NCBI GenBank assembly: GCA_015232565.1
Contig: JADFZK010000004.1
Span: 11,907-75,906 of the forward strand
Reading direction: 5' to 3'
DNA length: 64,000 nucleotides
Source of the DNA: Candidatus Omnitrophota bacterium
GTDB lineage: Bacteria > Omnitrophota > Gorgyraeia > Zapsychrales > Fredricksoniimonadaceae
Within the stretch, counting starts at the first letter, position 1. Every line of letters begins with the position of its first letter. The notes beneath the pieces are model-generated. The model saw only the letters and a program-made list of their open reading frames with translations. It did not search any database and was not told where the DNA came from. This document shows positions 1-64,000 of the stretch, piece after piece. A program made the translations under genes and the position numbers.

Positions 1-1088
1 TCTCGTATTCGATCGGATCCTCAATAGTAATGATCTTGCGATTGGGGTCATTGATCTCGTGCAAACAGGCGTAAAGGGTAGTGGTCTTGCCGCTTCCCGT
101 CGGACCGGTCACAAAGATAATGCCGTGTGGACGGCAGATCAACTCGCGGAACTTGCGGGCATTGTCCTTGTTGAAGCCCAGCTTCTCCAGGTCCAGCAAG
201 GTGGTCGTGGTCGGCAAAAGCCGGATGACCATGCTTTCGCCATGTAACGTGGGAATAGTGGAAACCCGCAGATCCAGGGCCTGGTCCTTTACCCGCACGA
301 CGGCACTGCCATCATGGGGCTTACGCCTTTCGGTAATGCTGATATTAGCCATGATCTTGATCCGCGACAGAATAGCCGCCAGAAAATGGCGGGCTTCCAC
401 CGGCAAATTAGCATCGATCAACACCCCGTCAATACGATAACGAAAACGGACTTTATTGCGATAGGGTTCAATATGGATATCCGTAGCCCGTTTTTGAAAA
501 GCTTCCAGGATTATCTGATTGACCAGTTTGGTAACCGACGGGTCCTCGCTGGAACGCTCAATATCTTCCGGCGCGCCACTTTCCTCCTGAGCAAACTGGG
601 CGCGTTTCCGCGGCTCTTTGGTCAGGATCTGATCGATAGTCTCCGACGCCAACCCGTAGTACTTCTTTAAAGCTTCCTCGATGTCCCAGGGCCCGGCCAA
701 AACCTGCCGAGTGTCCAGGCCGAGATGAGCGCGAATATCGTCCTGACTGCGGATATCCAACGGTTCAAAGACCGCCACGGTAAGCTTATTGCCTTCCAGC
801 GCCACCGGCATGAACTGGTAATACGAAGCCACCTTAACGGGCACCCGCTCGATCACCGCCTTGTCGATCACCGCCGCTTTAAGATTGATCACTTCCAGCT
901 TGAGCAGGTCGGACAAGGCCTTCAATAGCTCAGGGGCCTTGAGAACCCCTTCCTGAACCAGATAAACGCCCAGCTTCTTGTTAAGCCGCTGAGCTTCACT
1001 GGCGTAGGCCAGAAGCGCAGATTCATCGAGCAGTTCGGATTTAAGGATAGAATCGATCAGAGATTTACTGACAGAGGGCTTAAGCATA
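1..1088 (-). CDS. Type II secretion / type IV pilus assembly ATPase, GspE/PilB/MshE family (5' part only; C-terminus lies beyond the window start)
   Basis: Reverse-complement translation from ATG at 1086-1088 gives MLKPSVSKSLIDS...; N-terminal T2SSE_N/MshEN-like helical domains are followed by the Walker A box FVTGPTGSGKTTTLYACL and IEDPIEYE, diagnostic of secretion NTPases. The start lies 18 nt downstream of the atpD stop. Confidence 0.8.
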
Positions 1089-1106
1089 CGATTTCACGAG
1101 GTCCGG

Positions 1107-2561
<1,455 letters not shown>

Positions 2562-2572
2562 TTATAGGTACA

Positions 2573-3430
2573 TCACTTGGAAACCGACATCATTCTCGAG
2601 GAGAAAACTTCCCGCAGACTCTTGTCGATATCATTCTTACGGGCCTTGCGATATTTCATTTTATACAACTGGCCCTCTTTTTTCACGTTCGTCAAACTGG
2701 TATCCAGCTGTTGCGACTGAGCCGAGACCGCCGCAATACTGGTATCGAACATCATTTCATAGATCTTGGTCGAAGTCCATAAATTCGCCAAATAACCGAT
2801 CACATCCAAAGGGTCTGATTCTTCAATAACATGAGTGAACTGTTCGACCTTTTGCTTTTGCTTCTGAAAGATAAACTCGCACGGCAAAAGCTTAACTACC
2901 CGAGCCTTAACGGTCTGCAGATCCTTTGGCCAGGGATAGACTACCAGCACCTTGCCAATCTTGCCGGTCAACACCTGCTCAACCAGATAATCCTTGAGCA
3001 TGACCGAGGTCTCGTACATCCCGCATTCGGCGATCTCTTCAAAGGTCCGGGTATTTTTGACCCCCATCATGGCCAGTTTCATGACTCCCTTACGGCCGAC
3101 GGTCACGAACTGGGCGTCCGGATGTTTGTCCCGCTCATCGAGCGCCCGGACAATGACCTTATTATTCAGGTCGCCAATGAAGCCCTCTTCGGAAGTAATA
3201 ACCACGATACAAACATTAGGATTCGTGTTCGCCACCAGCGGATGGGCGATCTCGGTGTATTCGAGCAACCGAAAGAACTCGGCAAAAGATTCGCCGAAAC
3301 GCTGGAAACCGCCGCGCCGGGCAAAAAGGTCGCGAAATTTCATATCCGCGATATCCTTGAGGACTTGCACCAGCTCAACAAGGTCGCGCACTTCGATCAT
3401 TTCCCGTTTTACCTTATTGGCCTTTCCCAT
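2573..3430 (-). CDS. atpG: F-type ATP synthase gamma subunit
   Basis: 285 aa; size, position between b/delta and beta, and N-/C-terminal helical segments are typical of gamma; 23-nt gap to atpD. Confidence 0.75.
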   Translation of the reverse strand: MGKANKVKREMIEVRDLVELVQVLKDIADMKFRDLFARRGGFQRFGESFAEFFRLLEYTEIAHPLVANTNPNVCIVVITSEEGFIGDLNNKVIVRALDERDKHPDAQFVTVGRKGVMKLAMMGVKNTRTFEEIAECGMYETSVMLKDYLVEQVLTGKIGKVLVVYPWPKDLQTVKARVVKLLPCEFIFQKQKQKVEQFTHVIEESDPLDVIGYLANLWTSTKIYEMMFDTSIAAVSAQSQQLDTSLTNVKKEGQLYKMKYRKARKNDIDKSLREVFSSRMMSVSK

Positions 3431-3442
3431 AGTGCCTTAGGG

Positions 3443-4201
3443 TTATTTCTTGTCCTGATAACTCTTCTCAACCAAGGTCTTGAGCGCCACCGCGTTATCG
3501 CGGATCGCGGTCTTCAGGCTGGCATCGAGCTGTAAACTGCCGAACTTTAAAACCACCCCGCTGATATGCCCGGCTTCCGCCTTGGCCGTCAGGGTCATTT
3601 CCCTTCCGGTCTTGGTACGGATAATATCCGATATTTGCTTCACGTCGGCATCAGTAGCTCCATTGACAGTCACAATATCGGCCTGACGGATCTCGGTACT
3701 GATCCTGGACATATCCACTTCGCGCAATTGGGCAATAAAATCATCGATCAAATCCCGCTCCAGGGCGGCTTTGGCTTTCTTAGTAAGGATCTCGTCGATG
3801 ATCTTGACGGAATAATCAACTATCTTAAGCTCCATTTGTTTCTCGATATCACGGCGGATACCTTCGGCCGCATTTTGCGCTTTAATGATTATCTCTTCAG
3901 CTTCCAGGCGGGCTTTGCCCACCAGTTCTTCCTTGCGTTTATTGGCATCGGCTTCCAGCTCACCCTTCATCTTAAGCTCGAGCGCATCCAGCTCGCGTTT
4001 ACGCTGGGCCAATTCGTCATCCGCCTGACGTATTTTGCGGTTAAGCTCCGCCTCGCGGGCGCGCGCGGCTTCAGCATCGCGGTCCAGGCGCATCTTGGCC
4101 CCTTCCACACTGGAAACGAAAACCCGGTGCAGAGCAAAAATTATCCCGCCCGAGACAATGGCTGTTAACACCAGAAACTGGATTATCAATTCACCGCTCA
4201 T
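3443..4201 (-). CDS. atpF: ATP synthase b subunit fused to a delta/OSCP C-terminal-like domain (peripheral stalk)
   Basis: 252 aa. The N-terminal TM helix (LIIQFLVLTAIVSGGIIFAL) and about 150 aa of charged coiled coil look like subunit b. The C-terminal roughly 80 aa (VTVNGATDADVKQISDIIRTK...ISGVVLKFGSLQLDASLKTAIRD) match the delta/OSCP C-terminal domain pattern (v.SA..L....GG..i..g..v.D.S....L). No delta N-terminal helical-bundle domain is present. Confidence 0.6.
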   Translation of the reverse strand: MSGELIIQFLVLTAIVSGGIIFALHRVFVSSVEGAKMRLDRDAEAARAREAELNRKIRQADDELAQRKRELDALELKMKGELEADANKRKEELVGKARLEAEEIIIKAQNAAEGIRRDIEKQMELKIVDYSVKIIDEILTKKAKAALERDLIDDFIAQLREVDMSRISTEIRQADIVTVNGATDADVKQISDIIRTKTGREMTLTAKAEAGHISGVVLKFGSLQLDASLKTAIRDNAVALKTLVEKSYQDKK

Positions 4202-4266
4202 ACTGAATACCCCATTTTAGTTTTTCAACAAAAGAATTCTTGACGCCACGGCGGCCCTGAATACTA

Positions 4267-4497
4267 TCAATCAGAGAAAACGTGAAAGAACAATAACAAC
4301 ATCGCGAAAGCAAAGATCTCCACCAACAAGAACTGCACACAAATCCCCATCTGCATTTTAGCACTGCGGCTGGGATGCTGGCCCAGGTTCTCAATTAACC
4401 GGGTACCCAACATAGCAGTAAAAAAACAAGGCACTCCCACCATCACCAGAAACATGCCAATAAAAACAAACCCCTCATGCCAGAACTGGAATCGCAT
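4267..4497 (-). CDS. ATP synthase c-subunit paralog (c')
   Basis: 76 aa hairpin of two TM helices; aligns with the adjacent c subunit (LIENLGQHPSRSAKMQMGICVQFLLVEIFAFAML vs VIKALSRNPSAASKIFMGMAIMLVFVEAIAIVSIL), including the loop R-x-P and the helix-2 carboxylate E. Confidence 0.55.
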   Translation of the reverse strand: MRFQFWHEGFVFIGMFLVMVGVPCFFTAMLGTRLIENLGQHPSRSAKMQMGICVQFLLVEIFAFAMLLLFFHVFSD

Positions 4498-4500
4498 GGA

Positions 4501-4722
4501 TCACTGCCTCGCGAATAGCTGAAAGATCACCAGGATAGAAACGATCGCGATCGCCTCCACGAACACCAGCATGATCGCCATACCCATGAATATTTTCGAT
4601 GCCGCGGAAGGGTTCCGACTCAGGGCTTTAATAACCGCATACCCCAATACGGAGATGACCACCGACGGACCCATCACCGCTATGAACATAACCGTCAGAA
4701 TAATAAATGTTTCTGCAAGCAT
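4501..4722 (-). CDS. atpE: F-type ATP synthase c subunit
   Basis: 73 aa; two TM helices, polar loop SRNP, conserved helix-2 Glu (FVEAIAI); 3-nt gap to the c' paralog. Confidence 0.75.
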   Translation of the reverse strand: MLAETFIILTVMFIAVMGPSVVISVLGYAVIKALSRNPSAASKIFMGMAIMLVFVEAIAIVSILVIFQLFARQ

Positions 4723-4737
4723 GGCTTTATCTCTTTG

Positions 4738-5013
4738 TTAGTTTCCGGGTGTTACGGCGGCTATCTTTTCTTCGATCATTATGTTGCACTCATTCGCAAA
4801 GAACCTGACCACCCCACCCTTGACCGGCAAACGCTTTTCCCAGTTGATAATAATTTCACCGGCCACTATCCCGATCAACGGGTAATGATAGGCCAGCAAT
4901 TCATATTCACCGCGATCCCCGGTAATAAAAACACTGCTGACCTCTTCTTCCAGGATCAAACGCTTGGCGCTCAGGATCACACAGCGAAAATTGCCTTTAT
5001 ACTTGGATGCCAT
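4738..5013 (-). CDS. atpC: ATP synthase epsilon subunit, short form (N-terminal beta-sandwich only)
   Basis: 91 aa; beta-rich sequence with GEYELLAYHYPLIGIVAGEI resembling the epsilon N-terminal domain; position within the atp cluster; lacks the usual C-terminal helical hairpin. Confidence 0.5.
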   Translation of the reverse strand: MASKYKGNFRCVILSAKRLILEEEVSSVFITGDRGEYELLAYHYPLIGIVAGEIIINWEKRLPVKGGVVRFFANECNIMIEEKIAAVTPGN

Positions 5014-5032
5014 TATGCCTGCCCTCGCCCAC

Positions 5033-6520
5033 TCACGACTCTTCCTGGCCCGCCGCCTTAACCCGCTTGCGGATATCAGAAATAAGGCCGGTTATAACTT
5101 CATCCAGCAATTTCTCGATCTCGGTATCAAGTTTCTTTTTCTCACGCAGAAGCGTCATTAATACCGGTTTATTCTTCTGCGTATAGGCCAGACACTCGGC
5201 CTGAAAAAGGTTTACCTGGTCAATCGTCAGGTCATTCATATATTTTCGATTAAAAGCATAAAAGATGACCACCTGCATTTCCAGGCAAACCGGAGCATCT
5301 TTATCCTGGCGCAGAATATGAGTCAGGATCAACCCGCGTTTTAATTTCTGCTTCATTTCATCCGATTGCCCGGAAGTCTTCAGCTTCGACAACCGCAATA
5401 ATTCACGATACTGCAAATATTCCAAACGCAAGGGCCCCGACAAGGTCTTGATGGCCGACCATTGCACTTTCGATCCCACGCGCGAAACCGAAAGCCCCAG
5501 GTCGAGCGCCGGCTTCTGGCCTTCGCCGAAGATCTGGGCGCTTAATAATATCTGGCCGTCGGTCATGGACACCAGGTTCGACGGTACAAAAGCGGTCAGA
5601 TCGCCTTCCAGGATATCGACGATCGGGAAAAAGGTCATCGAACCGCCGCCTTTTTCCTTGCTCAAATAACAGGAACGTTCGATCATTTTGGAATGCAAAT
5701 AGAAAATATCGCCCGGATACGAATCGCGTCCCGGCGGGCGGCCCAGCAAAAGCGAGATCTCACGATAACACCAGGCATGTTTGGTAAAGTCATCAAAACC
5801 TATAAAAACATCCTGTCCGCGCTGCATGAAATACTCGCCCAGGGAACAAGCCACATATGGCGCCAGATATTGCTGACCGGGCGTGGATGAAGCCGAAGCC
5901 GAAACAATCATGCTGTAATCAAAACACTTATGATCCTTAAAAAGCTGAACTACCTTGGCCAAAGAAGCGCGGGCCTTACCGATACCGCAATAAATACAGA
6001 TCACCCCGGTATTGCGCTGATTTATAATAGTATCGGTTACGAAGGTGGTTTTGCCGGTCATCTTATCGCCGAGGATCAACTCACGCTGCCCGCGGCCGAT
6101 TGGTATCATGGCATCCAAAACTTTGATCCCGGTTTCCAGCGTTTTACTAAGGGGCTGACGATCCAGGATCATAGGTGCGTCCGGAAAGATCGGGGCCATG
6201 ATCTCCGGCGTTATTGGCCCCAGACCATCCAGCGGTTCGGCCAGAGGATTAACAATACGCCCGATAAAACTTTTGCCTGCTGGAGTATAAAAAGGCTCGA
6301 TTGAAGCGATCGCCTTCTGCCCCGTGCGGATCTTCTCAGCTTCTTTAATAATTAGAACCTGGGTCTCAAATTCATTGAACCCCACGACCAAACCCAAAGT
6401 ACCAAACCCGAAACGGATCAATTGGCCATTAATACAATTCTGAAAGCCGGTCACGATAACGATACAACCGCGAATGGCCTTAACAATACCTTCTTCTGTA
6501 TATTGCAGTTTAATGCTCAT
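5033..6520 (-). CDS. atpA: F-type ATP synthase alpha subunit
   Basis: 495 aa; N-terminal beta-barrel domain, P-loop GDKMTGKTT (variant of GDRQTGKT), alpha-type nucleotide-binding domain; start ATG overlaps the TGA stop of the upstream gene (ATGA). Confidence 0.85.
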   Translation of the reverse strand: MSIKLQYTEEGIVKAIRGCIVIVTGFQNCINGQLIRFGFGTLGLVVGFNEFETQVLIIKEAEKIRTGQKAIASIEPFYTPAGKSFIGRIVNPLAEPLDGLGPITPEIMAPIFPDAPMILDRQPLSKTLETGIKVLDAMIPIGRGQRELILGDKMTGKTTFVTDTIINQRNTGVICIYCGIGKARASLAKVVQLFKDHKCFDYSMIVSASASSTPGQQYLAPYVACSLGEYFMQRGQDVFIGFDDFTKHAWCYREISLLLGRPPGRDSYPGDIFYLHSKMIERSCYLSKEKGGGSMTFFPIVDILEGDLTAFVPSNLVSMTDGQILLSAQIFGEGQKPALDLGLSVSRVGSKVQWSAIKTLSGPLRLEYLQYRELLRLSKLKTSGQSDEMKQKLKRGLILTHILRQDKDAPVCLEMQVVIFYAFNRKYMNDLTIDQVNLFQAECLAYTQKNKPVLMTLLREKKKLDTEIEKLLDEVITGLISDIRKRVKAAGQEES

Positions 6521-7848
6521 GCATCGTCTTTCTTTTCTTCTTTCGGCATTGTCATTTCTTCCTGTTTCTTTTCTTTTGCCGTCCGTAAGAACCAGGTTAT
6601 AAAATGGATAAAGGTGAACAAAGCCAGGAAGATCATAACACTGCCAATGATTTTCCAGGCGGCGTTAACAGTCGGCTTTTTGTCAAAGATAGCCTGGGAA
6701 ACCCGTGCCAGCGACTTCATGGACTGGATCTTCTGCATTACGTTCTTGATCTTGCTTTTTTCCAGCTTCGCCCGGTGCTGAGCCAGCAACTTCTCCAGGG
6801 CCACACAATCACTGCGTGTTTGTGCCAGGCGTTTCTGATTGATCCGAAAAGCACCTATGTGCTGTTGAATATCCGGTTGCTGCATTGCTTGCAGTGAGGA
6901 GATCAACTCTAAATTATTTGTGATCTCGTTAAACAAAGTCTTGGCCGTACCGGAAAACTCCGACGCTTGCAACGAAGCATAGACATTTGTAGAACGCTCC
7001 TTGATAAAATCTATATCTTTCTGTGGTACAAACCACACATCCCGAATACCGATGCGGATATTCTTCTTTTCGTTTGCCCCCAGGTCTTCTTCCTTAAAAA
7101 GAAAAGGCGCCTGCTTGTTCTCATCAAAACGGATCTCGTACCCCTGGCGATCTACCACATCTTCCGGCCGTACTTCAAGCGGCAGAAAATGCTGCTGCTT
7201 AACTTTCTTTAATTTATCAGTAGGATTCGAAACTTCCAAAACATAATTGATAATTTTCTTACTTTCCTGATCCTGCGCATCCGAGCGCCAATAATCGATA
7301 TATTTGGCTTTGGTATTAATGTCTTCCAGAGTTTGTAAATGACTGCGGTAAGTGTCTATACGCTGGTCTATCGAACCGGTAGCCTGAGACTGCTCGCTTA
7401 GTACGTAATCAAGCTTGGCAATAAGTTTTTCTTTAAGCTGCTGGCCATTCTCAGCGCTACGCTCCGCGCCCATTTCATTGAAACCCTGCTCAATGTTCTG
7501 ACGAATATCGGCTATCTTTTCATTGGAAATACGCCAGACATCGCGGATCTTGACTTTAAAAGTGCGGGATTCTTTAGGCTGTAAAAGACATTTACCGTGC
7601 AGGAAATAACCGGCATCTTTAATGTCGTAATCGACTTCCAACCCGGCAGGATCTACAATGTCCGATGGTTTAATTTCACCCGGCAGGCTGAAGCGGATAT
7701 CTTTATCCTGGGCGGTCTCTGTACCATTCACCGCCAGGACATTGATAATAACAGCTGCTGACGCCAGAGAAAGGTTAACACAGCCCGCAATAATTAAGAC
7801 TGCCCAACATATAGCAAAATTCTTGAGCTTTAGGGCGTCAGCTCGCAT
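6517..7848 (-). CDS. Hypothetical signal-anchored coiled-coil protein (N-terminal hydrophobic segment, long helical middle, C-terminal TM helix, lysine-rich tail)
   Basis: 443-aa ORF; N-terminal FAICWAVLIIAGCVNLSLASAAVIINVLA, C-terminal AAWKIIGSVMIFLALFTFIHFITWFL; begins 6 nt after the giant-gene stop and overlaps the atpA start by 4 nt; no recognisable family. Confidence 0.5.
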   Translation of the reverse strand: MRADALKLKNFAICWAVLIIAGCVNLSLASAAVIINVLAVNGTETAQDKDIRFSLPGEIKPSDIVDPAGLEVDYDIKDAGYFLHGKCLLQPKESRTFKVKIRDVWRISNEKIADIRQNIEQGFNEMGAERSAENGQQLKEKLIAKLDYVLSEQSQATGSIDQRIDTYRSHLQTLEDINTKAKYIDYWRSDAQDQESKKIINYVLEVSNPTDKLKKVKQQHFLPLEVRPEDVVDRQGYEIRFDENKQAPFLFKEEDLGANEKKNIRIGIRDVWFVPQKDIDFIKERSTNVYASLQASEFSGTAKTLFNEITNNLELISSLQAMQQPDIQQHIGAFRINQKRLAQTRSDCVALEKLLAQHRAKLEKSKIKNVMQKIQSMKSLARVSQAIFDKKPTVNAAWKIIGSVMIFLALFTFIHFITWFLRTAKEKKQEEMTMPKEEKKDDA

Positions 7849-7854
7849 ACGGAA

Positions 7855-10800
7855 TTATTCCTCGCTTTCAAACCAGGTCTTAACCACGATATCGTCGACT
7901 TTCATGGCTTCCTGTAACGCGCGGATCTTGGCGTCAATCTCTTCCAGCTTGGCGTTAACGCGATCCATATCCTTGGCCTGCTGTTTGGTCAGATTCTCCA
8001 CCAACAATCCGGTATTCTCGAGGCCCGCTAACTTGGCCTGTTCTTCGAGGATCTTGGTGAGCATACCCACGACTTCCTGGGCAAATCCGCCGGCACCCGC
8101 ACCAGCACCCTGGCCGCTGATACCTTCGGCACTTTGTTTCATTTCCTGGACATATTGCGAGAACTCTTCCAGCTTTTCGTAAATAGTAGGCGACTGGCCG
8201 TTAACACCCAGATCATCATTGATGCCCATGGCGGAAGCTAAAGCCGCCCCGGCCGAAGCCTGCATTCTGGCCAGCTGTTTAAACACCGTAATATCCGTAT
8301 CTGCTTGAGCAACTCCCAGCAAGGTCTGAATATTCTTGATATCACCAAAAATGGTCTTGGATTCAGCTTTATCCGAATCGGTTCCCAAAAGCTGTAATAT
8401 TGACTTGAAGCTCTTGGTACCCATTGCATCGGTAATATTATTGATCTTCCCTAACAAGGTGTCCGTCCCGGCGGCATCATCAACACTCCCAACCACATCA
8501 AAAACATGTTGCATATTGGTAATAAGTGTTGGCGCGTCATTAGAGAAGGTCGACAATGCCGTCCAATTAATAGTAGACGTCGACATATTGGTAATATCAT
8601 CCCAATTTACATTTGCTTTGGAGAAGGTAGCCATTTCGCCCCAATTGATCCCGGCCCGGGTCATAGTACCCATATCAGCCCAATCAATATCAGCCGCACC
8701 AACAATACCCATATCTTCCCAGTTAATTGCACCACTGGTCATCTTTGCCATATCATTCCAATTAACAGAGGAATTGGTCATGGTCATCCAATCGTCCCAA
8801 TTAATTCCTGTTTCCAGGAACGAATTCATATCTTCCCAATTAATACCGGCACCGGTCATATACGCCAGGCTATCCCAATTAACACTCGCATCAGTCATTT
8901 GCGCAATGCCATCCCAGTTAAGGCCTTTGCGGGATAAATTGTCGATCTCGGTCCAATTAATACCCGCCAGCGATAAATCACCAATATCCAGCCAATTTAA
9001 GCCAGTGGTACTCATGGTGAAGATATCTTCCCAGTTAATGTGCGATTCACTGATTTGTACGATATCGTTCCAGTTGATCCCTACATCCGACATCACCGCA
9101 ATGCTTTCCCAGTTAATGCCATCATTGGTCATTTGGCTAATATCCATCCAGTTAAGACCGGAATCCGACATCAGCATCATATCTTCCCAGTTAATGTTGG
9201 TAGTGCTCATCTCGGCGATACCGCTCCAATTAACGCCCGTCCCGGACATACTGCTCAATGAATCCCAGTTAATATTAACGCTCGACAGATCGCTTAAACC
9301 TTCCCAATTAACTTGCGCTTCAGACAAGAAACCAAGGCTGGCCCAATTGACACCCTGAGCGGACATGTTCTGAATAGCCGCCCAGTTAATGTCTGTAAGA
9401 GACATTGTAGACATATCAGTCCAATTAATTCCAGAATCCGACATCATCATTAAATCAGTCCAGTTAACACCATTATTTGTTAATTCAGACATATCCTGCC
9501 AATTAATTGTACTTTGACTTAAAGTTTGCAAATCGTCCCAATTAACTCCCGACTCAGTGAAAACTTCAAAATCAGTCCAGTTAATGCCCGAATTGGTCAT
9601 ACCGCTGAAACTCTCCCAATTAATCGAACTTTGGGTTAAGGCGCTAAAATCTGTCCAATTGATCGCATTATCAGTCAAGACCTGCATATCAGTCCAGTTA
9701 ATGCCCGCGTTAGACATTGATCCCAGGCTGTCCCAATTTGCACCAGCGGTCGACATTGATGCAATGTCAGTCCAATTGATCTCGCTGAACGACAAGGTGT
9801 TAATATCCTGCCAGTTAATGCTGGAATTACTTAATGTCCCAAAATCGGTCCAATTAATCCCGTTGTTGGACATACTCATCATATCAGCCCAATTCACGCC
9901 AGTCTCAGACAATTGAGCCATATCGGCCCAATTTACTGCCGCTAAGGTCATAGTTTCAATATCGGTCCAATTAACATTAGATTGAGAGAAGATGCCCAGA
10001 TCGGTCCAATTAACACCGTTAGTAGTCAACGCAGCCATATCCGTCCAGTTAACACCTGCGGCAGTCATTGCTCCGATGCTTTCCCAATTAACACCCGAAT
10101 TAGTCAGGGAATTCATATCGGTCCAATTTATTCCGGTCAAAGACAACGATTCCATATCCGACCAGTTAACCCCGGTCGCCGTCAATAAACTTAAGTCTTC
10201 CCAATTCACGTTACTAATTGTCATCGTTTGCAGATCAGTCCAGTTAACTCCGGTATCAGTTAATGTCTGCAGATCAGTCCAATTAATACTCGAGTCCGAC
10301 AAAGCGCCTATATCAGTCCAGTTAACTCCGGCGTTGGTCATAAAATCAATACTCGACCAGTTCACGCCACTGCGAGTTAATTGATCAATATCAGTCCAAT
10401 TAACGGCAGTTAAACTCATTGAACCAATATCCGTCCAGTTAATGCCTGAACCTGTCAGTTCGGAGAAATTTAACCAGTTAACAGTAGAAGATGTGAGTAC
10501 GGTCAGATCGTCCCAGTTAACAGCGTTAACAGATAGTTTTTCCAGGTCCATCCAATTAACACCGGCGTTGGTCATAATATCCAGATCCGACCAGTTCACT
10601 CCGGTCTGCGCCAGGACGGCCAGATCATCCCAATTTACACCGGTCTGCGCCATTACTGAAATATCAGACCAGTTTACAGTCGAGAGGGACAGACTGCTAA
10701 TATCAGTCCAGTTTATTGTAGAAGTGCCCATCATCGCCAGATCGGTCCAATTAATAGCAGTATCACTCATGCGCGCCAGATCAGTCCAATTAACACCAGA

Positions 10801-13800
10801 ATCCGATAAAATATCCAGATCAGTCCAATTAATGCTAGTTTTAGACAACTGATCAATATCCTGCCAATTAATACCCGATGTAGATAACGAATTAATATCC
10901 GTCCAGTTAACACTGGAAATTGACATCGACGAGAAATCCGTCCAGTTCACACCAGAATTACTCAAGACATCCAGATCAGACCAGTTGACGCCCGACATGG
11001 ACATGGAGTCCAGATCGGTCCAGTTAATGCCGGCAATTGCCATCTGACTTAAATCAGTCCAGTTCATTCCAGAACGCGACATTGTAGAAAGATCCATCCA
11101 ATTCACTGCATTATTGGACATCACGCTCATATCCTGCCAATTGATCTCGGTCTTGGTCATAACGTCAAGACTGTCCCAATTAACGCCCAATTCGGTCATC
11201 ACCACAAAATCATCCCAATTAACACCGGCCGTAGTCATGATGCCCAGGCTCTCCCAATTTACCCCGGTGGTAGTCATGGTGTTCAGGTCTTGCCAATTAA
11301 TCGCACGTGTAGTAAGGACTGCCATATCATCCCAATTTACCGCGGACGAGGCCAGGACATCCAATCCGGTCCAGTTAACACCCTGGGCGCTCATAGAAGC
11401 AATATCATTCCAGTTAATACCCATGTTAGTCATGGATTGCCAATCCGACCAATTCACACCAGAATCACTCATAATATCAAGATCGGTCCAGTTAATGCCG
11501 GACGCCGACAATGACGAAATATCAGTCCAATTAATGCCAGAATTACCAAGAGTGCTGATGTCAGTCCAATTTAGCTGTGAATTTCCCAGAACCGCTAAAT
11601 CCTGCCAATTAAGCTGACTTAAACTTAGGCGCTCGATATCAGTCCAGTTAATTCCGGAAGCTGAAAGCGTTTCAATATCCGTCCAGTTTACACCCTGATC
11701 GGTCATTTTCTCAATATCCAGCCAATTGATGGAGCTATTAGTGGACACACCCAGGTCAGACCAATTTATAGCTCTAGTAGTCATTACCGCCAGGTCTTCC
11801 CAATTAATCGAATCGGTGGTCATTCTCTGCATATCCGACCAGTTTAGGCCGCTGGCTGATAAAACTGCTACATCCGCCCAATTAACGCCCAGATCGGTCA
11901 TGCGCTCAAAATCACTCCAATTTACACCGGCATTGTGTAAAACCTCTACATCCGTCCAATTGATACCACTATCGGACAAGCTTTCAATATCGGTCCAATT
12001 AATTCTACTAGTAGACAGAATATTCAGATCAGTCCAATTAATAGCACTGCCGGTTAAAGAAGCCAGATCAGTCCAATTAACTCCGGAATCACTTAAAGTG
12101 TTAACATCGGTCCAGTTGATGGCCGAACCAGTTAATTGCGCCAGGTCCGCCCAATTAATACCAGCATCATTCATGACCGAAAGATCAGACCAGTTCACTC
12201 CTGTTTTACTCAAGCTCTCTACATCTAACCAATTGACCCCTTGTAATGTTAAGGACTGAATATCCGTCCAGTTCACTCCTGTATTAAAGAACACCGCCAG
12301 ATCAGTCCAGTTGATAGCAGAATCACTCATTGAATCAATATCAGTCCAGTTAATACCCGACAAACTTTCTGCAGCCAGGTCATACCAGTTAATGCCCGAA
12401 CTGGAAATGGTTTCCAGATCAGTCCAATTGATCCCTTGCTTTGAAATCGTTTCAATGTCGGTCCAATTTACACTAGAACTACTTAACTGCGCGATATCCG
12501 TCCAGTTGATCCCGATGGTGCTTAAATAATTCAGATCAGACCAATTGACTCCGGTTTGACTTAACGTCTGAATATCGGTCCAATTAACGCCGATCTCGCT
12601 CATTGAAGAAATATCGGTCCAATTAATTCCCGAGGCACTCAATGTTTGCAAATCTGTCCAATTAATGCCAGTAGTGCTTATCTGTTCAATATCCAGCCAA
12701 TTAATACCTTTGTTACTTAAAACATTGATATCAGTCCAATTAATTGCGCTGTTAGACATTAAGCTTAGATCAGTCCAATTGATAGTTTCGGTACTGATTC
12801 TGGCCAGATCTGTCCAGTTAATAGTAGAAGTACTTAAAGTTTCAATATCGGTCCAATTAATTCCACGGTTGGACATGATATCCAGATCTGACCAGTTAAT
12901 ACCGGAATTCCCCAGTGTACTGATATCGGTCCAATTAACTCCCGATATACTCATTTGATCTAAGTCAGTCCAATTAATGCCTGACATGGTCAAGGTATTC
13001 ATATCCTGCCAGTTAATAGCAGTTGTGGTTAACACCGCCCAATCCTGCCAATTGATCGCTGACTTGCTGAACGACTCCAAATCAGTCCAATTAACACCAG
13101 ATTGAGTGATCGTTTGAATATCGGTCCAATTAACTCCCGACAAACTTAACTGATCAATATCTGTCCAATTAATGCCAGTATTTGAAAGCGATTGAATATC
13201 GGTCCAATTAACACCACTGGAACTTAAGGTGTTCATATCTGTCCAATTAATAGCGGTATCGGTCATGGCTGCTATATCGGTCCAGTTAACACCAATGTCA
13301 GACATTACTGAAATATCAGCCCAGTTGACACCGGAAGAACTTAACGTTTGAACATCGGTCCAATTAATGCCTTTATTTGAAAGAACATCAATGTCAGACC
13401 AATTAATACCTGTTTCAGTTAATGTTTGAATATCAGTCCAATTAACACCGGTCAGAGTCATTCGTTCCAGATCGGTCCAGTTAATACCGGTTTTAGTGAT
13501 CGTTTCAATATCGGTCCAATTTACGCCTTCTGTCGACAGACTTTCAATATCAGTCCAGTTAATACCGGTTTTAGATATTTGTTCTACATCGGTCCAATTA
13601 ATACCTTGATTGGTTAATGACCCAATATCCTGCCAATTGATCCCGGTAACACTAAGCTCTTTAATATCCTGCCAATTGATCCCGGATAAAGTAGCCGTAT
13701 TAACGTCAGTCCAATTTATACCGGACTGGGTTAAGGTTTGAACATCCGTCCAATTAATTCCGGTTTTACCGAGAGCTTCAACATCGATCCAGTTAATGCC

Positions 13801-16800
13801 GCTGTTACTTATTGTGGAAATATCCTGCCAATTAGTGCCCACATTACTCATTATCTCAAGATCAGCCCAGTTCACGCCGGTGCTACTTAAAGTTTGAATA
13901 TCCGTCCAGTTAATACCGGACAAGGTTAGTTTTTCAATATCGGTCCAGTTAAGACCAGATACAGTTAACGAATTCAAATCAATCCAATTAATACCAGTTT
14001 GGGATAAAGTTTCAATATCCGTCCAGTTAACACCGTTATCGGAGAGCGCTTCAATATCAGTCCAATTAATGCTCGAAGTACTCAGGGTGAGAATGTCGGT
14101 CCAGTTAATTCCGGACTTACTTATGGTATCAAGATCCGTCCAGTTAATCCCGGTTAAACTAAGTGTTTGAATATCAGCCCAGTTCACTCCGGTCCGGGAT
14201 ATTGCTTCAATATCCGTCCAGTTAATACCCTGAACCGTTAAAGTTTGCATATCAGTCCAGTTAATACTTTGGGTAGTCATGGCACTTAAATCTATCCAAT
14301 TGATCGCCTGATTAGACATGGCACTCATGTCGGTCCAATTAATGGCAGCGCCGCTCAAAATATTTAAATCTGACCAATTAATACCGGATTCACTAATTGT
14401 TTGAATATCAGTCCAATTGATCCCTGTTTCACTCAACACATCAATATCAGCCCAATTTACACCTGATTCACTAATAGTCTGGATATCCGTCCAGTTAATA
14501 CCAGTTTTTGATATCAGCTCAATATCATTCCAGTTTAATCCGTTCAAAGACAAGGCACTGATATCTGTCCAATTGATAGCGCTTCTCGAGAAAAGATCCA
14601 AATCAGTCCAATTAATTCCTGCGGTAGTAAAGGAATTAAGGTCGGTCCAATTAACTCCGGTTTTACTTAACTGCTCAATATCGGTCCAGTTAACTCCAGT
14701 AACCGACAAGGATCCAATATCGGTCCAGTTTAGACCGCTTACACTCAGCTGTTGAATATCTTCCCAATTCACACCGGTATAAGTAAGCCTTTCAATATCC
14801 TGCCAATTAATCCCCTGCTTGGTGATAACTTCCAGGTCTGACCAGTTAACAGACTGTTTGGTTAAGCTTTCAATATCCGTCCAATTCACACCTTGTTTAC
14901 TTAACAACTCAACATCGGTCCAATTTAGGCCTTGTTTGGAAAGCGTTTCGTAATCAGTCCAATTTATGCTCTGCTTACTAATAACTTCAATGTCAGTCCA
15001 ATTAATTCCGGTCTGACTAAGCGAATCTATATCCGTCCAATTAACGCCGGCCAAGGAAGCCGTTTCAATATCAGTCCAGTTAATACCTTTATTGCTAAGA
15101 ATATTAATGTCGGTCCAATTAACACCAGTCTCTGTCAGCGTTTGAATATCAGTCCAATTAACTCCGGCCAGACTCAAGGTTTCAATATCGCTCCAGTTTA
15201 TGCCTTGAGCGCTGATAGTTTCAATATCCGCCCAATTTAATCCTTCATTTGACAACGTTTCAATATCCGCCCAATTCACCGTAGAACGGCTTAATATAGA
15301 AATGTCAGCCCAGTTAATTGCTGAATCCGCCAGCGTATTTAAGTCGGTCCAATTAAGACCAGCAACGGTCATGGTTTCCAGATCGGTCCAGTTAATTCCG
15401 GTACTTGAAAGCGTAGAAAGATCGGTCCAATTAATGCCGGAAGCATGCATTGAAGCAATATCGGACCAATTAATACCAGTTACCGTCATGGATTCGAAAT
15501 CAGTCCAATTAATAGCATTGTTAGTAATGACTGACAGGTCAGCCCAATTAGTACCAACATTAGTCATAACCGACAGGTCAGTCCAATTAATACCCAGCGA
15601 ATTCATTACATTCAGATCTGACCAATTGACCCCGATCGAACTCATATAATTCAGATCCGACCAATTAACTCCAGTGGCACTCATTAAGGAAATGTCTTCC
15701 CAATTAACGCCATCTTTGGTGAGTTGTTCAATGTCAGTCCAGTTTACACCCACATTGGTCAAGGTTTGCACATCGATCCAATTAATACCTTGTTTGGACA
15801 GTGTTTCAATATCCTGCCAATTTATGTTTTGTTTGGAAATTACATCCAGGTCGCTCCAATTGATTCCGGTAGTGGCGATGGTTTGAATATCTGTCCAATT
15901 AATTCCGGTTTGCGAAATTGTTTCAATATCTGTCCAATTAACTCCTGATTTGGCCAGTACATCAATATCCTGCCAATTAATTCCGCTAGTGGTCAAGGTT
16001 TGAATATCCGCCCAATTCAGGCCAATATTGCTGGCGGTCTGCAGATCAGTCCAATTAATAGCTTGTTGCGAAATAGTTTCCAGATCGGTCCAGTTAATTC
16101 CTTCATTTGTTAAGGAGGCCCAATCCAGCCAATTGATTGTGGAGGTGCTCATCGAGGATAGATCGGTCCAATTAATACCCGATAGTCCAAGGGCGCCAAT
16201 ATCGGTCCAATTAACACCAGTCAGGCTGACAGTTTGTAGTTCGGTCCAATTGATTCCGGTAGTAGACAGCTGCGCAATATCGGTCCAATTAACACCTGTT
16301 TCACTAATGGTTTGAACATCGGTCCAATTAATTCCGGTAACTGTTAAGGCCTTAATATCATCCCAGTTTAATCCGGTAACAGTAAGGCGTTGGATATCTT
16401 CCCAATTAATGCCATTGGTAGAAAGTCTTTCAATATCCTGCCAATTAATACCTTGTTTGGATATCGTATCAATATCCGCCCAATTGACGCCGGTAGTCGT
16501 CATTGTATTAATGTCCTGCCAGTTTATAGCAATATTGCTCATCACTGCCATATCGGCCCAATTCACACCGGTAGATGATACCTGAGCAAAATCCTGCCAG
16601 TTAATAGTGGAAAGGCTCATTATAGAAAGATCATGCCAGTTCACTCCACTATCACTTAACAATTGAATATCCGCCCAATTAATGTTTTGGGTAGATAATG
16701 TTTCAATGTCAGTCCAATTTACACCCTGTTTGGTTAAAGTCTCAATGTCGGTCCAATTAATACCGGTTCTGGAAATCTGTTCAATGTCAGTCCAATTAAC

Positions 16801-19800
16801 ACCAGATAAGGATAAGGTGTTTAGATCAGTCCAATTAATACCACTTGTTGAGATCGTCTCAATATCGCTCCAGTTAATTCCCTGACGGGATATTTGTTCT
16901 ACATCCGTCCAATTGATACCCTGCCGGGATATGACATCAAGATCCGACCAGTTCATCCCAGTCAAACTTAATTGCTCAATATCGGTCCAATTAATCCCTT
17001 CAATACTCATAACATTAAGGTCAGACCAGTTTAAACCGGTAGAACTTAAAGATTGAATATCCGTCCAATTAATTCCTGTTACAGATAACTGTTGTAAATC
17101 CTGCCAATTGATGCCGGTTGTGGATAGTTTTTCAATATCCAACCAGTTAACACCCTGTTTAGACACCGTTTCAATATCTGACCAATTGATACCTTGACGC
17201 GAAATAGTTTCAATATCCAGCCAATTGATACCCGTCAAGCTCATGGCCCCAATATCCGACCAATTAATACCATCCATAGTCAACGATTGAATATCGGTCC
17301 AATTAATGCCAATATTGGTTAAAGTTTCAATATCTTGCCAATTAACGCCTTGATGCGTAAGAACTTCAAAATCAGCCCAATTTACTGCCGACGAAGTCAA
17401 TGTGTTTAGATCGGTCCAATTCACGCCACTATCACTCAAGAGAGCCAGATCGATCCAATTAATACCGTTAGTACTTAAGGCTTGAATATCAATCCAGTTA
17501 ATACCTTGATTTGATATTGTTTGCACATCAGACCAATTAATACTGGAACGACTCAGAGTTTCCAAATCCTGCCAATTAATACCCTGCTTAGCTAACACAT
17601 CAATATCGGACCAATTTAAACCAGTACGTGAAAGTGTGTTCAGATCTTCCCAATTAACTCCGGTAACAGATAGCAAGCCGATATCAGTCCAATTTAAACC
17701 GGTAGTAGTAAGTGTTTCGACATCAGTCCAGTTCACCCCTTGCCGGGATAATGTCTCAATATCTTGCCAATTGATACCTTGATCGGAGAGCGTTTGAATA
17801 TCCGACCAATTGACGCCAGTCCCAGAAATGACGCCCACATCATCCCAGTTAACGCCGCGAGTAGTCAAAACCGTAAGGTCATCCCAATTCACAGCTACCG
17901 CGGACATAGTCTGAACATCGGCCCAGTTAATAACAGAATGCGACAACGTAGCTAAATCGGTCCAATTAACACCCAACGTGCTAAATACCGACCAATCAGT
18001 CCAATTTACACCAGACGATGTCAATTGTTGAATATCAGTCCAATTCAAGCCGGTTACTGACAATGACTCAATATCGGTCCAATTAATACCCTGCCGGGAG
18101 ATCGTTTCAATATCAGCCCAGTTAATGCCCTGGTCAGTTAAAGTTTGAATATCCAGCCAATTAATTCCGCTAGAAGACAATGTACCAATGTCGGACCAAT
18201 TGACACCGGTAAGACTCATATTGCCAATATCAGTCCAGTTAATACCAGTCAAACTAATAGTACGTATATCTTCCCAATTTAACCCTGCAACAGTTAATTG
18301 TTCAATATCCGTCCAATTAATTCCCTGTCTGGATAATGCATCAATATCCAGCCAGTTAATGCCTTGAACAGACAAGCGTTCGACGTCAGTCCAATTAATA
18401 CCTTGAGTAGTGAGTGTATTTATATCTGTCCAATTAATACCGGATAAGCTGATCCGTTCAATATCGGTCCAATTAACACCTTGAGTGGACAACGTGTTAA
18501 TATCACTCCAATTAATTCCGGTCTTTGATAGCTCGGCAATATCCTGCCAATTAAGGCCAATAGTAGACATGGAACCGATATCCGACCAGTTAATACCAGT
18601 CAAAGAAACCGTTTCAATATCCACCCAATTTATACCGGCAACAGACAATGAATTAATGTCTGTCCAATTGACGCCAATCTTTGACATAGTTTCTAAATCG
18701 GTCCAATTTACGCCAGTTTTACCAAGTGATTCCAGGTCGGTCCAATTAATGCCCGTAGTGCTGATCTTTTCGATATCCAACCAATTGATGCCCACGACGC
18801 TAAGAGATTCAATATCCGACCAATTAATACCTTGAGCACTTATTGCGCCGATATCTGTCCAATTGATACCTTCAACTGAAAGACGTTCAACATCCGTCCA
18901 ATTAATACCACTATCACTCAGGCGCGCAATATCTTGCCAATTGAGGCCAACATTACTCATGACACCAACATCACTCCAATTTATTCCCTCAGCAAACAAA
19001 GTGTTCATGTCGGTCCAATTAATACCCGTAGTACTTAAAGCTCCGACATCAGTCCAATTCACCGAACTCATAGTTAACTGATTAAAATCTTGCCAGTTTA
19101 CGCCAGTATCACTAAGCGACGCCAAATCAGTCCAGTTAACACCATCCAAAGTCATTTGAGCAAAATCGGTCCAGTTAACAGACGCATTGGTCATTGCACT
19201 GAAACTAGCCCAATTAACCTCGGCAGTGGTTAATACATTAAGATCAGACCAATTGACGGTCGATTCACTTAATAATGCTATATCGGTCCAATTAATGCCT
19301 CGGTCAGACATAATAGCAATATCAGACCAATTGACCCCTGTTTCACTAATAGTGCCGATATCGACCCAATTAATGCCCGTAAGAGAAAGACTGCCAATGT
19401 CGGTCCAATTGATACCAGTTTGGCTGATCGCTCCAACATCAGTCCAATTAATACCGGTAGTGGTCAGCTGTTCAATATCCTGCCAATTAATACCAGTGGT
19501 TGTAACCGTAAGAATGTCGGTCCAATTAATTCCAGTCTTAGCCATAACATCAATATCGGCCCAATTGACCCCGGTGGCTGCTAAGGTTTGAATGTCCTGC
19601 CAATTAATTCCTGTCTTGGAAAGTGTATCCACATCGGCCCAATTGATGCCGGTGGCAGACAGCGTTTGAATATCAGTCCAGTTAATACCAGATTGGGCCA
19701 ATGTTTCAAGGTCAGTCCAGTTCAATCCGGATTGAGTCAAACTGGAAATGTCTGTCCAATTGATAGTGGAGGAGGTAAGTGATTCAATATCCGTCCAGTT

Positions 19801-22800
19801 GATTCCGGACATAGATAAAGTATTAAGATCGGTCCAGTTAATTGCGGACGATGATAAAGTGCTAATATCGGTCCAATTCACACCGGTAACACTTAAAGTT
19901 TCCAGGTCGATCCAATTTACACCAACCGAAGACATTTGCGAAATATCGCTCCAATTAATTCCGGAAGTAGTAAGAGTATCAAGATCGGTCCAGTTAATTG
20001 CCGAATTTGTTAAAACTGACATATCTGCCCAATTCACAGAAGATTCCGACATCAGGTCAATATCTGCCCAATTCACACCTAAAGTTGTTAAGACCCCAAT
20101 GTCACTCCAATTAATCCCTGTAGCCGACAAAGATTGAATATCGGTCCAATTAATCCCAGTCACACTTAATGTTTCAATATCCTGCCAATTAATAGCAGTG
20201 GTAGAAAGTGACTGGATATCAGTCCAATTTAAACCGGTCAAGCTTAATGCTGAAATATCGGTCCAGTTTACCCCTGCACTGGTTAGGACATTAATGTCAG
20301 TCCAGTTGACCCCCGACTTGGTCAAAAGATCAATGTCGGTCCAATTAACTCCGGTGGTCGAAATTTGTTCAACATCGGACCAATTAATACCTGATCTGCT
20401 TAAAGTCTCAATATCGCTCCAATTAATAGCCGACCGAGCCAAAACATCAATATCCGACCAATTCATGCCGGTCGTTGAAAGTACGCCGATATCAGCCCAA
20501 TTAATGTTGGTCAAACTTAAAGAACCAATATCCGACCAGTTTACTCCAGTCATCGTTAAGGAAGCCACATCCGTCCAGTTAATTGCGGAATCACTTAATG
20601 AATTAAGATCATCCCAATTAACACCGGTAACACTTAAAATTTCAAAGTCAGCCCAGTTAATTCCGACATTAGTTAGTGATTGAATATCAGTCCAATTAAT
20701 TCCGGAATCAGTTAACCCGGCGACATCCGTCCAGTTAATGCTGGATTTGGTTAATAATTCTATATCCGCCCAATTCATGCCCGACTTGGCCAGAATATCA
20801 ATATCCTGCCAATTTATACCCGTAGTACTCAAAACTCCCACATCAGTCCAATTAATTCCAGTTTCACTTAACCGGCCAATGTCAGTCCAGTTAATGCCAG
20901 TCAAAGTTACTTCACTTATATCAGACCAATTAACACCAGTCAGGCTCATCGCGCCAATATCTGTCCAATTAATACCTTTATTTGTTAAATCATTAACATC
21001 CGACCAATTAATGCCACTCTCAGTTAAAGTGCCAATATCTGTCCAATTTACACCATCGACGCTCATCTGCGCAAAGTCCGTCCAGTTTACGCCACTGGTC
21101 GTCATTAAACTAAAATTATCCCAATTAAGAGTGGACGTTGACAACAACTCTAAATCAGCCCAATTAACAGCTGAAGAACTTAAAGTTTCAATATCGATCC
21201 AATTAACGCCCGAATGCGTTAAGGATTCGATATCGGTCCAATTAATTCCGGTCTTGGTGATGGTATCAATATCCTGCCAGTTAATACCGGTACTGCCCAG
21301 TACGCCGATATCCGACCAGTTAATGCCAGTCCGGGTTAAGACTTCCACATCCGCCCAGTTTAAGGAAGAACGGCTGAACACGTCGATGTCAGACCAGTTC
21401 ACACCCGTTTTCGACAAGGTCTCAATATCCGTCCAGTTGATACCCGTCATGGTGAGGGTTTCAATATCGGTCCAGTTGACGCCGGACGTGGTGAGCGTAT
21501 TGATGTCGGTCCAATTGATACCGGTCCTGGTGAGCAATTCGATATCGGTCCAATTAATACCGGTATTTGTTACCTGGCCGACATCGGTCCAGTTGATCTC
21601 ACTGCGGCTGATAACATCAATATCCGCCCAGTTGATCCCGGTCTTAGCCAGCGTGTCAATATCCTGCCAGTTAATTCCGGTAATAGACAGAACGCCGATA
21701 TCCGTCCAGTTTACACCGGTTTCACTTAAGCGGCCGATATCCGTCCAGTTAATTCCGGTTAAGCTGACCGCTTCAATATCAGTCCAGTTTACGCCTGTCA
21801 GACTCATTGCCCCGATATCGGTCCAATTAATACCTTTGTTGGTAAGGTCGTTAATATCCGACCAATTGATCCCGCTGGCCGTCAAAGAACCAATATCGGT
21901 CCAGTTAACGCCATCAACGGTCATCTGCGCGAAATCCGTCCAGTTAACTCCGCTGGTCGTCATTAAACTGAAATTGTCCCAGTTAATAGTGGAAGTCGAC
22001 AATACATCCAGATCCGACCAATTAACCGCCGACGCACTCAATGTTGCGATATCGGTCCAGTTAACGCCCACATCGGTCAAGATCCCCATATCCTGCCAGT
22101 TCACACCTGAGTTGGTCATCACCGAAAGATCGTTCCAGTTGACACCTAACCCGTTCATGACATTCAGGTCTGACCAATTTACACCAATATTGCTCATGTA
22201 ATTCAGATCCGACCAGTTGACTCCCGCCTGGCTCATGGCATCAATATCAGTCCAGTTCACACCGGTCTTAGTAAGTTGGTCAATATCAGTCCAGTTAATT
22301 CCCGTATTCGTCAAAGCGCCAATGTCGGTCCAATTAATTCCAGTCTTGGTGATGGTATCAATATCCTGCCAGTTAATACCGGTACTGCCCAGTACGCCGA
22401 TATCCGACCAGTTAATGCCAGTCCGGGTTAAGACTTCCACATCCGCCCAGTTTAAGGAAGAACGGCTGAACACGTCGATGTCAGACCAGTTCACACCCGT
22501 TTTCGACAAGGTCTCAATATCCGTCCAGTTGATACCCGTCATGGTGAGGGTTTCAATATCGGTCCAGTTGACGCCGGACGTGGTGAGCGTATTGATGTCG
22601 GTCCAATTGATACCGGTCTTGGTGATCAATTCGATATCGGACCAATTGATGCTGGTATTGCTTACTGTGCCCAAATCAGTCCAGTTAATACCAGTTTCAC
22701 TTAACCGCCCAATGTCGGTCCAGTTGATTCCAGTTACACTTAAAGATTCAAAATCAGTCCAATTGATCCCGGTCAAACTAGCTGATCCAATATCCGCCCA

Positions 22801-25800
22801 ATTAATACCAGTGGTGCTAATTTGACCCAGATCCTGCCAATTAATTCCAGTCTTCGAAATGATTTCAACATCAGACCAATTAACACCCGTCTTAGTTAAG
22901 GTATCAATGTCCTGCCAGTTAATTCCAGTAGTAGTTATGGTATTTAGGTCGGACCAGTTCACACCAGTTTTGGTAAGAAGATCAATATCGGTCCAATTAA
23001 TACCAGTTATTGCAAGCTGTTCCACATCGGTCCAATTAATACCAGAGCGGCTGATAACGTCGATATCATTCCAATTAACTCCTGTCTTAGCCAAAACATC
23101 AATATCCTGCCAATTAATTCCGGTGTTGCTTAGCACTCCAATATCCGACCAATTCACTCCAGTCGCACTGATCGAGCCAATATCAAGCCAATTAATTCCG
23201 GTAACACTTAAAAAACCAATATCCGTCCAGTTGATACCCGTCATGCTTAAAGCTTCAACATCGGTCCAATTGATGCCTTTATTTGTTAATACATCAATAT
23301 CCAACCAATTGATCCCATTATCACTCAAAACCGCAACGTCCATCCAGTTCACACCATTAATGGTCATCTGCGCAAAGTCGGTCCAATTAACGCCCACCGC
23401 GGTCATCACGCTGAAGCTATCCCAATTAACTCCGGCAGTCGTTAAACTATTTACATCCGACCAATTAACCGCAGTTAAACTTAAGGCCGCAACATCGGTC
23501 CAATTAACCCCAATAGTAGTTAAAGTGTTTACATCTTGCCAATTAACGCCTGAAGTGGTCATAACCGACAGGTCATTCCAATTTACACCAATGCTGTTCA
23601 TTATATTAAGATCAGACCAGTTCACACCAATATTACTCATGTAATTCAGATCAGACCAGTTCACTCCAGACTGACTCATTGACTCAATATCCGTCCAATT
23701 AACACCCGTCTTGGCAAGCAGGTCAATATCGGTCCAATTAATCCCAGTATTACTTAAAGTGCCGATATCGGTCCAATTAACGCCAGTTTCGCTTAACCGC
23801 CCAATATCGGTCCAGTTTATACCAGTAACGCTTAATGTTTCGAGATCAGTCCAATTGATCCCGGTCAAGCTGGCTGACCCGATATCTGTCCAATTAATGC
23901 CGGTGGTACTAATTTGGCCAAGATCCTGCCAATTAATTCCAGTCTTTGAAATAATTTCAACATCAGACCAATTGACACCTGTTTTAGTTAGGGTATCAAT
24001 ATCCTGCCAGTTAATTCCATTGGTGGTTACTACATTAAGGTCAGACCAGTTAACGCCGGTTTTGGTAAGAAGATCAATATCGGTCCAATTAATACCAGTG
24101 GCGGAAATTTGTTCTACATCGGTCCAGTTAATACCTGAACGGCTGATAACTTCAATATCATTCCAATTGACACCAGTTTTAGCTAGAACATCAATATCCT
24201 GCCAATTAATTCCGGTGTTGCTTAGCACACCAATATCCGACCAATTCACTCCAGTCGCACTGATCGAACCAATATCAAGCCAATTAATTCCGGTAACACT
24301 TAAAGAACCAATATCCGTCCAATTGATACCCGTCATGCTTAAAGCTTCAACATCGGTCCAATTAATGCCTTTATTTGTTAATACATCAATATCCAACCAG
24401 TTGATCCCGTTATCACTTAAAACTGCAACGTCCATCCAGTTCACACCATTAATGGTCATCTGCGCAAAGTCGGTCCAATTAACGCCCACCGCGGTCATCA
24501 CGCTGAAGCTATCCCAATTAACTCCGGCAGTCGTTAAACTATTTACATCCGACCAATTAACCGCAGTTAAACTTAAGGCCGCAACATCGGTCCAATTAAC
24601 CCCAATAGTAGTTAAAGTGTTTACATCTTGCCAATTAACGCCTGAAGTGGTCATAACCGACAGGTCATTCCAATTTACACCAATGCTGTTCATTATATTA
24701 AGATCAGACCAGTTCACACCGATATTACTCATGTAATTAAGATCCGACCAGTTCACCCCCGCCTGGCTCATAACATCAATATCTGCCCAATTAACACCAG
24801 TCTTGGTAAGCAAGTCAATATCGGTCCAGTTAATCCCTGTATTGCTTAGAGTGCCGATATCGGTCCAATTAACGCCGGTCTCGCTTAACCGCCCGATATC
24901 GGTCCAGTTGATTCCAGTTACACTTAATGTTTCAAAATCAGTCCAATTGATCCCGGTCAAACTAGCTGATCCGATATCTGTCCAATTAATGCCGGTGGTA
25001 CTAACCAGGCCGAGATCCTGCCAATTAATACCAGTTTTAGAAATGCTTTCAACATCCGACCAATTGACACCCGTTTTAGTTAAAGTGTCAATATCCTGCC
25101 AGTTAATTCCGGTGGTGGTTATTAGATTGAGATCGGACCAATTAACACCCGTCTTGGTAAGAAGATCTATGTCTGTCCAGTTAATGCCAGTTATCGAAAG
25201 CTGTTCCACATCGGTCCAATTAATACCTGAGCGGCTGATAACATCAATGTCGTTCCAGTTGACACCAGTTTTGGCCAGAACATCAATATCCTGCCAATTA
25301 ATACCTGTTTTACTTATCACATCTATATCCGTCCAGTTAACACCTAATGAGCTTATAACACTTACGTCCAGCCAATTAACGCCTGCGAGTGTCAACTCAC
25401 CTACGTCAGTCCAATTTACATTTGCGCTGGTCATTGAGCCAAAACTTTCCCAATTAACACCAGCATTGGTCATGGAATCTAAATTACTCCAATTTACACC
25501 AGAATTAGTGAAGTTTTGTAATTCGGACCAATTAACACCAGCCTCGGTCATCGACGTAATATCATCCCAATTAATTCCTGAAATAGTAAGTGTTTGTAAA
25601 TCATTCCAATTTAATCCGGCAGCTGTTAAAGCGGTGATATCCGTCCAATTAATATTACTATCGGTTATGGTTTCAACATCAGTCCAATTAACACCAATAT
25701 TACTTAAAGTCGTAATATCTTGCCAGTTAACGCCAGCATTGGTCATGACCGATAAATCATTCCAATTGACGCCCAAACTATTCATTACATTAAGATCGGA

Positions 25801-28800
25801 CCAGTTCACGCCAATGTTACTCATGTAATTAAGATCCGACCAGTTCACCCCCGCCTGGCTCATGACATCAATATCTGCCCAATTAACACCAGTCTTGGTA
25901 AGCAAGTCAATATCGGTCCAGTTAATCCCTGTATTGCTTAGAGTGCCGATATCGGTCCAATTAACGCCGGTCTCGCTTAACCGCCCGATATCGGTCCAGT
26001 TGATTCCAGTTACACTTAATGTTTCAAAATCAGTCCAATTGATCCCGGTCAAACTAGCTGATCCGATATCTGTCCAATTAATGCCGGTGGTACTAACCAG
26101 GCCGAGATCCTGCCAATTAATACCAGTTTTAGAAATGCTTTCAACATCCGACCAATTGACACCCGTTTTAGTTAAAGTGTCAATATCCTGCCAATTAATT
26201 CCGATGGTGGTGATTGTATTGAGGTCAGACCAATTAACGCCCGTTTTGGTAAGAAGCTCTATGTCAGTCCAGTTAATACCAGTCGATGCTAAATGTTCCA
26301 CATCGGTCCAATTAATACCTGAACGGCTGATAACATCAATGTCGTTCCAGTTGACACCAGTTTTAGCCAGAACATCGATGTCCTGCCAGTTAATACCAAC
26401 GTTACTTAATACTCCGAGGTCCGACCAATTAACACCTGTTTCACTAATAACATCAATATCCAGCCAGTTAATGCCGGTAACGCTTAAAGCACCAATATCC
26501 GTCCAATTAATACCTGTCAGGCTTAAAGCTTCAACATCAGTCCAGTTAATACCCTTATTTGTTAATACATCAATATCCAACCAGTTGATTCCGTTATCAC
26601 TTAAAACCGCCACATCCATCCAGTTCACACCATTAATGGTCATCTGCGCAAAATCCGTCCAATTAACGCCAACCGCAGTCATCACGCTGAAGCTGTCCCA
26701 ATTAACTCCGGCAGTCGTTAAACTGTTTACATCCGTCCAATTAACTGCGGTCAAACTTAAGACCGCCACATCGGTCCAATTAACACCAATAGTAGTCAAG
26801 GTGTTTACATCCTGCCAATTAACGCCTGAAGTGGTCATAACCGACAGGTCATTCCAATTTACTCCAATACTGTTCATCACATTCAGGTCGGCCCAGTTAA
26901 CACCGATATTGCTCATGTAATTCAGATCCGACCAGTTGACTCCTGACTGACTCATTGACTCAATATCCGTCCAATTAACACCAGTCTTAGTAAGCAGGTC
27001 GATATCGGTCCAATTGATCCCGGTATTGCTTAAGGTGCCGATATCGGTCCAATTAACACCGGTTTCACTTAACCGGCCAATGTCGGTCCAGTTTACCCCG
27101 GTTACACTTAGAGCCTCAATATCAGTCCAATTTAAACCAGTCAAACTTAATGACCCGATATCAGTCCAATTTATTCCAGTAGCACTTAAACGGCCAATAT
27201 CTTGCCAATTTATTCCTGTTGTGGAAAGTCTTTCAATATCAGACCAATTAACACCAACCTTAGTTAAAGTGTCAATGTCTTGCCAGTTAATACCAGTTAT
27301 GCTAACGGTTTCAATGTCTGTCCAGTTCACTCCGGTCGTAGATAAAGTTTCAATATCTGTCCAATTTATTCCTGTGTTACTCAATGTGGATAGATCAGTC
27401 CAATTTATTCCAGTGTTAGTAATTGAATCAATATCTGACCAGTTAACACCTGAATCACTTAACAAAGCAATATCATTCCAATTTACGCCATCGGCGGTCA
27501 GTTGCGCAAAATCAGTCCAGTTAACGCCAACCGCAGTCATTACACTAAAGTTATCCCAATTCACTCCTGCTGAAGCCATTAAATCGAGATCAGACCAATT
27601 TACTGTAGTTTCGCTTAAAACCGCCACATCATTCCAGTTAACTCCGGCTAAACTGAGCGAGCTCACATCATGCCAATTGACACCGGCAGTTGTCATAACC
27701 GAAAGATCATTCCAGTTAACACCTAAGCTGTTCATAACATTGAGATCTGACCAATTTACCCCAATATTACTCATATAATTAAGATCGGACCAATTTACCC
27801 CGGAACGACTCATCAAATCAATATCATTCCAGTTAACATTGGTTTTACTTAGAGTATCAATGTCTTGCCAATTGACCCCAGTAGTAGAAAGTGTTTCAAT
27901 ATCAGTCCAATTAATTCCGGTTTTAAATAAAACGTCAATGTCTTGCCAGTTAATACCGGATTTAGCTAAAACATCGACATCCGCCCAATTAACACCAGTT
28001 GCAGATAAAACACCGATATCCGTCCAATTAATTCCTGTGCGGCTAAATGTGTTTATATCTTCCCAATTTAATCCGGTCATGCTAAGCGCGGAAACGTCCA
28101 TCCAATTAATACCTTGCGTGCTTATTTGCGAAATATCAGACCAATTCACATTTGCAGTGGACATGGTAGTAATATCATCCCAATTCGCACCTGCTATTGA
28201 TAACGTTGCAATATCAGTCCAGTTAATACCAGAAACAGACATTGCATCAAAATTTGTCCAATTAATACCTGAAACTGTCATTGTTTCAATATTGGACCAA
28301 TTAATACCACTTTGAGTCAAAGAGCCTATATCCGTCCAATTAACGCCAGTTTCACTCAAAGAACCAATATCAGACCAGTTAATAGCGGTACGCGACAAGG
28401 TCTCGATATCCGTCCAATTGATTCCCATATCCGACATGGTTTGAATATCATCCCAGTTTACACCTTTAGCACTCAGGACTTGAATATCAGTCCAGTTAAT
28501 GCCTACCAGGGACATCAAAGCAACATCAAACCAATTTACACCGGTAGAACTTAATGTTTGAATATCATCCCAATTAATATTTGTTTTGGTCAAACTTTGA
28601 ATGTCATTCCAGTTAACTCCGGCTTGAGTAAGCGTTGAAATATCCGACCAATTTACCCCGTTAACCGACATGGTTCCAATATCTATCCAATTAATACCAG
28701 CAACTGAAATTGTTTCAATATCAGACCAATTAACTCCAGACAAGCTTATTTGTTCAATATCTTGCCAATTAACCCCTTGATTGGACAGCACATCAATGTC

Positions 28801-31800
28801 TAACCAGTTAACTCCTTGTGTAGTTAAAACACCAATATCAATCCAATTGATCCCAGTAGTGGAAATAGTTTCAATATCTAACCAATTAATACCTTTCTTT
28901 GAAATAACTTCAAAATCAGCCCAATTAATACCAGTATTACTAAACACCGTCACATCGGACCAGTTTACACCTTCTTTGGAAAGCATTTCAATATCAGCCC
29001 AATTAACTCCGGATTGACTGAAAGTTCCCAGATCGATCCAATTAATACCGGTTAAACTCATGGCTCCAACATCGATCCAATTAATGCCCACAGTGGTCAT
29101 TTCACTTAAGTTATTCCAATTCAATCCCGCAGTTGAAATAACATTCAAATCGCTCCAATTAACTCCGGTTGAAGCCAGCAAACTAATATCAGTCCAATTA
29201 ACACCTGAAGTGGTTAATACTGAAATATCATTCCAGTTAACCCCAGCGTCAGTTAATATTGAAAGATCGTTCCAATTAACTCCGGCCGTACTCAAGGTTT
29301 CAATATCAACCCAATTAATTGAGCTGTTCCCCAACACACCAAAGTCGCTCCAATTGATCCCCGTCAAACTTAACGAAGCAATATCAGTCCAATTTACTCC
29401 ATTACCGCTAAGCGCACCGATATCAATCCAGTTAATGCCATTATTTGACATCGACTCTATACTCAGCCAATTAATACCAGAAGTAGACATTGCGCCAATG
29501 TCCTGCCAATTCAACGTGGTCTTGGAAAGAACATCAACATCAGACCAATTAATACCGGTAGCTGAAAGTGCCGCAATATCTTGCCAGTTAATAGAGGAGT
29601 TCGACAAAATCGACAGATCACCCCAATTAATCGCAGAATCAGACAATGCCTGAATATCCACCCAGTTGATGGCCTGAGTTGAAAGACTTTCTATGTCGGT
29701 CCAATTAACGCCTGACAAAGTAAGACTTTCAATATTGGTCCAATTAACACCATTATTGGACATTAGTGAAAGATCATTCCAATTAACACCTATTGTACTC
29801 ATTACCGAAATATCAGACCAGTTAACACCATTTTTAGAAAGCTGATCCAGATCCGACCAGTTAATGCCGGTAAGACTCAAATTTTCAATATCCGTCCAAT
29901 TAATCCCATTGGTAGATAAAGTTTGAAGGTCGATCCAGTTAATCCCTGCGTCGGTCAAAACGGCAATATCCTGCCAATTCACACCGGCTTTACTGCTGGA
30001 ATCAAGATCCGTCCAATTAATTCCTGATTGGGTTAATGCCGTTATATCCTGCCAGTTCACACTAAGAGCGGTCATTGAAGCCAAATCTTGCCAATTAACG
30101 CTACTCCGGGAAAGCGTTTCAATATCCAACCAATTAATTCCAACAGAGGTCAATGTGTCCAGATCACTCCAGTTAATACCCTGGGCTGTCAAACTACCAA
30201 GATCAACCCAATTGATGCTATTAAGGCTCATAACAGAAAGATCGTTCCAATTAACCATTGAAATACTTAATGCATTTACATCGGTCCAATTAACACCGGA
30301 CTTAGTCAAAGTCTCAATATCTATCCAATTGATCCCCGCATTTGAAAAAGAATTAATATCGGCCCAATTAACTCCTGATCTGGTCAATGTGTCCAGATCT
30401 TGCCAATTAATGCCCGCTTCGGTAAGAACATTAAGATCCGACCAGTTGACTCCAGTTAAAGACAGGGCCGCCAGATCAGTCCAATTAATTCCCGCCGCAG
30501 TGACAGCGTCAACATCCGTCCAATTTATACCCACTGCCGATAATGTTCCCAGATCCAGCCAATTAATTCCGGTTTGACTTAATACGCCTAAATCCTGCCA
30601 ATTAACTCCCGTCGCAGTGATCGTTTGTAGATCAATCCAGTTAATACCTGCACTCGCTAAAGAAGAAACATCTTGCCAATTAACTCCGGCATCCGATAAA
30701 GTTGCCAAGTCACTCCAATTAACACCGTTCAAAGAAAGTGCGGCAATATCCGTCCAATTAACTCCTGATAATGAAAGCGAATTAAGATCACTCCAATTAA
30801 CGGCGGAATCAGACAGACTTTGAATATCGGTCCAGTTAACTCCGCTAACACTTAGATTGCCAATATCGGTCCAGTTAACACCAGACAAACTAAGAGCGCC
30901 AATGTCAGTCCAGTTAACACCCGTATTGCCAAGTATCCCGATATCAAGCCAATTAATACCGGTTTTTGATAAAGTTTCAACATCACTCCAATTAACTCCT
31001 GCCTCGGTTAAAGACTGAACATCCGTCCAATTAACACCCACAGTACTGATAGTTTCAACATCAACCCAGTTAACACCGGATAACGACAATGTTTCCAGGT
31101 CAACCCAGTTAACACCCATAACAGTCATTGACTGAAGATCAGTCCAATTGACCCCGGTCATGGTCATGGACTGCAGGTCCTGCCAGTTAATCCCGGTAGA
31201 GGTAAATGATTGTACGTCGGCCCAGTTGACACCAGTACGACTTAACGTTTCAATATCAGTCCAATTAACGCCTATCCTGGTCATCGTTTCAATATCCGAC
31301 CAGTTTACTCCCTGTAAAGTCAACGACTGAACATCGATCCAATTGATACCCGCTACAGTAAGGCTTTCAATATCGGTCCAATTAATACCAGACTGGCTAA
31401 CCTCTCCAATATTCTCCCAATTGACACCCACATTGGTCATGGTCGAAAGGTCATTCCAGTTAATTCCCAGGCTGTTCATGATATTTAGATCAGACCAGTT
31501 CACTCCTACATTACTCATGTAGTTGAGATCCGACCAGTTGACTCCGGTCCGGCTCATTTGATCAATATCCTGCCAGTTAATACCGGAAAGAGTCAAATTC
31601 TCAACATCAAGCCAGTTAACACCAGCCAGGGTCATGGCGCCAATATCAACCCAGTTAACACCGGTTTTAGTAACCGCTTCAATATCCAGCCAGTTTACGT
31701 TAGCGGTCGTCAAAGCATTAACATCCGTCCAGTTAACCCCGGCGGCCGTTAAGGCACTAATATCAGTCCAATTTATAGTCGCTAAAGACATTACATTCAA

Positions 31801-34800
31801 ATCACTCCAGTTAACGCTGGAAGAGGTCAAGGTCTGCAGGTCGGTCCAGTTCACTCCGCTATCAGCCAGTGAACCAAGATCGATCCAGTTAACGCCAGAC
31901 TGACTTAATGAACCCACATCAAGCCAATTAACACCGGATAGAGTTAAAGCTTGAACATCATTCCAATTAAGCCCGGCGGCCGAAAGCGCTGACACATCGG
32001 TCCAGTTAATTCCCGCGTTGGTGAAAATGTTTATATCGCTCCAATTAACACCTGCCGTGGTCAACGTAGTAACATTATCCCAATTGACACCCGCCAAAGA
32101 CAAGGTGTTAAGGTCGCTCCAATTGATACCCGACTCACTTAATAGAGAAACATCCGTCCAATTTACACCGGCAACGGTAAATGTTTCAATATCCGTCCAA
32201 TTAATTCCGGAAGAAGTTATGGTTTGCAGATCAGTCCAGTTAATACCGGTCTGACTTAAAGCGCCGATATCTTCCCAGTTCACTCCGGTAGCGCTTAACT
32301 TGCCAATATCAGTCCAATTAATTCCGGTTGCTGAAAGCGCGCCCAGATCAACCCAGTTAATTCCAGCCGCAGAAAGAGTATTAATATCACTCCAGTTGAT
32401 ACCGGTCTGGGAGAACGCCGCAAGATCAGTCCAGTTTACGCCCGCTAAAGTGACCGCATTCAGATCACTCCAGTTTACTCCCGCATAACTTAAAGCCTGA
32501 ATATCGGTCCAATTAACTCCGCTGTCAGACATGGCACCCAGATCAATCCAGTTAACGCCGGATTGACTTAACGATCCGATGTCTTCCCAATTAACCCCGG
32601 TAGCGCTCAAAGCGCCAATATCAGTCCAGTTAATGCCAATGCGAGTTAATGAATCAATATCACTCCAATTAATGCCTTGTGTTGAAATAGCTTGTATGTC
32701 AGTCCAATTAATACCTGAAACACTTAATGAACTAATGTCAGTCCAATTAACGCCCACATCCGACAAAGCACCAATATCAGTCCAATTAACTCCTGCCAGA
32801 CTTAAACTGCCGATATCAGTCCAATTAACACCTGTCACTGTGAGCGATTGAACATCCTGCCAGTTTATCCCTGAAAAAGATAAAGCTTGAATATCAAACC
32901 AATTAACGCCAGTACCACTTAAAGTCTCAACATCCAACCAATTAATCCCGGATTCAGTCAATGATTCGATATCAGTCCAATTAACTCCCTGCATAGTTAA
33001 AGACTGAACATCAGTCCAATTAATCCCGGATAAAGTTAGTGTCTCAACATCGATCCAGTTAATACCAGATTGACTTACTGTGCCAATATTTTCCCAATTA
33101 ACACCCACATTGGTCATGGTCGAAAGATCATTCCAATTAATGCCCAGGCTATTCATAATGTTGAGGTCCGACCAATTTACGCCAACATTACTCATATAAT
33201 TCAAATCAGACCAATTAACCCCGGTTCGGCTCATTTGATCAATGTCGAGCCAATTAATACCAGTCAAAGATAAATTTTCAACATCAGTCCAGTTAACTCC
33301 GGAAAGACTTAAAGCCTCGATATCAACCCAATTAACACCAGCATTACCCAGCACAGCGATATCCTGCCAATTGACTCCAGTTTTGCTTAAGGTATCAATA
33401 TCACTCCAGTTAACACCAGCAACGGTTAACATTTGAATGTCAGTCCAGTTTACGCCGGTCTCACTTATAACCCCGACATCAGTCCAATTAACTCCGGTCG
33501 CAGCTAAAGTGCTAATGTCAGTCCAATTAACTCCGGATAAACTTAAACTTCCCAGATCACTCCAGTTAACACCAGCGTTAGTTAACGAGCCGAAATCGAT
33601 CCAATTAACCCCCGCTTTTGATAAAGTATCAACATCCATCCAATTCACACCAGCAACTGACAGAGCCGTAACATTATCCCAATTAACCCCAGCTACACTC
33701 ATAGTTTCCACATCAACCCAGTTCACACCGGATACCGATAATGTTTCCAGGTCAACCCAGTTAACACCCATAACAGTCATCGACTGAAGATCAGTCCAAT
33801 TGACCCCGGTCATGGTCATGGACTGCAGGTCCTGCCAGTTAATCCCGGTAGAGGTAAATGATTGTACGTCGGCCCAGTTGACACCAGTACGACTTAACGT
33901 TTCAATATCAGTCCAATTAACGCCTATCCTGGTCATCGTTTCAATATCCGACCAGTTTACTCCCTGTAAAGTCAACGACTGAACATCGATCCAATTGATA
34001 CCCGCTACAGTAAGGCTTTCAATATCGGTCCAATTAATACCAGACTGGCTAACCTCTCCAATATTCTCCCAATTGACACCCACATTGGTCATGGTCGAAA
34101 GGTCATTCCAGTTAATTCCCAGGCTGTTCATGATATTTAGATCAGACCAGTTCACTCCTACATTACTCATGTAGTTGAGATCCGACCAGTTGACTCCGGT
34201 CCGGCTCATTTGATCAATATCCTGCCAGTTAATACCGGAAAGAGTCAAATTCTCAACATCAAGCCAGTTAACACCAGCCAGGGTCATGGCGCCAATATCA
34301 ACCCAGTTAACACCGGTTTTAGTAACCGCTTCAATATCCAGCCAGTTTACGTTAGCGGTCGTCAAAGCATTAACATCCGTCCAGTTAACCCCGGCGGCCG
34401 TTAAGGCACTAATATCAGTCCAATTTATAGTCGCTAAAGACATTACATTCAAATCACTCCAGTTAACGCTGGAAGAGGTCAAGGTCTGCAGGTCGGTCCA
34501 GTTCACTCCGCTATCAGCCAGTGAACCAAGATCGATCCAGTTAACGCCAGACTGACTTAATGAACCCACATCAAGCCAATTAACACCGGATAGAGTTAAA
34601 GCTTGAACATCATTCCAATTAAGCCCGGCGGCCGAAAGCGCTGACACATCGGTCCAGTTAATTCCCGCGTTGGTGAAAATGTTTATATCGCTCCAATTAA
34701 CACCTGCCGTGGTCAACGTAGTAACATTATCCCAATTGACACCCGCCAAAGACAAGGTGTTAAGGTCGCTCCAATTGATACCCGACTCACTTAATAGAGA

Positions 34801-37800
34801 AACATCCGTCCAATTTACACCGGCAACGGTAAATGTTTCAATATCCGTCCAATTAATTCCGGAAGAAGTTATGGTTTGCAGATCAGTCCAGTTAATACCG
34901 GTCTGACTTAAAGCGCCGATATCTTCCCAGTTCACTCCGGTAGCGCTTAACTTGCCAATATCAGTCCAATTAATTCCGGTTGCTGAAAGCGCGCCCAGAT
35001 CAACCCAGTTAATTCCAGCCGCAGAAAGAGTATTAATATCACTCCAGTTGATACCGGTCTGGGAGAACGCCGCAAGATCAGTCCAGTTTACGCCCGCTAA
35101 AGTGACCGCATTCAGATCACTCCAGTTTACTCCCGCATAACTTAAAGCCTGAATATCGGTCCAATTAACTCCGCTGTCAGACATGGCACCCAGATCAATC
35201 CAGTTAACGCCGGATTGACTTAACGAACCGATGTCTTCCCAATTAACACCGGTCGCGCTCAAGGCGCCAATATCAGTCCAGTTAATACCAGCATCCGTAA
35301 GAGCTGTAAGATCCTGCCAATTCACACCAACATTCGATAACCGCGAGAAATCTTCCCAATTAATTGCCGAATTACTTAAGGTCTGGATATCCGCCCAGTT
35401 TAACCCGGAAACACTGAACGTTGCGACATCGGTCCAATTTACTCCAGCCATTGATAAAGACTGAATATCTACCCAATTAACGCCGATAACAGTCATGTCC
35501 CCGATATCGGTCCAGTTTATCCCGTTCATGGACAAGCGCTCCAGATCGGTCCAATTAACTCCGGTACTACTAAGTAACTCTACATCGTTCCAGTTAATTC
35601 CAGCGTTAGTCAAAGCATTAATATCTGCCCAATTTATCCCTTGAGTTGAAATGCCCAGAATATCATCCCAATTAATGTTAGTAGTAGACAATACCGCTAA
35701 GTCACTCCAATTTACCCCGTTAACCGATAAGGTTTCTATGTCCGTCCAGTTAATATTACTTACGCTCAGAGATTCAATATCTGTCCAATTAACGCCAGTT
35801 TCACTCAATCTGCCAACGTCAGCCCAATTAATACCTTCGGTTGAAAGGCGATTTATATCCACCCAGTTAACGCCGGTTACAGATAAAGCGGCAACGTCGG
35901 TCCAATTTATACCTTGAGCAGACATAGAGCCAAGATCGATCCAGTTCACACCAACAGCCGAAAGAGACGCCAAGTCATTCCAGTTTACTCCCATTGAGGA
36001 TAAAGCCGAGAGGTCCTGCCAATTAACCGACGCCAATGACAATACATTGAGATCCGTCCAATTAATGTTGGATTCAGACAAAGCCGCAATATCGGTCCAG
36101 TTGATATTAGCGGAAGCAAAAGTGTTTATGTCTGTCCAATTGATCCCCGACACTGAAAGTAATTCAATATTAGTCCAATTAACACCGCTATCCGATATGG
36201 TCTGAATGTCGAGCCAATTAACACCCTGATTGGTAAGAGTACCAAGATCAAGCCAGTTAATACCTGTTTCACTAATAACATCCAGGTCATTCCAGTTTAC
36301 ACCAGCCGCAGTCAAAGAAGCAACATCCGTCCAGTTCACACCACTGGCAGACATTACATTTATATCGCTCCAATTAATTCCGGTCTTGGACAAAGTGGTT
36401 ACATCTTCCCAATTGATACCGGCAATAGTAAGTGCCCCAATATCAGTCCAGTTTATAGCTGAAGAACTTAGCGTTTCAATTTCTGTCCAATTGACACCCG
36501 CTACCGATAAATCACCCAGATCTGTCCAGTTAATTCCAGCCGCAGTCATCGTCTGCATATTGGACCAATTTACGCCAGTAGCCGACAAAGATGCTAAATC
36601 AAGCCAATTGATATTGGAATTTGTAAAAACATCAATATCCGACCAGTTTACACCAGTCGCAGTCAAGACGGAAACATCGGTCCAATTAATGCCCGCTTGG
36701 GACATTTGATCAATATCCTGCCAGTTTACTCCGGTAGCAGATAAAGCCGCTATATCAGTCCAATTAATTCCACTAATACTGACATTCTCCACATCCGTCC
36801 AATTTATACCCGACATTGACAAACGATCAATATCCGTCCAATTGACACCAGACAATGAAAGAGCCTGGAGATCGATCCAATTTATTCCCGTTGCCGCGAT
36901 GGTCCCAACTTCATCCCAATTAACTCCAGCCTGCGAAAGCACTACAACATCATTCCAATTGATGCCTTTTAGAGATAAAGCGCCAATATCATCCCAATTA
37001 ACACCCGCCATGGTTAAAGCAGAAATATCAGTCCAATTTACCCCCGAATCCGAAACCAGCCCGACATCGATCCAGTTAATACCGGAAGTCGAAAGTGCAT
37101 TGACATCCGACCAATTTATGCCACTGTCGGCCATGACAGTGATATTTCCCCAGTTAATGCCACTGCGCGACAAAATATCAACATCGGACCAGTTAATGCC
37201 ATTGGTCGACAAAGACACGATATCGTTCCAATTTATCCCCGTTCGGCTTAGCAGGTCGATATCTCCCCAGTTAATGCCCGCAACAGAAATCGCTTCAATA
37301 TCGGTCCAGTTAACACTGGCATCACTCATGGCGCCAATATCCAGCCAATTAATACCGTTAGCCGAAAGAACGCCGATATCGCTCCAGTTAACACCGCTGG
37401 CCGACAAAGTTTCAACATCAGTCCAATTCACTCCGGTCAACGATAGCACTCCAAGGCTTTCCCAATTGATCCCGCTGGCAGTAAGAGTGTTTATATCGGT
37501 CCAGTTTATGCCTTCCGAAGTAACCCGGCCAATATCCGTCCAATTAATACCGGTTGAACTGATCACCCCAATATCGATCCAGTTAACGCCTTCCTGCGAA
37601 AGCGAAACAATATCGGTCCAATTAATACCGGCAACTGATAAAGAACCCAAATCAGTCCAGTTTACATTAGAGTAGCTCAAACTATTGATGTCGCCCCAAT
37701 TGATATTACTAGCCGCCATTAGGGAAATATCGCTCCAATTAACACCCGCTTCTGATAAAGACCCAATATCAAGCCAATTAATACCCTGAAGACTCATGGT

Positions 37801-40743
37801 ATTAACATCACTCCAATTTATGCCGCTTACGGAAAGCGACTCTATCTCAGTCCAGTTAATACCTTCCAGGGTTAGACGGCCCAGATCAGTCCAATTGATA
37901 CCGGATGAAGACAGAGTACCGATATCATTCCAGTTTATGCCCTGGATTGATAAAACATCAATATCCAGCCAATTCACTCCTGCGGTAGTCAGCGCTTGGA
38001 TATCCTGCCAGTTAACACCGGTTTTGGATAAAGAATTAAGGTCGTCCCAATTTATACCCTGCAAAGATAATTGCTCAATATCCGTCCAATTAATACCAGT
38101 TGCCGACAAAGCGCCAATGTCCTGCCAATTTACACCGGTAGAACTGATGACCGAGATGTTATCCCAGTTCACCCCGGCCCCGGCCAAATAAGCTACGTCA
38201 GTCCAATTAATAGTTTCTACCGACAACCGGGATATATCCGACCAGTTAACTCCGGAGGCACTCAACACGCCAATATCGGTCCAGTTAATACCCAGATCAG
38301 TCAACGCTCCAATGTCGGTCCAATTGACGCCAGTAAGGCTCATGCTGGAAAGATCATCCCAATTTACACCGGACGCCCCCAGCAGGCCCACATCCATCCA
38401 GTTAATGCCCGCATCGGACAAAACCTGGATATTGTCCCAGTTAATGCCTTTAGTAGAGAGGGCATTAATATCTGACCAGTTAACCTCAGAGGCCGACATT
38501 TGCGAAATATCATTCCAATTAACACCGCTTAGCGATAAAGTTTCCAAATCTGTCCAATTTATCCCCGATGCGCTTAATGCTCCGATATCGAACCAGTTCA
38601 CTCCATTAGAGGACATGGCCCCAATGTCCAGCCAATTTACGCCCGTCGCGCTTAAGGCGCCGATATCGCTCCAATTAATACCCGTCAAAGACAAGGATTG
38701 CACATCCTGCCAGTTTATATTGGAGAGAGCCATAACTGAAATGTCAGTCCAGTTAACAGCTGACTGAGATAAGGTTTGGATATCGGTCCAGTTGATGCCC
38801 GAATCGCTCAAGGCTTCCAGGTCAGTCCAGTTCACACCCGCAACGCTTAACGCGTTAATGTCTGTCCAGTTAATGCCCGATTGCGCTAACGAGGAAATGT
38901 CCGTCCAATTGATCCCTGAATTGGTCAAGGAGTTCACATTCTCCCAGTTAACCCCAGAGACCGACAAAGTATCCAGATCCGACCAGTTAACACCCGAGGC
39001 ACTCAACACTCCTATATCCGTCCAGTTAACCCCGGCGGCCGTGAACAACTGCATGTCCGACCAATTGATCCCCAGCTCGCTGAACACACTTATATCGTCC
39101 CAGTTTATGCCGGCGATGGTCATGGTCTCGATGTCATACCAGTTCAACCCGCGATCCGACATTACAGTAAGGTCTTCCCAGTTTATGCTGGCGGTGGTCA
39201 GTACTGCCAGATTATCCCAGTTGACCCGGTCGGGCCAGTTAACACCCGCCCCGGTCATGATAGCCAGGTCGACCCAGTTCACTTCGCTGGAAGTAAGCAG
39301 ATCGAGCTCGGTCCAATTAACCCCGGTATCACTCAATGACGCAATGTCAGCCCAATTAATGCCGATCTCGGACAAACTTGAAATATCGTACCAGTTGATC
39401 GCCAGGTTCGACATAACGCCCATGTCCGACCAGTTAATGCCGGTCTCGGTCAAGGAAACCACATCGTCCCAATTGATCCCCACCAGAGTCATGGCGTAAA
39501 GGTCATCCCAATTGATACCGGCATTCGCCATTTTGCTGAAAGTACCGGCCTGCGTGATAACCTCGATGTCGCCCCAATTAATATCCTTGCCCGCTATTCG
39601 GTCAGTAACAGCCCTGATCGCCCCCACCCCGCTTACCAGCACTTCAATGTCCATCCAGTTAACGCCGTCACTGGCCGACAAAATTTCTTTGGCATCTTCC
39701 CAGTTGATCCTGGTGTCAGACAACACGCCGATATCTTCCCAGTTAACCACGGAAAGATCGGCAACATTTGGCTTGACAAGATCCAGAGGAGCATACGTGC
39801 TGTAAGTGCCGGAAGGAATCTCGCCGGGATAAACGCTGGGGTCAGTGATAAGTTGCTTGATGTCAATAACTAAATTGATAAAATATGAATTTTTGTAATT
39901 CGGCGGATTCCAAATTCCGCGCGCAGTACCATCATAACTGTAGATCTTCTGGTCGGCATTAAGCGCGGGCGCAAACCAATCCTTGCCGGCGTCGGGAGTT
40001 AAGGTGAAACTGGACTGTATCGCCGGAGCGGCCGAAGTGGACGCCGCCACCGTAGCCATGTAGATCGTAGCGTCGCAAGTATCCGCAATTTCAATGTTCT
40101 TACGCTGGCCATCGCTTTCCAGCCAGGCGTAGAACAAATAAGCTTTCACATTGTTATCCCACACCGCGGCGAATTTCGGGCCGGTGCCCTGAAACACATC
40201 AAACGGCTGGGAGGTGGCGCCGGTCAAAGTGCCCGCCGTAGCGTTGAGGGTATACATCTCACCGCCGGTCGTGATCTGCAGGTCCGTGAAACGCGCCACA
40301 CCGTTGACCGCAGTAACCTTCACCGTGCCCCGCAGTCCGGCGTTACCCGGGTTGTTAGCGATAGCAATGGTCACCAGGGTAGCGCTGTCACTGGTAACCA
40401 CATTGTTGCTGGCATCGAGAATAGCGACCGCCGGCTGTCTGGAAAAAGGGATTAAAGTTTTTGAGCTGGAGGGAGACGTGATAAAAGCCAGGTGAGTGGC
40501 CTCGCCATGCTTAACGGAGCCCGAACCGGAATTGGCGCTGAACTTGCCGCTATCCTTACCACCGGTATAATTTGGCTCGATGTCCGCGACTGCCGCCCCA
40601 TTGGTTGGTCCACCGGAGAACTGGGCAAAAGCAGAAGCCGCGACGATATTAGATATTATTAAACTAATAATAAATAATATGACGCAGCGGCTGATGGAAG
40701 AAATGGAGTTTTTGATTTTAGCTATTTTCATCCCAGGGATCAA
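7855..40743 (-). CDS. Giant secreted/surface repeat protein (10,962 aa): signal peptide, about 290-aa beta-rich N-terminal domain, about 800 tandem 13-residue N-W repeats, 228-aa helical C-terminal domain
   Basis: Single open frame of 32,889 nt, impossible by chance. N-terminus MKIAKIKNSISSISRCVILFIISLIISNIVAASAFA is signal-peptide-like. Body is xNWxDIxxLSxxG repeated with exact 13-aa/39-nt periodicity. C-terminal tail is coiled-coil-like with GAGAGAGG low-complexity. Confidence 0.9.
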   Translation of the reverse strand: MIPGMKIAKIKNSISSISRCVILFIISLIISNIVAASAFAQFSGGPTNGAAVADIEPNYTGGKDSGKFSANSGSGSVKHGEATHLAFITSPSSSKTLIPFSRQPAVAILDASNNVVTSDSATLVTIAIANNPGNAGLRGTVKVTAVNGVARFTDLQITTGGEMYTLNATAGTLTGATSQPFDVFQGTGPKFAAVWDNNVKAYLFYAWLESDGQRKNIEIADTCDATIYMATVAASTSAAPAIQSSFTLTPDAGKDWFAPALNADQKIYSYDGTARGIWNPPNYKNSYFINLVIDIKQLITDPSVYPGEIPSGTYSTYAPLDLVKPNVADLSVVNWEDIGVLSDTRINWEDAKEILSASDGVNWMDIEVLVSGVGAIRAVTDRIAGKDINWGDIEVITQAGTFSKMANAGINWDDLYAMTLVGINWDDVVSLTETGINWSDMGVMSNLAINWYDISSLSEIGINWADIASLSDTGVNWTELDLLTSSEVNWVDLAIMTGAGVNWPDRVNWDNLAVLTTASINWEDLTVMSDRGLNWYDIETMTIAGINWDDISVFSELGINWSDMQLFTAAGVNWTDIGVLSASGVNWSDLDTLSVSGVNWENVNSLTNSGINWTDISSLAQSGINWTDINALSVAGVNWTDLEALSDSGINWTDIQTLSQSAVNWTDISVMALSNINWQDVQSLSLTGINWSDIGALSATGVNWLDIGAMSSNGVNWFDIGALSASGINWTDLETLSLSGVNWNDISQMSASEVNWSDINALSTKGINWDNIQVLSDAGINWMDVGLLGASGVNWDDLSSMSLTGVNWTDIGALTDLGINWTDIGVLSASGVNWSDISRLSVETINWTDVAYLAGAGVNWDNISVISSTGVNWQDIGALSATGINWTDIEQLSLQGINWDDLNSLSKTGVNWQDIQALTTAGVNWLDIDVLSIQGINWNDIGTLSSSGINWTDLGRLTLEGINWTEIESLSVSGINWSDVNTMSLQGINWLDIGSLSEAGVNWSDISLMAASNINWGDINSLSYSNVNWTDLGSLSVAGINWTDIVSLSQEGVNWIDIGVISSTGINWTDIGRVTSEGINWTDINTLTASGINWESLGVLSLTGVNWTDVETLSASGVNWSDIGVLSANGINWLDIGAMSDASVNWTDIEAISVAGINWGDIDLLSRTGINWNDIVSLSTNGINWSDVDILSRSGINWGNITVMADSGINWSDVNALSTSGINWIDVGLVSDSGVNWTDISALTMAGVNWDDIGALSLKGINWNDVVVLSQAGVNWDEVGTIAATGINWIDLQALSLSGVNWTDIDRLSMSGINWTDVENVSISGINWTDIAALSATGVNWQDIDQMSQAGINWTDVSVLTATGVNWSDIDVFTNSNINWLDLASLSATGVNWSNMQTMTAAGINWTDLGDLSVAGVNWTEIETLSSSAINWTDIGALTIAGINWEDVTTLSKTGINWSDINVMSASGVNWTDVASLTAAGVNWNDLDVISETGINWLDLGTLTNQGVNWLDIQTISDSGVNWTNIELLSVSGINWTDINTFASANINWTDIAALSESNINWTDLNVLSLASVNWQDLSALSSMGVNWNDLASLSAVGVNWIDLGSMSAQGINWTDVAALSVTGVNWVDINRLSTEGINWADVGRLSETGVNWTDIESLSVSNINWTDIETLSVNGVNWSDLAVLSTTNINWDDILGISTQGINWADINALTNAGINWNDVELLSSTGVNWTDLERLSMNGINWTDIGDMTVIGVNWVDIQSLSMAGVNWTDVATFSVSGLNWADIQTLSNSAINWEDFSRLSNVGVNWQDLTALTDAGINWTDIGALSATGVNWEDIGSLSQSGVNWIDLGAMSDSGVNWTDIQALSYAGVNWSDLNAVTLAGVNWTDLAAFSQTGINWSDINTLSAAGINWVDLGALSATGINWTDIGKLSATGVNWEDIGALSQTGINWTDLQTITSSGINWTDIETFTVAGVNWTDVSLLSESGINWSDLNTLSLAGVNWDNVTTLTTAGVNWSDINIFTNAGINWTDVSALSAAGLNWNDVQALTLSGVNWLDVGSLSQSGVNWIDLGSLADSGVNWTDLQTLTSSSVNWSDLNVMSLATINWTDISALTAAGVNWTDVNALTTANVNWLDIEAVTKTGVNWVDIGAMTLAGVNWLDVENLTLSGINWQDIDQMSRTGVNWSDLNYMSNVGVNWSDLNIMNSLGINWNDLSTMTNVGVNWENIGEVSQSGINWTDIESLTVAGINWIDVQSLTLQGVNWSDIETMTRIGVNWTDIETLSRTGVNWADVQSFTSTGINWQDLQSMTMTGVNWTDLQSMTVMGVNWVDLETLSVSGVNWVDVETMSVAGVNWDNVTALSVAGVNWMDVDTLSKAGVNWIDFGSLTNAGVNWSDLGSLSLSGVNWTDISTLAATGVNWTDVGVISETGVNWTDIQMLTVAGVNWSDIDTLSKTGVNWQDIAVLGNAGVNWVDIEALSLSGVNWTDVENLSLTGINWLDIDQMSRTGVNWSDLNYMSNVGVNWSDLNIMNSLGINWNDLSTMTNVGVNWENIGTVSQSGINWIDVETLTLSGINWTDVQSLTMQGVNWTDIESLTESGINWLDVETLSGTGVNWFDIQALSFSGINWQDVQSLTVTGVNWTDIGSLSLAGVNWTDIGALSDVGVNWTDISSLSVSGINWTDIQAISTQGINWSDIDSLTRIGINWTDIGALSATGVNWEDIGSLSQSGVNWIDLGAMSDSGVNWTDIQALSYAGVNWSDLNAVTLAGVNWTDLAAFSQTGINWSDINTLSAAGINWVDLGALSATGINWTDIGKLSATGVNWEDIGALSQTGINWTDLQTITSSGINWTDIETFTVAGVNWTDVSLLSESGINWSDLNTLSLAGVNWDNVTTLTTAGVNWSDINIFTNAGINWTDVSALSAAGLNWNDVQALTLSGVNWLDVGSLSQSGVNWIDLGSLADSGVNWTDLQTLTSSSVNWSDLNVMSLATINWTDISALTAAGVNWTDVNALTTANVNWLDIEAVTKTGVNWVDIGAMTLAGVNWLDVENLTLSGINWQDIDQMSRTGVNWSDLNYMSNVGVNWSDLNIMNSLGINWNDLSTMTNVGVNWENIGEVSQSGINWTDIESLTVAGINWIDVQSLTLQGVNWSDIETMTRIGVNWTDIETLSRTGVNWADVQSFTSTGINWQDLQSMTMTGVNWTDLQSMTVMGVNWVDLETLSLSGVNWVDVETISTVGVNWTDVQSLTEAGVNWSDVETLSKTGINWLDIGILGNTGVNWTDIGALSLSGVNWTDIGNLSVSGVNWTDIQSLSDSAVNWSDLNSLSLSGVNWTDIAALSLNGVNWSDLATLSDAGVNWQDVSSLASAGINWIDLQTITATGVNWQDLGVLSQTGINWLDLGTLSAVGINWTDVDAVTAAGINWTDLAALSLTGVNWSDLNVLTEAGINWQDLDTLTRSGVNWADINSFSNAGINWIDIETLTKSGVNWTDVNALSISMVNWNDLSVMSLNSINWVDLGSLTAQGINWSDLDTLTSVGINWLDIETLSRSSVNWQDLASMTALSVNWQDITALTQSGINWTDLDSSSKAGVNWQDIAVLTDAGINWIDLQTLSTNGINWTDIENLSLTGINWSDLDQLSKNGVNWSDISVMSTIGVNWNDLSLMSNNGVNWTNIESLTLSGVNWTDIESLSTQAINWVDIQALSDSAINWGDLSILSNSSINWQDIAALSATGINWSDVDVLSKTTLNWQDIGAMSTSGINWLSIESMSNNGINWIDIGALSGNGVNWTDIASLSLTGINWSDFGVLGNSSINWVDIETLSTAGVNWNDLSILTDAGVNWNDISVLTTSGVNWTDISLLASTGVNWSDLNVISTAGLNWNNLSEMTTVGINWIDVGAMSLTGINWIDLGTFSQSGVNWADIEMLSKEGVNWSDVTVFSNTGINWADFEVISKKGINWLDIETISTTGINWIDIGVLTTQGVNWLDIDVLSNQGVNWQDIEQISLSGVNWSDIETISVAGINWIDIGTMSVNGVNWSDISTLTQAGVNWNDIQSLTKTNINWDDIQTLSSTGVNWFDVALMSLVGINWTDIQVLSAKGVNWDDIQTMSDMGINWTDIETLSRTAINWSDIGSLSETGVNWTDIGSLTQSGINWSNIETMTVSGINWTNFDAMSVSGINWTDIATLSIAGANWDDITTMSTANVNWSDISQISTQGINWMDVSALSMTGLNWEDINTFSRTGINWTDIGVLSATGVNWADVDVLAKSGINWQDIDVLFKTGINWTDIETLSTTGVNWQDIDTLSKTNVNWNDIDLMSRSGVNWSDLNYMSNIGVNWSDLNVMNSLGVNWNDLSVMTTAGVNWHDVSSLSLAGVNWNDVAVLSETTVNWSDLDLMASAGVNWDNFSVMTAVGVNWTDFAQLTADGVNWNDIALLSDSGVNWSDIDSITNTGINWTDLSTLSNTGINWTDIETLSTTGVNWTDIETVSITGINWQDIDTLTKVGVNWSDIERLSTTGINWQDIGRLSATGINWTDIGSLSLTGLNWTDIEALSVTGVNWTDIGRLSETGVNWTDIGTLSNTGINWTDIDLLTKTGVNWTDIESMSQSGVNWSDLNYMSNIGVNWADLNVMNSIGVNWNDLSVMTTSGVNWQDVNTLTTIGVNWTDVAVLSLTAVNWTDVNSLTTAGVNWDSFSVMTAVGVNWTDFAQMTINGVNWMDVAVLSDNGINWLDIDVLTNKGINWTDVEALSLTGINWTDIGALSVTGINWLDIDVISETGVNWSDLGVLSNVGINWQDIDVLAKTGVNWNDIDVISRSGINWTDVEHLASTGINWTDIELLTKTGVNWSDLNTITTIGINWQDIDTLTKTGVNWSDVESISKTGINWQDLGLVSTTGINWTDIGSASLTGINWTDFETLSVTGINWTDIGRLSETGVNWTDIGTLSNTGINWTDIDLLTKTGVNWADIDVMSQAGVNWSDLNYMSNIGVNWSDLNVMNSLGVNWNDLSVMTNAGVNWQDITTLSNIGVNWTDVETITDSNINWTDITALTAAGLNWNDLQTLTISGINWDDITSMTEAGVNWSELQNFTNSGVNWSNLDSMTNAGVNWESFGSMTSANVNWTDVGELTLAGVNWLDVSVISSLGVNWTDIDVISKTGINWQDIDVLAKTGVNWNDIDVISRSGINWTDVEQLSITGINWTDIDLLTKTGVNWSDLNLITTTGINWQDIDTLTKTGVNWSDVESISKTGINWQDLGLVSTTGINWTDIGSASLTGINWTDFETLSVTGINWTDIGRLSETGVNWTDIGTLSNTGINWTDIDLLTKTGVNWADIDVMSQAGVNWSDLNYMSNIGVNWSDLNIMNSIGVNWNDLSVMTTSGVNWQDVNTLTTIGVNWTDVAALSLTAVNWSDVNSLTTAGVNWDSFSVMTAVGVNWTDFAQMTINGVNWMDVAVLSDNGINWLDIDVLTNKGINWTDVEALSMTGINWTDIGSLSVTGINWLDIGSISATGVNWSDIGVLSNTGINWQDIDVLAKTGVNWNDIEVISRSGINWTDVEQISATGINWTDIDLLTKTGVNWSDLNVVTTNGINWQDIDTLTKTGVNWSDVEIISKTGINWQDLGQISTTGINWTDIGSASLTGINWTDLETLSVTGINWTDIGRLSETGVNWTDIGTLSNTGINWTDIDLLAKTGVNWTDIESMSQSGVNWSDLNYMSNIGVNWSDLNIMNSIGVNWNDLSVMTTSGVNWQDVNTLTTIGVNWTDVAALSLTAVNWSDVNSLTTAGVNWDSFSVMTAVGVNWTDFAQMTINGVNWMDVAVLSDNGINWLDIDVLTNKGINWTDVEALSMTGINWTDIGFLSVTGINWLDIGSISATGVNWSDIGVLSNTGINWQDIDVLAKTGVNWNDIDVISRSGINWTDVEQLAITGINWTDIDLLTKTGVNWSDLNTITTTGINWQDIDTLTKTGVNWSDVEIISKTGINWQDLGQISTTGINWADIGSASLTGINWTDFESLSVTGINWTDIGRLSETGINWTDLGTVSNTSINWSDIELITKTGINWTDINTLTTSGVNWTDIETLTMTGINWTDIETLSKTGVNWSDIDVFSRSSLNWADVEVLTRTGINWSDIGVLGSTGINWQDIDTITKTGINWTDIGALTNTGINWTDIDQLTKTGVNWTDIDAMSQAGVNWSDLNYMSNIGVNWSDLNVMNGLGVNWNDLSVMTNSGVNWQDMGILTDVGVNWTDIATLSASAVNWSDLDVLSTSTINWDNFSLMTTSGVNWTDFAQMTVDGVNWTDIGSLTASGINWSDINDLTNKGINWTDIGAMSLTGVNWTDIEAVSLTGINWTDIGRLSETGVNWTDIGVLSITGINWQDIDTLAKTGINWADIDVISRSEINWTDVGQVTNTGINWTDIELLTRTGINWTDINTLTTSGVNWTDIETLTMTGINWTDIETLSKTGVNWSDIDVFSRSSLNWADVEVLTRTGINWSDIGVLGSTGINWQDIDTITKTGINWTDIESLTHSGVNWIDIETLSSSAVNWADLELLSTSTLNWDNFSLMTTSGVNWTDFAQMSVDGVNWTDIGTLTESGINWSDVNDLTNKGINWTDIGAMSLTGVNWSDISEVTLTGINWTDIGRLSETGINWTDVGVLSTTGINWQDIDILAKSGMNWADIELLTKSSINWTDVAGLTDSGINWTDIQSLTNVGINWADFEILSVTGVNWDDLNSLSDSAINWTDVASLTMTGVNWSDIGSLSLTNINWADIGVLSTTGMNWSDIDVLARSAINWSDIETLSRSGINWSDVEQISTTGVNWTDIDLLTKSGVNWTDINVLTSAGVNWTDISALSLTGLNWTDIQSLSTTAINWQDIETLSVTGINWTDIQSLSATGINWSDIGVLTTLGVNWADIDLMSESSVNWADMSVLTNSAINWTDLDTLTTSGINWSDISQMSSVGVNWIDLETLSVTGVNWTDISTLSSSAINWTDLNTLSMSGINWTDIESLTSSTINWTDISSLTQSGLNWTDLETLAQSGINWTDIQTLSATGINWADVDTLSKTGINWQDIQTLAATGVNWADIDVMAKTGINWTDILTVTTTGINWQDIEQLTTTGINWTDVGAISQTGINWTDIGSLSLTGINWVDIGTISETGVNWSDIAIMSDRGINWTDIALLSESTVNWSDLNVLTTAEVNWASFSAMTNASVNWTDFAQMTLDGVNWTDLASLSDTGVNWQDFNQLTMSSVNWTDVGALSTTGINWTDMNTLFAEGINWSDVGVMSNVGLNWQDIARLSDSGINWTDVERLSVEGINWTDIGAISAQGINWSDIESLSVVGINWLDIEKISTTGINWTDLESLGKTGVNWTDLETMSKIGVNWTDINSLSVAGINWVDIETVSLTGINWSDIGSMSTIGLNWQDIAELSKTGINWSDINTLSTQGVNWTDIERISLSGINWTDINTLTTQGINWTDVERLSVQGINWLDIDALSRQGINWTDIEQLTVAGLNWEDIRTISLTGINWTDIGNMSLTGVNWSDIGTLSSSGINWLDIQTLTDQGINWADIETISRQGINWTDIESLSVTGLNWTDIQQLTSSGVNWTDWSVFSTLGVNWTDLATLSHSVINWADVQTMSAVAVNWDDLTVLTTRGVNWDDVGVISGTGVNWSDIQTLSDQGINWQDIETLSRQGVNWTDVETLTTTGLNWTDIGLLSVTGVNWEDLNTLSRTGLNWSDIDVLAKQGINWQDLETLSRSSINWSDVQTISNQGINWIDIQALSTNGINWIDLALLSDSGVNWTDLNTLTSSAVNWADFEVLTHQGVNWQDIETLTNIGINWTDIQSLTMDGINWSDIGAMSLTGINWLDIETISRQGINWSDIETVSKQGVNWLDIEKLSTTGINWQDLQQLSVTGINWTDIQSLSSTGLNWSDLNVMSIEGINWTDIEQLSLTGMNWSDLDVISRQGINWTDVEQISRQGINWSDIETISTSGINWTDLNTLSLSGVNWTDIEQISRTGINWTDIETLTKQGVNWTDIETLSTQNINWADIQLLSDSGVNWHDLSIMSLSTINWQDFAQVSSTGVNWADMAVMSNIAINWQDINTMTTTGVNWADIDTISKQGINWQDIERLSTNGINWEDIQRLTVTGLNWDDIKALTVTGINWTDVQTISETGVNWTDIAQLSTTGINWTELQTVSLTGVNWTDIGALGLSGINWTDLSSMSTSTINWLDWASLTNEGINWTDLETISQQAINWTDLQTASNIGLNWADIQTLTTSGINWQDIDVLAKSGVNWTDIETISQTGINWTDIQTIATTGINWSDLDVISKQNINWQDIETLSKQGINWIDVQTLTNVGVNWTDIEQLTKDGVNWEDISLMSATGVNWSDLNYMSSIGVNWSDLNVMNSLGINWTDLSVMTNVGTNWADLSVITNNAINWTDFESMTVTGINWSDIASMHASGINWTDLSTLSSTGINWTDLETMTVAGLNWTDLNTLADSAINWADISILSRSTVNWADIETLSNEGLNWADIETISAQGINWSDIETLSLAGVNWTDIQTLTETGVNWTDINILSNKGINWTDIETASLAGVNWTDIDSLSQTGINWTDIEVISKQSINWTDYETLSKQGLNWTDVELLSKQGVNWTDIESLTKQSVNWSDLEVITKQGINWQDIERLTYTGVNWEDIQQLSVSGLNWTDIGSLSVTGVNWTDIEQLSKTGVNWTDLNSFTTAGINWTDLDLFSRSAINWTDISALSLNGLNWNDIELISKTGINWTDIQTISESGVNWADIDVLSETGINWTDIQTISESGINWSDLNILSGAAINWTDMSAMSNQAINWIDLSAMTTQSINWTDMQTLTVQGINWTDIEAISRTGVNWADIQTLSLTGINWTDLDTISKSGINWTDILTLSTSSINWTDIEALSDNGVNWTDIETLSQTGINWIDLNSLTVSGLNWTDIEKLTLSGINWTDIQTLSSTGVNWADLEIMSNVGTNWQDISTISNSGINWIDVEALGKTGINWTDVQTLTQSGINWTDVNTATLSGINWQDIKELSVTGINWQDIGSLTNQGINWTDVEQISKTGINWTDIESLSTEGVNWTDIETITKTGINWTDLERMTLTGVNWTDIQTLTETGINWSDIDVLSNKGINWTDVQTLSSSGVNWADISVMSDIGVNWTDIAAMTDTAINWTDMNTLSSSGVNWTDIQSLSNTGINWTDIDQLSLSGVNWTDIQTITQSGVNWTDLESFSKSAINWQDWAVLTTTAINWQDMNTLTMSGINWTDLDQMSISGVNWTDISTLGNSGINWSDLDIMSNRGINWTDIETLSTSTINWTDLARISTETINWTDLSLMSNSAINWTDINVLSNKGINWLDIEQISTTGINWTDLQTLSASGINWTDISSMSEIGVNWTDIQTLSQTGVNWSDLNYLSTIGINWTDIAQLSSSSVNWTDIETISKQGINWTDLETISSSGINWYDLAAESLSGINWTDIDSMSDSAINWTDLAVFFNTGVNWTDIQSLTLQGVNWLDVESLSKTGVNWSDLSVMNDAGINWADLAQLTGSAINWTDVNTLSDSGVNWTDLASLTGSAINWTDLNILSTSRINWTDIESLSDSGINWTDVEVLHNAGVNWSDFERMTDLGVNWADVAVLSASGLNWSDMQRMTTDSINWEDLAVMTTRAINWSDLGVSTNSSINWLDIEKMTDQGVNWTDIETLSASGINWTDIERLSLSQLNWQDLAVLGNSQLNWTDISTLGNSGINWTDISSLSASGINWTDLDIMSDSGVNWSDWQSMTNMGINWNDIASMSAQGVNWTGLDVLASSAVNWDDMAVLTTRAINWQDLNTMTTTGVNWESLGIMTTAGVNWDDFVVMTELGVNWDSLDVMTKTEINWQDMSVMSNNAVNWMDLSTMSRSGMNWTDLSQMAIAGINWTDLDSMSMSGVNWSDLDVLSNSGVNWTDFSSMSISSVNWTDINSLSTSGINWQDIDQLSKTSINWTDLDILSDSGVNWTDLARMSDTAINWTDLAMMGTSTINWTDISSLSLSTVNWSDISVMAQTGVNWDDLAVLAQTGVNWSDLDIMTNAGVNWMDLEKLSVNAVNWDDLTVLTSSTVNWLNFSELTGSGINWTDIGSMSLTAVNWTDIDQLTRSGVNWSSIDFMTNAGVNWTDIGALSDSSINWTDLQTLTDTGVNWTDLQTMTISNVNWEDLSLLTATGVNWSDMESLSLTGINWTDMNSLTNSGVNWESIGAMTAAGVNWTDMAALTTNGVNWTDLGIFSQSNVNWTDIETMTLAAVNWADMAQLSETGVNWADMMSMSNNGINWTDFGTLSNSSINWQDINTLSFSEINWTDIASMSTAGANWDSLGSMSNAGINWTDMQVLTDNAINWTDFSALTQSSINWESFSGMTNSGINWTDFEVFTESGVNWDDLQTLSQSTINWQDMSELTNNGVNWTDLMMMSDSGINWTDMSTMSLTDINWAAIQNMSAQGVNWASLGFLSEAQVNWEGLSDLSSVNINWDSLSSMSGTGVNWSGIAEMSTTNINWEDMMLMSDSGLNWMDISQMTNDGINWESIAVMSDVGINWNDIVQISESHINWEDIFTMSTTGLNWLDIGDLSLAGINWTEIDNLSRKGLNWDGIAQMTDASVNWDSLAYMTGAGINWEDMNSFLETGINWDDWMTMTNSSVNWNDMAKMTSGAINWEDMGIVGAADIDWADMGTMTRAGINWGEMATFSKANVNWDDITNMSTSTINWTALSTFSNDAPTLITNMQHVFDVVGSVDDAAGTDTLLGKINNITDAMGTKSFKSILQLLGTDSDKAESKTIFGDIKNIQTLLGVAQADTDITVFKQLARMQASAGAALASAMGINDDLGVNGQSPTIYEKLEEFSQYVQEMKQSAEGISGQGAGAGAGGFAQEVVGMLTKILEEQAKLAGLENTGLLVENLTKQQAKDMDRVNAKLEEIDAKIRALQEAMKVDDIVVKTWFESEE
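21200..27800 (-). repeat. Higher-order tandem repeat (unit 1092 nt = 28 x 39 nt; at least 5 units plus 1443- and 858-nt variants) within the giant gene
   Basis: Antisense shadow ORFs ending at 23644, 24736, 25828 and 26920 are spaced exactly 1092 nt and share long identical peptide stretches. Each unit carries the landmark peptide SDLNYMSNIGVNWSDLNVMNSLGVNWNDLSVMT. The segment 21233-21545 is near-identical to 22325-22637. Confidence 0.8.
31090..35225 (-). repeat. Near-identical 1.48-kb intragenic duplication (31090-32573 vs 33742-35225, offset 2652 nt = 68 x 39)
   Basis: Five antisense ORFs recur with identical sequence at +2652 (e.g. 31148..31330 = 33800..33982; 32300..32488 = 34952..35140). 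Direct reading shows one mismatch over the compared stretches. The corresponding 494-aa protein segment (GVNWEDIGSLSQSG...GVNWVDLETLS) occurs twice. Confidence 0.8.
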
Positions 40744-40871
40744 CTGGTGTAACCAGATAGCTACATTATTAAATTAATTAACACCAACTTCAATAAATAT
40801 CTTAAAAATTTTTGGATGATTTTATCATTCACTCCATAAAAGTAAAACGAAATTCTCTCGACGGTAAATCT
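40744..40871 (-). promoter_or_regulatory. AT-rich 128-nt intergenic region upstream of the giant gene; candidate promoter/5' UTR
   Basis: Only sizeable non-coding gap in the secretin-to-ATPase array. Minus-strand reading contains TTGAAG-17nt-TAATAAT-like elements upstream of the ATG. Not verified. Confidence 0.3.
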
Positions 40872-42512
40872 TTAACGCGCGGACCGCGCGAAACGGGCGC
40901 CGTAAACAATGCCTGCCGCAGGGTCAAACCGGGCCTTAAGCCCATCCCTGGCAGGGTCTTTGGCCGCGAAATCCCGGGACGATACCTGAAAAGAAAGAGC
41001 GCTTCCGGACTGATAATCACCTCCGCGATATCCTATGCCGCTTGTCCCAACGACACCACCTGATTGTTGATAACCTGGCCAATCACTATTTGTTGCATTG
41101 CCTTCAAAACCAGTCAATGTTGCTACTTCCCCATCTCCATGAGAACCTATGAATTCAAGGCCTTGCGAAACACCTAACGATACTACGGGCTCAGCCACAT
41201 TGCCGGAAAGCTCCATATTGCCATACTTTCCCGCACCACTCATCTCCCGGCTCGAAGTATTCTCGGAAAATATCCCCACTCGTAATGGGCCTCTTTGACC
41301 GGCGGCCAAACCATCATCGCGGCCATCTCCGGTAGTCCACACTGCATCGTTGCGATTCAAATTTGCCGCGCCGTTAATTATCACTTCGGTACCATCCTCG
41401 TCCTGATTAGGCGGAAATATCTGGTCGGCCCCGGCGGGCTTGGCCGAATCATAGTTCATCCTCCAGGCCAGCTCATTGGCCACCGGCTGAACCAAGCCGC
41501 GGGCGGCTTTCTCAAATTCCAACTCGGTCATCGGGCGCAAGCCGGCCCAATCCGCATATGCCGCGGCATCTTGCCAGGCGATATAACTCATCGCCCGGGC
41601 AGGACGTTTCGTTTCCGCCGGAAGATTGGGATTAGCCGAGTCCCAGGAAATAGTATTACGATTAACAACGTCATCCGAACCCTTTCCCCCCAAAGAAGAA
41701 GAGCTGCTAGCCGTAATATCACGATTCATTTTCGCCGGTGGAGATAAAGTATTAAAGAAATTCACCCACTCTCCCTCGGTAAGTTCATACTTCATCAAAT
41801 AAAACGACTTATAACCGTTAGGAAATGAATTCAATATTCGAAATTCCTTACCACTTGCATACTCACCATTCGCCCCTGAACTTTGGTAAAAATATCCGCT
41901 ATCCGGCGTATTAGTAGTCATGAAACCGGCATCAGAAGAAATATACCATGGCAAGTTACCCTTATCATCGCTTGCATAACCTTGTTTAAAATGATACGGC
42001 GACGAACTGGGTCCGTCACCGGCAAAAAAGGCCCCGTCGGGAATATAAACCATCTCGATACCAAAAAGCCTGGTAAGGGTATTGGCCGCTTTGGCCGTAG
42101 CCTCACTCAACCCGGCCGCTTTATAATCCCAAACAAACTTTATATCTTTAGCATCAACTGTGCCCGACATAGTACCATTACGCCGAAAGAAAAAACCCTT
42201 ACTGTCTTCCGGCACAAAAGCCTCGAAGCCCGATGGCAAAACAAAACCAGCCGGATTAATTCCTGAACCATACATGCTCGCATGATGCCAGGTCTTGCCC
42301 GCATCAGTAGAATATTTCATAAATATCCAGGCCGCATCATGTGAAACCCCGTCACGCCAGCTGTTTTCCTGTTTAAGGTTAAAAGTGAAGGTCATCGCCC
42401 CCGCTCCGTTAGCGGAAACTTCGTCAAAGCCGGAAAGTGAAAGGTTATTAGCAGTTACGGGCGAAGTGAAACCGATCAATAAAGCAAAAAGCAGGCAGGT
42501 TTTTTTTAACAT
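40872..42512 (-). CDS. Secreted FGE-sulfatase-fold (SUMF1/GldJ/GldK/PorK-like) domain protein, paralog B
   Basis: 546 aa; signal peptide; C-terminal half has the FGE-domain core RAMSYIAWQDAAAYADWAGLRPMTELEFEKAARG (cf. VSW.dA.aYc.W...RLPTEAEWEyAARG); N-terminal beta-rich module with NSWRDGVSHDAAW shared with the neighbouring paralog. Confidence 0.7.
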   Translation of the reverse strand: MLKKTCLLFALLIGFTSPVTANNLSLSGFDEVSANGAGAMTFTFNLKQENSWRDGVSHDAAWIFMKYSTDAGKTWHHASMYGSGINPAGFVLPSGFEAFVPEDSKGFFFRRNGTMSGTVDAKDIKFVWDYKAAGLSEATAKAANTLTRLFGIEMVYIPDGAFFAGDGPSSSPYHFKQGYASDDKGNLPWYISSDAGFMTTNTPDSGYFYQSSGANGEYASGKEFRILNSFPNGYKSFYLMKYELTEGEWVNFFNTLSPPAKMNRDITASSSSSLGGKGSDDVVNRNTISWDSANPNLPAETKRPARAMSYIAWQDAAAYADWAGLRPMTELEFEKAARGLVQPVANELAWRMNYDSAKPAGADQIFPPNQDEDGTEVIINGAANLNRNDAVWTTGDGRDDGLAAGQRGPLRVGIFSENTSSREMSGAGKYGNMELSGNVAEPVVSLGVSQGLEFIGSHGDGEVATLTGFEGNATNSDWPGYQQSGGVVGTSGIGYRGGDYQSGSALSFQVSSRDFAAKDPARDGLKARFDPAAGIVYGARFARSAR

Positions 42513-42544
42513 AGGCTCTTTTGTAGGAAGTTTTAAGTGTTGAT

Positions 42545-44143
42545 CTACTGTCCGTCGACAGTCCTAACCCCGCGGCCGCCGGTAGCCGGGCCGCCATTAG
42601 CCGTGACCAGCGCGGCCTCAGTGCGATCGGAAACCTGAAGGCGGCCAACGCCATCCTGCCAGGAACCACCGCGTAAACCAGCCCCGACCGACGCCACGAC
42701 ACCTTTGGTCGTGTCGGAGCCCATGCCCGGCCAGCCGGCAACATCGGCATTGCCCTCAGATCCGGGAGTGGTCGTTAAATAGCCATTGCCATTAGCATAA
42801 CCATTCTTTTCGTTTACCGCCAAAGCCAAACCCTGAGCATTACCAATGGTTACGGCCCACTCTTTAAGATTTCCGGAAAGCTCCATCTGGCCATATTTAC
42901 CGGCGCCAGCCGCGATCCGGGTGGAATTCGGAGTAGAAAATATTCCTGCCCGTAAGGGGCCTTTTTGATACTCCAACCCCTTTACAGCATCGCCGCCGGT
43001 TAAACCCGGCTCAGCGAAACTGGCATTGGCATTCAATGTAGTCACCGTCTCAGTACCATCTTCCTCCACCGCGCTAAGTGCGGACGCTGGTATAGCGACC
43101 TTGTTCCCCCAGGCAAATTCGCCGGCTAAGGGCAACGCCGGACCGCGCGCAGCTTTCTCAAATTCCAATTCCGACCAGGGCCGTAAGCCCGCCCAATCCA
43201 GAAAAGCGCACAGATCCATCCAGGATAAATAACTGACGGCCCGAAAAGGACGCTGGGTAGAACACACCAAAGGCGACCCCGAGCAGGCTACAGTATTCCG
43301 GAAAACCACCGCATCCGAATTCTTATGTGAAGCATTGGTAATATCCCGACTCACACGAGCCGCGGCCGGCAAAGAATTCACAAACTCGACCCACAAACCC
43401 TCGGTAAGTTCGTATTTCATGGCATAAAAAGCACTATAACCTTTGGGGAAATCCTGGGGAATAACAAAAGAAGCCCCTGAAGGCGCCTCGCCGGGGTTAT
43501 CGCCGGAAACATAGTAATAACCGCCATTGGCAACCGCTGAAACAGTAATCGGCGCATTACTTTCGATATTCCACGGATTAGTATCGGCTGAGCCTTTCCT
43601 TAAAGAAGCATTTGCCGAACCCTGATCACCGGCATAAAAAGAGCCCGCTGGTATCAAAACCATTTCCAGCCCTACCACATTAACGGCAATAGTAGTGTTC
43701 TCGGCAAAACCACAATTACTGTAATCCACGGTGACCTTGACATCGGACGAGGAGAATGACGAAATGTCTTTATGCGCCAGCGGACGGATAAACGCCCCCA
43801 CTTTATCTACGGGAACATAAAGCTCGGCATTATCATTCGTTCCGGCCGCTGAACCCGCCGGAGCAACGCCCGAGGCGATCAGCTTGCACAGCCGTTTCTC
43901 GCCGGATGCCGCGCTGGTATCGAACAAACGCACCGTCAGCCAGGCGGCGTCATGATTAACCTTGTTCCGCCAGGAATTGTCCCAGGAAACATCAAAGAAA
44001 ACCGTTACGGTCTTGGCTTGCGGATCGCGGGCGCCCAGACGCACATTTGAAATATTAAGATTATTGGCCAGAACATTAGAGGAGAAAAATATTGAGGCTA
44101 AACCAATCCCGAAGAGTACGAAAACAGCCCTGCAGTTACCCAT
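42545..44143 (-). CDS. Secreted FGE-sulfatase-fold (GldJ/GldK/PorK-like) domain protein, paralog A
   Basis: 532 aa; signal peptide; RAVSYLSWMDLCAFLDWAGLRPWSELEFEKAARG and FAWGN motifs; N-terminal NSWRNKVNHDAAW module; GAGG RBS 6 nt upstream of the ATG. Confidence 0.7.
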   Translation of the reverse strand: MGNCRAVFVLFGIGLASIFFSSNVLANNLNISNVRLGARDPQAKTVTVFFDVSWDNSWRNKVNHDAAWLTVRLFDTSAASGEKRLCKLIASGVAPAGSAAGTNDNAELYVPVDKVGAFIRPLAHKDISSFSSSDVKVTVDYSNCGFAENTTIAVNVVGLEMVLIPAGSFYAGDQGSANASLRKGSADTNPWNIESNAPITVSAVANGGYYYVSGDNPGEAPSGASFVIPQDFPKGYSAFYAMKYELTEGLWVEFVNSLPAAARVSRDITNASHKNSDAVVFRNTVACSGSPLVCSTQRPFRAVSYLSWMDLCAFLDWAGLRPWSELEFEKAARGPALPLAGEFAWGNKVAIPASALSAVEEDGTETVTTLNANASFAEPGLTGGDAVKGLEYQKGPLRAGIFSTPNSTRIAAGAGKYGQMELSGNLKEWAVTIGNAQGLALAVNEKNGYANGNGYLTTTPGSEGNADVAGWPGMGSDTTKGVVASVGAGLRGGSWQDGVGRLQVSDRTEAALVTANGGPATGGRGVRTVDGQ

Positions 44144-44233
44144 AAAACCTCATGCAATTTTTTACACCCAAGCAACGCGCTAGATCCCCTTCGAAAACTA
44201 CTACTGCGGGCGAACGATAGCGAAAGAGTTTCT

Positions 44234-45097
44234 TCAGTTCGCGATATTAATCTTGCCGGTAAGCTCGGTCTTATCAGCCTTTGAATTGCTTAAGGCCGAT
44301 TTCAAACTAATTTTGGCAGCAACAATCTTTTCTTCAACCAATTTACGATCATCAGTTTGCGGTTTAAGATACAAAAACCACTGATAATGCTTCAAAGCGG
44401 TTTCCTGATCACCGATGTACTCGCCACTGACAAAAGCCAGATTATAATGGGCATCAGCATCGTAAGGCATCAGATCCACCGCCTGATAATACTCCACTAC
44501 CGCCCGCTGATATTCGCCGCGTTCAAAATAAACATTGCCCATATTATAATGCGCCCGCGCCAGCTCTTCCTTGAATTTCTCGTCCTCAGGATCCAGGTCG
44601 CCGCCCTTCATCAGGACTTCATTAGCCTTCTTTTCCACTTCCACCAGCGGCATGATCGGGCCTTTTAAAGAAGCGGCCGGAACGTCGGATCTTTTAACAT
44701 CAGAACCCGACGACTTGATCTGATCTTCCATCTTCTTCATCCTGGCTTCGAACGAATCTTCCTGCGAAGCCATCTGGGTGCGCATATCCTCGAGGTCTTT
44801 GGTGTATTTGGAATTCAAATTCTCAACCCGGCGGATCTCCTTGACGAATTGCTCCCGTTCCAAACGCATTTCTTCCACGCGCTTGGCCTCATATTCTTTT
44901 TCGTTCTTAAGGCGCTCGATCTCCTTCTTGAAAGACTCGGTATCCGCCTGCACACCAGCCGCGGAAGGGGCTTGCTCGACGGCGTAAGCCGGCCAGGCAC
45001 CCAAAACCGTTGACATCATTGCCAGCGCAAAACCAGCACCAATGATCTTTTTGAAGGACGCTCTCATAAAAACCTCTCCGGAATGGTTTGCAACCAA
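44234..45097 (-). CDS. Signal-peptide coiled-coil/TPR protein; possible secretin pilotin (PilF/PilW-like)
   Basis: 287 aa; N-terminal hydrophobic signal, charged coiled coil, then TPR-like repeats (AHYNMGNVYFERGEYQRAVVEYYQAVDLMPYDADAHYNLAFV); stop of secretin gene abuts its start (0-nt gap). Confidence 0.45.
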   Translation of the reverse strand: MVANHSGEVFMRASFKKIIGAGFALAMMSTVLGAWPAYAVEQAPSAAGVQADTESFKKEIERLKNEKEYEAKRVEEMRLEREQFVKEIRRVENLNSKYTKDLEDMRTQMASQEDSFEARMKKMEDQIKSSGSDVKRSDVPAASLKGPIMPLVEVEKKANEVLMKGGDLDPEDEKFKEELARAHYNMGNVYFERGEYQRAVVEYYQAVDLMPYDADAHYNLAFVSGEYIGDQETALKHYQWFLYLKPQTDDRKLVEEKIVAAKISLKSALSNSKADKTELTGKINIAN

Positions 45098-46672
45098 TTA
45101 ATTATAAGACTTGGACGGCTTTATTGAACCGCTCGATTCCTTGTAATTCTCTTTACCAGTCATGATGTGAGGCGTAATAAATATCACTATCTCCGTAGAG
45201 GTAGTTTCGTCAGCCTGGTTGCTGAAAAGCTTTCCCAACAATGGCATTTCCCCTAGGATCGGTATGCCTGTCTTGGTGTGCTTTTTATCGTCCTTCCGTA
45301 AACCAGCCAAAACAATGGTGGTCCCGTCCTCAACAAGTACCGTGGTTTCGATCTCGGTCTTGTTAACTTGAGGAATACCGCCTTCATTCGCGCTATTGGT
45401 TGACTTCACGCTAAGTACGACAGATGAAATCTCCGGTTTCAATCGCAGGGTAACCATGCCGTCGTCATTAATTGTGGGTGTTACACTTAATTTCAAACCA
45501 ACATCCACAAAACGAACATCTTCACTGATTACAGGATTAGCCGTACCCACCGTAGTCGAAATTATATAGGGGACCGTGTCACCTATGTGAATACGAGCTT
45601 CCTCATTATTGATAGCCAAAATTTTCGGATTAGAAAGGATCTTGGTATCGCTGACCTCATTCATTGCCTTGATCTGAGCCAGAAAATTGCCGGCATTAAC
45701 CGTGCCAACCTGGACCTTGCCGAAAGTTCCGTCTAGATTTGCAGCCGCAGGAGAACCAAAGCCAACAGTCATGTCGTGAATAGATTTATTTTTCAACAGC
45801 AACGACCAATCGATGCCCATGTCGTACTGTGGTTTAAGAATAACTTGCAGGATCCGCGCTTCGATCAAAACTTCTTTGGTCGGCTCATCCAGATGGCGCA
45901 CGATCTTTTCGATCTCGTCCTTGCGGCCAGGGAAAACCCTGACCACCAGCTGATTGGAACGCTCGTCGGCCGTAATGGAACCTACCGACTTGGCATCGAT
46001 CCGCATACGCAGTTTATCCGCCACTACATCCGCTTTGGCATATTGCAGGCTATAAACCATGGTTTCCAAAGGCTGTTCGATCTCCAGTACTACTTTTTTC
46101 ATTTTGGCAATGGACTCCGGCGTGTCGATCAGTACCAATGAACCGGTATCCTCATCGATGACGATCTTACCGACATTGCTCTTGATGTTGTCCAGCGTGG
46201 CCAACACATAACTGGGTTTGGCATACTGCAAATGCAGGGTTTCAACCACCGTTTTGTCGCCGAACTGCTTGCCGAACATGGCTTCATACTCAACCGAGGT
46301 CATTACCTGAATTATGTCGTTCTGAATGGAATACGCCAAGCGGTTGGAGACCACCACGATATCCAGCGCGTCCTTGATGCCCACATTGTCCAACAGCACG
46401 GTGGTGCGTCCGTCAACGGCAGGGCTGACAATCACGTTGAAATCGCCCTTCATTGCCAAAAACTTGATAACGTCCACAATGTTCATGTCGCGCACATCGA
46501 GCGCGATCTTGCGGTTCATCCGCACTTCGATAGTTTCCCGTGGCTCAGTGAGGAGTATGGGCTTGGGAAGTTTGGGCTCTTCCGCCCGTAGAGGTGCGGC
46601 CGAAACCAAAAGCACGGCCGCGCCAAGGACAAACGGTAAAATCCTGAAGGAAAATGGCTTGAGTGTAGTCAT
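45098..46672 (-). CDS. Secretin, GspD/PilQ family
   Basis: 524 aa; signal peptide, N-domains, and a C-terminal secretin domain with hallmark ILSNPKILAINNEEARIHIGDTVPY ... GIPILGEMPLLGKLFSNQADETTSTEIVIFITPHI. Confidence 0.85.
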   Translation of the reverse strand: MTTLKPFSFRILPFVLGAAVLLVSAAPLRAEEPKLPKPILLTEPRETIEVRMNRKIALDVRDMNIVDVIKFLAMKGDFNVIVSPAVDGRTTVLLDNVGIKDALDIVVVSNRLAYSIQNDIIQVMTSVEYEAMFGKQFGDKTVVETLHLQYAKPSYVLATLDNIKSNVGKIVIDEDTGSLVLIDTPESIAKMKKVVLEIEQPLETMVYSLQYAKADVVADKLRMRIDAKSVGSITADERSNQLVVRVFPGRKDEIEKIVRHLDEPTKEVLIEARILQVILKPQYDMGIDWSLLLKNKSIHDMTVGFGSPAAANLDGTFGKVQVGTVNAGNFLAQIKAMNEVSDTKILSNPKILAINNEEARIHIGDTVPYIISTTVGTANPVISEDVRFVDVGLKLSVTPTINDDGMVTLRLKPEISSVVLSVKSTNSANEGGIPQVNKTEIETTVLVEDGTTIVLAGLRKDDKKHTKTGIPILGEMPLLGKLFSNQADETTSTEIVIFITPHIMTGKENYKESSGSIKPSKSYN

Positions 46673-47289
46673 AGCTTGATTGTTATCTCCTCGTTGGCGC
46701 GGCTGAAGACCACGCGATCCGTGTAGATGATCTTAACGATCACATCCTCAACCTTGTCTCCCTGTTTCAGGAAGTGGGTCATATGCGTAGCCGTATCTTC
46801 CAGCATTACAGTAGCGGACTCAGGCACATCCAGCCAGGCAATACCGACGATCTTGAACTTGGACATTTTCTTTTCCAAAGCCACCAGGTCGGAAGGCGCG
46901 GTCTCTTTTACCTCGACCTTTTTCTCGTAAGGCTGGAAAATATTGCGCGAACTGATCCTGTCCAGGTAATACCCGACACTTTTCATTTGCGGCACGAACA
47001 GATTTACATTCTCCCTGGCCGCACCATTGCCGGAGGAGAAAACCACTTCTTCGCCGATCAAGGTTAAGCCACTGCGCACTTCATAGGCGAAGAACAGTGC
47101 GCTGGCCACCACACATACAATTAAAAAAACATTGAACTGCCGGACATTGAACGCGAAACTACGACGGGGACTTGTTACCGCCGACTTCGCCAACATGGCC
47201 GGCGCTTCGCTCCTGGAGCCCGCCTGCGCCTTTTTGGAGGCTTCGATGATCTTCAGGAGTTTTTGTTCCGCGGTTTCTTTTTGTGCCAT
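46669..47289 (-). CDS. Bitopic membrane protein, possible secretin-associated PilP/GspC-like component
   Basis: 206 aa; single TM (VFLIVCVVASALFFAY) then beta-rich C-terminal domain; 4-nt overlap with the secretin start. Family assignment is positional only. Confidence 0.35.
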   Translation of the reverse strand: MAQKETAEQKLLKIIEASKKAQAGSRSEAPAMLAKSAVTSPRRSFAFNVRQFNVFLIVCVVASALFFAYEVRSGLTLIGEEVVFSSGNGAARENVNLFVPQMKSVGYYLDRISSRNIFQPYEKKVEVKETAPSDLVALEKKMSKFKIVGIAWLDVPESATVMLEDTATHMTHFLKQGDKVEDVIVKIIYTDRVVFSRANEEITIKL

Positions 47290-47405
47290 TTATCGTCGAC
47301 AGATTAAGGTTTGTTGGCCCGATGCGTTATCCGAAATAACTTCAGGAACGCTTTCATATTAACATAGTGAAAGTGCCCGGCAAGTTTTTTTTAACTTTTT
47401 TTCTC

Positions 47406-48365
47406 TTAATAAAAGCGTTTTTTTAGAAAATAGGCCCCGCCGGACAAAAGACCCGCGGTCCGGCTGAACGCGCGTAACCACATTATTGGCCCGGCCAGCA
47501 GGCCGTCCGATGAAAGCCCGATGATCCACAGTCCGGCCGCCAGCTCAAAACACAGAAACCCGCCCAACCACCACCAGAAGAATGCCGGCCAGAATAATCC
47601 CCCCGCTAAAACGGCCACCAGAGGAACCTCCGCAATATCTTTCCAAAAAGTGTAATCATCTCCCGCGGCCATGGCTGTATGGTCAAGATAGGTGCGCACG
47701 CGCCAGAAACCATGCCGGAACTGTTCCCGTAAATATTTTCCCAGGGACTCCTGGTGATAATGGGCAACACAAGCATCCGTGATAAAGCGGATCCGGGCTC
47801 CGGAACGTAGAACACGATAGCTCAGATCATTATCTTCCCCGCTGGCCCGACGGTAAGATTCATTAAAACCGCCCAGCTGGCGAAACAGCTCCGCTGTAAT
47901 GGCAAAATTGTAACTGCCAAAAGCCCGCGGATACTCCGGCATTAAACGCAAATGCCGATACCGGATCTCGGCATGAATGATGCGCGCGAGAGCGGATCGT
48001 GGATTGGCTATGCCGTAACTGCCGGCCACCGCCCCCACTCGAGACGCATTAAAACCCGCCAGCATTTTCTTAAGCCAGCCGGCTTCCGGACGGCAATCTG
48101 AATCGATGAACAATAAAACATCCCCACTTGCCTGTGCCGCGCCATAATTCCGCGCGCTGGCCGGGCCGCTATTATTCTGATAAAAATATCTTACCCCGGG
48201 GAACGCCCGCGCGATACGTGCGGTGGCATCGGTGGAACCGTCGTCGACCAACACCAACTCCGGCGCGTTTTCAATGCTTTGCTCAAGCACCGCTTTTAGC
48301 GCTTCGGCTATGGTGGCCTCCGCATTATACGCCGGAATGATGACACTAACTTTACCAAAACTCAT
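47406..48365 (-). CDS. Family 2 glycosyltransferase with C-terminal membrane region
   Basis: 319 aa; VSVIIPAYNAEATI...LVDDGSTDAT...FIDSDC motifs of the GT-A/GT2 fold. Confidence 0.75.
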   Translation of the reverse strand: MSFGKVSVIIPAYNAEATIAEALKAVLEQSIENAPELVLVDDGSTDATARIARAFPGVRYFYQNNSGPASARNYGAAQASGDVLLFIDSDCRPEAGWLKKMLAGFNASRVGAVAGSYGIANPRSALARIIHAEIRYRHLRLMPEYPRAFGSYNFAITAELFRQLGGFNESYRRASGEDNDLSYRVLRSGARIRFITDACVAHYHQESLGKYLREQFRHGFWRVRTYLDHTAMAAGDDYTFWKDIAEVPLVAVLAGGLFWPAFFWWWLGGFLCFELAAGLWIIGLSSDGLLAGPIMWLRAFSRTAGLLSGGAYFLKKRFY

Positions 48366-48724
48366 TGCGCGCGGCCTCTCAGGAGCTCCTTTACCTCCTC
48401 GAGCTCCCGCCCAAGGATGCCGATCTTTTGCGCCATCCGGTCATTCCGCCGGTTCTGCTGGCACAAAAATACTGTCAACAGAAGGCTTAAGAAAATAAAG
48501 ACCCCCATCAAGGCAAAGAAAATAAAGTTGCTGGGCAACTCGAATCCCAGTAACACCGCAAGACGGAATACCCAGGAAGGGAAAGCCGCCGCCAACACCC
48601 CCGCCCCGGCAAAGAACAACCAGGCGAATGCGTATTTAAAGGTCAGTTTCTCCCGGCGGACAAGCTCGACCACAAACAAGAACAAGCCGGAAGAAAGCAA
48701 TAAAGCTATTGTTTTTATTCCCAT
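48362..48724 (-). CDS. Small membrane protein, DUF2304-like
   Basis: 120 aa; 3-4 TM helices, ELVRREKLTFKYAFAWLF motif typical of DUF2304 proteins that accompany GtrB-like GT2 enzymes; overlaps both neighbouring genes. Confidence 0.5.
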   Translation of the reverse strand: MGIKTIALLLSSGLFLFVVELVRREKLTFKYAFAWLFFAGAGVLAAAFPSWVFRLAVLLGFELPSNFIFFALMGVFIFLSLLLTVFLCQQNRRNDRMAQKIGILGRELEEVKELLRGRAQ

Positions 48725-49452
48725 GTGCCGTAGACCTTTCTGTCTTTCAACATATGCAGTAAGATTGCCGCCGTAACTTTTATCATATAATACGGCGATT
48801 TCAGCCGGCCGATAGAACTTTTACCCGCCAGGCGCGCGCGCATCTCGACCGGCACCTCCATCAGGCGGGCGCCCAGGCGGCGCGCCACCACGATCGCTTC
48901 CGGCTCGGGGAAATCAACCGGATAATACCCACCGTAAACCTTAATGAGTTTACGTCCGCAGGCCCGGAAGCCGGAGGTCGGGTCGGACGCGGCAAAGCCC
49001 GTCAACACCCGGATCAAAACCCGAAAGAACGCTATTCCCATACGCCGGGAGAAAGAAGAACGAAACCCCCCCGACTGGGACAGGAAACGACTGCCGATCA
49101 CCATATCGGCCTGCCCCTCCAGTACCGGCTGGATGATCGCCACCAGAAAATTCACATCATGCTGACCGTCGCCATCAACCTGCACCGCCACCGCAAAATC
49201 ATGCTCCGCGGCATAACGATACCCGGCCTGCACCGCACCGCCAATGCCCAGGTTAAAGGGCAGAGAGATCACCCGGGCGCCCGCGGACCGGGCACACTCG
49301 GCAGTATCATCAAGCGAACCATCATTTATGACCAAAGGGACCACCGCGCCCGGCAAGGCCAATACTTCCCGCACCACCCGGGCAATATTGCCAGCTTCAT
49401 TATAAGCCGGAATGATGGCGATGACCTTCATTTCACGCATCCCCTTTACCAA
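48715..49452 (-). CDS. GT2 glycosyltransferase, polyprenol-phosphate sugar transferase (DPM1/GtrB-like)
   Basis: 245 aa; VIAIIPAYNEAGNI...INDGSLDDT...VDGDGQHD motifs. Confidence 0.75.
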   Translation of the reverse strand: MVKGMREMKVIAIIPAYNEAGNIARVVREVLALPGAVVPLVINDGSLDDTAECARSAGARVISLPFNLGIGGAVQAGYRYAAEHDFAVAVQVDGDGQHDVNFLVAIIQPVLEGQADMVIGSRFLSQSGGFRSSFSRRMGIAFFRVLIRVLTGFAASDPTSGFRACGRKLIKVYGGYYPVDFPEPEAIVVARRLGARLMEVPVEMRARLAGKSSIGRLKSPYYMIKVTAAILLHMLKDRKVYGTWE

Positions 49453-49783
49453 AAATGTGTTTGATCCGAGTCAAAAGGCTATAGTCCATTATCGTGTCAT
49501 CCGCCTGTATCACCATTCCCCCGCGCAATTCCCGGTTGCAGGCAATGGCCACAGCAGCACACGGAAAACTACGCTGGAGCAAAGCCCGTAATTTTAATTC
49601 ATCAGCCGCAGAAAGCTCAACGCAAGTAATCACCGAGACCACCCTTACTTCTTTACGCGGCGGAGCCTGTTCCAGAGCCTGCCAGGCCGCCCGCACCAGC
49701 TCACGTTTTAACATCAGCCACAAAATCGCCAGTATGATCGCGGCCAAAACCCCTTGTGCCAATAGCAGTTTAACCAGGATCAT
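49433..49783 (-). CDS. Small membrane-anchored protein with ATP synthase delta/OSCP C-terminal-like domain
   Basis: 116 aa; N-terminal TM, then VRVVSVITCVELSAADELKLRALLQ...RELRGGMVIQADDTIMDYSLLTRIKHI, which aligns with the delta C-terminal consensus (A.V.SA.pLs.....l...L......v.....D.sliGG.vi..gd.viD.Sv...L..l). Overlaps neighbours at both ends. Confidence 0.4.
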   Translation of the reverse strand: MILVKLLLAQGVLAAIILAILWLMLKRELVRAAWQALEQAPPRKEVRVVSVITCVELSAADELKLRALLQRSFPCAAVAIACNRELRGGMVIQADDTIMDYSLLTRIKHIFGKGDA

Positions 49784-51063
49784 AAACGCCCCTCGGCCTT
49801 CAATAAAAGATATTTGGCGGCATTGCCGATCATTTTATCGGCTGGAATATCATCGGGCACATACTCATTGGGCTTAACCCCGTCGAAAGGAAACGGCCGC
49901 CCATCCGGGAAATGCCCGCGGGCCACCACCATGGCCACACTCGAACCATCAGACATATTAAAAATACTTTTAAGCAGAACCTGCCCTGCGGTATCCCGCC
50001 CCACCACTATCGCCCGCTGACGAGCCTGCATCACGCCGGAAAACAACTCGGACGCGCTCCCGGTGCCGCTATTGACCAGGATCACCAGCGGCCAATCATA
50101 ATGGAACTCATCAGGCAGGCGCGGAATGACCAGCTCGGAGCGCGGCTTATGCCGGCCTTCAAAATACGCAAACAGCTCTTCATTAGGCAGAAAGAATGCC
50201 GAGACCATTAATGCCGCCAGCGGAGGCCCGCCGGGATTATTGCGCAGGTCGATAACCAGCCCCCGGGGCTTTTTAGCCGCGATCACAGGCAGAAAGCGGC
50301 TCATATCCTCATTGGTCTCCCGATTAAACTTCTGGATATCCAGACAATATACATCGGGCACCCCGGTCTCCCGAAGGAAAACAGTCTGTTTAAAGTACTC
50401 TTTACTGACCGGAGCGATTATATGCGGCTTACGCGCCACAGCGTCAATAAAATCAATCTGCACTCTCGCTCCGGCCAGCGGCACCAAAGCCGCCCGGGCG
50501 CGTTCTTCGCCCAGCTTAAGCACTTCCGTGCCATCAAGCCGCACAATAAGATCATTCTCGCGCAACCCCAGCGCGTAAGCGTCGGAACGTGGTTCAATAA
50601 AATTCACCACGAAGCCCGGCGCTTCCATCCGCCCTTCCACCCCCAGATCGATCTTCTGGCCGTAGACCTCCTGGGCAAACTTCTCCGCCGGCACGGGCGG
50701 AAGAAACCGGGAGAAAACATCATCGGGCTGTTTAAGATAATCCAACAGATAGGCGGTACTGCGCCAGCGCACATAGTCGGAACTTTTGCCCTCCAGCAAA
50801 AGGCTGGGCAGTATCTTTTCATCAAAAGATTTTATAAAACGGTCATAATCGGCGCGACGGATATCGAAAAAATAATTCTCGTCCATGGTCCGGTAAAGCT
50901 CCTCGAAATAAACCAGGCATTGCTCACGGACCGAACGCGGAGCGGACAGACTGGCCGCCGCGGCCGGGGCGTCTACCGCTTTACCCTCGACAGCCACCGG
51001 CAGGACAGACAGCAAAACACTGATCAACAGAAAATGAAACGGATATTTCATAAGTGGGGTCAT
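49780..51063 (-). CDS. S41 family C-terminal processing peptidase (Tsp/CtpA-like) with PDZ domain
   Basis: 427 aa; signal peptide; LVILVNSGTGSASELFSGVMQ catalytic-serine motif. Confidence 0.8.
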   Translation of the reverse strand: MTPLMKYPFHFLLISVLLSVLPVAVEGKAVDAPAAAASLSAPRSVREQCLVYFEELYRTMDENYFFDIRRADYDRFIKSFDEKILPSLLLEGKSSDYVRWRSTAYLLDYLKQPDDVFSRFLPPVPAEKFAQEVYGQKIDLGVEGRMEAPGFVVNFIEPRSDAYALGLRENDLIVRLDGTEVLKLGEERARAALVPLAGARVQIDFIDAVARKPHIIAPVSKEYFKQTVFLRETGVPDVYCLDIQKFNRETNEDMSRFLPVIAAKKPRGLVIDLRNNPGGPPLAALMVSAFFLPNEELFAYFEGRHKPRSELVIPRLPDEFHYDWPLVILVNSGTGSASELFSGVMQARQRAIVVGRDTAGQVLLKSIFNMSDGSSVAMVVARGHFPDGRPFPFDGVKPNEYVPDDIPADKMIGNAAKYLLLKAEGRL

Positions 51064-51110
51064 TGTAACACCTCACCAAAGAATTAAAATCAAAAAGCTT
51101 GCGGAAAAAC

Positions 51111-51791
51111 TTAGGGCGCCTGAAAGCTGGCGGCAATGGCTGTGCGGATATCAGCGGGTCGCACGTTGATATTGGTGATAAAAGATTCATGCGTGCGGCC
51201 ACGGCGATAATCCGGCATTTTTTGCGGGATATTCAAATACCGGCTGACCAGGCCCAGGTCGAAAGCATAAAGGATCGTGCCATGATGCAGAATAAAATGC
51301 CTGCCGCGACGCTGGGCATTGCCGGAGAATTTCTGCTCGGTGGCCGCCAAAGCCAGGTCGCAAACCGGCCGCAGGGCCGCACCCACCCCCAGGCTGTTCA
51401 AAGCCCGGACGACTTTGCCCAGAATATAAACATAGGAACCGGTAATGCCACTCAGCGCCGGATCCCGGTGTTTACCCAGTACCAGTGAGAAATTCAAACA
51501 GCCCGGCCCCTGCAAAACAGTCCCTCCGCCGGAACTGCGGCGCAGGACCGGGATACTGTCCCGGATGCAAGCCTCCGAAAACACATCCTCGGCTTCTTTG
51601 CCGGTACGGCCCAAGACCACAAAATGGACCGGCGATTCCCAAAAGCGCAAACATTCAGGACCACTTGCCCCTGCGACCTCAGCCTGGCGTAAAAGATCAT
51701 CATCGTAATCAAGATTTCGCCGAGGATCCAGGAAGGACAGGTCCACCAACATCATAAGGGCTCGCAATGGAATAACTGTAAAGACGATCAA
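51111..51791 (-). CDS. Lipoate-protein ligase / octanoyltransferase family protein (BPL/LPL catalytic domain)
   Basis: 226 aa; BPL_LplA_LipB-like core; directly downstream of and overlapping gcvPB, consistent with GcvH lipoylation. Confidence 0.6.
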   Translation of the reverse strand: MIVFTVIPLRALMMLVDLSFLDPRRNLDYDDDLLRQAEVAGASGPECLRFWESPVHFVVLGRTGKEAEDVFSEACIRDSIPVLRRSSGGGTVLQGPGCLNFSLVLGKHRDPALSGITGSYVYILGKVVRALNSLGVGAALRPVCDLALAATEQKFSGNAQRRGRHFILHHGTILYAFDLGLVSRYLNIPQKMPDYRRGRTHESFITNINVRPADIRTAIAASFQAP

Positions 51792-53269
51792 GCAAAGAAA
51801 TTTACCTTAACTTCACGCGCGGCTTTGGTTTCATCCGGCCGGGAAATAGGCATGGTGCGAGGTAAAAAATGGAAAACCTCGGGATCCTTTTGCGCAAGCT
51901 CGGCCGCCTCGATCATCGCGGCGGCAAACTCGTCGAGAGTCTCCCGGCTTTCGGTTTCGGTGGGCTCGACCATGATCGCTTCCTTAACCGTCAGCGGAAA
52001 ATATACCGTCGGAGGATGAATGTTACGATCAATAAGGAACTTGGCGATATCGATCGCGTGCACACCGCGCTCCAGCTGTTTCGACGCCGAGAAAAGGCAC
52101 TCATGCATACAAACCCGGTCGAAAGCCACCTGGTAATGGCCTTTCAACTTATGCAGAAGATAATTAGCATTCAACACCGCGTGATCGGCGGTCTGCTTGA
52201 GGCCTTCCCGGCCCAATATCAACATGTAAGCATAAGCCCGCAGAATGATGCCGAAAGCCCCGTAGAAAGACGCTATATACCCGATCGAATCCGCATGGTT
52301 GTAATCCAGGGCCAGCACGCCGTCAGCCCGCTTGACCACGCGCGATATCGGCAGGAACGGCTCCAGTTTCTCCGTCACTCCCACCGGGCCGGAACCCGGT
52401 CCGCCGCCGCCATGCGGCGTAGCAAAGGTCTTGTGTAAATTAAGATGCACCACATCAAAACCCAGGTCTCCCGGACGAGCGCGTCCGAGGATAGCGTTCA
52501 GATTGGCGCCGTCATAGTACATGATCCCATCGACCGAATGGATCAGCCGGCTGATCTCGTCGATCTGGGGGTTAAAGACCCCGTGGGTATCCGGACAAGT
52601 CATCATTAAACCGGCCACTTCAGGGGTCAATACAGCTTTCAGTTTAGCAAGATCCATCACGCCCCGTTTATCCGATGGCACCGATATAATACTATAACCC
52701 GCCACCGCCGCACTGGCCGGATTAGTGCCATGCGCGGAATCGGGAACTATGATAAATTTCTTGTTAGTATTGCCTTTGGCTTTGTGATACGCCGCCATCA
52801 GCATAATGCCGGTAAGTTCCCCATGGGCGCCCGCCAGCGGTTGCATGGTATAAGCTTTCATCCCGGTTATCTCGCACAGCCAGCGTTCACACTCGTAGAT
52901 CACTTCCAGCGCGCCCTGGGCGTATTTCTCGCCGCCCCGCAACTGAGGCAATAAAGGATGAAGATCCGCAAAACCGCTCAAGCCAGCCAGTTTCTCGGTG
53001 AACTTAGGGTTGTACTTCATAGTGCAGGAACCCAGCGGGTAAAAATTGGCATCCACCGAGAAGTTGCGCTGGGAAAGACGGGTAAAATGCCGCACTACAT
53101 CCAATTCCGACATCTCGGGCAACGGCGCAGCATTCGCGCGCACATATTTCGCCGCCAAAACAACTTTCACCGGAACGTCGGAAGCCGGAAGCTTTACTCC
53201 CTGGCGGCCCGCGGCGGATTGTTCAAAAGTCAGCTTCATACGCCCAGCACCTCCGCCAAGGCCTGGCAA
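51788..53269 (-). CDS. gcvPB: Glycine dehydrogenase (decarboxylating) subunit 2
   Basis: 493 aa; PLP-lysine motif NLHKTFATPHGGGGPG; true start is probably an internal Met (MKLTFEQS). Confidence 0.9.
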   Translation of the reverse strand: MPGLGGGAGRMKLTFEQSAAGRQGVKLPASDVPVKVVLAAKYVRANAAPLPEMSELDVVRHFTRLSQRNFSVDANFYPLGSCTMKYNPKFTEKLAGLSGFADLHPLLPQLRGGEKYAQGALEVIYECERWLCEITGMKAYTMQPLAGAHGELTGIMLMAAYHKAKGNTNKKFIIVPDSAHGTNPASAAVAGYSIISVPSDKRGVMDLAKLKAVLTPEVAGLMMTCPDTHGVFNPQIDEISRLIHSVDGIMYYDGANLNAILGRARPGDLGFDVVHLNLHKTFATPHGGGGPGSGPVGVTEKLEPFLPISRVVKRADGVLALDYNHADSIGYIASFYGAFGIILRAYAYMLILGREGLKQTADHAVLNANYLLHKLKGHYQVAFDRVCMHECLFSASKQLERGVHAIDIAKFLIDRNIHPPTVYFPLTVKEAIMVEPTETESRETLDEFAAAMIEAAELAQKDPEVFHFLPRTMPISRPDETKAAREVKVNFFA

Positions 53270-54576
53270 TAAGCCAGCATTTCGTCCCTGGTGCGTTTCT
53301 CGGTCACCGCTATCAACAAATAATCGTCCATTCCTTTATAATAACGGCCCAACGGAAAACCCGCGGCAAAGCCGCGCGCCATCATGGCCTCAATAACATC
53401 ATTGGCATTTCTAGGTAACCGCACAGTAAATTCGTTGAAAGTCGGCGCGGAGCGCTTGACCTCAACCCCCTTGAGGGCCGACAACCGGCTTTTAAGGAAC
53501 TCGGCCTTGTCCAGGTTCAATTGCGCCAACTGGCGCAAGCCCTGCCGGCCGATCAAAGACATAAAGATCGTTGCCTGGGTGGCGCAAAGCGCAACATTGG
53601 TGCAAATATTGGAAGTGGCTTTTTCGCGCCGGATATGCTGTTCCCGGGCCTGCAGGGTATTAACAAAACAACGCCGGCCCTGGGCATCCACCGTCTCGCC
53701 AACGATACGGCCGGGCAGTTGCCGAATGAACTTCTTGCGCGTCGCCATAAAACCCAGATACGGGCCGCCAAAATTAAGCGCCAGGCCTAAAGACTGCCCC
53801 TCACCGGTAACGATATCCGCATTCATCTCGGCCGGAGTCTTCAACAGGCCCAGGGACACCGGATACACGCTCTCGATCACCAAGGCGCCGCAGGCATGCG
53901 CTTTTTCAATGATATCGGTATGATCATCGATCGTGCCAAAGAAATTCGGGTTCTGCAGGATAAGCGCAGCGGTCTGATCGTCCAAAGCCTGCACTAGAGC
54001 CGCGCGATCCGCCTGGCCATGTGCCACCGGCACCTCAACGAACACAATGTGCAAACTATGGGTGTAAGAATCAAGTATCTTGCGATAGATCGGGCTTACC
54101 CCGCCGTCGATCACTATCTTCTTGCGGCCGGTAAGGCGTACAGCCATCATCATCGCCTCGTATAAAGCCGTGCCGCCTTCATAAAGCGAAGCATTCGCCA
54201 CCTCCATACCGGTCAGGGCACAGATACAGCTTTGAAACTCATAAAGAGCCTGCAAGGTACCTTGCGCGCATTCCGGCTGATACGGAGTATACGCGGTATA
54301 GAACTCACCACGGGAGATCAAGGCCGAACACGCCGCCGGAACATAATGATCATAATACCCTCCGCCCATAAAGGGCACCGGGCCGACCATGTTCTTCAAA
54401 GAAAGGGCGCTAATATGCCTCACAACTTCATACTCGGACAAGCCGGCCGGCAGGTCAAAAGAACGGGGAGACTGACGGGGCTGAATATCGACAAAGAGAT
54501 CGTCAATAGCGCGCGCACCGACCGCCTCAAGCATCAGGCGGACATCCTCCGGAGTATTGGCTATGTAAGGATTCAT
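53236..54576 (-). CDS. gcvPA: Glycine dehydrogenase (decarboxylating) subunit 1
   Basis: 446 aa; collinear with GcvPA; 34-nt overlap with gcvPB. Confidence 0.9.
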   Translation of the reverse strand: MNPYIANTPEDVRLMLEAVGARAIDDLFVDIQPRQSPRSFDLPAGLSEYEVVRHISALSLKNMVGPVPFMGGGYYDHYVPAACSALISRGEFYTAYTPYQPECAQGTLQALYEFQSCICALTGMEVANASLYEGGTALYEAMMMAVRLTGRKKIVIDGGVSPIYRKILDSYTHSLHIVFVEVPVAHGQADRAALVQALDDQTAALILQNPNFFGTIDDHTDIIEKAHACGALVIESVYPVSLGLLKTPAEMNADIVTGEGQSLGLALNFGGPYLGFMATRKKFIRQLPGRIVGETVDAQGRRCFVNTLQAREQHIRREKATSNICTNVALCATQATIFMSLIGRQGLRQLAQLNLDKAEFLKSRLSALKGVEVKRSAPTFNEFTVRLPRNANDVIEAMMARGFAAGFPLGRYYKGMDDYLLIAVTEKRTRDEMLAYCQALAEVLGV

Positions 54577-54605
54577 AGGCGGGTCTCTACGGGCCGTGGC
54601 AAACC

Positions 54606-55022
54606 TTAATCTTCGACAGAATCCCCGGTGTCGTTACGGTCCAGGCTGGCCAGATAATTGCGGTATTCATCGGCAGTCAACAAATTGGAAGTTTCATCCT
54701 CATCGACCATTTCGATCTTCACGATCCAGCCTTTATCATAACAATAACGGTTCAAGATCGACGGGTCATCCGCCAAGTCTTCATTGACCTCTATGACCCG
54801 GCCGGAAATCGGCGAGAAAATATCGCTGGCAGACTTTACCGATTCCACCGAAAGCAACTGCTCAAACTGCTCGACTTCCTTGTCGACGCCCGGCAATTCC
54901 ACATAAGTAATATCCCCTAAAGCAGACTGGGCGTATTCGGTAATGCCCACCGTGCCGATATTATCCTCGATGTTAACCCACTCATGCTCTTTGGTGTACA
55001 GAAAACGTTCAATGATCTCCAT
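54606..55022 (-). CDS. gcvH: Glycine cleavage system H protein
   Basis: 138 aa; lipoyl-lysine motif VESVKSASD. Confidence 0.85.
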   Translation of the reverse strand: MEIIERFLYTKEHEWVNIEDNIGTVGITEYAQSALGDITYVELPGVDKEVEQFEQLLSVESVKSASDIFSPISGRVIEVNEDLADDPSILNRYCYDKGWIVKIEMVDEDETSNLLTADEYRNYLASLDRNDTGDSVED

Positions 55023-55073
55023 GGAATACTCCTCACTAAATTTGACTATGATGACATTTGCGTCGCAAGAACA

Positions 55074-56162
55074 TCAATTCTTTAATGTCCCCAGCTTATA
55101 AAAAGGGCGCGCTACCAGTTCCGCGCGCTCCCTGAATTTTGCATCACCAAATATAATCTCTTTGCTATTGCTCGTAAACTCTTTTTTTATAAATCCCATA
55201 CCAATACCCGCCCCCAGGGCCGGTGAGAATGTGCCGCTCACGACGATACCCACCGGGACATCACCACCCGTATAAAGCCAGTGCCCCTGACGCGGTGCAC
55301 GACGGCTTTGCGCAGTGAAACATACCAGCTTTTGTGCCGGGCCGCTGTGTTCTTCCGCTTGCCAAGCCTGCCGCCCAATAAAGTCTTTGGTGCCATCCAC
55401 AAAACGCTTCAGGCCGGCCTGCAAAGGAGAAATATCCTCACTTAATTCATGGCCGTAAAGCGGATAACAAACCTCGACCCGTAAAACATCACGCACCCCC
55501 AGCCCGGTGGGCTTAACCCGCGGATCAGCCAGCACAGTTTCCCAGAAACGCCCGGCTTTTTCCCACGGGAAATAAACTTCATAACCGAGCTCGCCGGTAT
55601 ACCCCGTACGGCTCACTATGACCTTCTCACCCAGCACCACGAACTCGCCGCACGCATAATGCGCCAACCCTTCGATGCCACTTACCAGAGGCTTAAGGAC
55701 TTCGCGCGCCAGCGGACCTTGCACATCCAGCTTCGCCAGCGCCGGGGAGACATCCCGAAAATTAGCACCCGATCTCAAATTCGCCCTAAAGTGTGCGGCG
55801 TCTTTATTGATATTCGCGGCATTAACCACCACCATCCATTTCTTCCCGGCCAGACGGTAAACAATAAGATCATCAATAGTCCCGCCTTTTTCATTCAAGG
55901 CAAAACCATACCGGCAAGTGCCCACTGATTGATCAGCCAAAGGCTGGGTCACAATGCGGTCCAGGCCAGTGTCTTCCAGCCGGCCTTCAATAATAAATTC
56001 ACCCATATGCGAACAATCAAACAACGAGCAGCCTTTGCGATTGGCGTCGTGCTCCCGAATAATACCCTCGGGATACTGCAAAGGCATATCCCAGCCGCCG
56101 AACTCCACCACCTTGGCTCCCAGGGCAATATGCTGTTGATATAAAGGTGTACGCAAAGCCAT
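55074..56162 (-). CDS. gcvT: Aminomethyltransferase (glycine cleavage T protein)
   Basis: 362 aa; MALRTPLYQQHIALGAKVVEFGGWDMPLQY is the canonical GcvT N-terminus. Confidence 0.9.
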   Translation of the reverse strand: MALRTPLYQQHIALGAKVVEFGGWDMPLQYPEGIIREHDANRKGCSLFDCSHMGEFIIEGRLEDTGLDRIVTQPLADQSVGTCRYGFALNEKGGTIDDLIVYRLAGKKWMVVVNAANINKDAAHFRANLRSGANFRDVSPALAKLDVQGPLAREVLKPLVSGIEGLAHYACGEFVVLGEKVIVSRTGYTGELGYEVYFPWEKAGRFWETVLADPRVKPTGLGVRDVLRVEVCYPLYGHELSEDISPLQAGLKRFVDGTKDFIGRQAWQAEEHSGPAQKLVCFTAQSRRAPRQGHWLYTGGDVPVGIVVSGTFSPALGAGIGMGFIKKEFTSNSKEIIFGDAKFRERAELVARPFYKLGTLKN

Positions 56163-56165
56163 ATA

Positions 56166-59100
56166 TTACTCCAGGAAAATATCAATACGAGAAACCTTAC
56201 CGTCCCGGACCGCCCGGGCTAAAGGCGGCGGAATAACCGCGCCTTTTACCACTAACGACTTTTTCCGACCGGCATATTTAATTACCGACCGCACAGCCCT
56301 GGCCTGCTCACTGCCAAAAGTATTCTTTAACCCCGGATTATGGTAAACCACCAGAGTCCGCCCCATGAACACGAAAGCATAGCTCCGCGCCGGGAAAGAC
56401 AGCACGCGCGACTTGCCCTCCATTACCAGCCGGGCCGACGAAGCAGCTTTGGTGAAATACTTGCCCGGCAGGGCCGGACGCAATACCAGCTCAACCTCTT
56501 TATCCGCGTTGATCACAAACGGTGCCGGGCCCGCGTTCATATACATCCAGATATGGACGAATTCCGCGGTACTACCCGACAAACGGGCTACGTAACCCTG
56601 GCCATGAATAGCCTGGTCCGTATGCGCGCTGGAAACCAGGAAAGACGAATTCTCCAGAATACTGCGGCCATAACGCGCCGGCGGCATGAACGCTACACAG
56701 CAAGTATCCATGGCCGAATGGAACTCTTCGTACAAACCAAGCCGCAAGAGCTCCAAAAGGTATTTATATTCCATGTGCAGCCAGATCGATTCATTCTCCA
56801 GCCAGCCCCGCGGAAACACCCGGGTACGGCCCACTTCCTCGGTCTCGCGCGAAATATCAGCATTTAATTTGTACATGTCCAGCGCCTGGTCATAAAGAGA
56901 GCTGCCTTTGACCTTGCCATGCAGAGCCCGGGCTTTAACCTGATCCGTCTCACAGCGCAAGGCATGCACAAGCCCCTCCAGGAACAGAGGCATATCGTGC
57001 CGTTCGAAAGCCAGCGGGCGCACATGCGGGCCTTCCTTGGCATCCGCCACGCCATCCATCGGCTCATACCGGGTAACCTGGTGATAGAAGTATGTAGGAA
57101 ACAACCCGTCCGGACGCATAGCATTCGCGACCCCCGCATCCACTTTCCGGACGACCGCCTCCAAGAGGGTGCAAATATCCCCCACCAAAAGGCCTTTTTC
57201 CACCCCACTTACCCCGGCACGAACCTTGACGCGATATTCTTCCTTCGAAGTGTTAGCTTTCTTCCAGTAATCCAGGTCGCCGGGCTTTTCATCCAGAACA
57301 GCCTTAAGCTCATCGAAGAACAAAGCCAATTCCTCAAACACCAGCACCACTTCAGTGCCGTCCAAAGCCAGCCTTCGGCAAGCATTCAGCACAAACAGGG
57401 CATGGCGTTTTAGTTCAAACGTTTCCGCGATAGACGAGCCTAAAAGCCCGGGCAAGCCGTTAAGAGAATCATACCAACCCGGCTTGTTCGCCTCCATATC
57501 GATGCCGATACCGCTCGGATCGAAAGTCGCCGCTTTATTCACTATAAGACAAAGCAATTTAACCAGCAGGCTGGTACGATACACATCGCCCTGCCCATGC
57601 CGGATACGCAGGCGATGCCCGCGGTCCTGATCTTTCTTGCCTTCGTGCAGTGAATCGTACTGCCGCACACCGCGGGCAGTCAACACATAACGCTCGTCGC
57701 GCGGGCGCACATAAGCCGCGTTATGATAAAAAGAAAACTCCCGGTTCTCCAGGATAAGGGCCCGCAGATTCTCGGGATACAACGCCAAATAACTCTCCAC
57801 CAGATCCAGATTATAGGTCCAGTGATCCACCCAAAAGCCTTCGCCATGCTCGGCAGTCTCAAACTTCTGGCAAAGCCCCAGCAATCCAGTCAGGAAGCTG
57901 TGCGCTGAAACCTTTAACCGTATCGCGTTCTCAGCCAGAAACACGAACAGATCTCCCGGCATAAACCCCTTGCGCAAAAACGCCTTTAAAACCGCCTGGT
58001 CGCCAGACTTAACCGTACGGGCCAATAACTCGTCGATCTTTTGGTCATCATCGGCCGTAAAGGCCATGCCGCAAACCACCAGAGGGTTATACCCGTCCGC
58101 CTGGGAAAGGCTGAAGAAGCTCAGGATCGCATTCTCTTTAAGGTCACTGTTAAACCACACATCATTACGGCGGTTCTGGTTAACATCGCGATAATTCCCG
58201 TTCCCCTGTGACAAGAACGTCGGAGAAAGACGGAAGAAATTATAATCACGCTCAGGGTCACCGTGCTTGCGGCTGTAAACATTAAACACCGCCGGGCCTT
58301 CACCGGTCTTCAGCGAGATCGGCAATCCGCCGCGCATAACATTGTCCAGAAAAGTCTGGCCGGAATAAGCATCAAAAGCAGGATAAGCGCTGTGGGTGAA
58401 CAGCCGGGACTTTATCTCTTCAATAATAACCCGGTTACGCTCAGCTTTGGCGGCCACAAAACCTTTGGCGGTAAGCTTGCGCACATTAACATTAAGTTCC
58501 TCGACACTGCGCGCAAATCCGATCACACTCACCACTTCCCTGGAAGCACCGGAACCCAACCCAAAACTAACAGCGGTCATGGCGCTGGGCGTACGATTAT
58601 CGGTCTGCTGTACTTTCGGCAGGCTGAACTCACCCGCCGCCATGAAACGCTCAGGCGCGATAAGATCAGTAGCTAAACCAAAAACCGCCGAGGCTTCCAC
58701 CACCGGATCCAGCAAAACACCCGGCCGGGCGGCAGGATCGAAAGCAAAATAAAAGTTGCCTTCCTTTATGTGTTTGGTCTGCGGAGTATCGGCGGGTTCA
58801 ACGTTCAACTGATAATAAGGCGCCTTGCGATCCATATTGCGCACCTTATACCAGGCTTCAATGGTGCGGCACATATTCTTCATCACCCAGTCATTCTGGC
58901 CAAAAGGGCTGATAGCCGGCAAGCCGTCCACCATTTGCAATGTTGTCCGCACTTTGGAAATATTTTCCAATTTAACGCGACGGACCAACCCGGCAAAAGG
59001 TTCTTCGGCAACGGTAAAATAATTAACTGTTACCTTCAAGCCCAACGTTGAATTGATCTCTTCGATGGTCAAGTCATGGGATGAAATTATCATGCGCTGG

Positions 59101-59432
59101 GCAAGCTGGTAGGCCTGACCCGCCGGAGAACGAAAGGGCTCATAGAAGAATGAACCGCCCTTCCGGTTGACTTTCAGAAAAGTACGGAAACCATGAGTAG
59201 CGGTCAACTGATAGGCTTTATTGGCGGGCTGAAATTCCAATATCGCCTTGTCCTTGGACTCGATACCAAAACTGGCAATACATTGCCCGCGATTGGCCGT
59301 AAACACCCACATCGGCGTGCCCCACACTCCCGCTATACCAGGGAAGAAATTGGAAAAAGGCCGGGCCTGGTGATAATCATTGATCACAAAACTGCCGTTT
59401 TCCAGCAAAGCGTATTGGTCTTTCCCGGGCAT
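56166..59432 (-). CDS. Large uncharacterised protein (1088 aa); possibly a glycoside hydrolase/phosphorylase-like (alpha/alpha)6-barrel protein
   Basis: Long uninterrupted ORF, 3 nt upstream of gcvT. No signal peptide or unambiguous motifs; the fold suggestion is weak pattern recognition only. Confidence 0.5.
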   Translation of the reverse strand: MPGKDQYALLENGSFVINDYHQARPFSNFFPGIAGVWGTPMWVFTANRGQCIASFGIESKDKAILEFQPANKAYQLTATHGFRTFLKVNRKGGSFFYEPFRSPAGQAYQLAQRMIISSHDLTIEEINSTLGLKVTVNYFTVAEEPFAGLVRRVKLENISKVRTTLQMVDGLPAISPFGQNDWVMKNMCRTIEAWYKVRNMDRKAPYYQLNVEPADTPQTKHIKEGNFYFAFDPAARPGVLLDPVVEASAVFGLATDLIAPERFMAAGEFSLPKVQQTDNRTPSAMTAVSFGLGSGASREVVSVIGFARSVEELNVNVRKLTAKGFVAAKAERNRVIIEEIKSRLFTHSAYPAFDAYSGQTFLDNVMRGGLPISLKTGEGPAVFNVYSRKHGDPERDYNFFRLSPTFLSQGNGNYRDVNQNRRNDVWFNSDLKENAILSFFSLSQADGYNPLVVCGMAFTADDDQKIDELLARTVKSGDQAVLKAFLRKGFMPGDLFVFLAENAIRLKVSAHSFLTGLLGLCQKFETAEHGEGFWVDHWTYNLDLVESYLALYPENLRALILENREFSFYHNAAYVRPRDERYVLTARGVRQYDSLHEGKKDQDRGHRLRIRHGQGDVYRTSLLVKLLCLIVNKAATFDPSGIGIDMEANKPGWYDSLNGLPGLLGSSIAETFELKRHALFVLNACRRLALDGTEVVLVFEELALFFDELKAVLDEKPGDLDYWKKANTSKEEYRVKVRAGVSGVEKGLLVGDICTLLEAVVRKVDAGVANAMRPDGLFPTYFYHQVTRYEPMDGVADAKEGPHVRPLAFERHDMPLFLEGLVHALRCETDQVKARALHGKVKGSSLYDQALDMYKLNADISRETEEVGRTRVFPRGWLENESIWLHMEYKYLLELLRLGLYEEFHSAMDTCCVAFMPPARYGRSILENSSFLVSSAHTDQAIHGQGYVARLSGSTAEFVHIWMYMNAGPAPFVINADKEVELVLRPALPGKYFTKAASSARLVMEGKSRVLSFPARSYAFVFMGRTLVVYHNPGLKNTFGSEQARAVRSVIKYAGRKKSLVVKGAVIPPPLARAVRDGKVSRIDIFLE

Positions 59433-59443
59433 ATTCAGCTTCC

Positions 59444-60244
59444 TTAATATGGACTTTGAGAGTCACGGATCAAATTGTAATATCCGGACAACTTAACCAG
59501 TAGTACAACAGCTCCATCCGCATCTTTAATGCGTATGCGCTTAATTTCATAAAGATCCCAATTCAAACGGTCCCGCCCGCGATTAGTGGTAAAAGCCGCC
59601 TTATAACCGGCCTGACGAGCAATGAGTTTCATCTCATCACTAAAACCACCGGTAGGGAACGCCAGATAATCGACATTACGGCCCAGTTGCCTTTCCAATT
59701 CGCGCTTACTGTCCACGATCTCCCGGCGTGCCGTATCCAGCGGCAGGTCAGGCAAATACGCATGAGTAACCGTATGACTGCCGATCGTTATTCCATGCGC
59801 GGACATCTCCAGCATCTGCGCCCGGTCCAGGCGCGGCCACGCCCATTGCTCGGCAGGGCCGCCCACCGCCGCAGAAGGCACAAAGATCAGCGCCGGCAGG
59901 TCGTATTTTCTCAATACCGGATAGGCCTGGGTGAAATTGTCCAGAACCCCATCATCGAAGGTAATAACCACGCTTTTCGCGGGGAATTTGCCGCCCGCGG
60001 CCGTAATGGCCGCGTACTCATCGGCCGTTAGAACCCGGTAACCATTCTGTTTAATGAACCGCATCTGGCGCTCAAAGGCAGCGGGGCTCACCGAATTAGC
60101 GCTGTCGCGCTGGTTCTCGGCGATACTAATGCTGTGATACATTAATACCGGCACCACATATCGGCCCGGAAGCCAAAAGAATAAAAAAATAACCGCAGCC
60201 GCCAGGACTCCGCAGGCCGCCAACCATATTTTTCTCATAAGCAA
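59444..60244 (-). CDS. Polysaccharide deacetylase (NodB homology domain)
   Basis: 266 aa; N-terminal TM, then LMYHSI and VITFDDGVLD NodB motifs. Confidence 0.75.
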   Translation of the reverse strand: MLMRKIWLAACGVLAAAVIFLFFWLPGRYVVPVLMYHSISIAENQRDSANSVSPAAFERQMRFIKQNGYRVLTADEYAAITAAGGKFPAKSVVITFDDGVLDNFTQAYPVLRKYDLPALIFVPSAAVGGPAEQWAWPRLDRAQMLEMSAHGITIGSHTVTHAYLPDLPLDTARREIVDSKRELERQLGRNVDYLAFPTGGFSDEMKLIARQAGYKAAFTTNRGRDRLNWDLYEIKRIRIKDADGAVVLLVKLSGYYNLIRDSQSPY

Positions 60245-60246
60245 AA

Positions 60247-60696
60247 CTAAAGCCCGGAAAGCTTCTCCCTTACCATGTCGCTAACCAGCTTCCCGTCCGC
60301 GCGGCCCGCCACTTTGTCCAACACCAGCTTAACCACCTTGCCCATATCCTTCATGGACACCGCCCCTGCCTCGCCAACCGCTCCGGCAACAATAGCCTTA
60401 AGCTCATCAGCGTTCATCTCCTGGGGCAAATACGCCTTCATCAATTCCACTTCAAACTTTTCCTTGGCGGCCAGATCCATCCGGGACCCTTTTTCAAACT
60501 GCTCTATAGAATCCTGACGCTGTTTGATCTGTTTTTTTATGACCGCGATGACACCTTGATCATCCAAAGCCTCAAGGCGGCTATCGACCTTAACTTGCTT
60601 GATCATGGCGCGCAAATAACTCAAAGCTTCCGACCGCGCCTTATCCCTGGCCTTCATGGCCTCGATATAATCCTTGTTAACCTTTTCTTCCAGCAT
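60247..60696 (-). CDS. GatB/YqeY domain protein
   Basis: 149 aa; YqeY-like helical protein (KARDKARSEALSYLRAMIKQ...AKEKFEVELMKAYLP). Confidence 0.75.
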   Translation of the reverse strand: MLEEKVNKDYIEAMKARDKARSEALSYLRAMIKQVKVDSRLEALDDQGVIAVIKKQIKQRQDSIEQFEKGSRMDLAAKEKFEVELMKAYLPQEMNADELKAIVAGAVGEAGAVSMKDMGKVVKLVLDKVAGRADGKLVSDMVREKLSGL

Positions 60697-60741
60697 AAAT
60701 ACCCCTTATGGAATTTATAATGATATTAGGCAGACTACGTA

Positions 60742-60972
60742 TTACACAGCGTTTAAGGTTTTTATATTAATTACTTTGTTTCGGGATTTCAATCCCTTTA
60801 TTATCTCAATTGCCGAACCCCGCACCCCGAAATGACGGCCCAAGAAACCGACCAGCGCCTCATTAGCGCGCCCGTCGACAGGAGGTGCAGTAAGATAAAC
60901 CTTGATCAAGCCGCCCTCTTCCTTATAAAGGTCTTTCTTTGCTCCTGGCATCACCTTAATGTTCAAAATCAT
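60742..60972 (-). CDS. DUF167 (YggU-like) family protein
   Basis: 76 aa; IKVMPGAKKD...IKVYLTAPPVDGRANEALVGFL is the DUF167 signature. Confidence 0.7.
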   Translation of the reverse strand: MILNIKVMPGAKKDLYKEEGGLIKVYLTAPPVDGRANEALVGFLGRHFGVRGSAIEIIKGLKSRNKVINIKTLNAV

Positions 60973-61007
60973 GCGGCCCCTGGTCTGAATAAATATGAAA
61001 GACCTGT

Positions 61008-61059
61008 ATTGTATGATAAAAAAACTGCCCTATTCCCAAGGCCCGAAAGGGACTTGAAT
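61008..61059 (-). terminator. Rho-independent terminator for the minus-strand transcript ending at the 61089..61814 gene
   Basis: Perfect 10-bp inverted repeat ctgccctatt (61015-61024) / aatagggcag (61050-61059) enclosing an inner caag-ccc-GAAA-ggg-cttg stem-loop. On the minus strand the hairpin is followed by a U7 run (plus-strand A-run 61008-61014). Confidence 0.55.
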
Positions 61060-61088
61060 AATAGGGCAGGGAAGATATCACTATAAAG

Positions 61089-61814
61089 TTATTTATTAAT
61101 GAATTTTACGTCAAGATTCATTCGGGTCTGGCCATAAGTGGTCACGGATTTATCCTGGCCGTCCTTCACCATATAACCGCCGTTACCATAAACCGCTTCC
61201 AGCCGGTCATGCTCTTTCTGCGCGGCCACATGTACCTCATAAGCCACCCGACGCAAAACACCAATGTTCTTCTTGACCATCCGGATATGCTGTTTAAATA
61301 CCTGGACCTTGGCCCGCCCTTCATTCTCGTCAGAAATATCGGGTTGAAAAACCGCCAGTTCCTTGCGAACACCCTGCAATTCCAGATCCATCTTTTTGCT
61401 CTTCTTCTTGAACACCGCTATCATCGTCTCCAGGCCCTCGCCCTTTTGCGCCGCCCGGGCTTTATAACGTTCCAACGCCGTAATGCTGGTCTTCAACTGG
61501 TCATTCACCTGTTGAACGGAAGAAAGTTCACTGCGAGTCAAAGTAAGGTCGTTATTGGCCTCCTCCAGCTCCTTGGTAAGATCGACCAGACGCTGATTAG
61601 CATCATCCAACGCCACTTTGGTTACTTTATATTCATTGGTCATATAGCGATAGTTCTGTGACTGGCTGACCGCGGTCTTTTCGCCGGTAACCACGACTTC
61701 TTCGAGAGTGCGATAATTAAAAACAAAGATCACAAAACTAACTAGCGACAACAACGCAGCCAACCCCCACATGATCAGCCTGATCTTATTATTCTTGATA
61801 ATGTCTTCTGCCAT
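61089..61814 (-). CDS. Membrane-anchored coiled-coil protein (hypothetical)
   Basis: 241 aa; N-terminal TM (LIMWGLAALLSLVSFVIFVF) followed by a heptad-rich helical region. Confidence 0.5.
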   Translation of the reverse strand: MAEDIIKNNKIRLIMWGLAALLSLVSFVIFVFNYRTLEEVVVTGEKTAVSQSQNYRYMTNEYKVTKVALDDANQRLVDLTKELEEANNDLTLTRSELSSVQQVNDQLKTSITALERYKARAAQKGEGLETMIAVFKKKSKKMDLELQGVRKELAVFQPDISDENEGRAKVQVFKQHIRMVKKNIGVLRRVAYEVHVAAQKEHDRLEAVYGNGGYMVKDGQDKSVTTYGQTRMNLDVKFINK

Positions 61815-61848
61815 ACTTACCCTTCGATCTTCCTTTAGTGTACTGCCA

Positions 61849-62343
61849 TTAACGAATATTCCAGGATGTATCGGTTATCCCGGAACCTAAACCAAATAGC
61901 GCCCCCGCCGATTTGTCCACAATGCGCGTTCCAATAGCTGTTTCATACGAACTGGAAAGATCTTTGAATTCCAGGCCATAGTAATAATATCCAGCCCCTT
62001 CCCGGACCGTCTTGCCCCAGACCATCCTGGCCAGGGGAGGAACGAAAATGCTTTCGGCGGGCTCAACCGCTTTAAGCATCACCAGAAAGTCTTTCTCCAC
62101 GTTAACAAAAACCTTGGTTTCCAACATAGCGCCCGAGATACTGATATTCCGCAAAATGCCTTTACCATCCACACCGATCCGGTCGATATACCAGCGCACC
62201 GGTATGTCATCCCTGACCCTCAGGTGCCTGCGTTGCCCTTCATCTTTTATCATTTCAAGGCCTTTCGAAACAAATTTCCGGGTATTATATCCATTCCCTC
62301 CGTCTATGACAAGAAAAATTAGTGGCCCCCAGAAACCAATCAC
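61849..62343 (-). CDS. PilZ domain protein (putative c-di-GMP receptor)
   Basis: 164 aa; RRHLRVR ... NISISGAML matches the PilZ RxxxR / (D/N)xSxxG motif pair. Confidence 0.6.
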   Translation of the reverse strand: MIGFWGPLIFLVIDGGNGYNTRKFVSKGLEMIKDEGQRRHLRVRDDIPVRWYIDRIGVDGKGILRNISISGAMLETKVFVNVEKDFLVMLKAVEPAESIFVPPLARMVWGKTVREGAGYYYYGLEFKDLSSSYETAIGTRIVDKSAGALFGLGSGITDTSWNIR

Positions 62344-62378
62344 AACAAGCGGCCCGAAATCAGCTCAACTTGCCCACA

Positions 62379-63875
62379 TTATTTGCTCTTGAGAAAAGAA
62401 TTAAACAGATCGCCCACCGCCTTGCCGACTGCTGGGTCACCCAATACTTTCTCCAGCTCGTGCTGACCACGCTTCAGCAGGATCTTTTTCGTCAAATAAT
62501 CAATGTCCGGCATGACCTTGGGCTTAAGCATCGGGCCCTTAACCGAAAAAGGCATATACACCCGTCCGTCATTCTTTTTTAAACCTTCCAGTTCGGGAAC
62601 CTTATTAACCAGGACCAGGGAAAGCGGCGCCGCAATAAACAATTTCGCCGCCAGGTCCAGATCTTGCCGCAGTAAATGCGCCGTCCCCTCACAGGAAAGC
62701 GCCAGGTCTCGGGTAATAACCTCAGCATTACGCAAAGTCAAAAGCTCCGGGCTAACCTGGGCCAGCAATTCCATCCGGTCAATAACCGTTATGCCCTGAC
62801 GAATATCTGCCTGCGTCTCCGGAGGCAGATCCAGCAAAACAGTGTTTAGCAGATCCGGGAACATCGTGATACTCTTTAAACCAGCCGCCAGGACATTAAT
62901 CCCTTCCAGGACGGCAGACCGGGCATCCACGGCCACTTCGGACTCCAGCTCCTGGAGACCTTTGGCACCCAAAACCGCTTTTGCTACCCTTACCTCTAAT
63001 GTGCCTTTGGCGGTCTTAAACCCGGCAGGCTGTAACATCGGCAAAGCCTTGTTCAAACGTTCTGGTACAATCTTGTCCAGCGCCAGAATGGCCTTGACCG
63101 CCTCAAACTTTACCGCCAGTTTTAACAGGTCGATCCCGGCGCGTCCGGTAACCTTTAAATTTTCCGCCTCAGAGAACACGGCCGCGCTCAGCACCAGGTC
63201 GCAAGGCGCGGTTAAAGAAAAATCCTTAATATCCAGATCGATCTTTTCGACATCCAGCGCGATCGCCGGTTCGAAAAGACGGTCATAATAATGTACCACC
63301 CCGGCTTTAACATTAAGCTTCTTAACCAACAAGGCCGGCAAAGCCGCCGCAGAACCCGCAGGACCCGAGGAGAGCGCCGGTGGAGCAATGGCCGCTTCTT
63401 TAACCCCAGGCACTGACTCAGACGTGACCACCTTCGTCACCGGCCCGATAGCCGCGGCATTGATATTGCCATCCTTGGCCCGGATGATCGTCAACTCCGG
63501 TGAAATAATACTCACCTCGGAGATCACCAGGCTTCTTTCCAAAAGCGCCACCTTAACATCAACGGCCAAAAGCACCTGGCCGGCTTTTAAAAAAGACTGA
63601 TCCGAAAAACGCGGATCGTCAGAAAGGCTCACATTATTCAAGATCAGGACCACCCCCTTGTTAAAAGAGAGCGCCAGCCGGGCATTACCCACCTTTAATT
63701 CCCGGCCAGTGTTTTGAGCTACCAGCTCGACGACCTGCGGGACATAACGATTGACGTCCAGAGTGCTTATGAACCACCAACCGCCGATAATAAGCACCAA
63801 AAACAAACCAGCCAGAATAACTAATCCGAGTTTTAAAGCTTTCACGTTTTGTCCTCTATTGGGTGGAGAGATCAA
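62379..63875 (-). CDS. AsmA-family protein
   Basis: 498 aa; N-terminal TM (LGLVILAGLFLVLIIGGWWF) followed by an AsmA-like N-terminal region (LKVGNARLALSFNKGVVLILNNVSL...ISPELTIIRAKDGNINAA). Confidence 0.55.
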   Translation of the reverse strand: MISPPNRGQNVKALKLGLVILAGLFLVLIIGGWWFISTLDVNRYVPQVVELVAQNTGRELKVGNARLALSFNKGVVLILNNVSLSDDPRFSDQSFLKAGQVLLAVDVKVALLERSLVISEVSIISPELTIIRAKDGNINAAAIGPVTKVVTSESVPGVKEAAIAPPALSSGPAGSAAALPALLVKKLNVKAGVVHYYDRLFEPAIALDVEKIDLDIKDFSLTAPCDLVLSAAVFSEAENLKVTGRAGIDLLKLAVKFEAVKAILALDKIVPERLNKALPMLQPAGFKTAKGTLEVRVAKAVLGAKGLQELESEVAVDARSAVLEGINVLAAGLKSITMFPDLLNTVLLDLPPETQADIRQGITVIDRMELLAQVSPELLTLRNAEVITRDLALSCEGTAHLLRQDLDLAAKLFIAAPLSLVLVNKVPELEGLKKNDGRVYMPFSVKGPMLKPKVMPDIDYLTKKILLKRGQHELEKVLGDPAVGKAVGDLFNSFLKSK

Positions 63876-63883
63876 TGATGGGT

Positions 63884-64000
63884 GAGTGCATCCAGGCGTT
63901 CTTTCTGAGCCATCATCCGCTCACGCTGGGCCTGGGCGCGCTCCTGGTTGTCAATAGACTTCTGCCTGAGCGCTTCCATCTTATCGGCCAGAGCCTGATT
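63884..64000 (-). CDS. 3' end of a coiled-coil protein gene (partial; continues beyond window end)
   Basis: Reverse-complement frame is open to the window edge and ends ...QERAQAQRERMMAQKERLDALTHH-stop at 63884. Confidence 0.3.

Follow-up and report, generated by a model that had tools for sequence, protein, structure and literature searches.

A secretin-linked 33-kb gene of Omnitrophota encodes a giant Asn-Trp repeat protein inferred to form a cell-surface fibre

Our analysis revealed a single intact 33-kb gene that encodes a 10,962-residue protein, predicted to be secreted, with about 800 copies of a 13-residue Asn-Trp (NW) repeat that was not recognised by the catalogues searched. The family is conserved across Omnitrophota bacteria inside a secretin/type II-IV secretion gene cluster, and the protein most likely forms a very long cell-surface fibre, a reading that is inferred from sequence and gene order and in which we place only moderate confidence. 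The analysed window is a stretch of 64,000 nucleotides from a Candidatus Omnitrophota bacterium (GCA_015232565.1 JADFZK010000004.1:11907-75906). The features described here are collected in Table 1, where L numbers denote related loci and P numbers homologous proteins.

Table 1. Features of the giant gene and its surroundings, in window coordinates.
Position	Strand	Feature	Observations
7855..40743	-	Giant ORF, 10,962 codons from the listed TTG	Likely real start is the ATG at 40731; stop codon 7855-7857
40624..40731	-	Predicted Sec-type signal peptide MKIAKIKNSISSISRCVILFIISLIISNIVAASAFA	Predicted cut before QFSGG; only hydrophobic segment of the protein; N-terminus aligns with P0040 to P0043, which also read ...A-x-A|QFSGG
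39751..40623	-	Head, about 290 aa	No Pfam, NCBIfam or PDB sequence match; full-length head homologues only in Omnitrophota-type loci
40186..40503	-	~105-aa beta-rich domain in the head, putatively Ig-like	46-48% identity to a tandemly repeated domain of other surface proteins; not covered by a Pfam model in this copy
8536..39750	-	NW repeat array, about 800 units of 13 aa (39 nt)	First 174 aa (39229-39750) irregular, then one unbroken run of 783 units
21163..26423	-	Higher-order tandem duplication	About five copies of a 28-unit (1092-nt) block at 85-95% identity
30985..35332	-	Segmental duplication at a lag of 68 units (2652 nt)	33637-35332 against 30985-32680, 97% identical, at least 780 nt exact
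7858..8535	-	Tail, 226 aa, predicted helical	T-D-x(n)-T-[ILV]-F-G-x-[IL] motifs and a predicted helical bundle
7858..8037	-	Most conserved ~60-aa C-terminal module, ...LEEIDAKIRALQEAMKVDDIVVKTWFESEE	Nearly invariant across tails; no known sorting signal found
6517..7848	-	443-aa partner protein	N-terminal signal or lipobox-like IAG|C, two repeated beta-plus-coiled-coil modules, C-terminal TM helix (from sequence and hydropathy); start 6 nt after the giant gene's stop, stop overlaps the atpA start by 4 nt; follows the tail in every locus with enough flank; no Pfam, NCBIfam or PDB match
40872..42512	-	FGE-fold protein 1 (546 aa, signal peptide)	No Cys after the RGG[DS][YW] motif
42545..44143	-	FGE-fold protein 2 (532 aa, signal peptide)	Paralogue of protein 1
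44234..45097	-	Protein with a coiled coil and TPR repeats	Weak PilW/Tgl-like match
45098..46672	-	Secretin of PilQ/GspD type	Pfam Secretin 3.4e-48 and Secretin_N; NCBIfam PilQ 255 bits and GspD 233 bits, both below the curated cut-offs
46669..47289	-	GspC-like bitopic protein	NCBIfam GspC_delta 2.1e-06, below cut-off; one TM segment; conserved upstream of the secretin
1..1087	-	GspE/PilB-type secretion ATPase, cut by the window edge	Pfam T2SSE 8.8e-59 and MshEN; conserved after the atp operon in L120, L123, L124, L126 and L127; directly after the 443-aa gene in L056

The original prediction of one giant gene made of tandem 13-residue Asn-Trp units was confirmed. The frame is the only long one in its stretch and contains one stop in 10,963 codons, the terminal one, whereas the other five frames carry 139-1275 stops and their longest open stretch is 505 codons. 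The listed TTG is probably not the real start, since an ATG four codons downstream starts MKIAKIK... and P0040 to P0043 begin there too. The units follow the pattern G-[IV]-N-W-x-D-[ILV]-x-x-[LM]-[ST]-x-x. We counted 798 NW dipeptides, and 792 of 797 NW-to-NW spacings are exactly 13 residues, the exceptions being four irregular units at the start of the array and one unit that reads D-W instead of N-W. The unit profile is G662 / I388+V367 / N798 / W798 / T329,S132 / D745 / I407,L202,V118 / x / x / L470,M177 / S474,T255 / x / x. Asn is coded by AAT 486 times and by AAC 297 times, Gly uses all four codons, identity between distant units is 0.70 at codon position 2 and 0.41 at position 3, and the same amino acid shares the same codon only 45% of the time. 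Synonymous sites are thus scrambled while N and W are kept (apart from the D-W unit), so the array is old and selected as protein. The single hydrophobic segment lies at residues 12-43 and is followed by AFA|Q; together with the A-x-A site conserved in homologues, this is the basis on which a Sec signal peptide is assigned.

An assembly artefact or a decaying repeat tract instead of a functional gene appears very unlikely. Near-identical internal duplicates could be mis-assembled, most short-read MAGs break inside this gene, and the copy number in the duplicated blocks depends on assembly quality. However, every such block is a multiple of 39 nt, so the reading frame would survive a miscount, and most units are only about 55-59% identical at the DNA level. 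In addition to the single stop and the scrambled synonymous sites, head, tail and neighbours are intact, and equally long open arrays occur in a complete chromosome and in a 125-kb contig.

The family is widespread in Omnitrophota. Of 119 GTDB loci fetched by a 5xNW DNA-pattern scan, 90 hold at least 6 consecutive in-frame 13-aa units (83 without a stop) and give the same consensus over 5,430 units, while the other 29 are unrelated 39-nt DNA tandem repeats in other phyla and were discarded. An exact-sequence search for the window's secretin in the contig index and a megablast of the window against these 119 loci found nothing, so the window's own contig is not in those sets. The family also occurs in metagenomes, and 584 cluster representatives match the repeat profile at E<=1e-3. 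Complete small members of 900, 1,292 and 2,809 aa end in the same tail motif, and others stay open for more than 3,500 aa to the end of the fetched flank, one of them inside the 125-kb contig. In the complete 3.36-Mb chromosome OY759724.1, three 8-kb blocks across the record origin (24 kb) show about 505 units with no stop. A search of metagenome contigs with the 443-aa protein found no relative, whereas a search with an alignment of closer tails was successful.

The repeat did not match any catalogued class, as had been predicted. Searches of a 260-aa (20-unit) fragment against Pfam-A and NCBIfam returned only sub-threshold or compositional hits, for example Lysostaphin_N at 23.6 bits against a cut-off of 60 and Pentapeptide_4 at E 0.058, and no significant match to LRR, pentapeptide, hexapeptide, RTX, PbH1, YD/RHS, choline/cell-wall binding, dockerin, TSP3, HEAT or TPR profiles. 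Head and tail likewise gave nothing credible in Pfam-A and NCBIfam, and precomputed Pfam annotations are empty for nearly all homologues. A PDB profile search with the repeat gave only a spurious match to a repeated epitope tag, and PDB sequence searches with the head, the FGE-like protein and the 443-aa protein gave nothing useful beyond a distant FGE core. PADLOC gave nothing, and no tRNA genes and no Rfam matches occur in the window. Known C-terminal sorting signals (T9SS CTD, PEP-CTERM, LPXTG, outer-membrane beta-signal) were not found by NCBIfam and Pfam searches of the tail, and the protein ends ...VVKTWFESEE, with no terminal aromatic residue and no TM helix plus basic tail. Foldseek of the tail model returned generic four- and five-helix bundles (talin rod, FAT/GIT1, apoE), all with E at least 0.8; the tail is predicted to be helical, in agreement with the original prediction, although its length is 226 rather than 228 aa. 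The head had been called Ig-like. Its ~105-aa domain resembles a tandem domain that lies next to Big_2 in P0056 but is not itself covered by a Pfam model, and no direct Pfam hit to the head was obtained, so that the resemblance rests on sequence identity alone. Literature searches for a 13-residue Trp repeat, and for Omnitrophota with secretin and repeat, found nothing relevant.

The structural interpretation that came with the original prediction is only partly supported. It proposed an Asn-ladder/aromatic-stack beta-solenoid with one rung per 13 residues and a rise of 0.48 nm per unit, and this part is not supported. Two independent AlphaFold2 runs, one with 39 in-register self-segments and the other with 11 orthologues, each gave a helix over positions 3-11 and a loop at x-G-[IV]-N in every unit (a 9-residue helix plus a 4-residue loop) and no strands, though at low confidence (pLDDT 48, and about 56-65 over the first four to five units, lower after). 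We read the motif [IV]-N-W-x-D-[ILV] as a hydrophobic staple plus capping box (N' hydrophobic, N-cap Asn, N3 Asp, N4 hydrophobic), following established helix-capping rules, and N-x-x-D flanked by hydrophobic residues fits a helix N-terminus. The hydrophobic moment of positions 3-11 peaks at 120 degrees per residue, from W3, I6 and L9. Across 5,923 units from 127 arrays, same-position coupling between neighbouring units is weaker than between units i and i+2, for example with z of 2 against 9 at position 1, 5 against 12 at position 5 and 3 against 11 at position 7, while stacked 13-residue rungs would give the opposite. These coupling signals are weak; raw mutual information pooled across genomes was dominated by between-genome composition and was therefore replaced by within-array shuffles, which are still confounded by duplication history. 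By our rough geometric estimate, four large hydrophobic residues per 13 (I/V, W, I/L, L/M) do not fit inside so tight a coil.

Since these tests are indirect, a beta-solenoid is not excluded, although we consider it doubtful. The composition favours beta or coil (T+S+N+D+G = 51%, I+V = 17%, A+E+K+R+Q = 12%), is typical of beta-solenoid adhesins and is poor in classical helix formers, and beta propensity is high at positions 1, 3 and 6. Position 7, in the middle of the proposed helix, is G, D, N or S in about half of the units, and over the whole unit the hydrophobicity spectrum peaks at 138 degrees per residue, between the helix and strand values. N is invariant and I/V, W, I/L and L/M are conserved, although sequence does not tell whether they face inward. 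Tight coils of 12-15 residues exist in insect and grass antifreeze proteins, and a variant in which two units form one 26-residue coil would fit the i/i+2 coupling and the even duplication lags.

A 26-residue super-unit had been suggested from alternating GINW and GVNW units, and this alternation is not above chance: there are 328 I/V switches in 782 steps against about 350 expected from the I and V frequencies, and in this protein unit identity falls steadily with lag (lag 1 > lag 2 > lag 3). In relatives, however, 14 of 50 arrays show even-lag similarity above odd-lag similarity and none shows the reverse, and the four strongest segmental-duplication lags in this gene are all even numbers of units (28, 56, 68, 84). 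The suggestion of a fibre hundreds of nm long remains a fair inference from about 800 units.

The genomic context is conserved. The order GspC-like, secretin, TPR, (FGE2, FGE1), head ... tail, 443-aa protein, atpA ... atpD, GspE recurs in dozens of genomes. All 20 loci with a TPR hit have it upstream of the head, and 21 of 23 tail loci in the GTDB scan have the 443-aa gene next, the other two being cut by the contig or block end. The FGE-fold pair is missing in several genomes with a secretin, TPR, head order (L002, L059, L088, L096) and is thus not essential. Catalytic formylglycine-generating enzymes carry a pair of cysteines after the RGGS[WF] motif, as in human C336 and C341, but the two proteins read ...RGGDYQSGSALSFQVSSR... 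and ...RGGSWQDGVGRLQVSDR..., with no Cys, and only a ~50-residue core aligns to solved FGEs, so they are likely non-catalytic FGE-fold proteins.

The gene is real and intact and encodes one member of a phylum-wide family of proteins, predicted to be secreted, with the layout signal peptide, head, (13-residue NW unit)n and conserved, predicted helical tail, in which n ranges from about 20 to about 800. In the most likely mechanism the chain would be exported by Sec, N-terminus first, and the NW units would fold into a thin, regular rod, our best guess being one short capped helix plus a tight G-[IV]-N turn per unit, organised in pairs of units. The rod would be passed outward through the dedicated PilQ/GspD-type secretin encoded just upstream, while the conserved tail would stay at the envelope, probably held by the putatively co-transcribed 443-aa protein with its predicted coiled coils and C-terminal membrane helix. 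The result would be a single-polypeptide surface fibre hundreds of nm long, with the variable head at its tip as the contact or adhesion end and with a length set by repeat number, which would change by segmental duplication of even numbers of units. Our data establish the gene, the repeat, selection on the protein, the family, the synteny and the absence from catalogues, whereas the fold, export through the secretin to the outside of the outer membrane, the anchoring, expression and the function are inferred. The contact between tail and 443-aa protein is a guess from adjacency and coiled-coil content. The repeat region is strongly acidic (D+E 11.9%, K+R 1.8%), with no Cys and one Pro in 10,233 residues, which suits an extracytoplasmic rod. 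NW modules also occur in other secreted proteins between a GLUG/Peptidase_M26_N region and Ig-like domains, consistent with an extracellular spacer or stalk. Omnitrophota giant genes are furthermore reported next to T2SS/T4P-like loci and read as prey-contact proteins (10.1101/2023.11.21.568195; 10.64898/2026.06.07.730766).

It is possible, but in our view unlikely, that the protein is not threaded through the secretin and stays in the periplasm or cell envelope as a scaffold, tether or envelope layer. A Sec signal peptide alone only takes a protein to the periplasm, and the downstream partner has an inner-membrane-type C-terminal helix. Secretins normally pass folded T2SS substrates, pili or phage, and a tethered 11,000-residue single chain has no known precedent. 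Moreover, every ORF of the window that gave a family match lies on the - strand, much of the related loci is likewise co-directional, and gene order is conserved well beyond the cluster, for example through the atp operon, so that neighbourhood alone is weak evidence of function and synteny may be inherited rather than functional. On the other hand, the gene sits between gspC/gspD and gspE in all genomes checked, even where the atp operon is absent (L056) or the FGE pair is missing. Also, 800 units, hundreds of nm by inference, would not fit easily in the periplasm of a cell about 0.2-0.3 um across, and the NW modules of other proteins sit between typical extracellular adhesin domains.

A further tentative reading, which is compatible with a surface fibre and would specify what the rod itself does, is that of a polyvalent carbohydrate-binding fibre, in which each unit offers a Trp platform with Asn, Asp and Thr hydrogen-bonding groups for a polysaccharide of a prey or host cell wall or of the cell's own exopolymer. 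The invariance of W and N and the near-invariance of D and of the S/T position go beyond what packing alone needs, neighbouring genes include two GT2 glycosyltransferases, a polysaccharide deacetylase and a weak GH149-like protein, and published readings of Omnitrophota giants stress cell-wall contact. However, the Pfam, NCBIfam and PDB searches showed no similarity to any carbohydrate-binding family, and in the helix model W, I and L form the buried stripe, so W would not be exposed. We also considered N-W-[ST] as an N-glycosylation sequon and rejected it, since position 4 is S or T in 58% of units here but only 33% across the family.

A more far-reaching possibility, which is not excluded but which we regard as unlikely, is that the NW unit defines a new protein fold class, a solenoid or ribbon built from a 13-residue single-helix unit paired into 26-residue structural repeats. 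The locus would then encode a previously unrecognised kind of bacterial appendage, a sub-micrometre to micrometre-scale fibre made of one polypeptide rather than polymerised pilin, pushed through a dedicated secretin, held at its C-terminal tail by a membrane-anchored partner and tuned in length by even-numbered block duplications. Omnitrophota nanobacteria would use it to reach and hold prey or host cells.

Giant genes of Omnitrophota are a recognised puzzle, and about 15% of the long proteins have no recognisable domain. The NW family gives one such group a clear definition, with an exact repeat, a conserved head-array-tail layout, a fixed place between the outer-membrane and ATPase genes of a secretin system, a conserved partner predicted to be membrane-anchored and a natural length series. 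It thereby makes testable which fold a 13-residue unit adopts, whether a secretin can carry a tethered single-chain fibre and whether fibre length relates to a predatory or epibiotic lifestyle. The repeat also explains why assemblies of these genomes break at this locus, and a simple DNA or HMM signature could be used to find and annotate the family.

Among known systems, the Omnitrophota giant proteins described so far, namely Archaeovorins and Dockerin-type proteins (West-Roberts et al. 2023, 10.1101/2023.11.21.568195) and the 'tandem-repeat scaffold', 'SP-only' and 'Pfam-dark-matter' classes (Nielsen & Lui 2026, 10.64898/2026.06.07.730766), share the phylum, a very long secreted or membrane-associated product and a location beside T2SS/T4P-type secretion genes and a PilZ gene, and their published reading is contact with prey or host. 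Archaeovorins are defined by HEAT, TPR, glycosyltransferase and other enzyme domains with transmembrane segments, and the Dockerin type by many dockerin/EF-hand and thrombospondin type 3 repeats. The NW protein showed no Pfam domains in the three segments scanned (head, 260-aa repeat fragment and tail), no dockerin/EF-hand or TSP3 hits at E<=1 and no TM helices beyond the signal peptide. It is built almost entirely from one unit that neither paper mentions, as judged by term searches, and it fits their unannotated fraction (137 of 916 proteins without any domain hit, and 79 that are SP-only).

Giant repeat adhesins of Gram-negative bacteria, such as the RTX adhesins LapA and MpIBP and SprB of Flavobacterium, are also single polypeptides of thousands of residues in which a long run of extender repeats sets the reach, a distinct end domain makes contact and another end is retained at the envelope, and SprB works with two FGE-fold proteins, GldJ and GldK. 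Their extenders are ~100-aa Ig-like domains and not 13-residue units, however, and export is by T1SS or T9SS and not by Sec plus a secretin. No RTX, T9SS C-terminal domain or Big Pfam hits were found here, and the polarity of retention would be the reverse of LapA. Short-period beta-solenoids (pentapeptide repeats, 12-residue Tenebrio antifreeze, 14-15-residue ryegrass ice-binding protein, RTX beta-roll) share a strict short period, an invariant Asn and a T/S/N/G-rich composition, but there is no profile match, the predicted secondary structure here is helical, there is one Trp per 13 residues and adjacent-unit same-position coupling is weak.

In all-helical short-repeat solenoids and tandem helix-hairpin-helix arrays (leucine-rich repeat variant of Azotobacter, topoisomerase V (HhH)2 repeats, designed alpha/alpha toroids) short helices are joined by tight Gly-containing turns, and in our reading G-[IV]-N resembles the G-h-G hairpin of HhH with Asn in place of the second Gly. 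Foldseek placed the low-confidence repeat model only among such proteins (designed toroids, TALE, mTERF and topoisomerase V), but those repeats are 24-35 residues long with two helices each, TM-scores are at most 0.29 and there is no sequence similarity, so we take this as a description of the model's shape and not as homology. In the EF-hand/dockerin F-hand calcium loop with its exiting helix, [IV]-N-x-x-D-[LI]-x-x-[LM] would match loop positions 8, 9 and 12 and the start of the exiting helix. A canonical calcium site was nevertheless rejected, since the unit is too short to hold the first half of the loop (positions 1, 3, 5), the Gly-to-hydrophobic spacing differs by one and no Dockerin or EF-hand Pfam hit was obtained at E<=1. 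Finally, all four component types of the type II secretion/type IV pilus outer-membrane module (GspC or PilP, GspD or PilQ, PilW/Tgl-type TPR pilotin, GspE or PilB) are encoded around the giant gene in conserved order. The locus differs from such systems in that no pseudopilin, pilin or GspF gene lies inside the window, an F-type ATPase operon sits inside the cluster, and the proposed cargo is a tethered giant rod rather than a soluble enzyme or a polymerised pilus.

Our analysis confirmed that the giant gene is a single open reading frame of 10,962 codons whose only stop is the terminal one, whereas the other five frames of the same DNA carry 139 to 1275 stops and never stay open for more than 505 codons. 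The listed TTG is probably not the true start, since an ATG four codons in begins MKIAKIKNSISSISRCVILFIISLIISNIVAASAFA/QFSGG and homologues start at the same place with the same A-x-A/QFSGG junction. This N-terminal segment is the only strongly hydrophobic one in the whole protein. The product contains 798 Asn-Trp dipeptides, of which 792 of the 797 spacings are exactly 13 residues, and one run of 783 units is unbroken. The few exceptions are four irregular units at the start of the array and one unit that reads D-W instead of N-W. The unit is G-[IV]-N-W-[TSQ..]-D-[ILV]-x-x-[LM]-[ST]-x-x, with N and W present in 798 of 798 units, D in 745 and G in 662. The observation of one uninterrupted giant gene built of tandem 13-residue Asn-Trp units, as put forward in the original prediction, therefore held. 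The coordinates of this gene, its parts and its neighbours are listed in the table.

Positions of the giant Asn-Trp repeat gene, its parts and neighbouring genes (window coordinates; genes of the cluster in transcription order)
Feature	Position	Strand	Remarks
GspC-like bitopic protein	46669-47289	-	
PilQ/GspD-type secretin	45098-46672	-	
Coiled-coil plus TPR protein	44234-45097	-	weak PilW/Tgl similarity
FGE-fold protein	42545-44143	-	one of two secreted paralogues
FGE-fold protein	40872-42512	-	one of two secreted paralogues
Giant Asn-Trp repeat gene	7855-40743	-	listed start TTG
Probable true start (ATG)	40731	-	four codons after the TTG
Domain of the head, probably Ig-like	40186-40503		~105 aa, beta-rich
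Duplicate at a lag of 68 units	33637-35332 against 30985-32680		1.7 kb, 97% identical, at least 780 nt exact
28-unit (1092-nt) block	about 21163-26423		about five copies, 85-95% identity
Stretch compared for G+C with the flanks	12000-30000		
443-aa protein	6517-7848	-	starts 6 nt after the giant gene's stop
F-type ATPase operon	1107-6520	-	atpA start overlaps the stop of the 443-aa gene by 4 nt
GspE/PilB-type ATPase	1-1087	-	cut by the window edge
PilZ-domain protein	61849-62343	-	Pfam 1.6e-07
1,088-aa protein	56166-59432	-	no Pfam hit
Polysaccharide deacetylase	59444-60244		beside the 1,088-aa gene

The array is a selected coding sequence rather than a young DNA repeat. Asn is encoded by AAT 486 times and by AAC 297 times, Gly uses all four codons, identity between distant units is 0.70 at codon position 2 but 0.41 at position 3, and two units that share an amino acid share the codon only 45% of the time. 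Tandem Repeats Finder detected only short patches of 39-, 78- and 117-nt periodicity at 63-83% identity. Two recent higher-order events lie on top of this old array, namely the repeated 28-unit block and the duplicate at a lag of 68 units. Copy number in those two places, and with it the exact repeat count, depends on assembly quality, while the rest of the gene is too diverged to be mis-assembled, and we consider an artefact very unlikely. The G+C content drops to 0.39-0.44 inside the giant gene, against 0.50-0.55 in the flanking genes, which is probably explained by the N, I, T, S, D-rich composition of the repeat rather than by foreign origin.

Searches against Pfam-A and NCBIfam recognised nothing credible in the head, in a 20-unit fragment or in the tail, and a profile of 39 in-register 20-unit segments found no solved structure by sequence. 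The head of about 290 aa contains one beta-rich domain that is 46-48% identical to a tandem domain found in many other surface proteins. Judged from sequence alone this domain is probably Ig-like, as had been proposed for the head, but the copy of Pfam used does not cover it. The remaining ~150 aa of the head are specific to this family. The tail (226 aa) is conserved across the family and carries T-D-x(n)-T-[ILV]-F-G-x-[IL] motifs and a predicted helical bundle, which AlphaFold2 models at pLDDT 70-85 with low-confidence gaps. Its last ~60 residues are almost invariant and end ...EEIDAKIRALQEAMKVDDVVVKTWFESEE. A Foldseek search with the tail model returned only generic helical bundles, and no known sorting signal was found in the tail. 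A 212-aa database protein (P0192) joins a chorismate-synthase N-terminus to the last ~70 residues of an NW-family tail at 89% identity to the window, and is probably a chimeric assembly.

It had been suggested that the repeat forms a beta-solenoid with an Asn ladder, which we could not confirm. AlphaFold2 was run once on 20 units with 39 self-segments as the alignment, and once on the last 8 units plus the tail with 11 orthologues. Both runs placed a 9-residue helix on positions 3-11 of every unit and a 4-residue loop on x-G-[IV]-N, although with low confidence, since mean pLDDT was 48 in the first run and about 56-65 over the first four to five units of the second, dropping below 50 after that. 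In this register the motif reads as a standard helix start (N' = I/V, N-cap = Asn, N3 = Asp, N4 = I/L), that is, a hydrophobic staple plus capping box with Gly just after the helix end, a reading that is an interpretation based on established helix-capping rules. Within positions 3-11 the hydrophobic moment peaks at 120 degrees per residue, from W3, I6 and L9. Other features speak against a helix. The composition is rich in T, S, N, D and G (51%) and poor in A, E, K, R and Q (12%), position 7 is G, D, N or S in about half of the units, and the hydrophobicity spectrum of the whole unit peaks at 138 degrees per residue, between the helix and strand values.

As an independent test, 5,923 units from 127 arrays (this gene plus relatives) were pooled, and coupling between positions of neighbouring units was measured against within-array shuffles. 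Same-position coupling was weak at lag 1 and strong at lag 2, with z of 2 against 9 at position 1, 5 against 12 at position 5, 3 against 11 at position 7, and 4 against 11 at position 11. At lag 1 the strongest couplings link the end of unit i to the start and middle of unit i+1. Stacked 13-residue rungs predict the opposite of this pattern. Furthermore, 14 of 50 long arrays in relatives show higher similarity at even lags and none at odd lags, and the four strongest duplication lags in this gene are all even (28, 56, 68 and 84 units), as are those of 2 and 6 units in relatives, a pattern noted for this gene and for the related loci L009, L027, L082, L091, L094, L104, L112, L116 and L117. A structural or evolutionary period of two units (26 residues) therefore has some support, but these signals are modest and confounded by duplication history. 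The alternation of GINW and GVNW units cited in the original prediction does not support such a period, as 328 switches in 782 steps is at or below chance. The interpretation in the original prediction was partly supported, but its beta-solenoid reading was not. On these low-confidence models and indirect statistics, we regard a helix-per-unit ribbon or solenoid as slightly more likely than not, and a beta arrangement, more likely as a 26-residue coil, as unlikely though possible, with something else, such as an obligate oligomer or a cofactor-dependent fold, making up the remainder.

A search of a collection of 5.8 billion proteins with 20 units gave 39 hits, all short or fragmentary, two of which are named Candidatus Omnitrophica by their source, while several are C-terminal fragments with NW units plus the same tail. 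A DNA pattern for five Asn-Trp codon pairs at 39-nt spacing, scanned over one genome per GTDB species, matched at least 119 loci. Of the 119 loci retrieved, 90 hold at least 6 consecutive in-frame NW units at 13-aa spacing; 83 of these have no stop in the array, while some of the rest are probably unrelated 39-nt repeats. The other 29 loci are unrelated 39-nt DNA repeats. In one locus (L024; CAVYLG010000003.1, 376001-384000) the NW array shows 13 stops and the FGE-like and secretin matches are split into several frames, which suggests frameshift errors of a long-read assembly rather than pseudogenes. Pooled over 5,430 units the consensus is G84 [I56/V39] N100 W100 x D77 [L/I/F] x V46 [L58/M32] [S67/T25] x [A/T]. 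Most family loci are labelled Candidatus Omnitrophota or Omnitrophica, an affiliation inferred for the present gene from relatives at 45-88% protein identity, but many third-party MAGs carry the submitters' label 'uncultured Planctomycetales'.

A full HMMER scan of 1.84 billion cluster representatives found 584 proteins at E<=1e-3 and 148 at E<=1e-10. Complete members of 900 aa (20 exact 13-aa spacings counted), 1,292 aa (40) and 2,809 aa (72, with a 1,594-aa head) all end in ...[TA]W[FM]E... or ...TYFE.... Long members also exist elsewhere. Two metagenome contigs keep the frame open for the whole 10-kb flank (at least 3,515 and 3,537 aa), one of them inside a 125-kb contig. In the complete 3.36-Mb chromosome OY759724.1 the array fills two whole 8-kb blocks and half of a third of those retrieved, about 505 units with no stop, and runs across the record origin; if the 8.6 kb between the retrieved blocks is also array, the gene is at least 28 kb. 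In most short-read MAGs the array runs into a contig end, so this gene breaks assemblies, and the protein described here is the longest complete member we saw. NW modules of roughly 4-9 strictly 13-spaced units (about a dozen NW-type units by eye) also occur in a second architecture, in secreted proteins of 800-1,350 aa (P0081-P0088 of the HMMER scan), where they sit between a Peptidase_M26_N/GLUG region and Ig-like domains (Flg_new_2, I-set, N_BRCA1_IG). This suggests an extracellular spacer module. Looser 'INW' repeats with 11-17-residue spacing occur in two further proteins, P0029 and P0035.

The gene order around the giant gene recurs in related genomes. Searches by tblastn against all retrieved loci repeatedly showed the order secretin, TPR protein, (FGE2, FGE1) and head. 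All 20 loci with a TPR hit have it upstream of the head, and 21 of 29 head loci carry the FGE pair, while several (loci L002, L059, L088 and L096) run straight from TPR to head. On the other side, the order tail, 443-aa gene, atpA was seen in 21 of 23 tail loci in the GTDB scan, the other two being truncated, and where the flank allows (loci L120, L123, L124, L126 and L127) it continues with gamma, atpD and gspE. In locus L056 gspE follows the 443-aa gene directly, with no atp operon between. The NW gene and its partner therefore sit between gspC/gspD and gspE of a secretin system, with the atp operon, present inside the cluster in nearly all related genomes, as a frequent passenger. This operon has a non-canonical order, namely atpA, a 91-aa epsilon-like protein, a 73-aa c subunit, a 76-aa second c-like protein, a 252-aa b/delta-like protein, gamma and atpD, and no a-subunit gene is visible. 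Nielsen & Lui report that most Omnitrophota lack a complete F1Fo by KEGG criteria (10.64898/2026.06.07.730766).

The 443-aa protein has a signal or lipobox-like N-terminus (IAG/C), an internal duplication of a beta-rich module followed by a coiled coil, and a C-terminal TM helix with a charged end. Both FGE-fold proteins lack the cysteine pair that follows the RGGS[WF] motif in catalytic FGEs, and they are probably binding or structural proteins, as GldJ and GldK are in Bacteroidota gliding. Further away in the window, the N-terminal ~200 aa of the 1,088-aa protein weakly match the GH149 beta-1,3-glucan phosphorylase model (123 bits, far below the cut-off of 1150). West-Roberts et al. note conserved pilZ genes near Omnitrophota giant genes (10.1101/2023.11.21.568195), and a PilZ-domain protein is encoded in the window.

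Based on these data we propose a single-chain surface fibre. While the gene, its repeat and the conserved gene order were observed directly, this model is inferred from sequence and gene neighbourhood alone, and that includes expression, the fold, export through the secretin, anchoring and function. In this view, Sec exports the chain N-terminus first, and the acidic NW array, which has no Cys and a single Pro (D+E 11.9%, K+R 1.8%), would fold into a thin regular rod that passes through the dedicated secretin. The head would end up distal as the contact domain, and the conserved tail would stay at the envelope, plausibly bound to the coiled coils of the membrane-anchored 443-aa protein. Rival readings are a periplasmic scaffold, a beta-solenoid fold and a carbohydrate-binding array, the last of which is compatible with the proposed fibre. 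Rod length would scale with unit number, and about 800 units might give roughly 0.2-0.8 um, depending on whether the rise is about 0.24, 0.48 or about 1 nm per unit, an estimate with no structure behind it. Such a length is comparable to or longer than the very small cells reported for this phylum. Length would evolve by block duplication.

Giant genes next to T2SS/T4P-like loci are an established feature of Omnitrophota (10.1101/2023.11.21.568195; 10.64898/2026.06.07.730766), and since proteins there reach 147,155 aa, size alone is not surprising. Those papers define Archaeovorins (HEAT, TPR, enzymes, TM helices), Dockerin-type proteins, multi-enzyme clusters and tandem-repeat scaffolds made of known Pfam repeats, and they also report 137 of 916 long proteins with no domain hit and 79 with a signal peptide only. 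The NW family fits that unannotated, SP-only fraction. Term searches of both texts found no mention of it, and searches of other literature found nothing. A giant secreted Omnitrophota protein linked to a secretion system is thus already known, whereas the repeat class, the defined head-array-tail family, the conserved partner and the precise operon position are new. If the fold and the export route turn out as proposed, the fold class and the appendage type would be new as well.

Follow-up and report, generated by a model that had tools for sequence, protein, structure and literature searches.

The 1092-nucleotide (nt) periodicity observed in a 64,000-nt stretch of a Candidatus Omnitrophota genome (hereafter the window) is probably a local higher-order tandem repeat within the gene of a giant secreted repeat protein, and would thus record the duplication history of one lineage and not the structural period of the fibre. 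A stretch of 28 units, each of 39 nt (364 residues in total), has been repeated head to tail four to five times, with its protein sequence nearly unchanged. Since this copying is limited to one stretch, the 364-residue period, although real, is a local feature and not a protein-wide structural period. The features concerned are listed in Table 1.

Table 1. Positions of the features discussed, numbered along the window
Feature	Positions	Strand	Remarks
Giant open reading frame (ORF)	7855..40743	minus	10,962 aa; 32.9 kb without interruption
13-aa (39-nt) unit array	8563..39777	minus	~790 in-register units
Zone B, higher-order repeat	21121..27789	minus	From megablast offsets, unit map, per-unit codon differences and dN/dS
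Block c0	26932-27789	minus	22 units, older, diverged
Block c1	25840-26931	minus	28 units
Block c2	24748-25839	minus	28 units; mosaic
Block c3	23656-24747	minus	28 units
Block c4	22213-23655	minus	37 units
Block c5	21121-22212	minus	Diverged
Eight-unit patch and partner	21233..21545 vs 22325..22637	minus	310/313 identical (99.0%), offset 1092 nt
Zone A, second duplication	30826..35415	minus	Copies 30826-32638 and 33478-35290
Landmark cassette, three units	25723..25839	minus	Reference copy
Landmark copies, zone B and 15.6 kb	27673-27789, 26815-26931, 24631-24747, 23539-23655, 22096-22212, 15544-15660	minus	
Landmark copies, 31.5 to 34.1 kb	34069-34185, 33094-33210, 31417-31533	minus	
Degenerate landmark copy	29740-29856	minus	12 mismatches
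Antisense ORFs	20738-22201, 22859-23644, 23711-24736, 24803-25828, 25862-26920, 27014-27778	plus	Shadows of the sense repeat
F-type-ATPase-like operon	1107..6520	minus	alpha, epsilon, c, 76-aa two-helix protein, b/delta fusion, gamma, beta
443-aa protein gene	6517..7848	minus	Immediately downstream of the giant gene
Upstream genes	40872..47289	minus	Two FGE-sulfatase-like-domain proteins, TPR protein, secretin, weak GspC-like protein

The giant protein and its 13-residue unit

The giant protein consists of an N-terminal signal peptide, two Ig/FN3-like domains, the array of 13-residue units and a C-terminal tail of ~235 residues that is coiled-coil-like and conserved among family homologues. 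Its single hydrophobic segment is the signal peptide (residues 12-43), and its net charge is -1068. The consensus of the unit is [TS]-D-[ILV]-x-x-[LM]-[ST]-x-x-G-[IV]-N-W, also written G-I/V-N-W-T-D-I-x-x-L-S-x-T, in which N and W are invariant, D reaches 93% and G 83%. The NW dipeptide occurs 798 times, 792 of them exactly 13 residues apart, and the register is continuous from residue 502 to residue 10,674, so that no further domain could fit in between. T, S, N, I, V and G are abundant and A, E, K and R scarce, and the T/S/N/I/V/G-rich composition is more typical of beta-rich surface proteins, an observation that counts against a helical unit.

No match to the 13-residue repeat family was found in Pfam, NCBIfam, PDB or the literature, and Pfam searches with the N-terminal, C-terminal and repeat segments returned no family above threshold. 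Several established repeat classes were rejected, namely the lysostaphin N-terminal 13-residue repeat (Lysostaphin_N, 27.5 and 20.9 bits where the cut-off is 60), the pentapeptide repeat (Pentapeptide_4, 19.5 against 38), the RTX beta-roll (no RTX match in the Pfam search) and the leucine-rich repeat (the unit has 13 residues, not 20-30 with LxxLxLxxN, and no Pfam LRR match was obtained). The weak PDB sequence matches of the repeat are leucine-rich repeat proteins (best E = 0.0016), and none was returned by a profile search.

Each 13-mer is most likely folded as one 10-residue helix plus a G-I/V-N linker, a prediction based on the presence of both N-terminal and C-terminal helix-capping motifs; residues that we take to be of the capping-box, hydrophobic-staple and Schellman types occupy fitting positions in the unit. 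The proposed fold would be an alpha-solenoid, the capped helices stacking one per unit into a regular superhelix. The AlphaFold2 model contains 28 helices of 8-10 residues joined by linkers of 3-5 residues (mean pLDDT 60.5, pTM 0.33), the helix limits coincide with the I/V-N-W-T-D-I and L-S-x-T-G-I/V motifs, and no structural neighbours of this repeat model were found (TM-score at most 0.19). The term "rungs", by which the initial annotation described the units, presumes a beta-solenoid, whereas both sequence pattern and model would favour a single short helix in each unit. A further point against the helical interpretation is that the supposed cap position always holds N, although S, T or D could cap a helix just as well.

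A block repeat confined to one part of the array

In the translated minus-strand ORF of the region flagged by the initial annotation, residue identity is 0.728 at lag 364, 0.674 at lag 728 and 0.655 at lag 1092, against a mean of 0.495 (sd 0.037) for all multiples of 13. An enrichment at lag 364 beyond that implied by the 13-residue periodicity had been set beforehand as the test of the proposed period, and because the observed value lies far above the multiples-of-13 mean, the period stands. Lag 364 is also the top lag over the whole giant protein (0.492 versus 0.446 +/- 0.008). The excess is restricted to about 21.1-27.8 kb, and masking of both duplication zones leaves no more than background at the 28-unit lag (z = 1.39). 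Zone B aligns with itself in megablast at 84-92% nt identity at offsets of 1092, 2184 and 3276 nt (background 55.5%), all repeat-block offsets are exact multiples of 39 nt, and the unit map gives an identical 28-unit order in c1, c3, c4 and half of c2. Zone B, in which each block begins at a landmark cassette, is a higher-order tandem repeat both by its block-lag excess and by having at least three adjacent blocks with the same unit order. A paralogue of at least 87% nt identity exists for 208 of 782 units, all located in the two duplication zones, and the other 574 have no close paralogue.

The ends of the plus-strand ORFs (22201, 23644, 24736, 25828, 26920 and 27778) are spaced by 1443, 1092, 1092, 1092 and 858 nt, as previously reported, all multiples of 39 nt corresponding to 37, 28, 28, 28 and 22 units. 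The six ORFs (254-487 residues) share one frame, as might be expected of a real tandem family of antisense genes, but the probability of such a family is practically negligible: they lie wholly within the 10,962-residue minus-strand ORF, whose product has homologues and conserved synteny and whose frame yields a dN/dS of 0.05-0.08. Their stops come from the landmark Asn-Tyr codons, each being a TAA antisense to the codons AAT-TAC or AAT-TAT of the sense strand.

Blocks c1, c3 and c4 share 90-93% identity in protein and 84-90% in DNA, with dS of 0.45-1.0 and dN/dS of 0.05-0.08 in the minus-strand frame. Synonymous codon differences between copies amount to 37-73% of the random-codon-choice expectation, and the variable unit positions have a dN/dS of 0.12-0.15. 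With many synonymous and few replacement changes, the residues particular to each unit, including those at the "variable" positions, are under purifying selection. The codon comparisons indicate that the likeness of the copies is owed mainly to this selection on the protein, homogenisation being secondary. The low dN/dS among copies could also fit a 28-unit block that acts as a functional module, which would give the period a functional meaning.

Shorter tracts bear the marks of exchange between neighbours. There are no nt differences between c1 and c2 over units 20-27 and no differences between c3 and c4 over units 2-8. The eight-unit patch in Table 1, whose near-identity to its partner had been noted before, is flanked on both sides by units at background (17-26/39 identical) and is interpreted as the trace of a recent gene conversion between adjacent blocks. 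Recent conversion is shown by such patches of 7-9 units, in which neighbouring copies either have no differences or are 99% identical. Block c2 matches c1 at the protein level in units 15-16, 18 and 20-28; its units 4-14 resemble the other copies no more than background, but there are exactly 11 of them, so that the 1092-nt spacing is kept. The concerted evolution by unequal crossing-over suggested by the initial annotation holds in part: the multiples-of-39 offsets and the 7-9-unit conversion patches are in keeping with it, but homogenisation is not the main cause of the likeness among copies.

A second duplication, absent from the initial annotation, is younger than zone B. In this zone A, two copies of a block some 38-45 units long are offset by 68 units (2652 nt) and are 95.8% identical over 1818 nt in megablast; they are identical for about 1.45 kb, with differences only at the block edges. 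The 34.1- and 31.5-kb landmarks of zone A do not differ from each other, and the 33.2-kb landmark lies between them.

The 1.45-kb perfect repeat of zone A could be an assembly product. The 1092-nt period as a whole might likewise be an assembly artefact, with neither the number nor the order of blocks being real, and the public homologues, almost all of which are fragments at contig ends, show that this repeat family breaks assemblies. Such an artefact is very unlikely, as the four blocks of zone B are distinct in-frame sequences with 92-201 codon differences each between blocks, mostly synonymous, the longest identical patches in this zone are about 350 nt, and the ORF is continuous over 32.9 kb.

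A history of local duplication can accordingly be proposed from the repeat geometry, which points to unequal recombination as the origin of the blocks. The 39-nt units would be alike enough to allow out-of-register, in-frame recombination, by which one or a few events may have copied a landmark-headed block of 28 units, giving the four to five blocks that lie in tandem at about 21.1-27.8 kb. As the data show, gene conversion between adjacent blocks later made short tracts uniform again, in every case at the 28-unit lag, and the 11 inner units of c2 were replaced without change of length. A separate later event would have duplicated about 40 units at the 68-unit lag (30.8-35.4 kb).

Landmark cassettes and the question of a structural period

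The landmark is a three-unit cassette, SDLNYMSNIGVNW-SDLNVMNSLGVNW-NDLSVMTxxGVNW, of which copies were recognised by at most four mismatches to a 33-residue string. Ten clear copies (34.1, 33.2, 31.5, 27.8, 26.9, 25.8, 24.7, 23.6, 22.2 and 15.6 kb) and a degenerate one at 29.8 kb were counted, in agreement with the initial annotation. The units contain residues specific to the landmark, and the cassette grows to about seven units in some copies. Copies that have not been recently homogenised differ from one another by 12-22 synonymous versus 0-8 replacement changes in 39 codons; those at 34.1 and 33.2 kb differ by 18 synonymous and 0 replacement codons, and those at 27.8 and 25.8 kb by 22 and 1. 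Such ratios show that the landmark peptide is held by selection at the protein level.

An alternative is that the 28-unit block forms a genuine super-repeat, structural or functional, because the fibre requires landmarks at fixed distances to serve as joints, turns or docking sites. The protein conservation of the copies despite heavy synonymous divergence agrees with this, as do the replacement of exactly 11 units in c2 with the spacing intact, the pLDDT maximum over the landmark, and the existence of relatives whose protein-wide six-unit super-repeat is under protein selection. Nevertheless, a super-repeat of this kind is unlikely. Landmark spacings along the giant protein, the degenerate copy included, are 25, 43, 43, 53, 22, 28, 28, 28, 37 and 167 units, and the 28-unit signal is absent outside the duplicated zone. 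The turn or domain boundary every 28 units suggested by the initial annotation does not emerge from these spacings or from the masked z of 1.39, nor does the low-confidence AlphaFold2 model contain a break, as the helix-loop pattern continues unchanged through the landmark.

Homologous genes add to the case for a local duplication. The landmark is absent from most family members, including many of 300-500 units; it occurs three times in L001, the closest relative, twice in L032 and once each in L005, L008 and L003. The L001 spacings are 31 and 34 units, which speaks against a 28-unit structural period. The window and L001 are positionally orthologous at 0.60-0.74 identity over more than 100 units (background 0.42-0.48), which points to a general constraint on the units, and L001 landmarks 2 and 3 each stand exactly where the window has three ordinary units, with orthologous flanks that match at 8-11 of 13 residues. 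This alignment indicates that the landmark is gained or lost in place between species, three ordinary units being swapped without a shift of register. A cassette of about seven units is common to L001 and block c5 of the window, and the remainder of the 28-unit block is not shared; conservation of the super-period was not found in L001, whose fragment lacks the position orthologous to zone B. Some relatives possess a different, protein-wide six-unit super-repeat in which synonymous sites are near saturation and which, by this codon evidence, is maintained through protein-level selection. The repeat family is thus able to carry structural super-periods.

Comparison with known systems and genomic setting

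Nebulin is composed of 35-residue helical modules arranged in seven-module super-repeats along most of the protein, matching the actin filament period, and titin likewise carries super-repeats. The giant protein resembles nebulin in being very long, with a short, probably helical module repeated hundreds of times and a superimposed higher-order repeat, but the 28-unit period spans only four to five blocks, and no super-period of the nebulin/titin type, along most of the array, was found; the six-unit super-repeat of its relatives is the closer parallel. The giant protein is also bacterial, secreted and strongly acidic, and a sequence relationship to nebulin is absent.

In the bacterial ice-nucleation protein InaZ, periods of 8, 16 and 48 residues are linked to a beta-solenoid and do not vary along the array. 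It shares with the giant protein a bacterial origin, a surface location (predicted for the giant protein), nested repeat periods and a long in-register array, whereas the unit here has 13 residues and is probably helical, and its higher order is local; no Pfam ice-nucleation match was obtained in the giant protein. Higher-order repeats of satellite DNA form by unequal crossing-over, and the tandem amplification of a multi-unit block, with conversion patches between neighbours at the block period, is similar. Unlike satellite DNA, the array is coding, its register is always a multiple of 39 nt, and block likeness stems mainly from purifying selection on the protein (dN/dS 0.05-0.08) and not from DNA homogenisation.

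The gliding machinery of Mycoplasma mobile combines an F1-like ATPase with the giant surface proteins Gli349, Gli521 and Gli123. By analogy, the Omnitrophota locus may pair an F1-like ATPase that does not serve ATP synthesis with a very large surface protein encoded beside it; the giant proteins are without sequence similarity, however, and the Omnitrophota envelope is diderm with a secretin. The link between F1-like ATPases and M. mobile gliding is cited in the available part of Seymour et al. 2023 (PMC10066038), which also describes an Omnitrophota "symbiotic" type-2/3-like F-type ATPase co-located with type IVa pilus genes and, separately, giant ORFs; that part contains no description of a 13-residue-repeat giant gene between ATPase and pilus genes. 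In the window and L001-L003, similarly, an operon with alpha, c, b/delta, gamma and beta adjoins secretin, PilB, PilC and pilin genes.

Other Omnitrophota giants, the Archaeovorins and the Dockerin-type proteins, are characterised by many transmembrane regions, SecA-like (DEAD) domains, HEAT/TPR, or dockerin/TSP3 repeats, according to the accessible portions of bioRxiv 10.1101/2023.11.21.568195 and the long-protein catalogue bioRxiv 10.64898/2026.06.07.730766, in which the 13-residue repeat is not mentioned. They share with the giant protein the phylum, neighbours resembling type II/type IV secretion genes and a supposed cell-surface role; the giant protein differs in having one signal peptide, no Pfam domains and one 13-residue unit throughout. 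Membership in these groups was rejected, with Pfam families below threshold and the signal peptide as the only hydrophobic segment.

On the helical interpretation, the giant protein would form a surface fibre of great length and strongly acidic character, for which the adjacent secretin system would provide export, with the landmark serving as an additional hydrophobic docking patch. A bolder proposal, speculative and rather improbable, is that the NW unit represents an undescribed fold class, each unit being one fully capped short helix and ~790 of them forming a micrometre-scale acidic fibre, exported via the neighbouring secretin and acting with the F1-like ATPase and the type IV pilus genes. 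If so, the fibre could be a filament ruler or sheath, or could serve in surface movement or in attachment to prey as a leg or tether; the six-unit period of the relatives would match the geometry of a partner, and the landmark cassettes would provide docking sites that can be moved, with duplication and conversion adjusting how many there are and how far apart they lie.

In the loci examined, the giant gene is placed between the secretin and the F1-like ATPase operon, accompanied in one relative by type IV pilus genes. Secretin and TPR genes likewise lie upstream of the homologous giant gene in L003, and the ATPase-like operon lies downstream in L001 and L002. The epsilon subunit of the window operon has only its N-terminal domain, and an a subunit was not found. 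In the 443-residue downstream protein, a lipoprotein-like signal (IIAGC) is followed by a coiled-coil middle part and, at the C terminus, a membrane helix, and the position of its gene is also occupied in L001, by a 76%-identical homologue, and in L002, by an unannotated 387-residue gene.

Extent, age and origin of the 28-unit repeat

The giant gene of the window encodes a very acidic protein (net charge -1068, with 1300 Asp and Glu against 232 Lys and Arg) that contains only two Cys and 22 Pro residues and no hydrophobic segment beyond its signal peptide. Of its 798 NW dipeptides, 792 occur at an exact spacing of 13 residues and define the consensus unit [TS]-D-[ILV]-x-x-[LM]-[ST]-x-x-G-[IV]-N-W, in which N and W are invariant and D and G reach 93% and 83%, respectively. 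The predicted Ig/FN3-like part preceding the array matches complement MG domains, cytokine-receptor FN3 pairs, intimin and SiiE in the PDB. Pfam and NCBIfam searches with the repeat, N-terminal and C-terminal regions returned sub-threshold noise only, and literature searches turned up no relevant account of 13-residue repeats in giant proteins or in those of Omnitrophota. The protein family is unannotated.

Features of the giant gene and its surroundings (window coordinates unless otherwise indicated)
Feature	Position	Strand	Description
Upstream genes	40872-47289		Two FGE-sulfatase-like-domain proteins, TPR protein, secretin and weak GspC-like protein
Giant ORF	7855-40743	minus	10,962 aa; single ORF enclosing the flagged region
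Signal peptide	N-terminal in giant protein		Sole hydrophobic segment
Two Ig/FN3-like beta-sandwiches	after signal peptide		~300 residues; predicted, mean pLDDT 67.7
13-residue unit array	8563-39777	minus	Continuous register, aa 502-10,674
Zone A	30826-35415	minus	~40-unit block present twice, lag 68 units (2652 nt)
Zone B	about 21.1-27.8 kb	minus	Flagged array of 28-unit blocks
Ordinary units opposite L001 landmarks	about 14335-14451 and 13009-13125		Landmarks at about 1599-1727 and 2925-3053 of L001; register unshifted
C-terminal tail	C-terminal in giant protein		~235 residues; conserved in homologues
443-aa protein	downstream of giant gene (within 1107-7848)		Lipoprotein-like; C-terminal membrane helix
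F-type-ATPase-like operon	downstream of 443-aa gene (within 1107-7848)		

The higher-order repeat of 28 units (1092 nt, 364 aa) noted in the initial annotation is real and lies far above chance. Autocorrelation of the flagged region stands at 0.728, 0.674 and 0.655 for lags of 364, 728 and 1092, respectively, compared with a baseline over all multiples of 13 of 0.495 (sd 0.037). The plus-strand ORF ends previously reported at 22201, 23644, 24736, 25828, 26920 and 27778 are all present, and each stop is a TAA derived from the antisense of sense AAT-TAC or AAT-TAT. These codons specify the Asn-Tyr inside the landmark, the three-unit cassette at which each block begins, and the antisense ORFs are thus no more than shadows cast by the sense repeat. 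Ten landmark copies with at most four mismatches were recovered where they had been described (about 15.6, 22.2, 23.6, 24.7, 25.8, 26.9, 27.8, 31.5, 33.2 and 34.1 kb), together with a degenerate copy at 29.8 kb.

The repeat is confined in its extent. A sliding profile of lag-364 identity is raised only at about 21-27.5 kb, and a map of all units places those with a paralogue of at least 87% nucleotide identity (208 of 782) exclusively in two zones. One is the flagged array (zone B); the other, zone A, is a younger, in-register duplication absent from the initial annotation, whose copies share 96% identity overall and are perfectly identical across ~1.45 kb, and which accounts for an autocorrelation peak at lag 884. 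Once zones A and B are masked, the 28-unit lag falls to background (z = 1.39), and the landmarks are irregularly spaced along the protein (25, 43, 43, 53, 22, 28, 28, 28, 37 and 167 units). The earlier suggestion of a structural super-repeat every 28 units is thus not borne out. No period of two, three or six units was detected in the window protein (identity 0.478 at multiple-of-six lags versus 0.480), nor any I/V alternation (correlation of at most 0.085 in size).

When a protein contains hierarchical repeats, these are commonly attributed either to its structure or to recent homogenization of the DNA; in the giant gene, codon data separate the two readings. Blocks c1, c3 and c4 of zone B share 90-93% identity in protein and 84-90% in DNA, with dS of 0.45-1.0 and dN/dS of 0.05-0.08. 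Synonymous codon differences between blocks amount to 37-73% of the expectation for random codon draws from the gene's own usage, compared with 96% for random in-register unit pairs. Even the five "variable" unit positions show dN/dS of 0.12-0.15, which indicates that unit-specific residues are under purifying selection. The combination of high dS and low dN/dS, variable positions included, shows that the blocks are not recent neutral copies; since they remain nearly identical in protein despite synonymous divergence, the units of this monotonous-looking array are not interchangeable.

Several short patches depart from this pattern. Units 20-27 of c1 and c2 differ at no position, as do units 2-8 of c3 and c4, and the near-identity of 21233-21545 and 22325-22637 that had been pointed out earlier holds for an 8-unit patch (99.0%) whose flanks lie at background. 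Such patches, always at a 28-unit lag, are read from the sequence as recent conversion tracts, because change-free runs of ~300 nt are unexpected by chance at 10-16% divergence. Block c2 is a mosaic: its units 4-14 resemble the other blocks no more than background does, yet there are exactly 11 of them. The 28-unit repeat is best explained as local, lineage-specific amplification of blocks inside a stable, selection-constrained array, overlain by later conversion patches, rather than as a structural period. Within blocks c1-c3 (23656-26931), units 15-21 of each contain a nested similarity of ~5 units, in which QDIDxLxKTGVNW precedes xDxxxISxSGINW in two places, perhaps the trace of a smaller and older duplication inside the 28-unit block.

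The landmark cassette and the relatives of the giant gene

Landmark copies that have escaped recent homogenization differ from one another by 12-22 synonymous and 0-8 replacement changes over 39 codons; the copies at 34.1 and 33.2 kb, for example, differ by 18 and 0, and those at 27.8 and 25.8 kb by 22 and 1. This excess of synonymous over replacement changes indicates that selection holds the landmark peptide. Its units are distinguished from all others by Leu at position 3 (30/30 versus 168/751), an aromatic residue at position 5 (10/30 versus 6/751), Met at position 6 (30/30 versus 142/751), Asn at position 7 (10/30 versus 1/751) and Ile or Leu at position 9 (17/30 versus 26/751). Together, these residues make up an additional hydrophobic stripe across two to three units. 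A lone single-unit landmark variant, SDLNYLSTIGINW, occurs at 12528-12540 (aa 9402), distant from every full landmark.

Protein searches for homologues of the giant gene yielded only fragments, mostly hypothetical proteins from Omnitrophica/Omnitrophota MAGs. A word-indexed search gave 40 matches, and an exhaustive one 284 clusters with E values up to 0.001, the longest homologue having 4701 aa and the longest strong match 2809 aa. A landmark-seeded metagenome scan returned 65 loci; the loci analyzed (L001-L068) contain at least 30 units each and comprise ~8,700 in-register units altogether. One of them, L003 10001-21749 (JGI 3300020219, Ga0163146_10000109), carries a 582-aa N-terminal piece of the family directly followed by a 16,204-aa ORF, and the two pieces are probably a single gene of ~16,800 aa that a frameshift or sequencing error has interrupted.

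The closest relative, L001, is positionally orthologous to the window across the C-terminal third along one diagonal, with identity of 0.60-0.74 against a background of 0.42-0.48 and cumulative indels of just 3, 9 and 12 units. The landmark is confined to closer relatives, occurring three times in L001, twice in L032 and once each in L005 and L008, with a variant form found once each in Ga0163146_10000109 (L003 and L023, which overlap) and Ga0163152_10000503 (L020 and L027); many family members with 300-500 units have none. The second and third landmarks of L001 have orthologous flanks (8-11 of 13 residues identical), and three ordinary units lie exactly opposite each in the window. Landmarks have therefore been swapped, gained or lost in place, as would be expected for cassette conversion. 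The third landmark of L001 and the units after it match the diverged window block c5 over ~7 units, one of them at 13/13 residues; the remainder of the 28-unit block is not shared by L001. The landmark, three to seven units long, is a conserved cassette and moves by conversion.

Other relatives display regular super-periods. A six-unit (78-aa) period extends over hundreds of units in L023, L017, L015, L041, L050, L016 and L038, and a two-unit period is found in L034 and L058. Protein identity in L023 is 0.75 at multiple-of-six lags and 0.49 at others. Synonymous saturation in L023, L015 and L041 is 0.86-0.94 at six-unit lags and 0.88-0.96 at other lags; with synonymous sites near saturation, the period must be kept at the protein level and may well represent a genuine structural super-repeat in these three loci. 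Because old constrained blocks, a six-unit period elsewhere and an in-place cassette all occur in one family, the giant gene and its relatives offer a useful natural system for the evolution of very long repeat proteins.

Fold of the 13-residue unit

The 13-residue unit most likely forms one helix, as suggested by both structure prediction and sequence motifs. A 364-aa stretch was modeled with AlphaFold2 using an alignment of in-register paralogous windows. The model assigns to each unit one helix of 8-10 residues and a linker of 3-5 residues, with a mean pLDDT of 60.5 and a peak (70-74) over the landmark. For the first structure prediction, MAFFT had slid overlapping 364-aa windows onto their true overlaps (820 columns), resulting in uneven alignment depth that may have lowered AlphaFold2 confidence. 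A Foldseek search with the repeat model found no real neighbor (TM-score of at most 0.19), and the model is too uncertain for geometry.

The capping box with hydrophobic staple and the Schellman-type C-cap are textbook helix-capping motifs. The segment I/V-N-W-T-D-I provides the former, with I/V at N', N at N-cap, W at N1, D at N3 and I at N4, while L-S-x-T-G-I/V supplies the latter, with L at C3, G at C' and I/V at C''. The I/V is common to both motifs, and the helix limits in the AlphaFold2 model coincide with them. Since the unit carries residues of both, each 13-mer reads as one complete short helix. Several features count against a helical unit, namely the abundance of T, S, N, I and V in its composition, an invariant Asn that is difficult to explain as a mere cap, and weak LRR-like matches in a PDB sequence search. 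A PDB profile search gave nothing. A beta-solenoid with one 13-residue coil per unit is unlikely, as four large hydrophobic residues per 13 could not be accommodated within such a small coil; a two-unit coil of 26 residues may be an alternative.

Genomic setting

Gene order around the giant gene recurs in its relatives. A homologue of the 443-aa neighbor protein, 76% identical, lies on the Candidatus Omnitrophica MAG contig of L001, preceded by a truncated giant gene and followed by the same ATPase operon. In the window, this operon encodes alpha, a short epsilon, c, a 76-aa two-helix protein, a b/delta fusion, gamma and beta; no a subunit was found in it. L002 contains a giant-gene C-terminus followed by a 387-aa protein, the ATPase operon and PilB-like, PilC-like and pilin genes, while L003 has a secretin, a TPR protein and a small ORF ahead of its N-terminal piece and long ORF. 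The order recurring across the window, L001, L002 and L003 is secretin, TPR protein, (FGE-sulfatase-like protein) and giant NW-repeat gene, followed by a ~400-aa membrane protein or lipoprotein, an F1-like ATPase operon lacking the a subunit, PilB, PilC and pilin. In the loci examined, the giant gene seems to be a constant member of the ATPase/pilus locus already reported from Omnitrophota.

The available text of Seymour et al. (PMC10066038) describes how, across Omnitrophota, type IVa pilus genes share loci with non-respiratory F-type ATPases, and that of West-Roberts et al. (bioRxiv 10.1101/2023.11.21.568195) describes secretion loci upstream of giant genes; neither of these available texts describes the present 13-residue-repeat protein. 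Synteny suggests that the giant protein may be an exported surface fibre linked to the secretin/ATPase/pilus machinery. In the loci examined, the family keeps a fixed place, with a secretin on one side and an F1-like ATPase operon on the other, and in one relative type IV pilus genes follow downstream. This setting, in a phylum whose members are ultra-small and probably depend on hosts, makes the family a candidate component of the Omnitrophota attachment or motility apparatus.

Elsewhere in the window, a glycine-cleavage cluster whose P protein is split occupies 51.8-56.2 kb, and a 1088-aa protein (56166-59432) weakly matches GH149 beta-1,3-glucan phosphorylase (123 bits versus a cut-off of 1150). 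A PilZ-domain protein (61849-62343) and an AsmA/DUF748-like protein (62379-63875) are also encoded.

Follow-up and report, generated by a model that had tools for sequence, protein, structure and literature searches.

How do two stretches of almost 1.5 kb come to be virtually identical within a single gene that is built from far more diverged repeat units? The question arises from a 64,000-nucleotide stretch of a Candidatus Omnitrophota bacterium genome (GCA_015232565.1 JADFZK010000004.1:11907-75906; hereafter the window), for which a sequence-only reading had pointed out such a pair and named three possible origins: a very recent duplication, gene conversion, or an artefact of assembly. Our analysis favours conversion over an older duplication. 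At a probability of roughly 0.7, an in-register segmental duplication of ~41 units arose earlier and its core was later homogenised by gene conversion, as one instance of a standing, family-wide process. A single new duplication leaves the diverged edges of the pair unexplained, and an artefact is disfavoured. The duplication is real and records recombination that is still going on among the blocks of repeats.

The pair lies within a giant gene of ~33 kb, whose reading frame, delineated by ORF listing, NW-to-NW spacing and N-terminal domain prediction, is uninterrupted and in register throughout. TTG is the start as listed, while the ATG at position 40731 is the likely start. The encoded protein comprises, in this order, a predicted signal peptide, two Ig-like (beta-sandwich) domains, the repeat array and a non-repeat C-terminal domain of ~235 aa. 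The array spans aa ~334-10727 and consists of ~798 in-register “INW” units of 13 aa (39 nt) with the consensus [TS]G[IV]NWxD[IL]xx[LM][ST]x. The NW-to-NW spacing is 13 in 792/797 cases, and N4 and W5 are invariant (781/781 in-register units). The gene and its neighbours, assigned by domain searches, are arranged as follows:

46669-47289, minus strand: GspC-like protein, in the upstream cassette
45098-46672, minus strand: secretin, in the upstream cassette
44234-45097, minus strand: TPR protein, in the upstream cassette
42545-44143 and 40872-42512, minus strand: two FGE-sulfatase-domain proteins, in the upstream cassette
40872..47289, minus strand: the upstream cassette as a whole, with synteny conserved in relatives
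7855..40743, minus strand: giant ORF, 10,962 codons
6517..7848, minus strand: downstream 443-aa protein, function not assigned, conserved in relatives
1107-6520: ATP synthase operon, after the gene of the 443-aa protein

Based on the signal peptide, the two Ig-like domains and the neighbouring secretin, the giant product is plausibly a surface protein. Sequence searches with the 13-residue repeat against Pfam, NCBIfam and PDB gave no family match, Pfam matched none of the N-terminal, C-terminal and repeat segments, and the Rfam scan of the window returned zero matches. A Lysostaphin_N assignment on homologues was sub-threshold and was discarded as a periodicity artefact from another 13-aa repeat. 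Our literature search turned up nothing specific on this 13-residue repeat.

The two copies, the spacer between them and an older paralogous segment were located as follows:

33697..35289, minus strand: copy A, nearer the 5' end of the gene; aa 1819-2349, ~41 units, with the near-identical core at 33740-35226
31045..32637, minus strand: copy A'; aa 2703-3233, with the core at 31088-32574; in the protein it lies downstream of A by 68 units
32638..33696, minus strand: spacer B between A and A'; ~27 units, unrelated to the sequence beyond A'
32990..33340, minus strand: older paralogous segment within spacer B; ~9 units, holding the “NWSDLNYMSN” landmark units

Direct comparison bore out the claim that 31090-32573 and 33742-35225 differ at a single position, as well as the offset of exactly 68 repeat units (2652 nt = 68 x 39, in frame). 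The core extends slightly further, over 1487 nt, with one mismatch (99.9% identity), and the longest exact run covers 1445 nt (31130-32574 = 33782-35226). The sole core mismatch, 31129 T / 33781 C, is a synonymous change between the Ser codons TCA and TCG. Because of this, the exact peptide repeat is 518 aa long (aa 1819-2336 = 2703-3220) and not 494 aa as previously read. Divergence had been placed at the core edges. Identity does drop there, but it remains raised over 1593 nt or ~41 units (31045-32637 vs 33697-35289), with graded edges of 88% and 92%. Six antisense ORFs of at least 50 aa recur at +2652, one more than had been counted; these follow mechanically from the duplication and are not genes.

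The pair was found by offset scans, and generic repeat finding on 30-36.5 kb gave only the in-register family. Tandem Repeats Finder barely picks up the array, since its units have diverged too far in DNA sequence. Among exact direct repeats in the 64-kb window, A/A' is the only pair above 329 nt; at a length of at least 60 nt there are four, all of them in the giant gene and all at multiples of 39 nt. The order is A-B-A' rather than (A-B)(A-B): of the 68 units in one period, only ~41 are common to both copies, and no copy of spacer B follows A'. This rules out a simple tandem duplication arising from a single unequal crossover, as the identical stretch does not fill the period.

How exceptional such identity is depends on the background. 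The sequence-only reading had put this at about 85% similarity, a value that holds only for a 28-unit higher-order repeat at ~22.6-27 kb; across the giant gene, the mean unit-to-unit DNA identity is 0.554. For four-unit blocks, the standard deviation is 0.043 and the 99.9th percentile 0.737, while blocks of 3 units share 62-75% identity with their best paralogue. Given this mean and the spread of four-unit blocks, a chance origin of the A/A' identity is excluded. The segment at 32990..33340 matches a portion of A that lies 25 units (975 nt) away, with 74-92% identity in the individual units. The higher-order repeat belongs to a second zone:

21251..27100, minus strand: second block-repeat zone, with the 28-unit (1092-nt) higher-order repeat

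Its older layer is ~85% identical (dS 0.57-1.3, dN 0.04-0.1), and exact patches of 296 and 329 nt are embedded within it. A mosaic of young patches over an older paralogous layer is thus present in both the A/A' tract and the 28-unit repeat. Beside the higher-order repeat, the zone holds an isolated exact run of 276 nt, which is flanked by sequence of background-level identity.

The distribution of differences within the tract reveals two ages. Ten of the 11 differences in the 1593-nt tract fall in its outer 106 nt and one in the 1487-nt core (Fisher p = 1.4e-11, with the edges taken as 108 nt). The edges show a dS of 0.42 and a dN of 0.024, compared to a dS of 0.003 in the core; just beyond the tract, dS is saturated and dN reaches 0.32-0.56. 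Moreover, synonymous changes make up 8/10 of the differences at the edges, compared to 28.8% between unit pairs that are unrelated (P = 0.0012; these 10 sites are the whole basis of the edge statistics). The copies therefore existed and evolved apart under purifying selection, and, with old edges and a young core, the tract is therefore read as an older in-register segmental duplication with a recently homogenised interior.

These values also bear on the account of one very recent event without older paralogy. This would be either an insertion of a copy of ~41 units 27 units downstream, for which microhomology within the conserved G-[IV]-N-W codons could allow template switching or break-induced replication, or a one-off conversion between unrelated units. 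The edge differences would then be repair patchwork. An essentially identical core is what this account would produce. The tract at aa 1819-2351 amounts to exactly 41 units, so that an in-register insertion is arithmetically possible, and the isolated 276-nt patch with its unrelated flanks is a point in its favour. However, mutations following a single event are expected to be evenly spread and not concentrated at the ends, patchy heteroduplex repair predicts ~29% synonymous alleles in the recipient where 80% were observed, and the dS at the edges implies long separate evolution. Overall, we regard a single event as unlikely.

In order to place the locus among its relatives, we used a single repeat segment as query, which retrieved 50 homologous loci, named Omnitrophota. 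The best N-terminal identity among the relatives was 68%, with no close relative in the collections searched, and peptide patterns of the N-terminal domain found no relatives in GTDB genomes or JGI metagenomes. The lineages of CAIVRE010000019.1, PEAR01 Cal1bin1 and DYOU01 “Ca. Elulimicrobium” are the nearest relatives. Homologues from five other Omnitrophota assemblies contain exact block repeats, likewise in register and as long as 4121 nt, and all of their offsets are multiples of 39 nt. The exact runs measure 915 and 997 nt (25 units) in L012 and L019, 521 and 587 nt (12 units) in L007 and L032, and 268 nt (6 units) in L045. In the single-record chromosome OY759724.1 they reach 4121 nt, and its tandem 3432-nt blocks are 100% identical. 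In this gene family, blocks of several units evolve in concert as a standing feature, and A/A' is typical of the family and not exceptional.

L012 is unit-for-unit colinear with the window gene over ~180 units. The 25-unit paralogy between spacer B and A recurs at the orthologous position in L012; it is ~75-80% identical in the window and 100% identical in L012, where in-place homogenisation is seen directly. Past unit ~180, the L012 orthologue is not colinear with the window gene at any shift (best z = 2.5). Colinearity stops at about the unit where A' starts, a coincidence that would also suit a single recent event. A patch at a 74-unit offset in L012 was considered as shared A/A' paralogy and dismissed, being only a 4-unit, L012-specific patch. 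Between species, the arrays differ by unit indels and in their block arrays.

The comparison with relatives is equally relevant to the possibility that the pair was created during assembly or polishing, be it as a false second copy, as ~90% paralogues made identical by multi-mapped reads, or as a collapsed (A-B) array. Concern is raised by the extreme repetitiveness of the giant gene, by the contig L003, a homologous contig that appears chimeric at the repeat end, and by public short-read MAGs, in nearly all of which the homologous gene is broken at contig ends. A false copy, however, predicts sharp edges, whereas those of A and A' are graded and have diverged independently (8 synonymous and 2 non-synonymous differences). 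The ~55% background leaves little outside the tract to confuse an assembler, and the 33-kb ORF is unbroken and in register. Three further exact in-register patches in the giant gene, together with comparable exact block repeats in five other assemblies, one of them a single-record chromosome, also speak against an artefact. Short-read graphs normally cannot thread a 1.45-kb exact repeat, and therefore long reads spanning the 4.2-kb structure were probably used. Taken together, an artefact seems improbable, somewhat more so than a single event.

Near-identical direct repeats in a putative surface protein gene could also point to programmed variation, in the form of the template/variable repeat pair of a diversity-generating retroelement or of cassette-type antigenic variation. 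A Pfam scan of 29 flanking ORFs, nearly all of the large ones, found neither a reverse transcriptase nor a recombinase, and no inverted repeats were found in 30-36.5 kb. The single T/C mismatch in 1487 nt shows no adenine-specific pattern, and the tract is 1.5 kb long compared to an expected ~0.1 kb. We consider the chance of programmed variation to be negligible.

For the favoured reading, an older duplication with a converted core, we infer the following order of events. An intragenic segmental duplication would first have produced paralogous in-register blocks of ~41 units, whose edges would retain the old age (dS ~0.4, nearly all changes synonymous). The central ~1.49 kb would then have been homogenised very recently by non-reciprocal homologous recombination between the copies, with one synonymous difference remaining. 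Units that share no more than the background identity of ~55% are too dissimilar for homologous recombination to begin between them. The model thus depends on the older paralogy, of which only the edges give evidence. The 1445-nt perfect direct repeats, 2652 nt apart, are a by-product of the A/A' homogenisation. They could now serve as a ready substrate for RecA-type unequal exchange, adding or removing exactly 68 units (884 aa) in frame. Given that relatives contain blocks in tandem arrays as well as indels of units, it is reasonable to expect that the locus is prone to 68-unit in-frame gain or loss.

Taken alone, the duplication is what concerted evolution ordinarily leaves behind in a repeat gene. 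Although its units are ancient (55% DNA identity; ~180 units colinear with another species), the array continues to be remodelled by large blocks that keep the frame. Such block repeats explain why the locus breaks in essentially every short-read Omnitrophota MAG. Of greater interest than the duplication is an unannotated giant family in a conserved secretin cassette. As a tentative reading, which we hold to be possible though somewhat short of even odds, the gene may represent an uncharacterised family, conserved in many species of Omnitrophota, of secreted “INW” fibre proteins with hundreds to thousands of 13-residue units, whose fibre length would be tuned in whole-block quanta by recombination. 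The members would share a fixed cassette in the order GspC-like protein, secretin, TPR protein, two FGE-sulfatase-domain proteins, giant gene, unassigned protein and ATP synthase. If this holds true, natural populations should carry length variants that differ by 68 units at this locus, and in relatives the steps should be 25, 28 or 88 units. Assuming that each unit forms one beta rung of ~0.48 nm, the fibre might measure ~0.2-0.4 µm and thus be cell-sized. Omnitrophota are thought to attach to or prey on other cells, and length variation could affect their reach as well as antigenic or phage-receptor variation.

In its very short tandem units and its invariant Asn, Gly and aromatic positions, the repeat resembles the beta-solenoids of ice nucleation proteins, which have 16-residue coils (PMC10418271), of pentapeptide-repeat proteins and of insect antifreeze proteins, and an AF2 model of it is all-beta. 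This model of 20 units, in which each unit forms a strand of 10 residues and a turn of 3, was obtained in one of five models only (pLDDT 67, pTM 0.67). It conflicts with a separate structure run, which placed the first units in helices of low confidence, and AF2 is reported to over-predict solenoids for repeat sequences (PMC11795689). Foldseek gave no significant structural match for the INW model (best E 0.2, TM <=0.34).

Giant proteins have previously been described in the same phylum, including the Archaeovorins (SecA DEAD, HEAT and many transmembrane segments) and Dockerin-type giants (Dockerin with TSP3 repeats) (bioRxiv 10.1101/2023.11.21.568195). The INW protein shares with the Omnitrophota giants (bioRxiv 10.1101/2023.11.21.568195, 10.64898/2026.06.07.730766) the phylum, the great length, adjacent type II secretion-like genes (secretin, GspC-like) and the fragmentation at contig ends in short-read MAGs. 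A catalogue of long proteins found strict nucleotide tandems to be rare and recent expansion not to be the rule (bioRxiv 10.64898/2026.06.07.730766), in contrast to the recent block homogenisation in the INW family. In contrast to the Archaeovorin and Dockerin types, the INW protein of 10,962 aa consists of a single 13-aa repeat, without a transmembrane-rich body, SecA, HEAT, Dockerin or TSP3.

Identical repeats in Gram-positive surface proteins and the higher-order repeats of alpha-satellite DNA are examples of concerted evolution, and mosaic or patchy block identity is the expectation from unequal exchange and gene conversion. The giant gene resembles such repeat genes in that blocks are far more alike than units, offsets are unit multiples, the frame is kept and identity is patchy. 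A further example of such a repeat gene is that of the ice-binding adhesin of Marinomonas primoryensis, with ~120 identical 104-residue RII repeats (PMC4083281). What sets the giant gene apart from repeat genes under concerted evolution is that its 39-nt units are old (~55% DNA identity), its young blocks are few and the young pair is not in tandem. Gene conversion between dispersed bacterial paralogues is known from tufA/tufB and rRNA operons. Unlike in these cases, the exchange here is intragenic, between blocks of one ORF that lie 2.65 kb apart, with donor and recipient indistinguishable. What the A/A' tract has in common with them is a homogenised interior with more diverged tract ends, as left by a non-reciprocal process that needs no change in length.

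The near-identical segments lie in a giant gene of 13-residue 'INW' repeats (39-nt units), arranged as follows:

7855-40743, minus strand: giant open reading frame of 10,962 codons, containing the duplication
33697-35289, minus strand: copy A (41 units), nearer the 5' end of the gene
32638-33696, minus strand: spacer B (27 units)
31045-32637, minus strand: copy A'

Self-comparison of the window at an offset of 2652 nt confirmed a single mismatch between 31090-32573 and 33742-35225 (31129 T / 33781 C), and the longest exact run covers 1445 nt (31130-32574 = 33782-35226). Scanning all offsets over the whole 64-kb window for exact direct repeats of at least 60 nt yielded only four, namely this pair and runs of 329, 296 and 276 nt (offset 1092 nt each); all are located inside the giant gene, and every offset is a multiple of 39 nt. 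Tandem Repeats Finder barely detected the array. Since the 39-nt units show a mean pairwise DNA identity of 0.554, and four-unit blocks (SD 0.043) reach 0.737 at the 99.9th percentile, the A/A' pair is far beyond chance. The sequence-only reading had assumed a background of about 85%-similar repeats, a value that is wrong for the array and true only of a separate 28-unit repeat at ~22.6-27 kb. Its observation that one peptide occurs twice in the protein holds, with identity over 518 aa (1819-2336 = 2703-3220) instead of 494 aa. Antisense ORFs do recur at +2652 (six of at least 50 aa, not five), which is a trivial by-product of the duplication.

Compared codon by codon, the homologous tract extends beyond the near-identical core and comprises 1593 nt or ~41 units (aa 1819-2349 vs aa 2703-3233; 33697-35289 and 31045-32637). 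Only one of the 11 differences between A and A', a synonymous one, falls within the core of 1487 nt, whereas the edges (43 nt and 63 nt) carry the other ten (Fisher p = 1.4e-11), eight of which are synonymous compared to 28.8% among unrelated unit pairs (P = 0.0012). Nei-Gojobori estimates gave dS 0.42 and dN 0.024 for the edges, dS 0.003 for the core, and saturated dS with dN 0.32-0.56 for the flanks outside the tract. Past the edges, identity drops to background; the drop is abrupt at the N-terminal edge, and the 200 nt past the C-terminal edge have a slightly raised value (66.5%). Spacer B contains an older copy of about nine units of A, offset by 25 units and ~74-92% identical per unit. 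One unequal crossover as the origin was ruled out because the order is A-B-A' and not two adjacent copies.

The edge differences show a long separate evolution of A and A' under purifying selection. Recent duplication, gene conversion or an assembly artefact had been proposed for the pair, and this was borne out in part: the simplest account is an older in-register segmental duplication of the ~41-unit block, after which recent gene conversion would have made the interior of A and A' uniform. As flanking homology is required, conversion tracts would stop short of the tract ends. A' could first have arisen either by insertion, adding 41 units to the protein, or by overwriting existing units. 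That the identity of A and A' was instead created during assembly appears improbable, as a false copy would not show diverged, selection-shaped edges, and two copies that long reads can anchor are unlikely to be homogenised in the consensus.

Old duplication followed by recent conversion is further supported by an older layer with exact patches in the same gene. This second, independent block-repeat zone (21251-27100) contains a 28-unit (1092-nt) higher-order repeat with ~4-5 copies that are ~85% identical (dS 0.57-1.3, dN 0.04-0.1), in which two exact patches (296 and 329 nt) are embedded; a lone patch, the 276-nt run (21251-21526 = 22343-22618), has unrelated flanks. A landmark three-unit motif, GVNWSDLNYMSN[IV]GVNWSDLN[IV]MNS[LI]G[VI]NWNDLS.MT, is present within both recently homogenised zones. 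Its 10 copies in the giant gene (minus strand; top plus-strand coordinate of the first motif codon) are located at:

34176, 33201, 31524, 27780, 26922, 25830, 24738, 23646, 22203, 15651; partial copy at 12531

Exact in-register block repeats in homologues of five other assemblies, all at offsets that are multiples of 39 nt, lend the same support (for example, runs of 915 and 997 nt with a 25-unit offset, and of 521 and 587 nt with a 12-unit offset). In the 3.36-Mb chromosome OY759724.1 (loci L030, L033, L039, L044, L048), exact runs reach 4121 nt, and several domains consist of 88-unit (3432-nt) tandem blocks that are 100% identical. The INW gene spans the start of this record and is open in every fetched stretch, which would make it ~66 kb or longer provided that the stretches, which leave out 1-5197 and 16235-26530, are contiguous across the record's start.

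The third line of support comes from L012 ('Ca. Elulimicrobium sp.', DYOU01000006.1, 8828-19216), whose N-terminal domain is 68% identical and whose units run colinear with those of the window gene, one for one, over ~180 units. Both genes carry a 25-unit paralogy in the same place, 100% identical in L012 (915 nt exact) compared to ~75-80% in the window, so an ancestral paralogy has been homogenised in place in one lineage. Colinearity implies conservation of unit number and order, unexpected in a tandem array of 39-nt units, and shows that the array is not freely unstable. Past unit ~180, no colinearity was found at any shift (best z = 2.5, ~680 shifts), and no relative closer than L012 was found among GTDB genomes, JGI metagenomes and the word-indexed protein database. 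No units are better conserved between the window and L012 than those of the landmark motif, which also occurs in the homologous loci L004, L008, L020 and L034. Small unit indels between species are seen in L015 (shift relative to the window 0 to -1 to -3 over ~110 units), and total lengths of INW genes vary widely among species. RecA-dependent unequal exchange would be expected between 1445-nt perfect direct repeats 2652 nt apart, and each such exchange would preserve the reading frame and lengthen or shorten the array by exactly 68 units (884 aa).

The product starts with a signal-peptide-like N-terminus (MKIAKIKN...AASAFA|QF) and two confidently modelled beta-sandwich domains (pLDDT ~80-96) resembling Ig, FnIII and macroglobulin domains, followed by ~798 units of 13 residues and a non-repeat C-terminal domain of ~235 aa. 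NW-to-NW spacing equals 13 in 792/797 cases; all 781 in-register units have N4 and W5, 732 have D7 and 654 have G2 (consensus [TS]-G-[IV]-N-W-x-D-[IL]-x-x-[LM]-[ST]-x). Neither the repeat nor either terminus matched a sequence family in Pfam, NCBIfam or PDB. Matches to PF25533 (Lysostaphin_N) and PF00389, precomputed or sub-threshold, in the homologous proteins P0001 and P0002 and the window repeats were rejected as artefacts of periodicity or composition. The lysostaphin propeptide, too, consists of tandem repeats of 13 residues. Automatic annotation could mislabel INW genes through these matches. From an alignment of 38 in-register segments of the same protein, AF2 predicted an all-beta structure for 20 units, each forming a strand of 10 residues and a turn of 3, at limited confidence (pLDDT 67 and pTM 0.67, reached by one of five models only); this model had no significant structural neighbour. 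The first units appeared as low-confidence helices in a run on the N-terminal region. AF2 is described as over-predicting solenoids for repeats (PMC11795689).

Homologues in the word-indexed protein database belong to Omnitrophota, are all ≤838 aa, mostly 'partial' and ≤54% identical. A repeat profile search matched 556 of 1.84 billion cluster representatives (E ≤ 1e-3), the longest among the best 150 having 4701 aa. With one repeat segment, 50 loci were found in GTDB species representatives, nearly all Omnitrophota MAGs, with most matches at or close to contig ends; in MAGs built from short reads, the giant gene is split, with its 5' and 3' ends on separate contigs. In L003 (6026-9148, the JGI contig encoding P0002), the INW gene closes in a non-repeat, out-of-pattern tail after near-identical units, overlapped by an antisense gene that continues to the end of the contig. 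The repeats were probably misassembled here from short reads, as a fold-back or a chimera.

Using tblastn of the window neighbours against the homologous loci, we found the order GspC-like, secretin, TPR, two FGE-sulfatase-domain proteins, giant gene, ~390-440-aa protein and ATP synthase operon. Synteny is strict over ~45 loci of GTDB Omnitrophota genomes (L003-L053; window counterparts 40872-47289 and 1107-7848). G+C is 0.39-0.45 in the giant gene compared to 0.50-0.55 in flanking genes, and GC skew is strongly negative across 8000-40000. The low G+C probably reflects the Asn/Ile/Thr/Ser/Asp-rich repeat composition and not foreign origin, which the conserved synteny disfavours. Further window features are:

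56166-59432: 1088-aa protein whose only match is GH149-like, at the N-terminus, weak and far below threshold
61849-62343: PilZ-domain protein
62379-63875: AsmA/DUF748-family protein

The A/A' pair adds a new example of a process already well known, and the host gene family is more noteworthy than the duplication. The FGE-sulfatase fold is also found in GldK/PorK-type secretion-ring lipoproteins, so by analogy the two FGE-sulfatase-domain proteins of the cassette may be structural rather than enzymatic. The published Omnitrophota giants, Archaeovorins and Dockerin-type proteins, differ from the INW giant protein in domain content but have the phylum and adjoining secretion genes in common with its gene.
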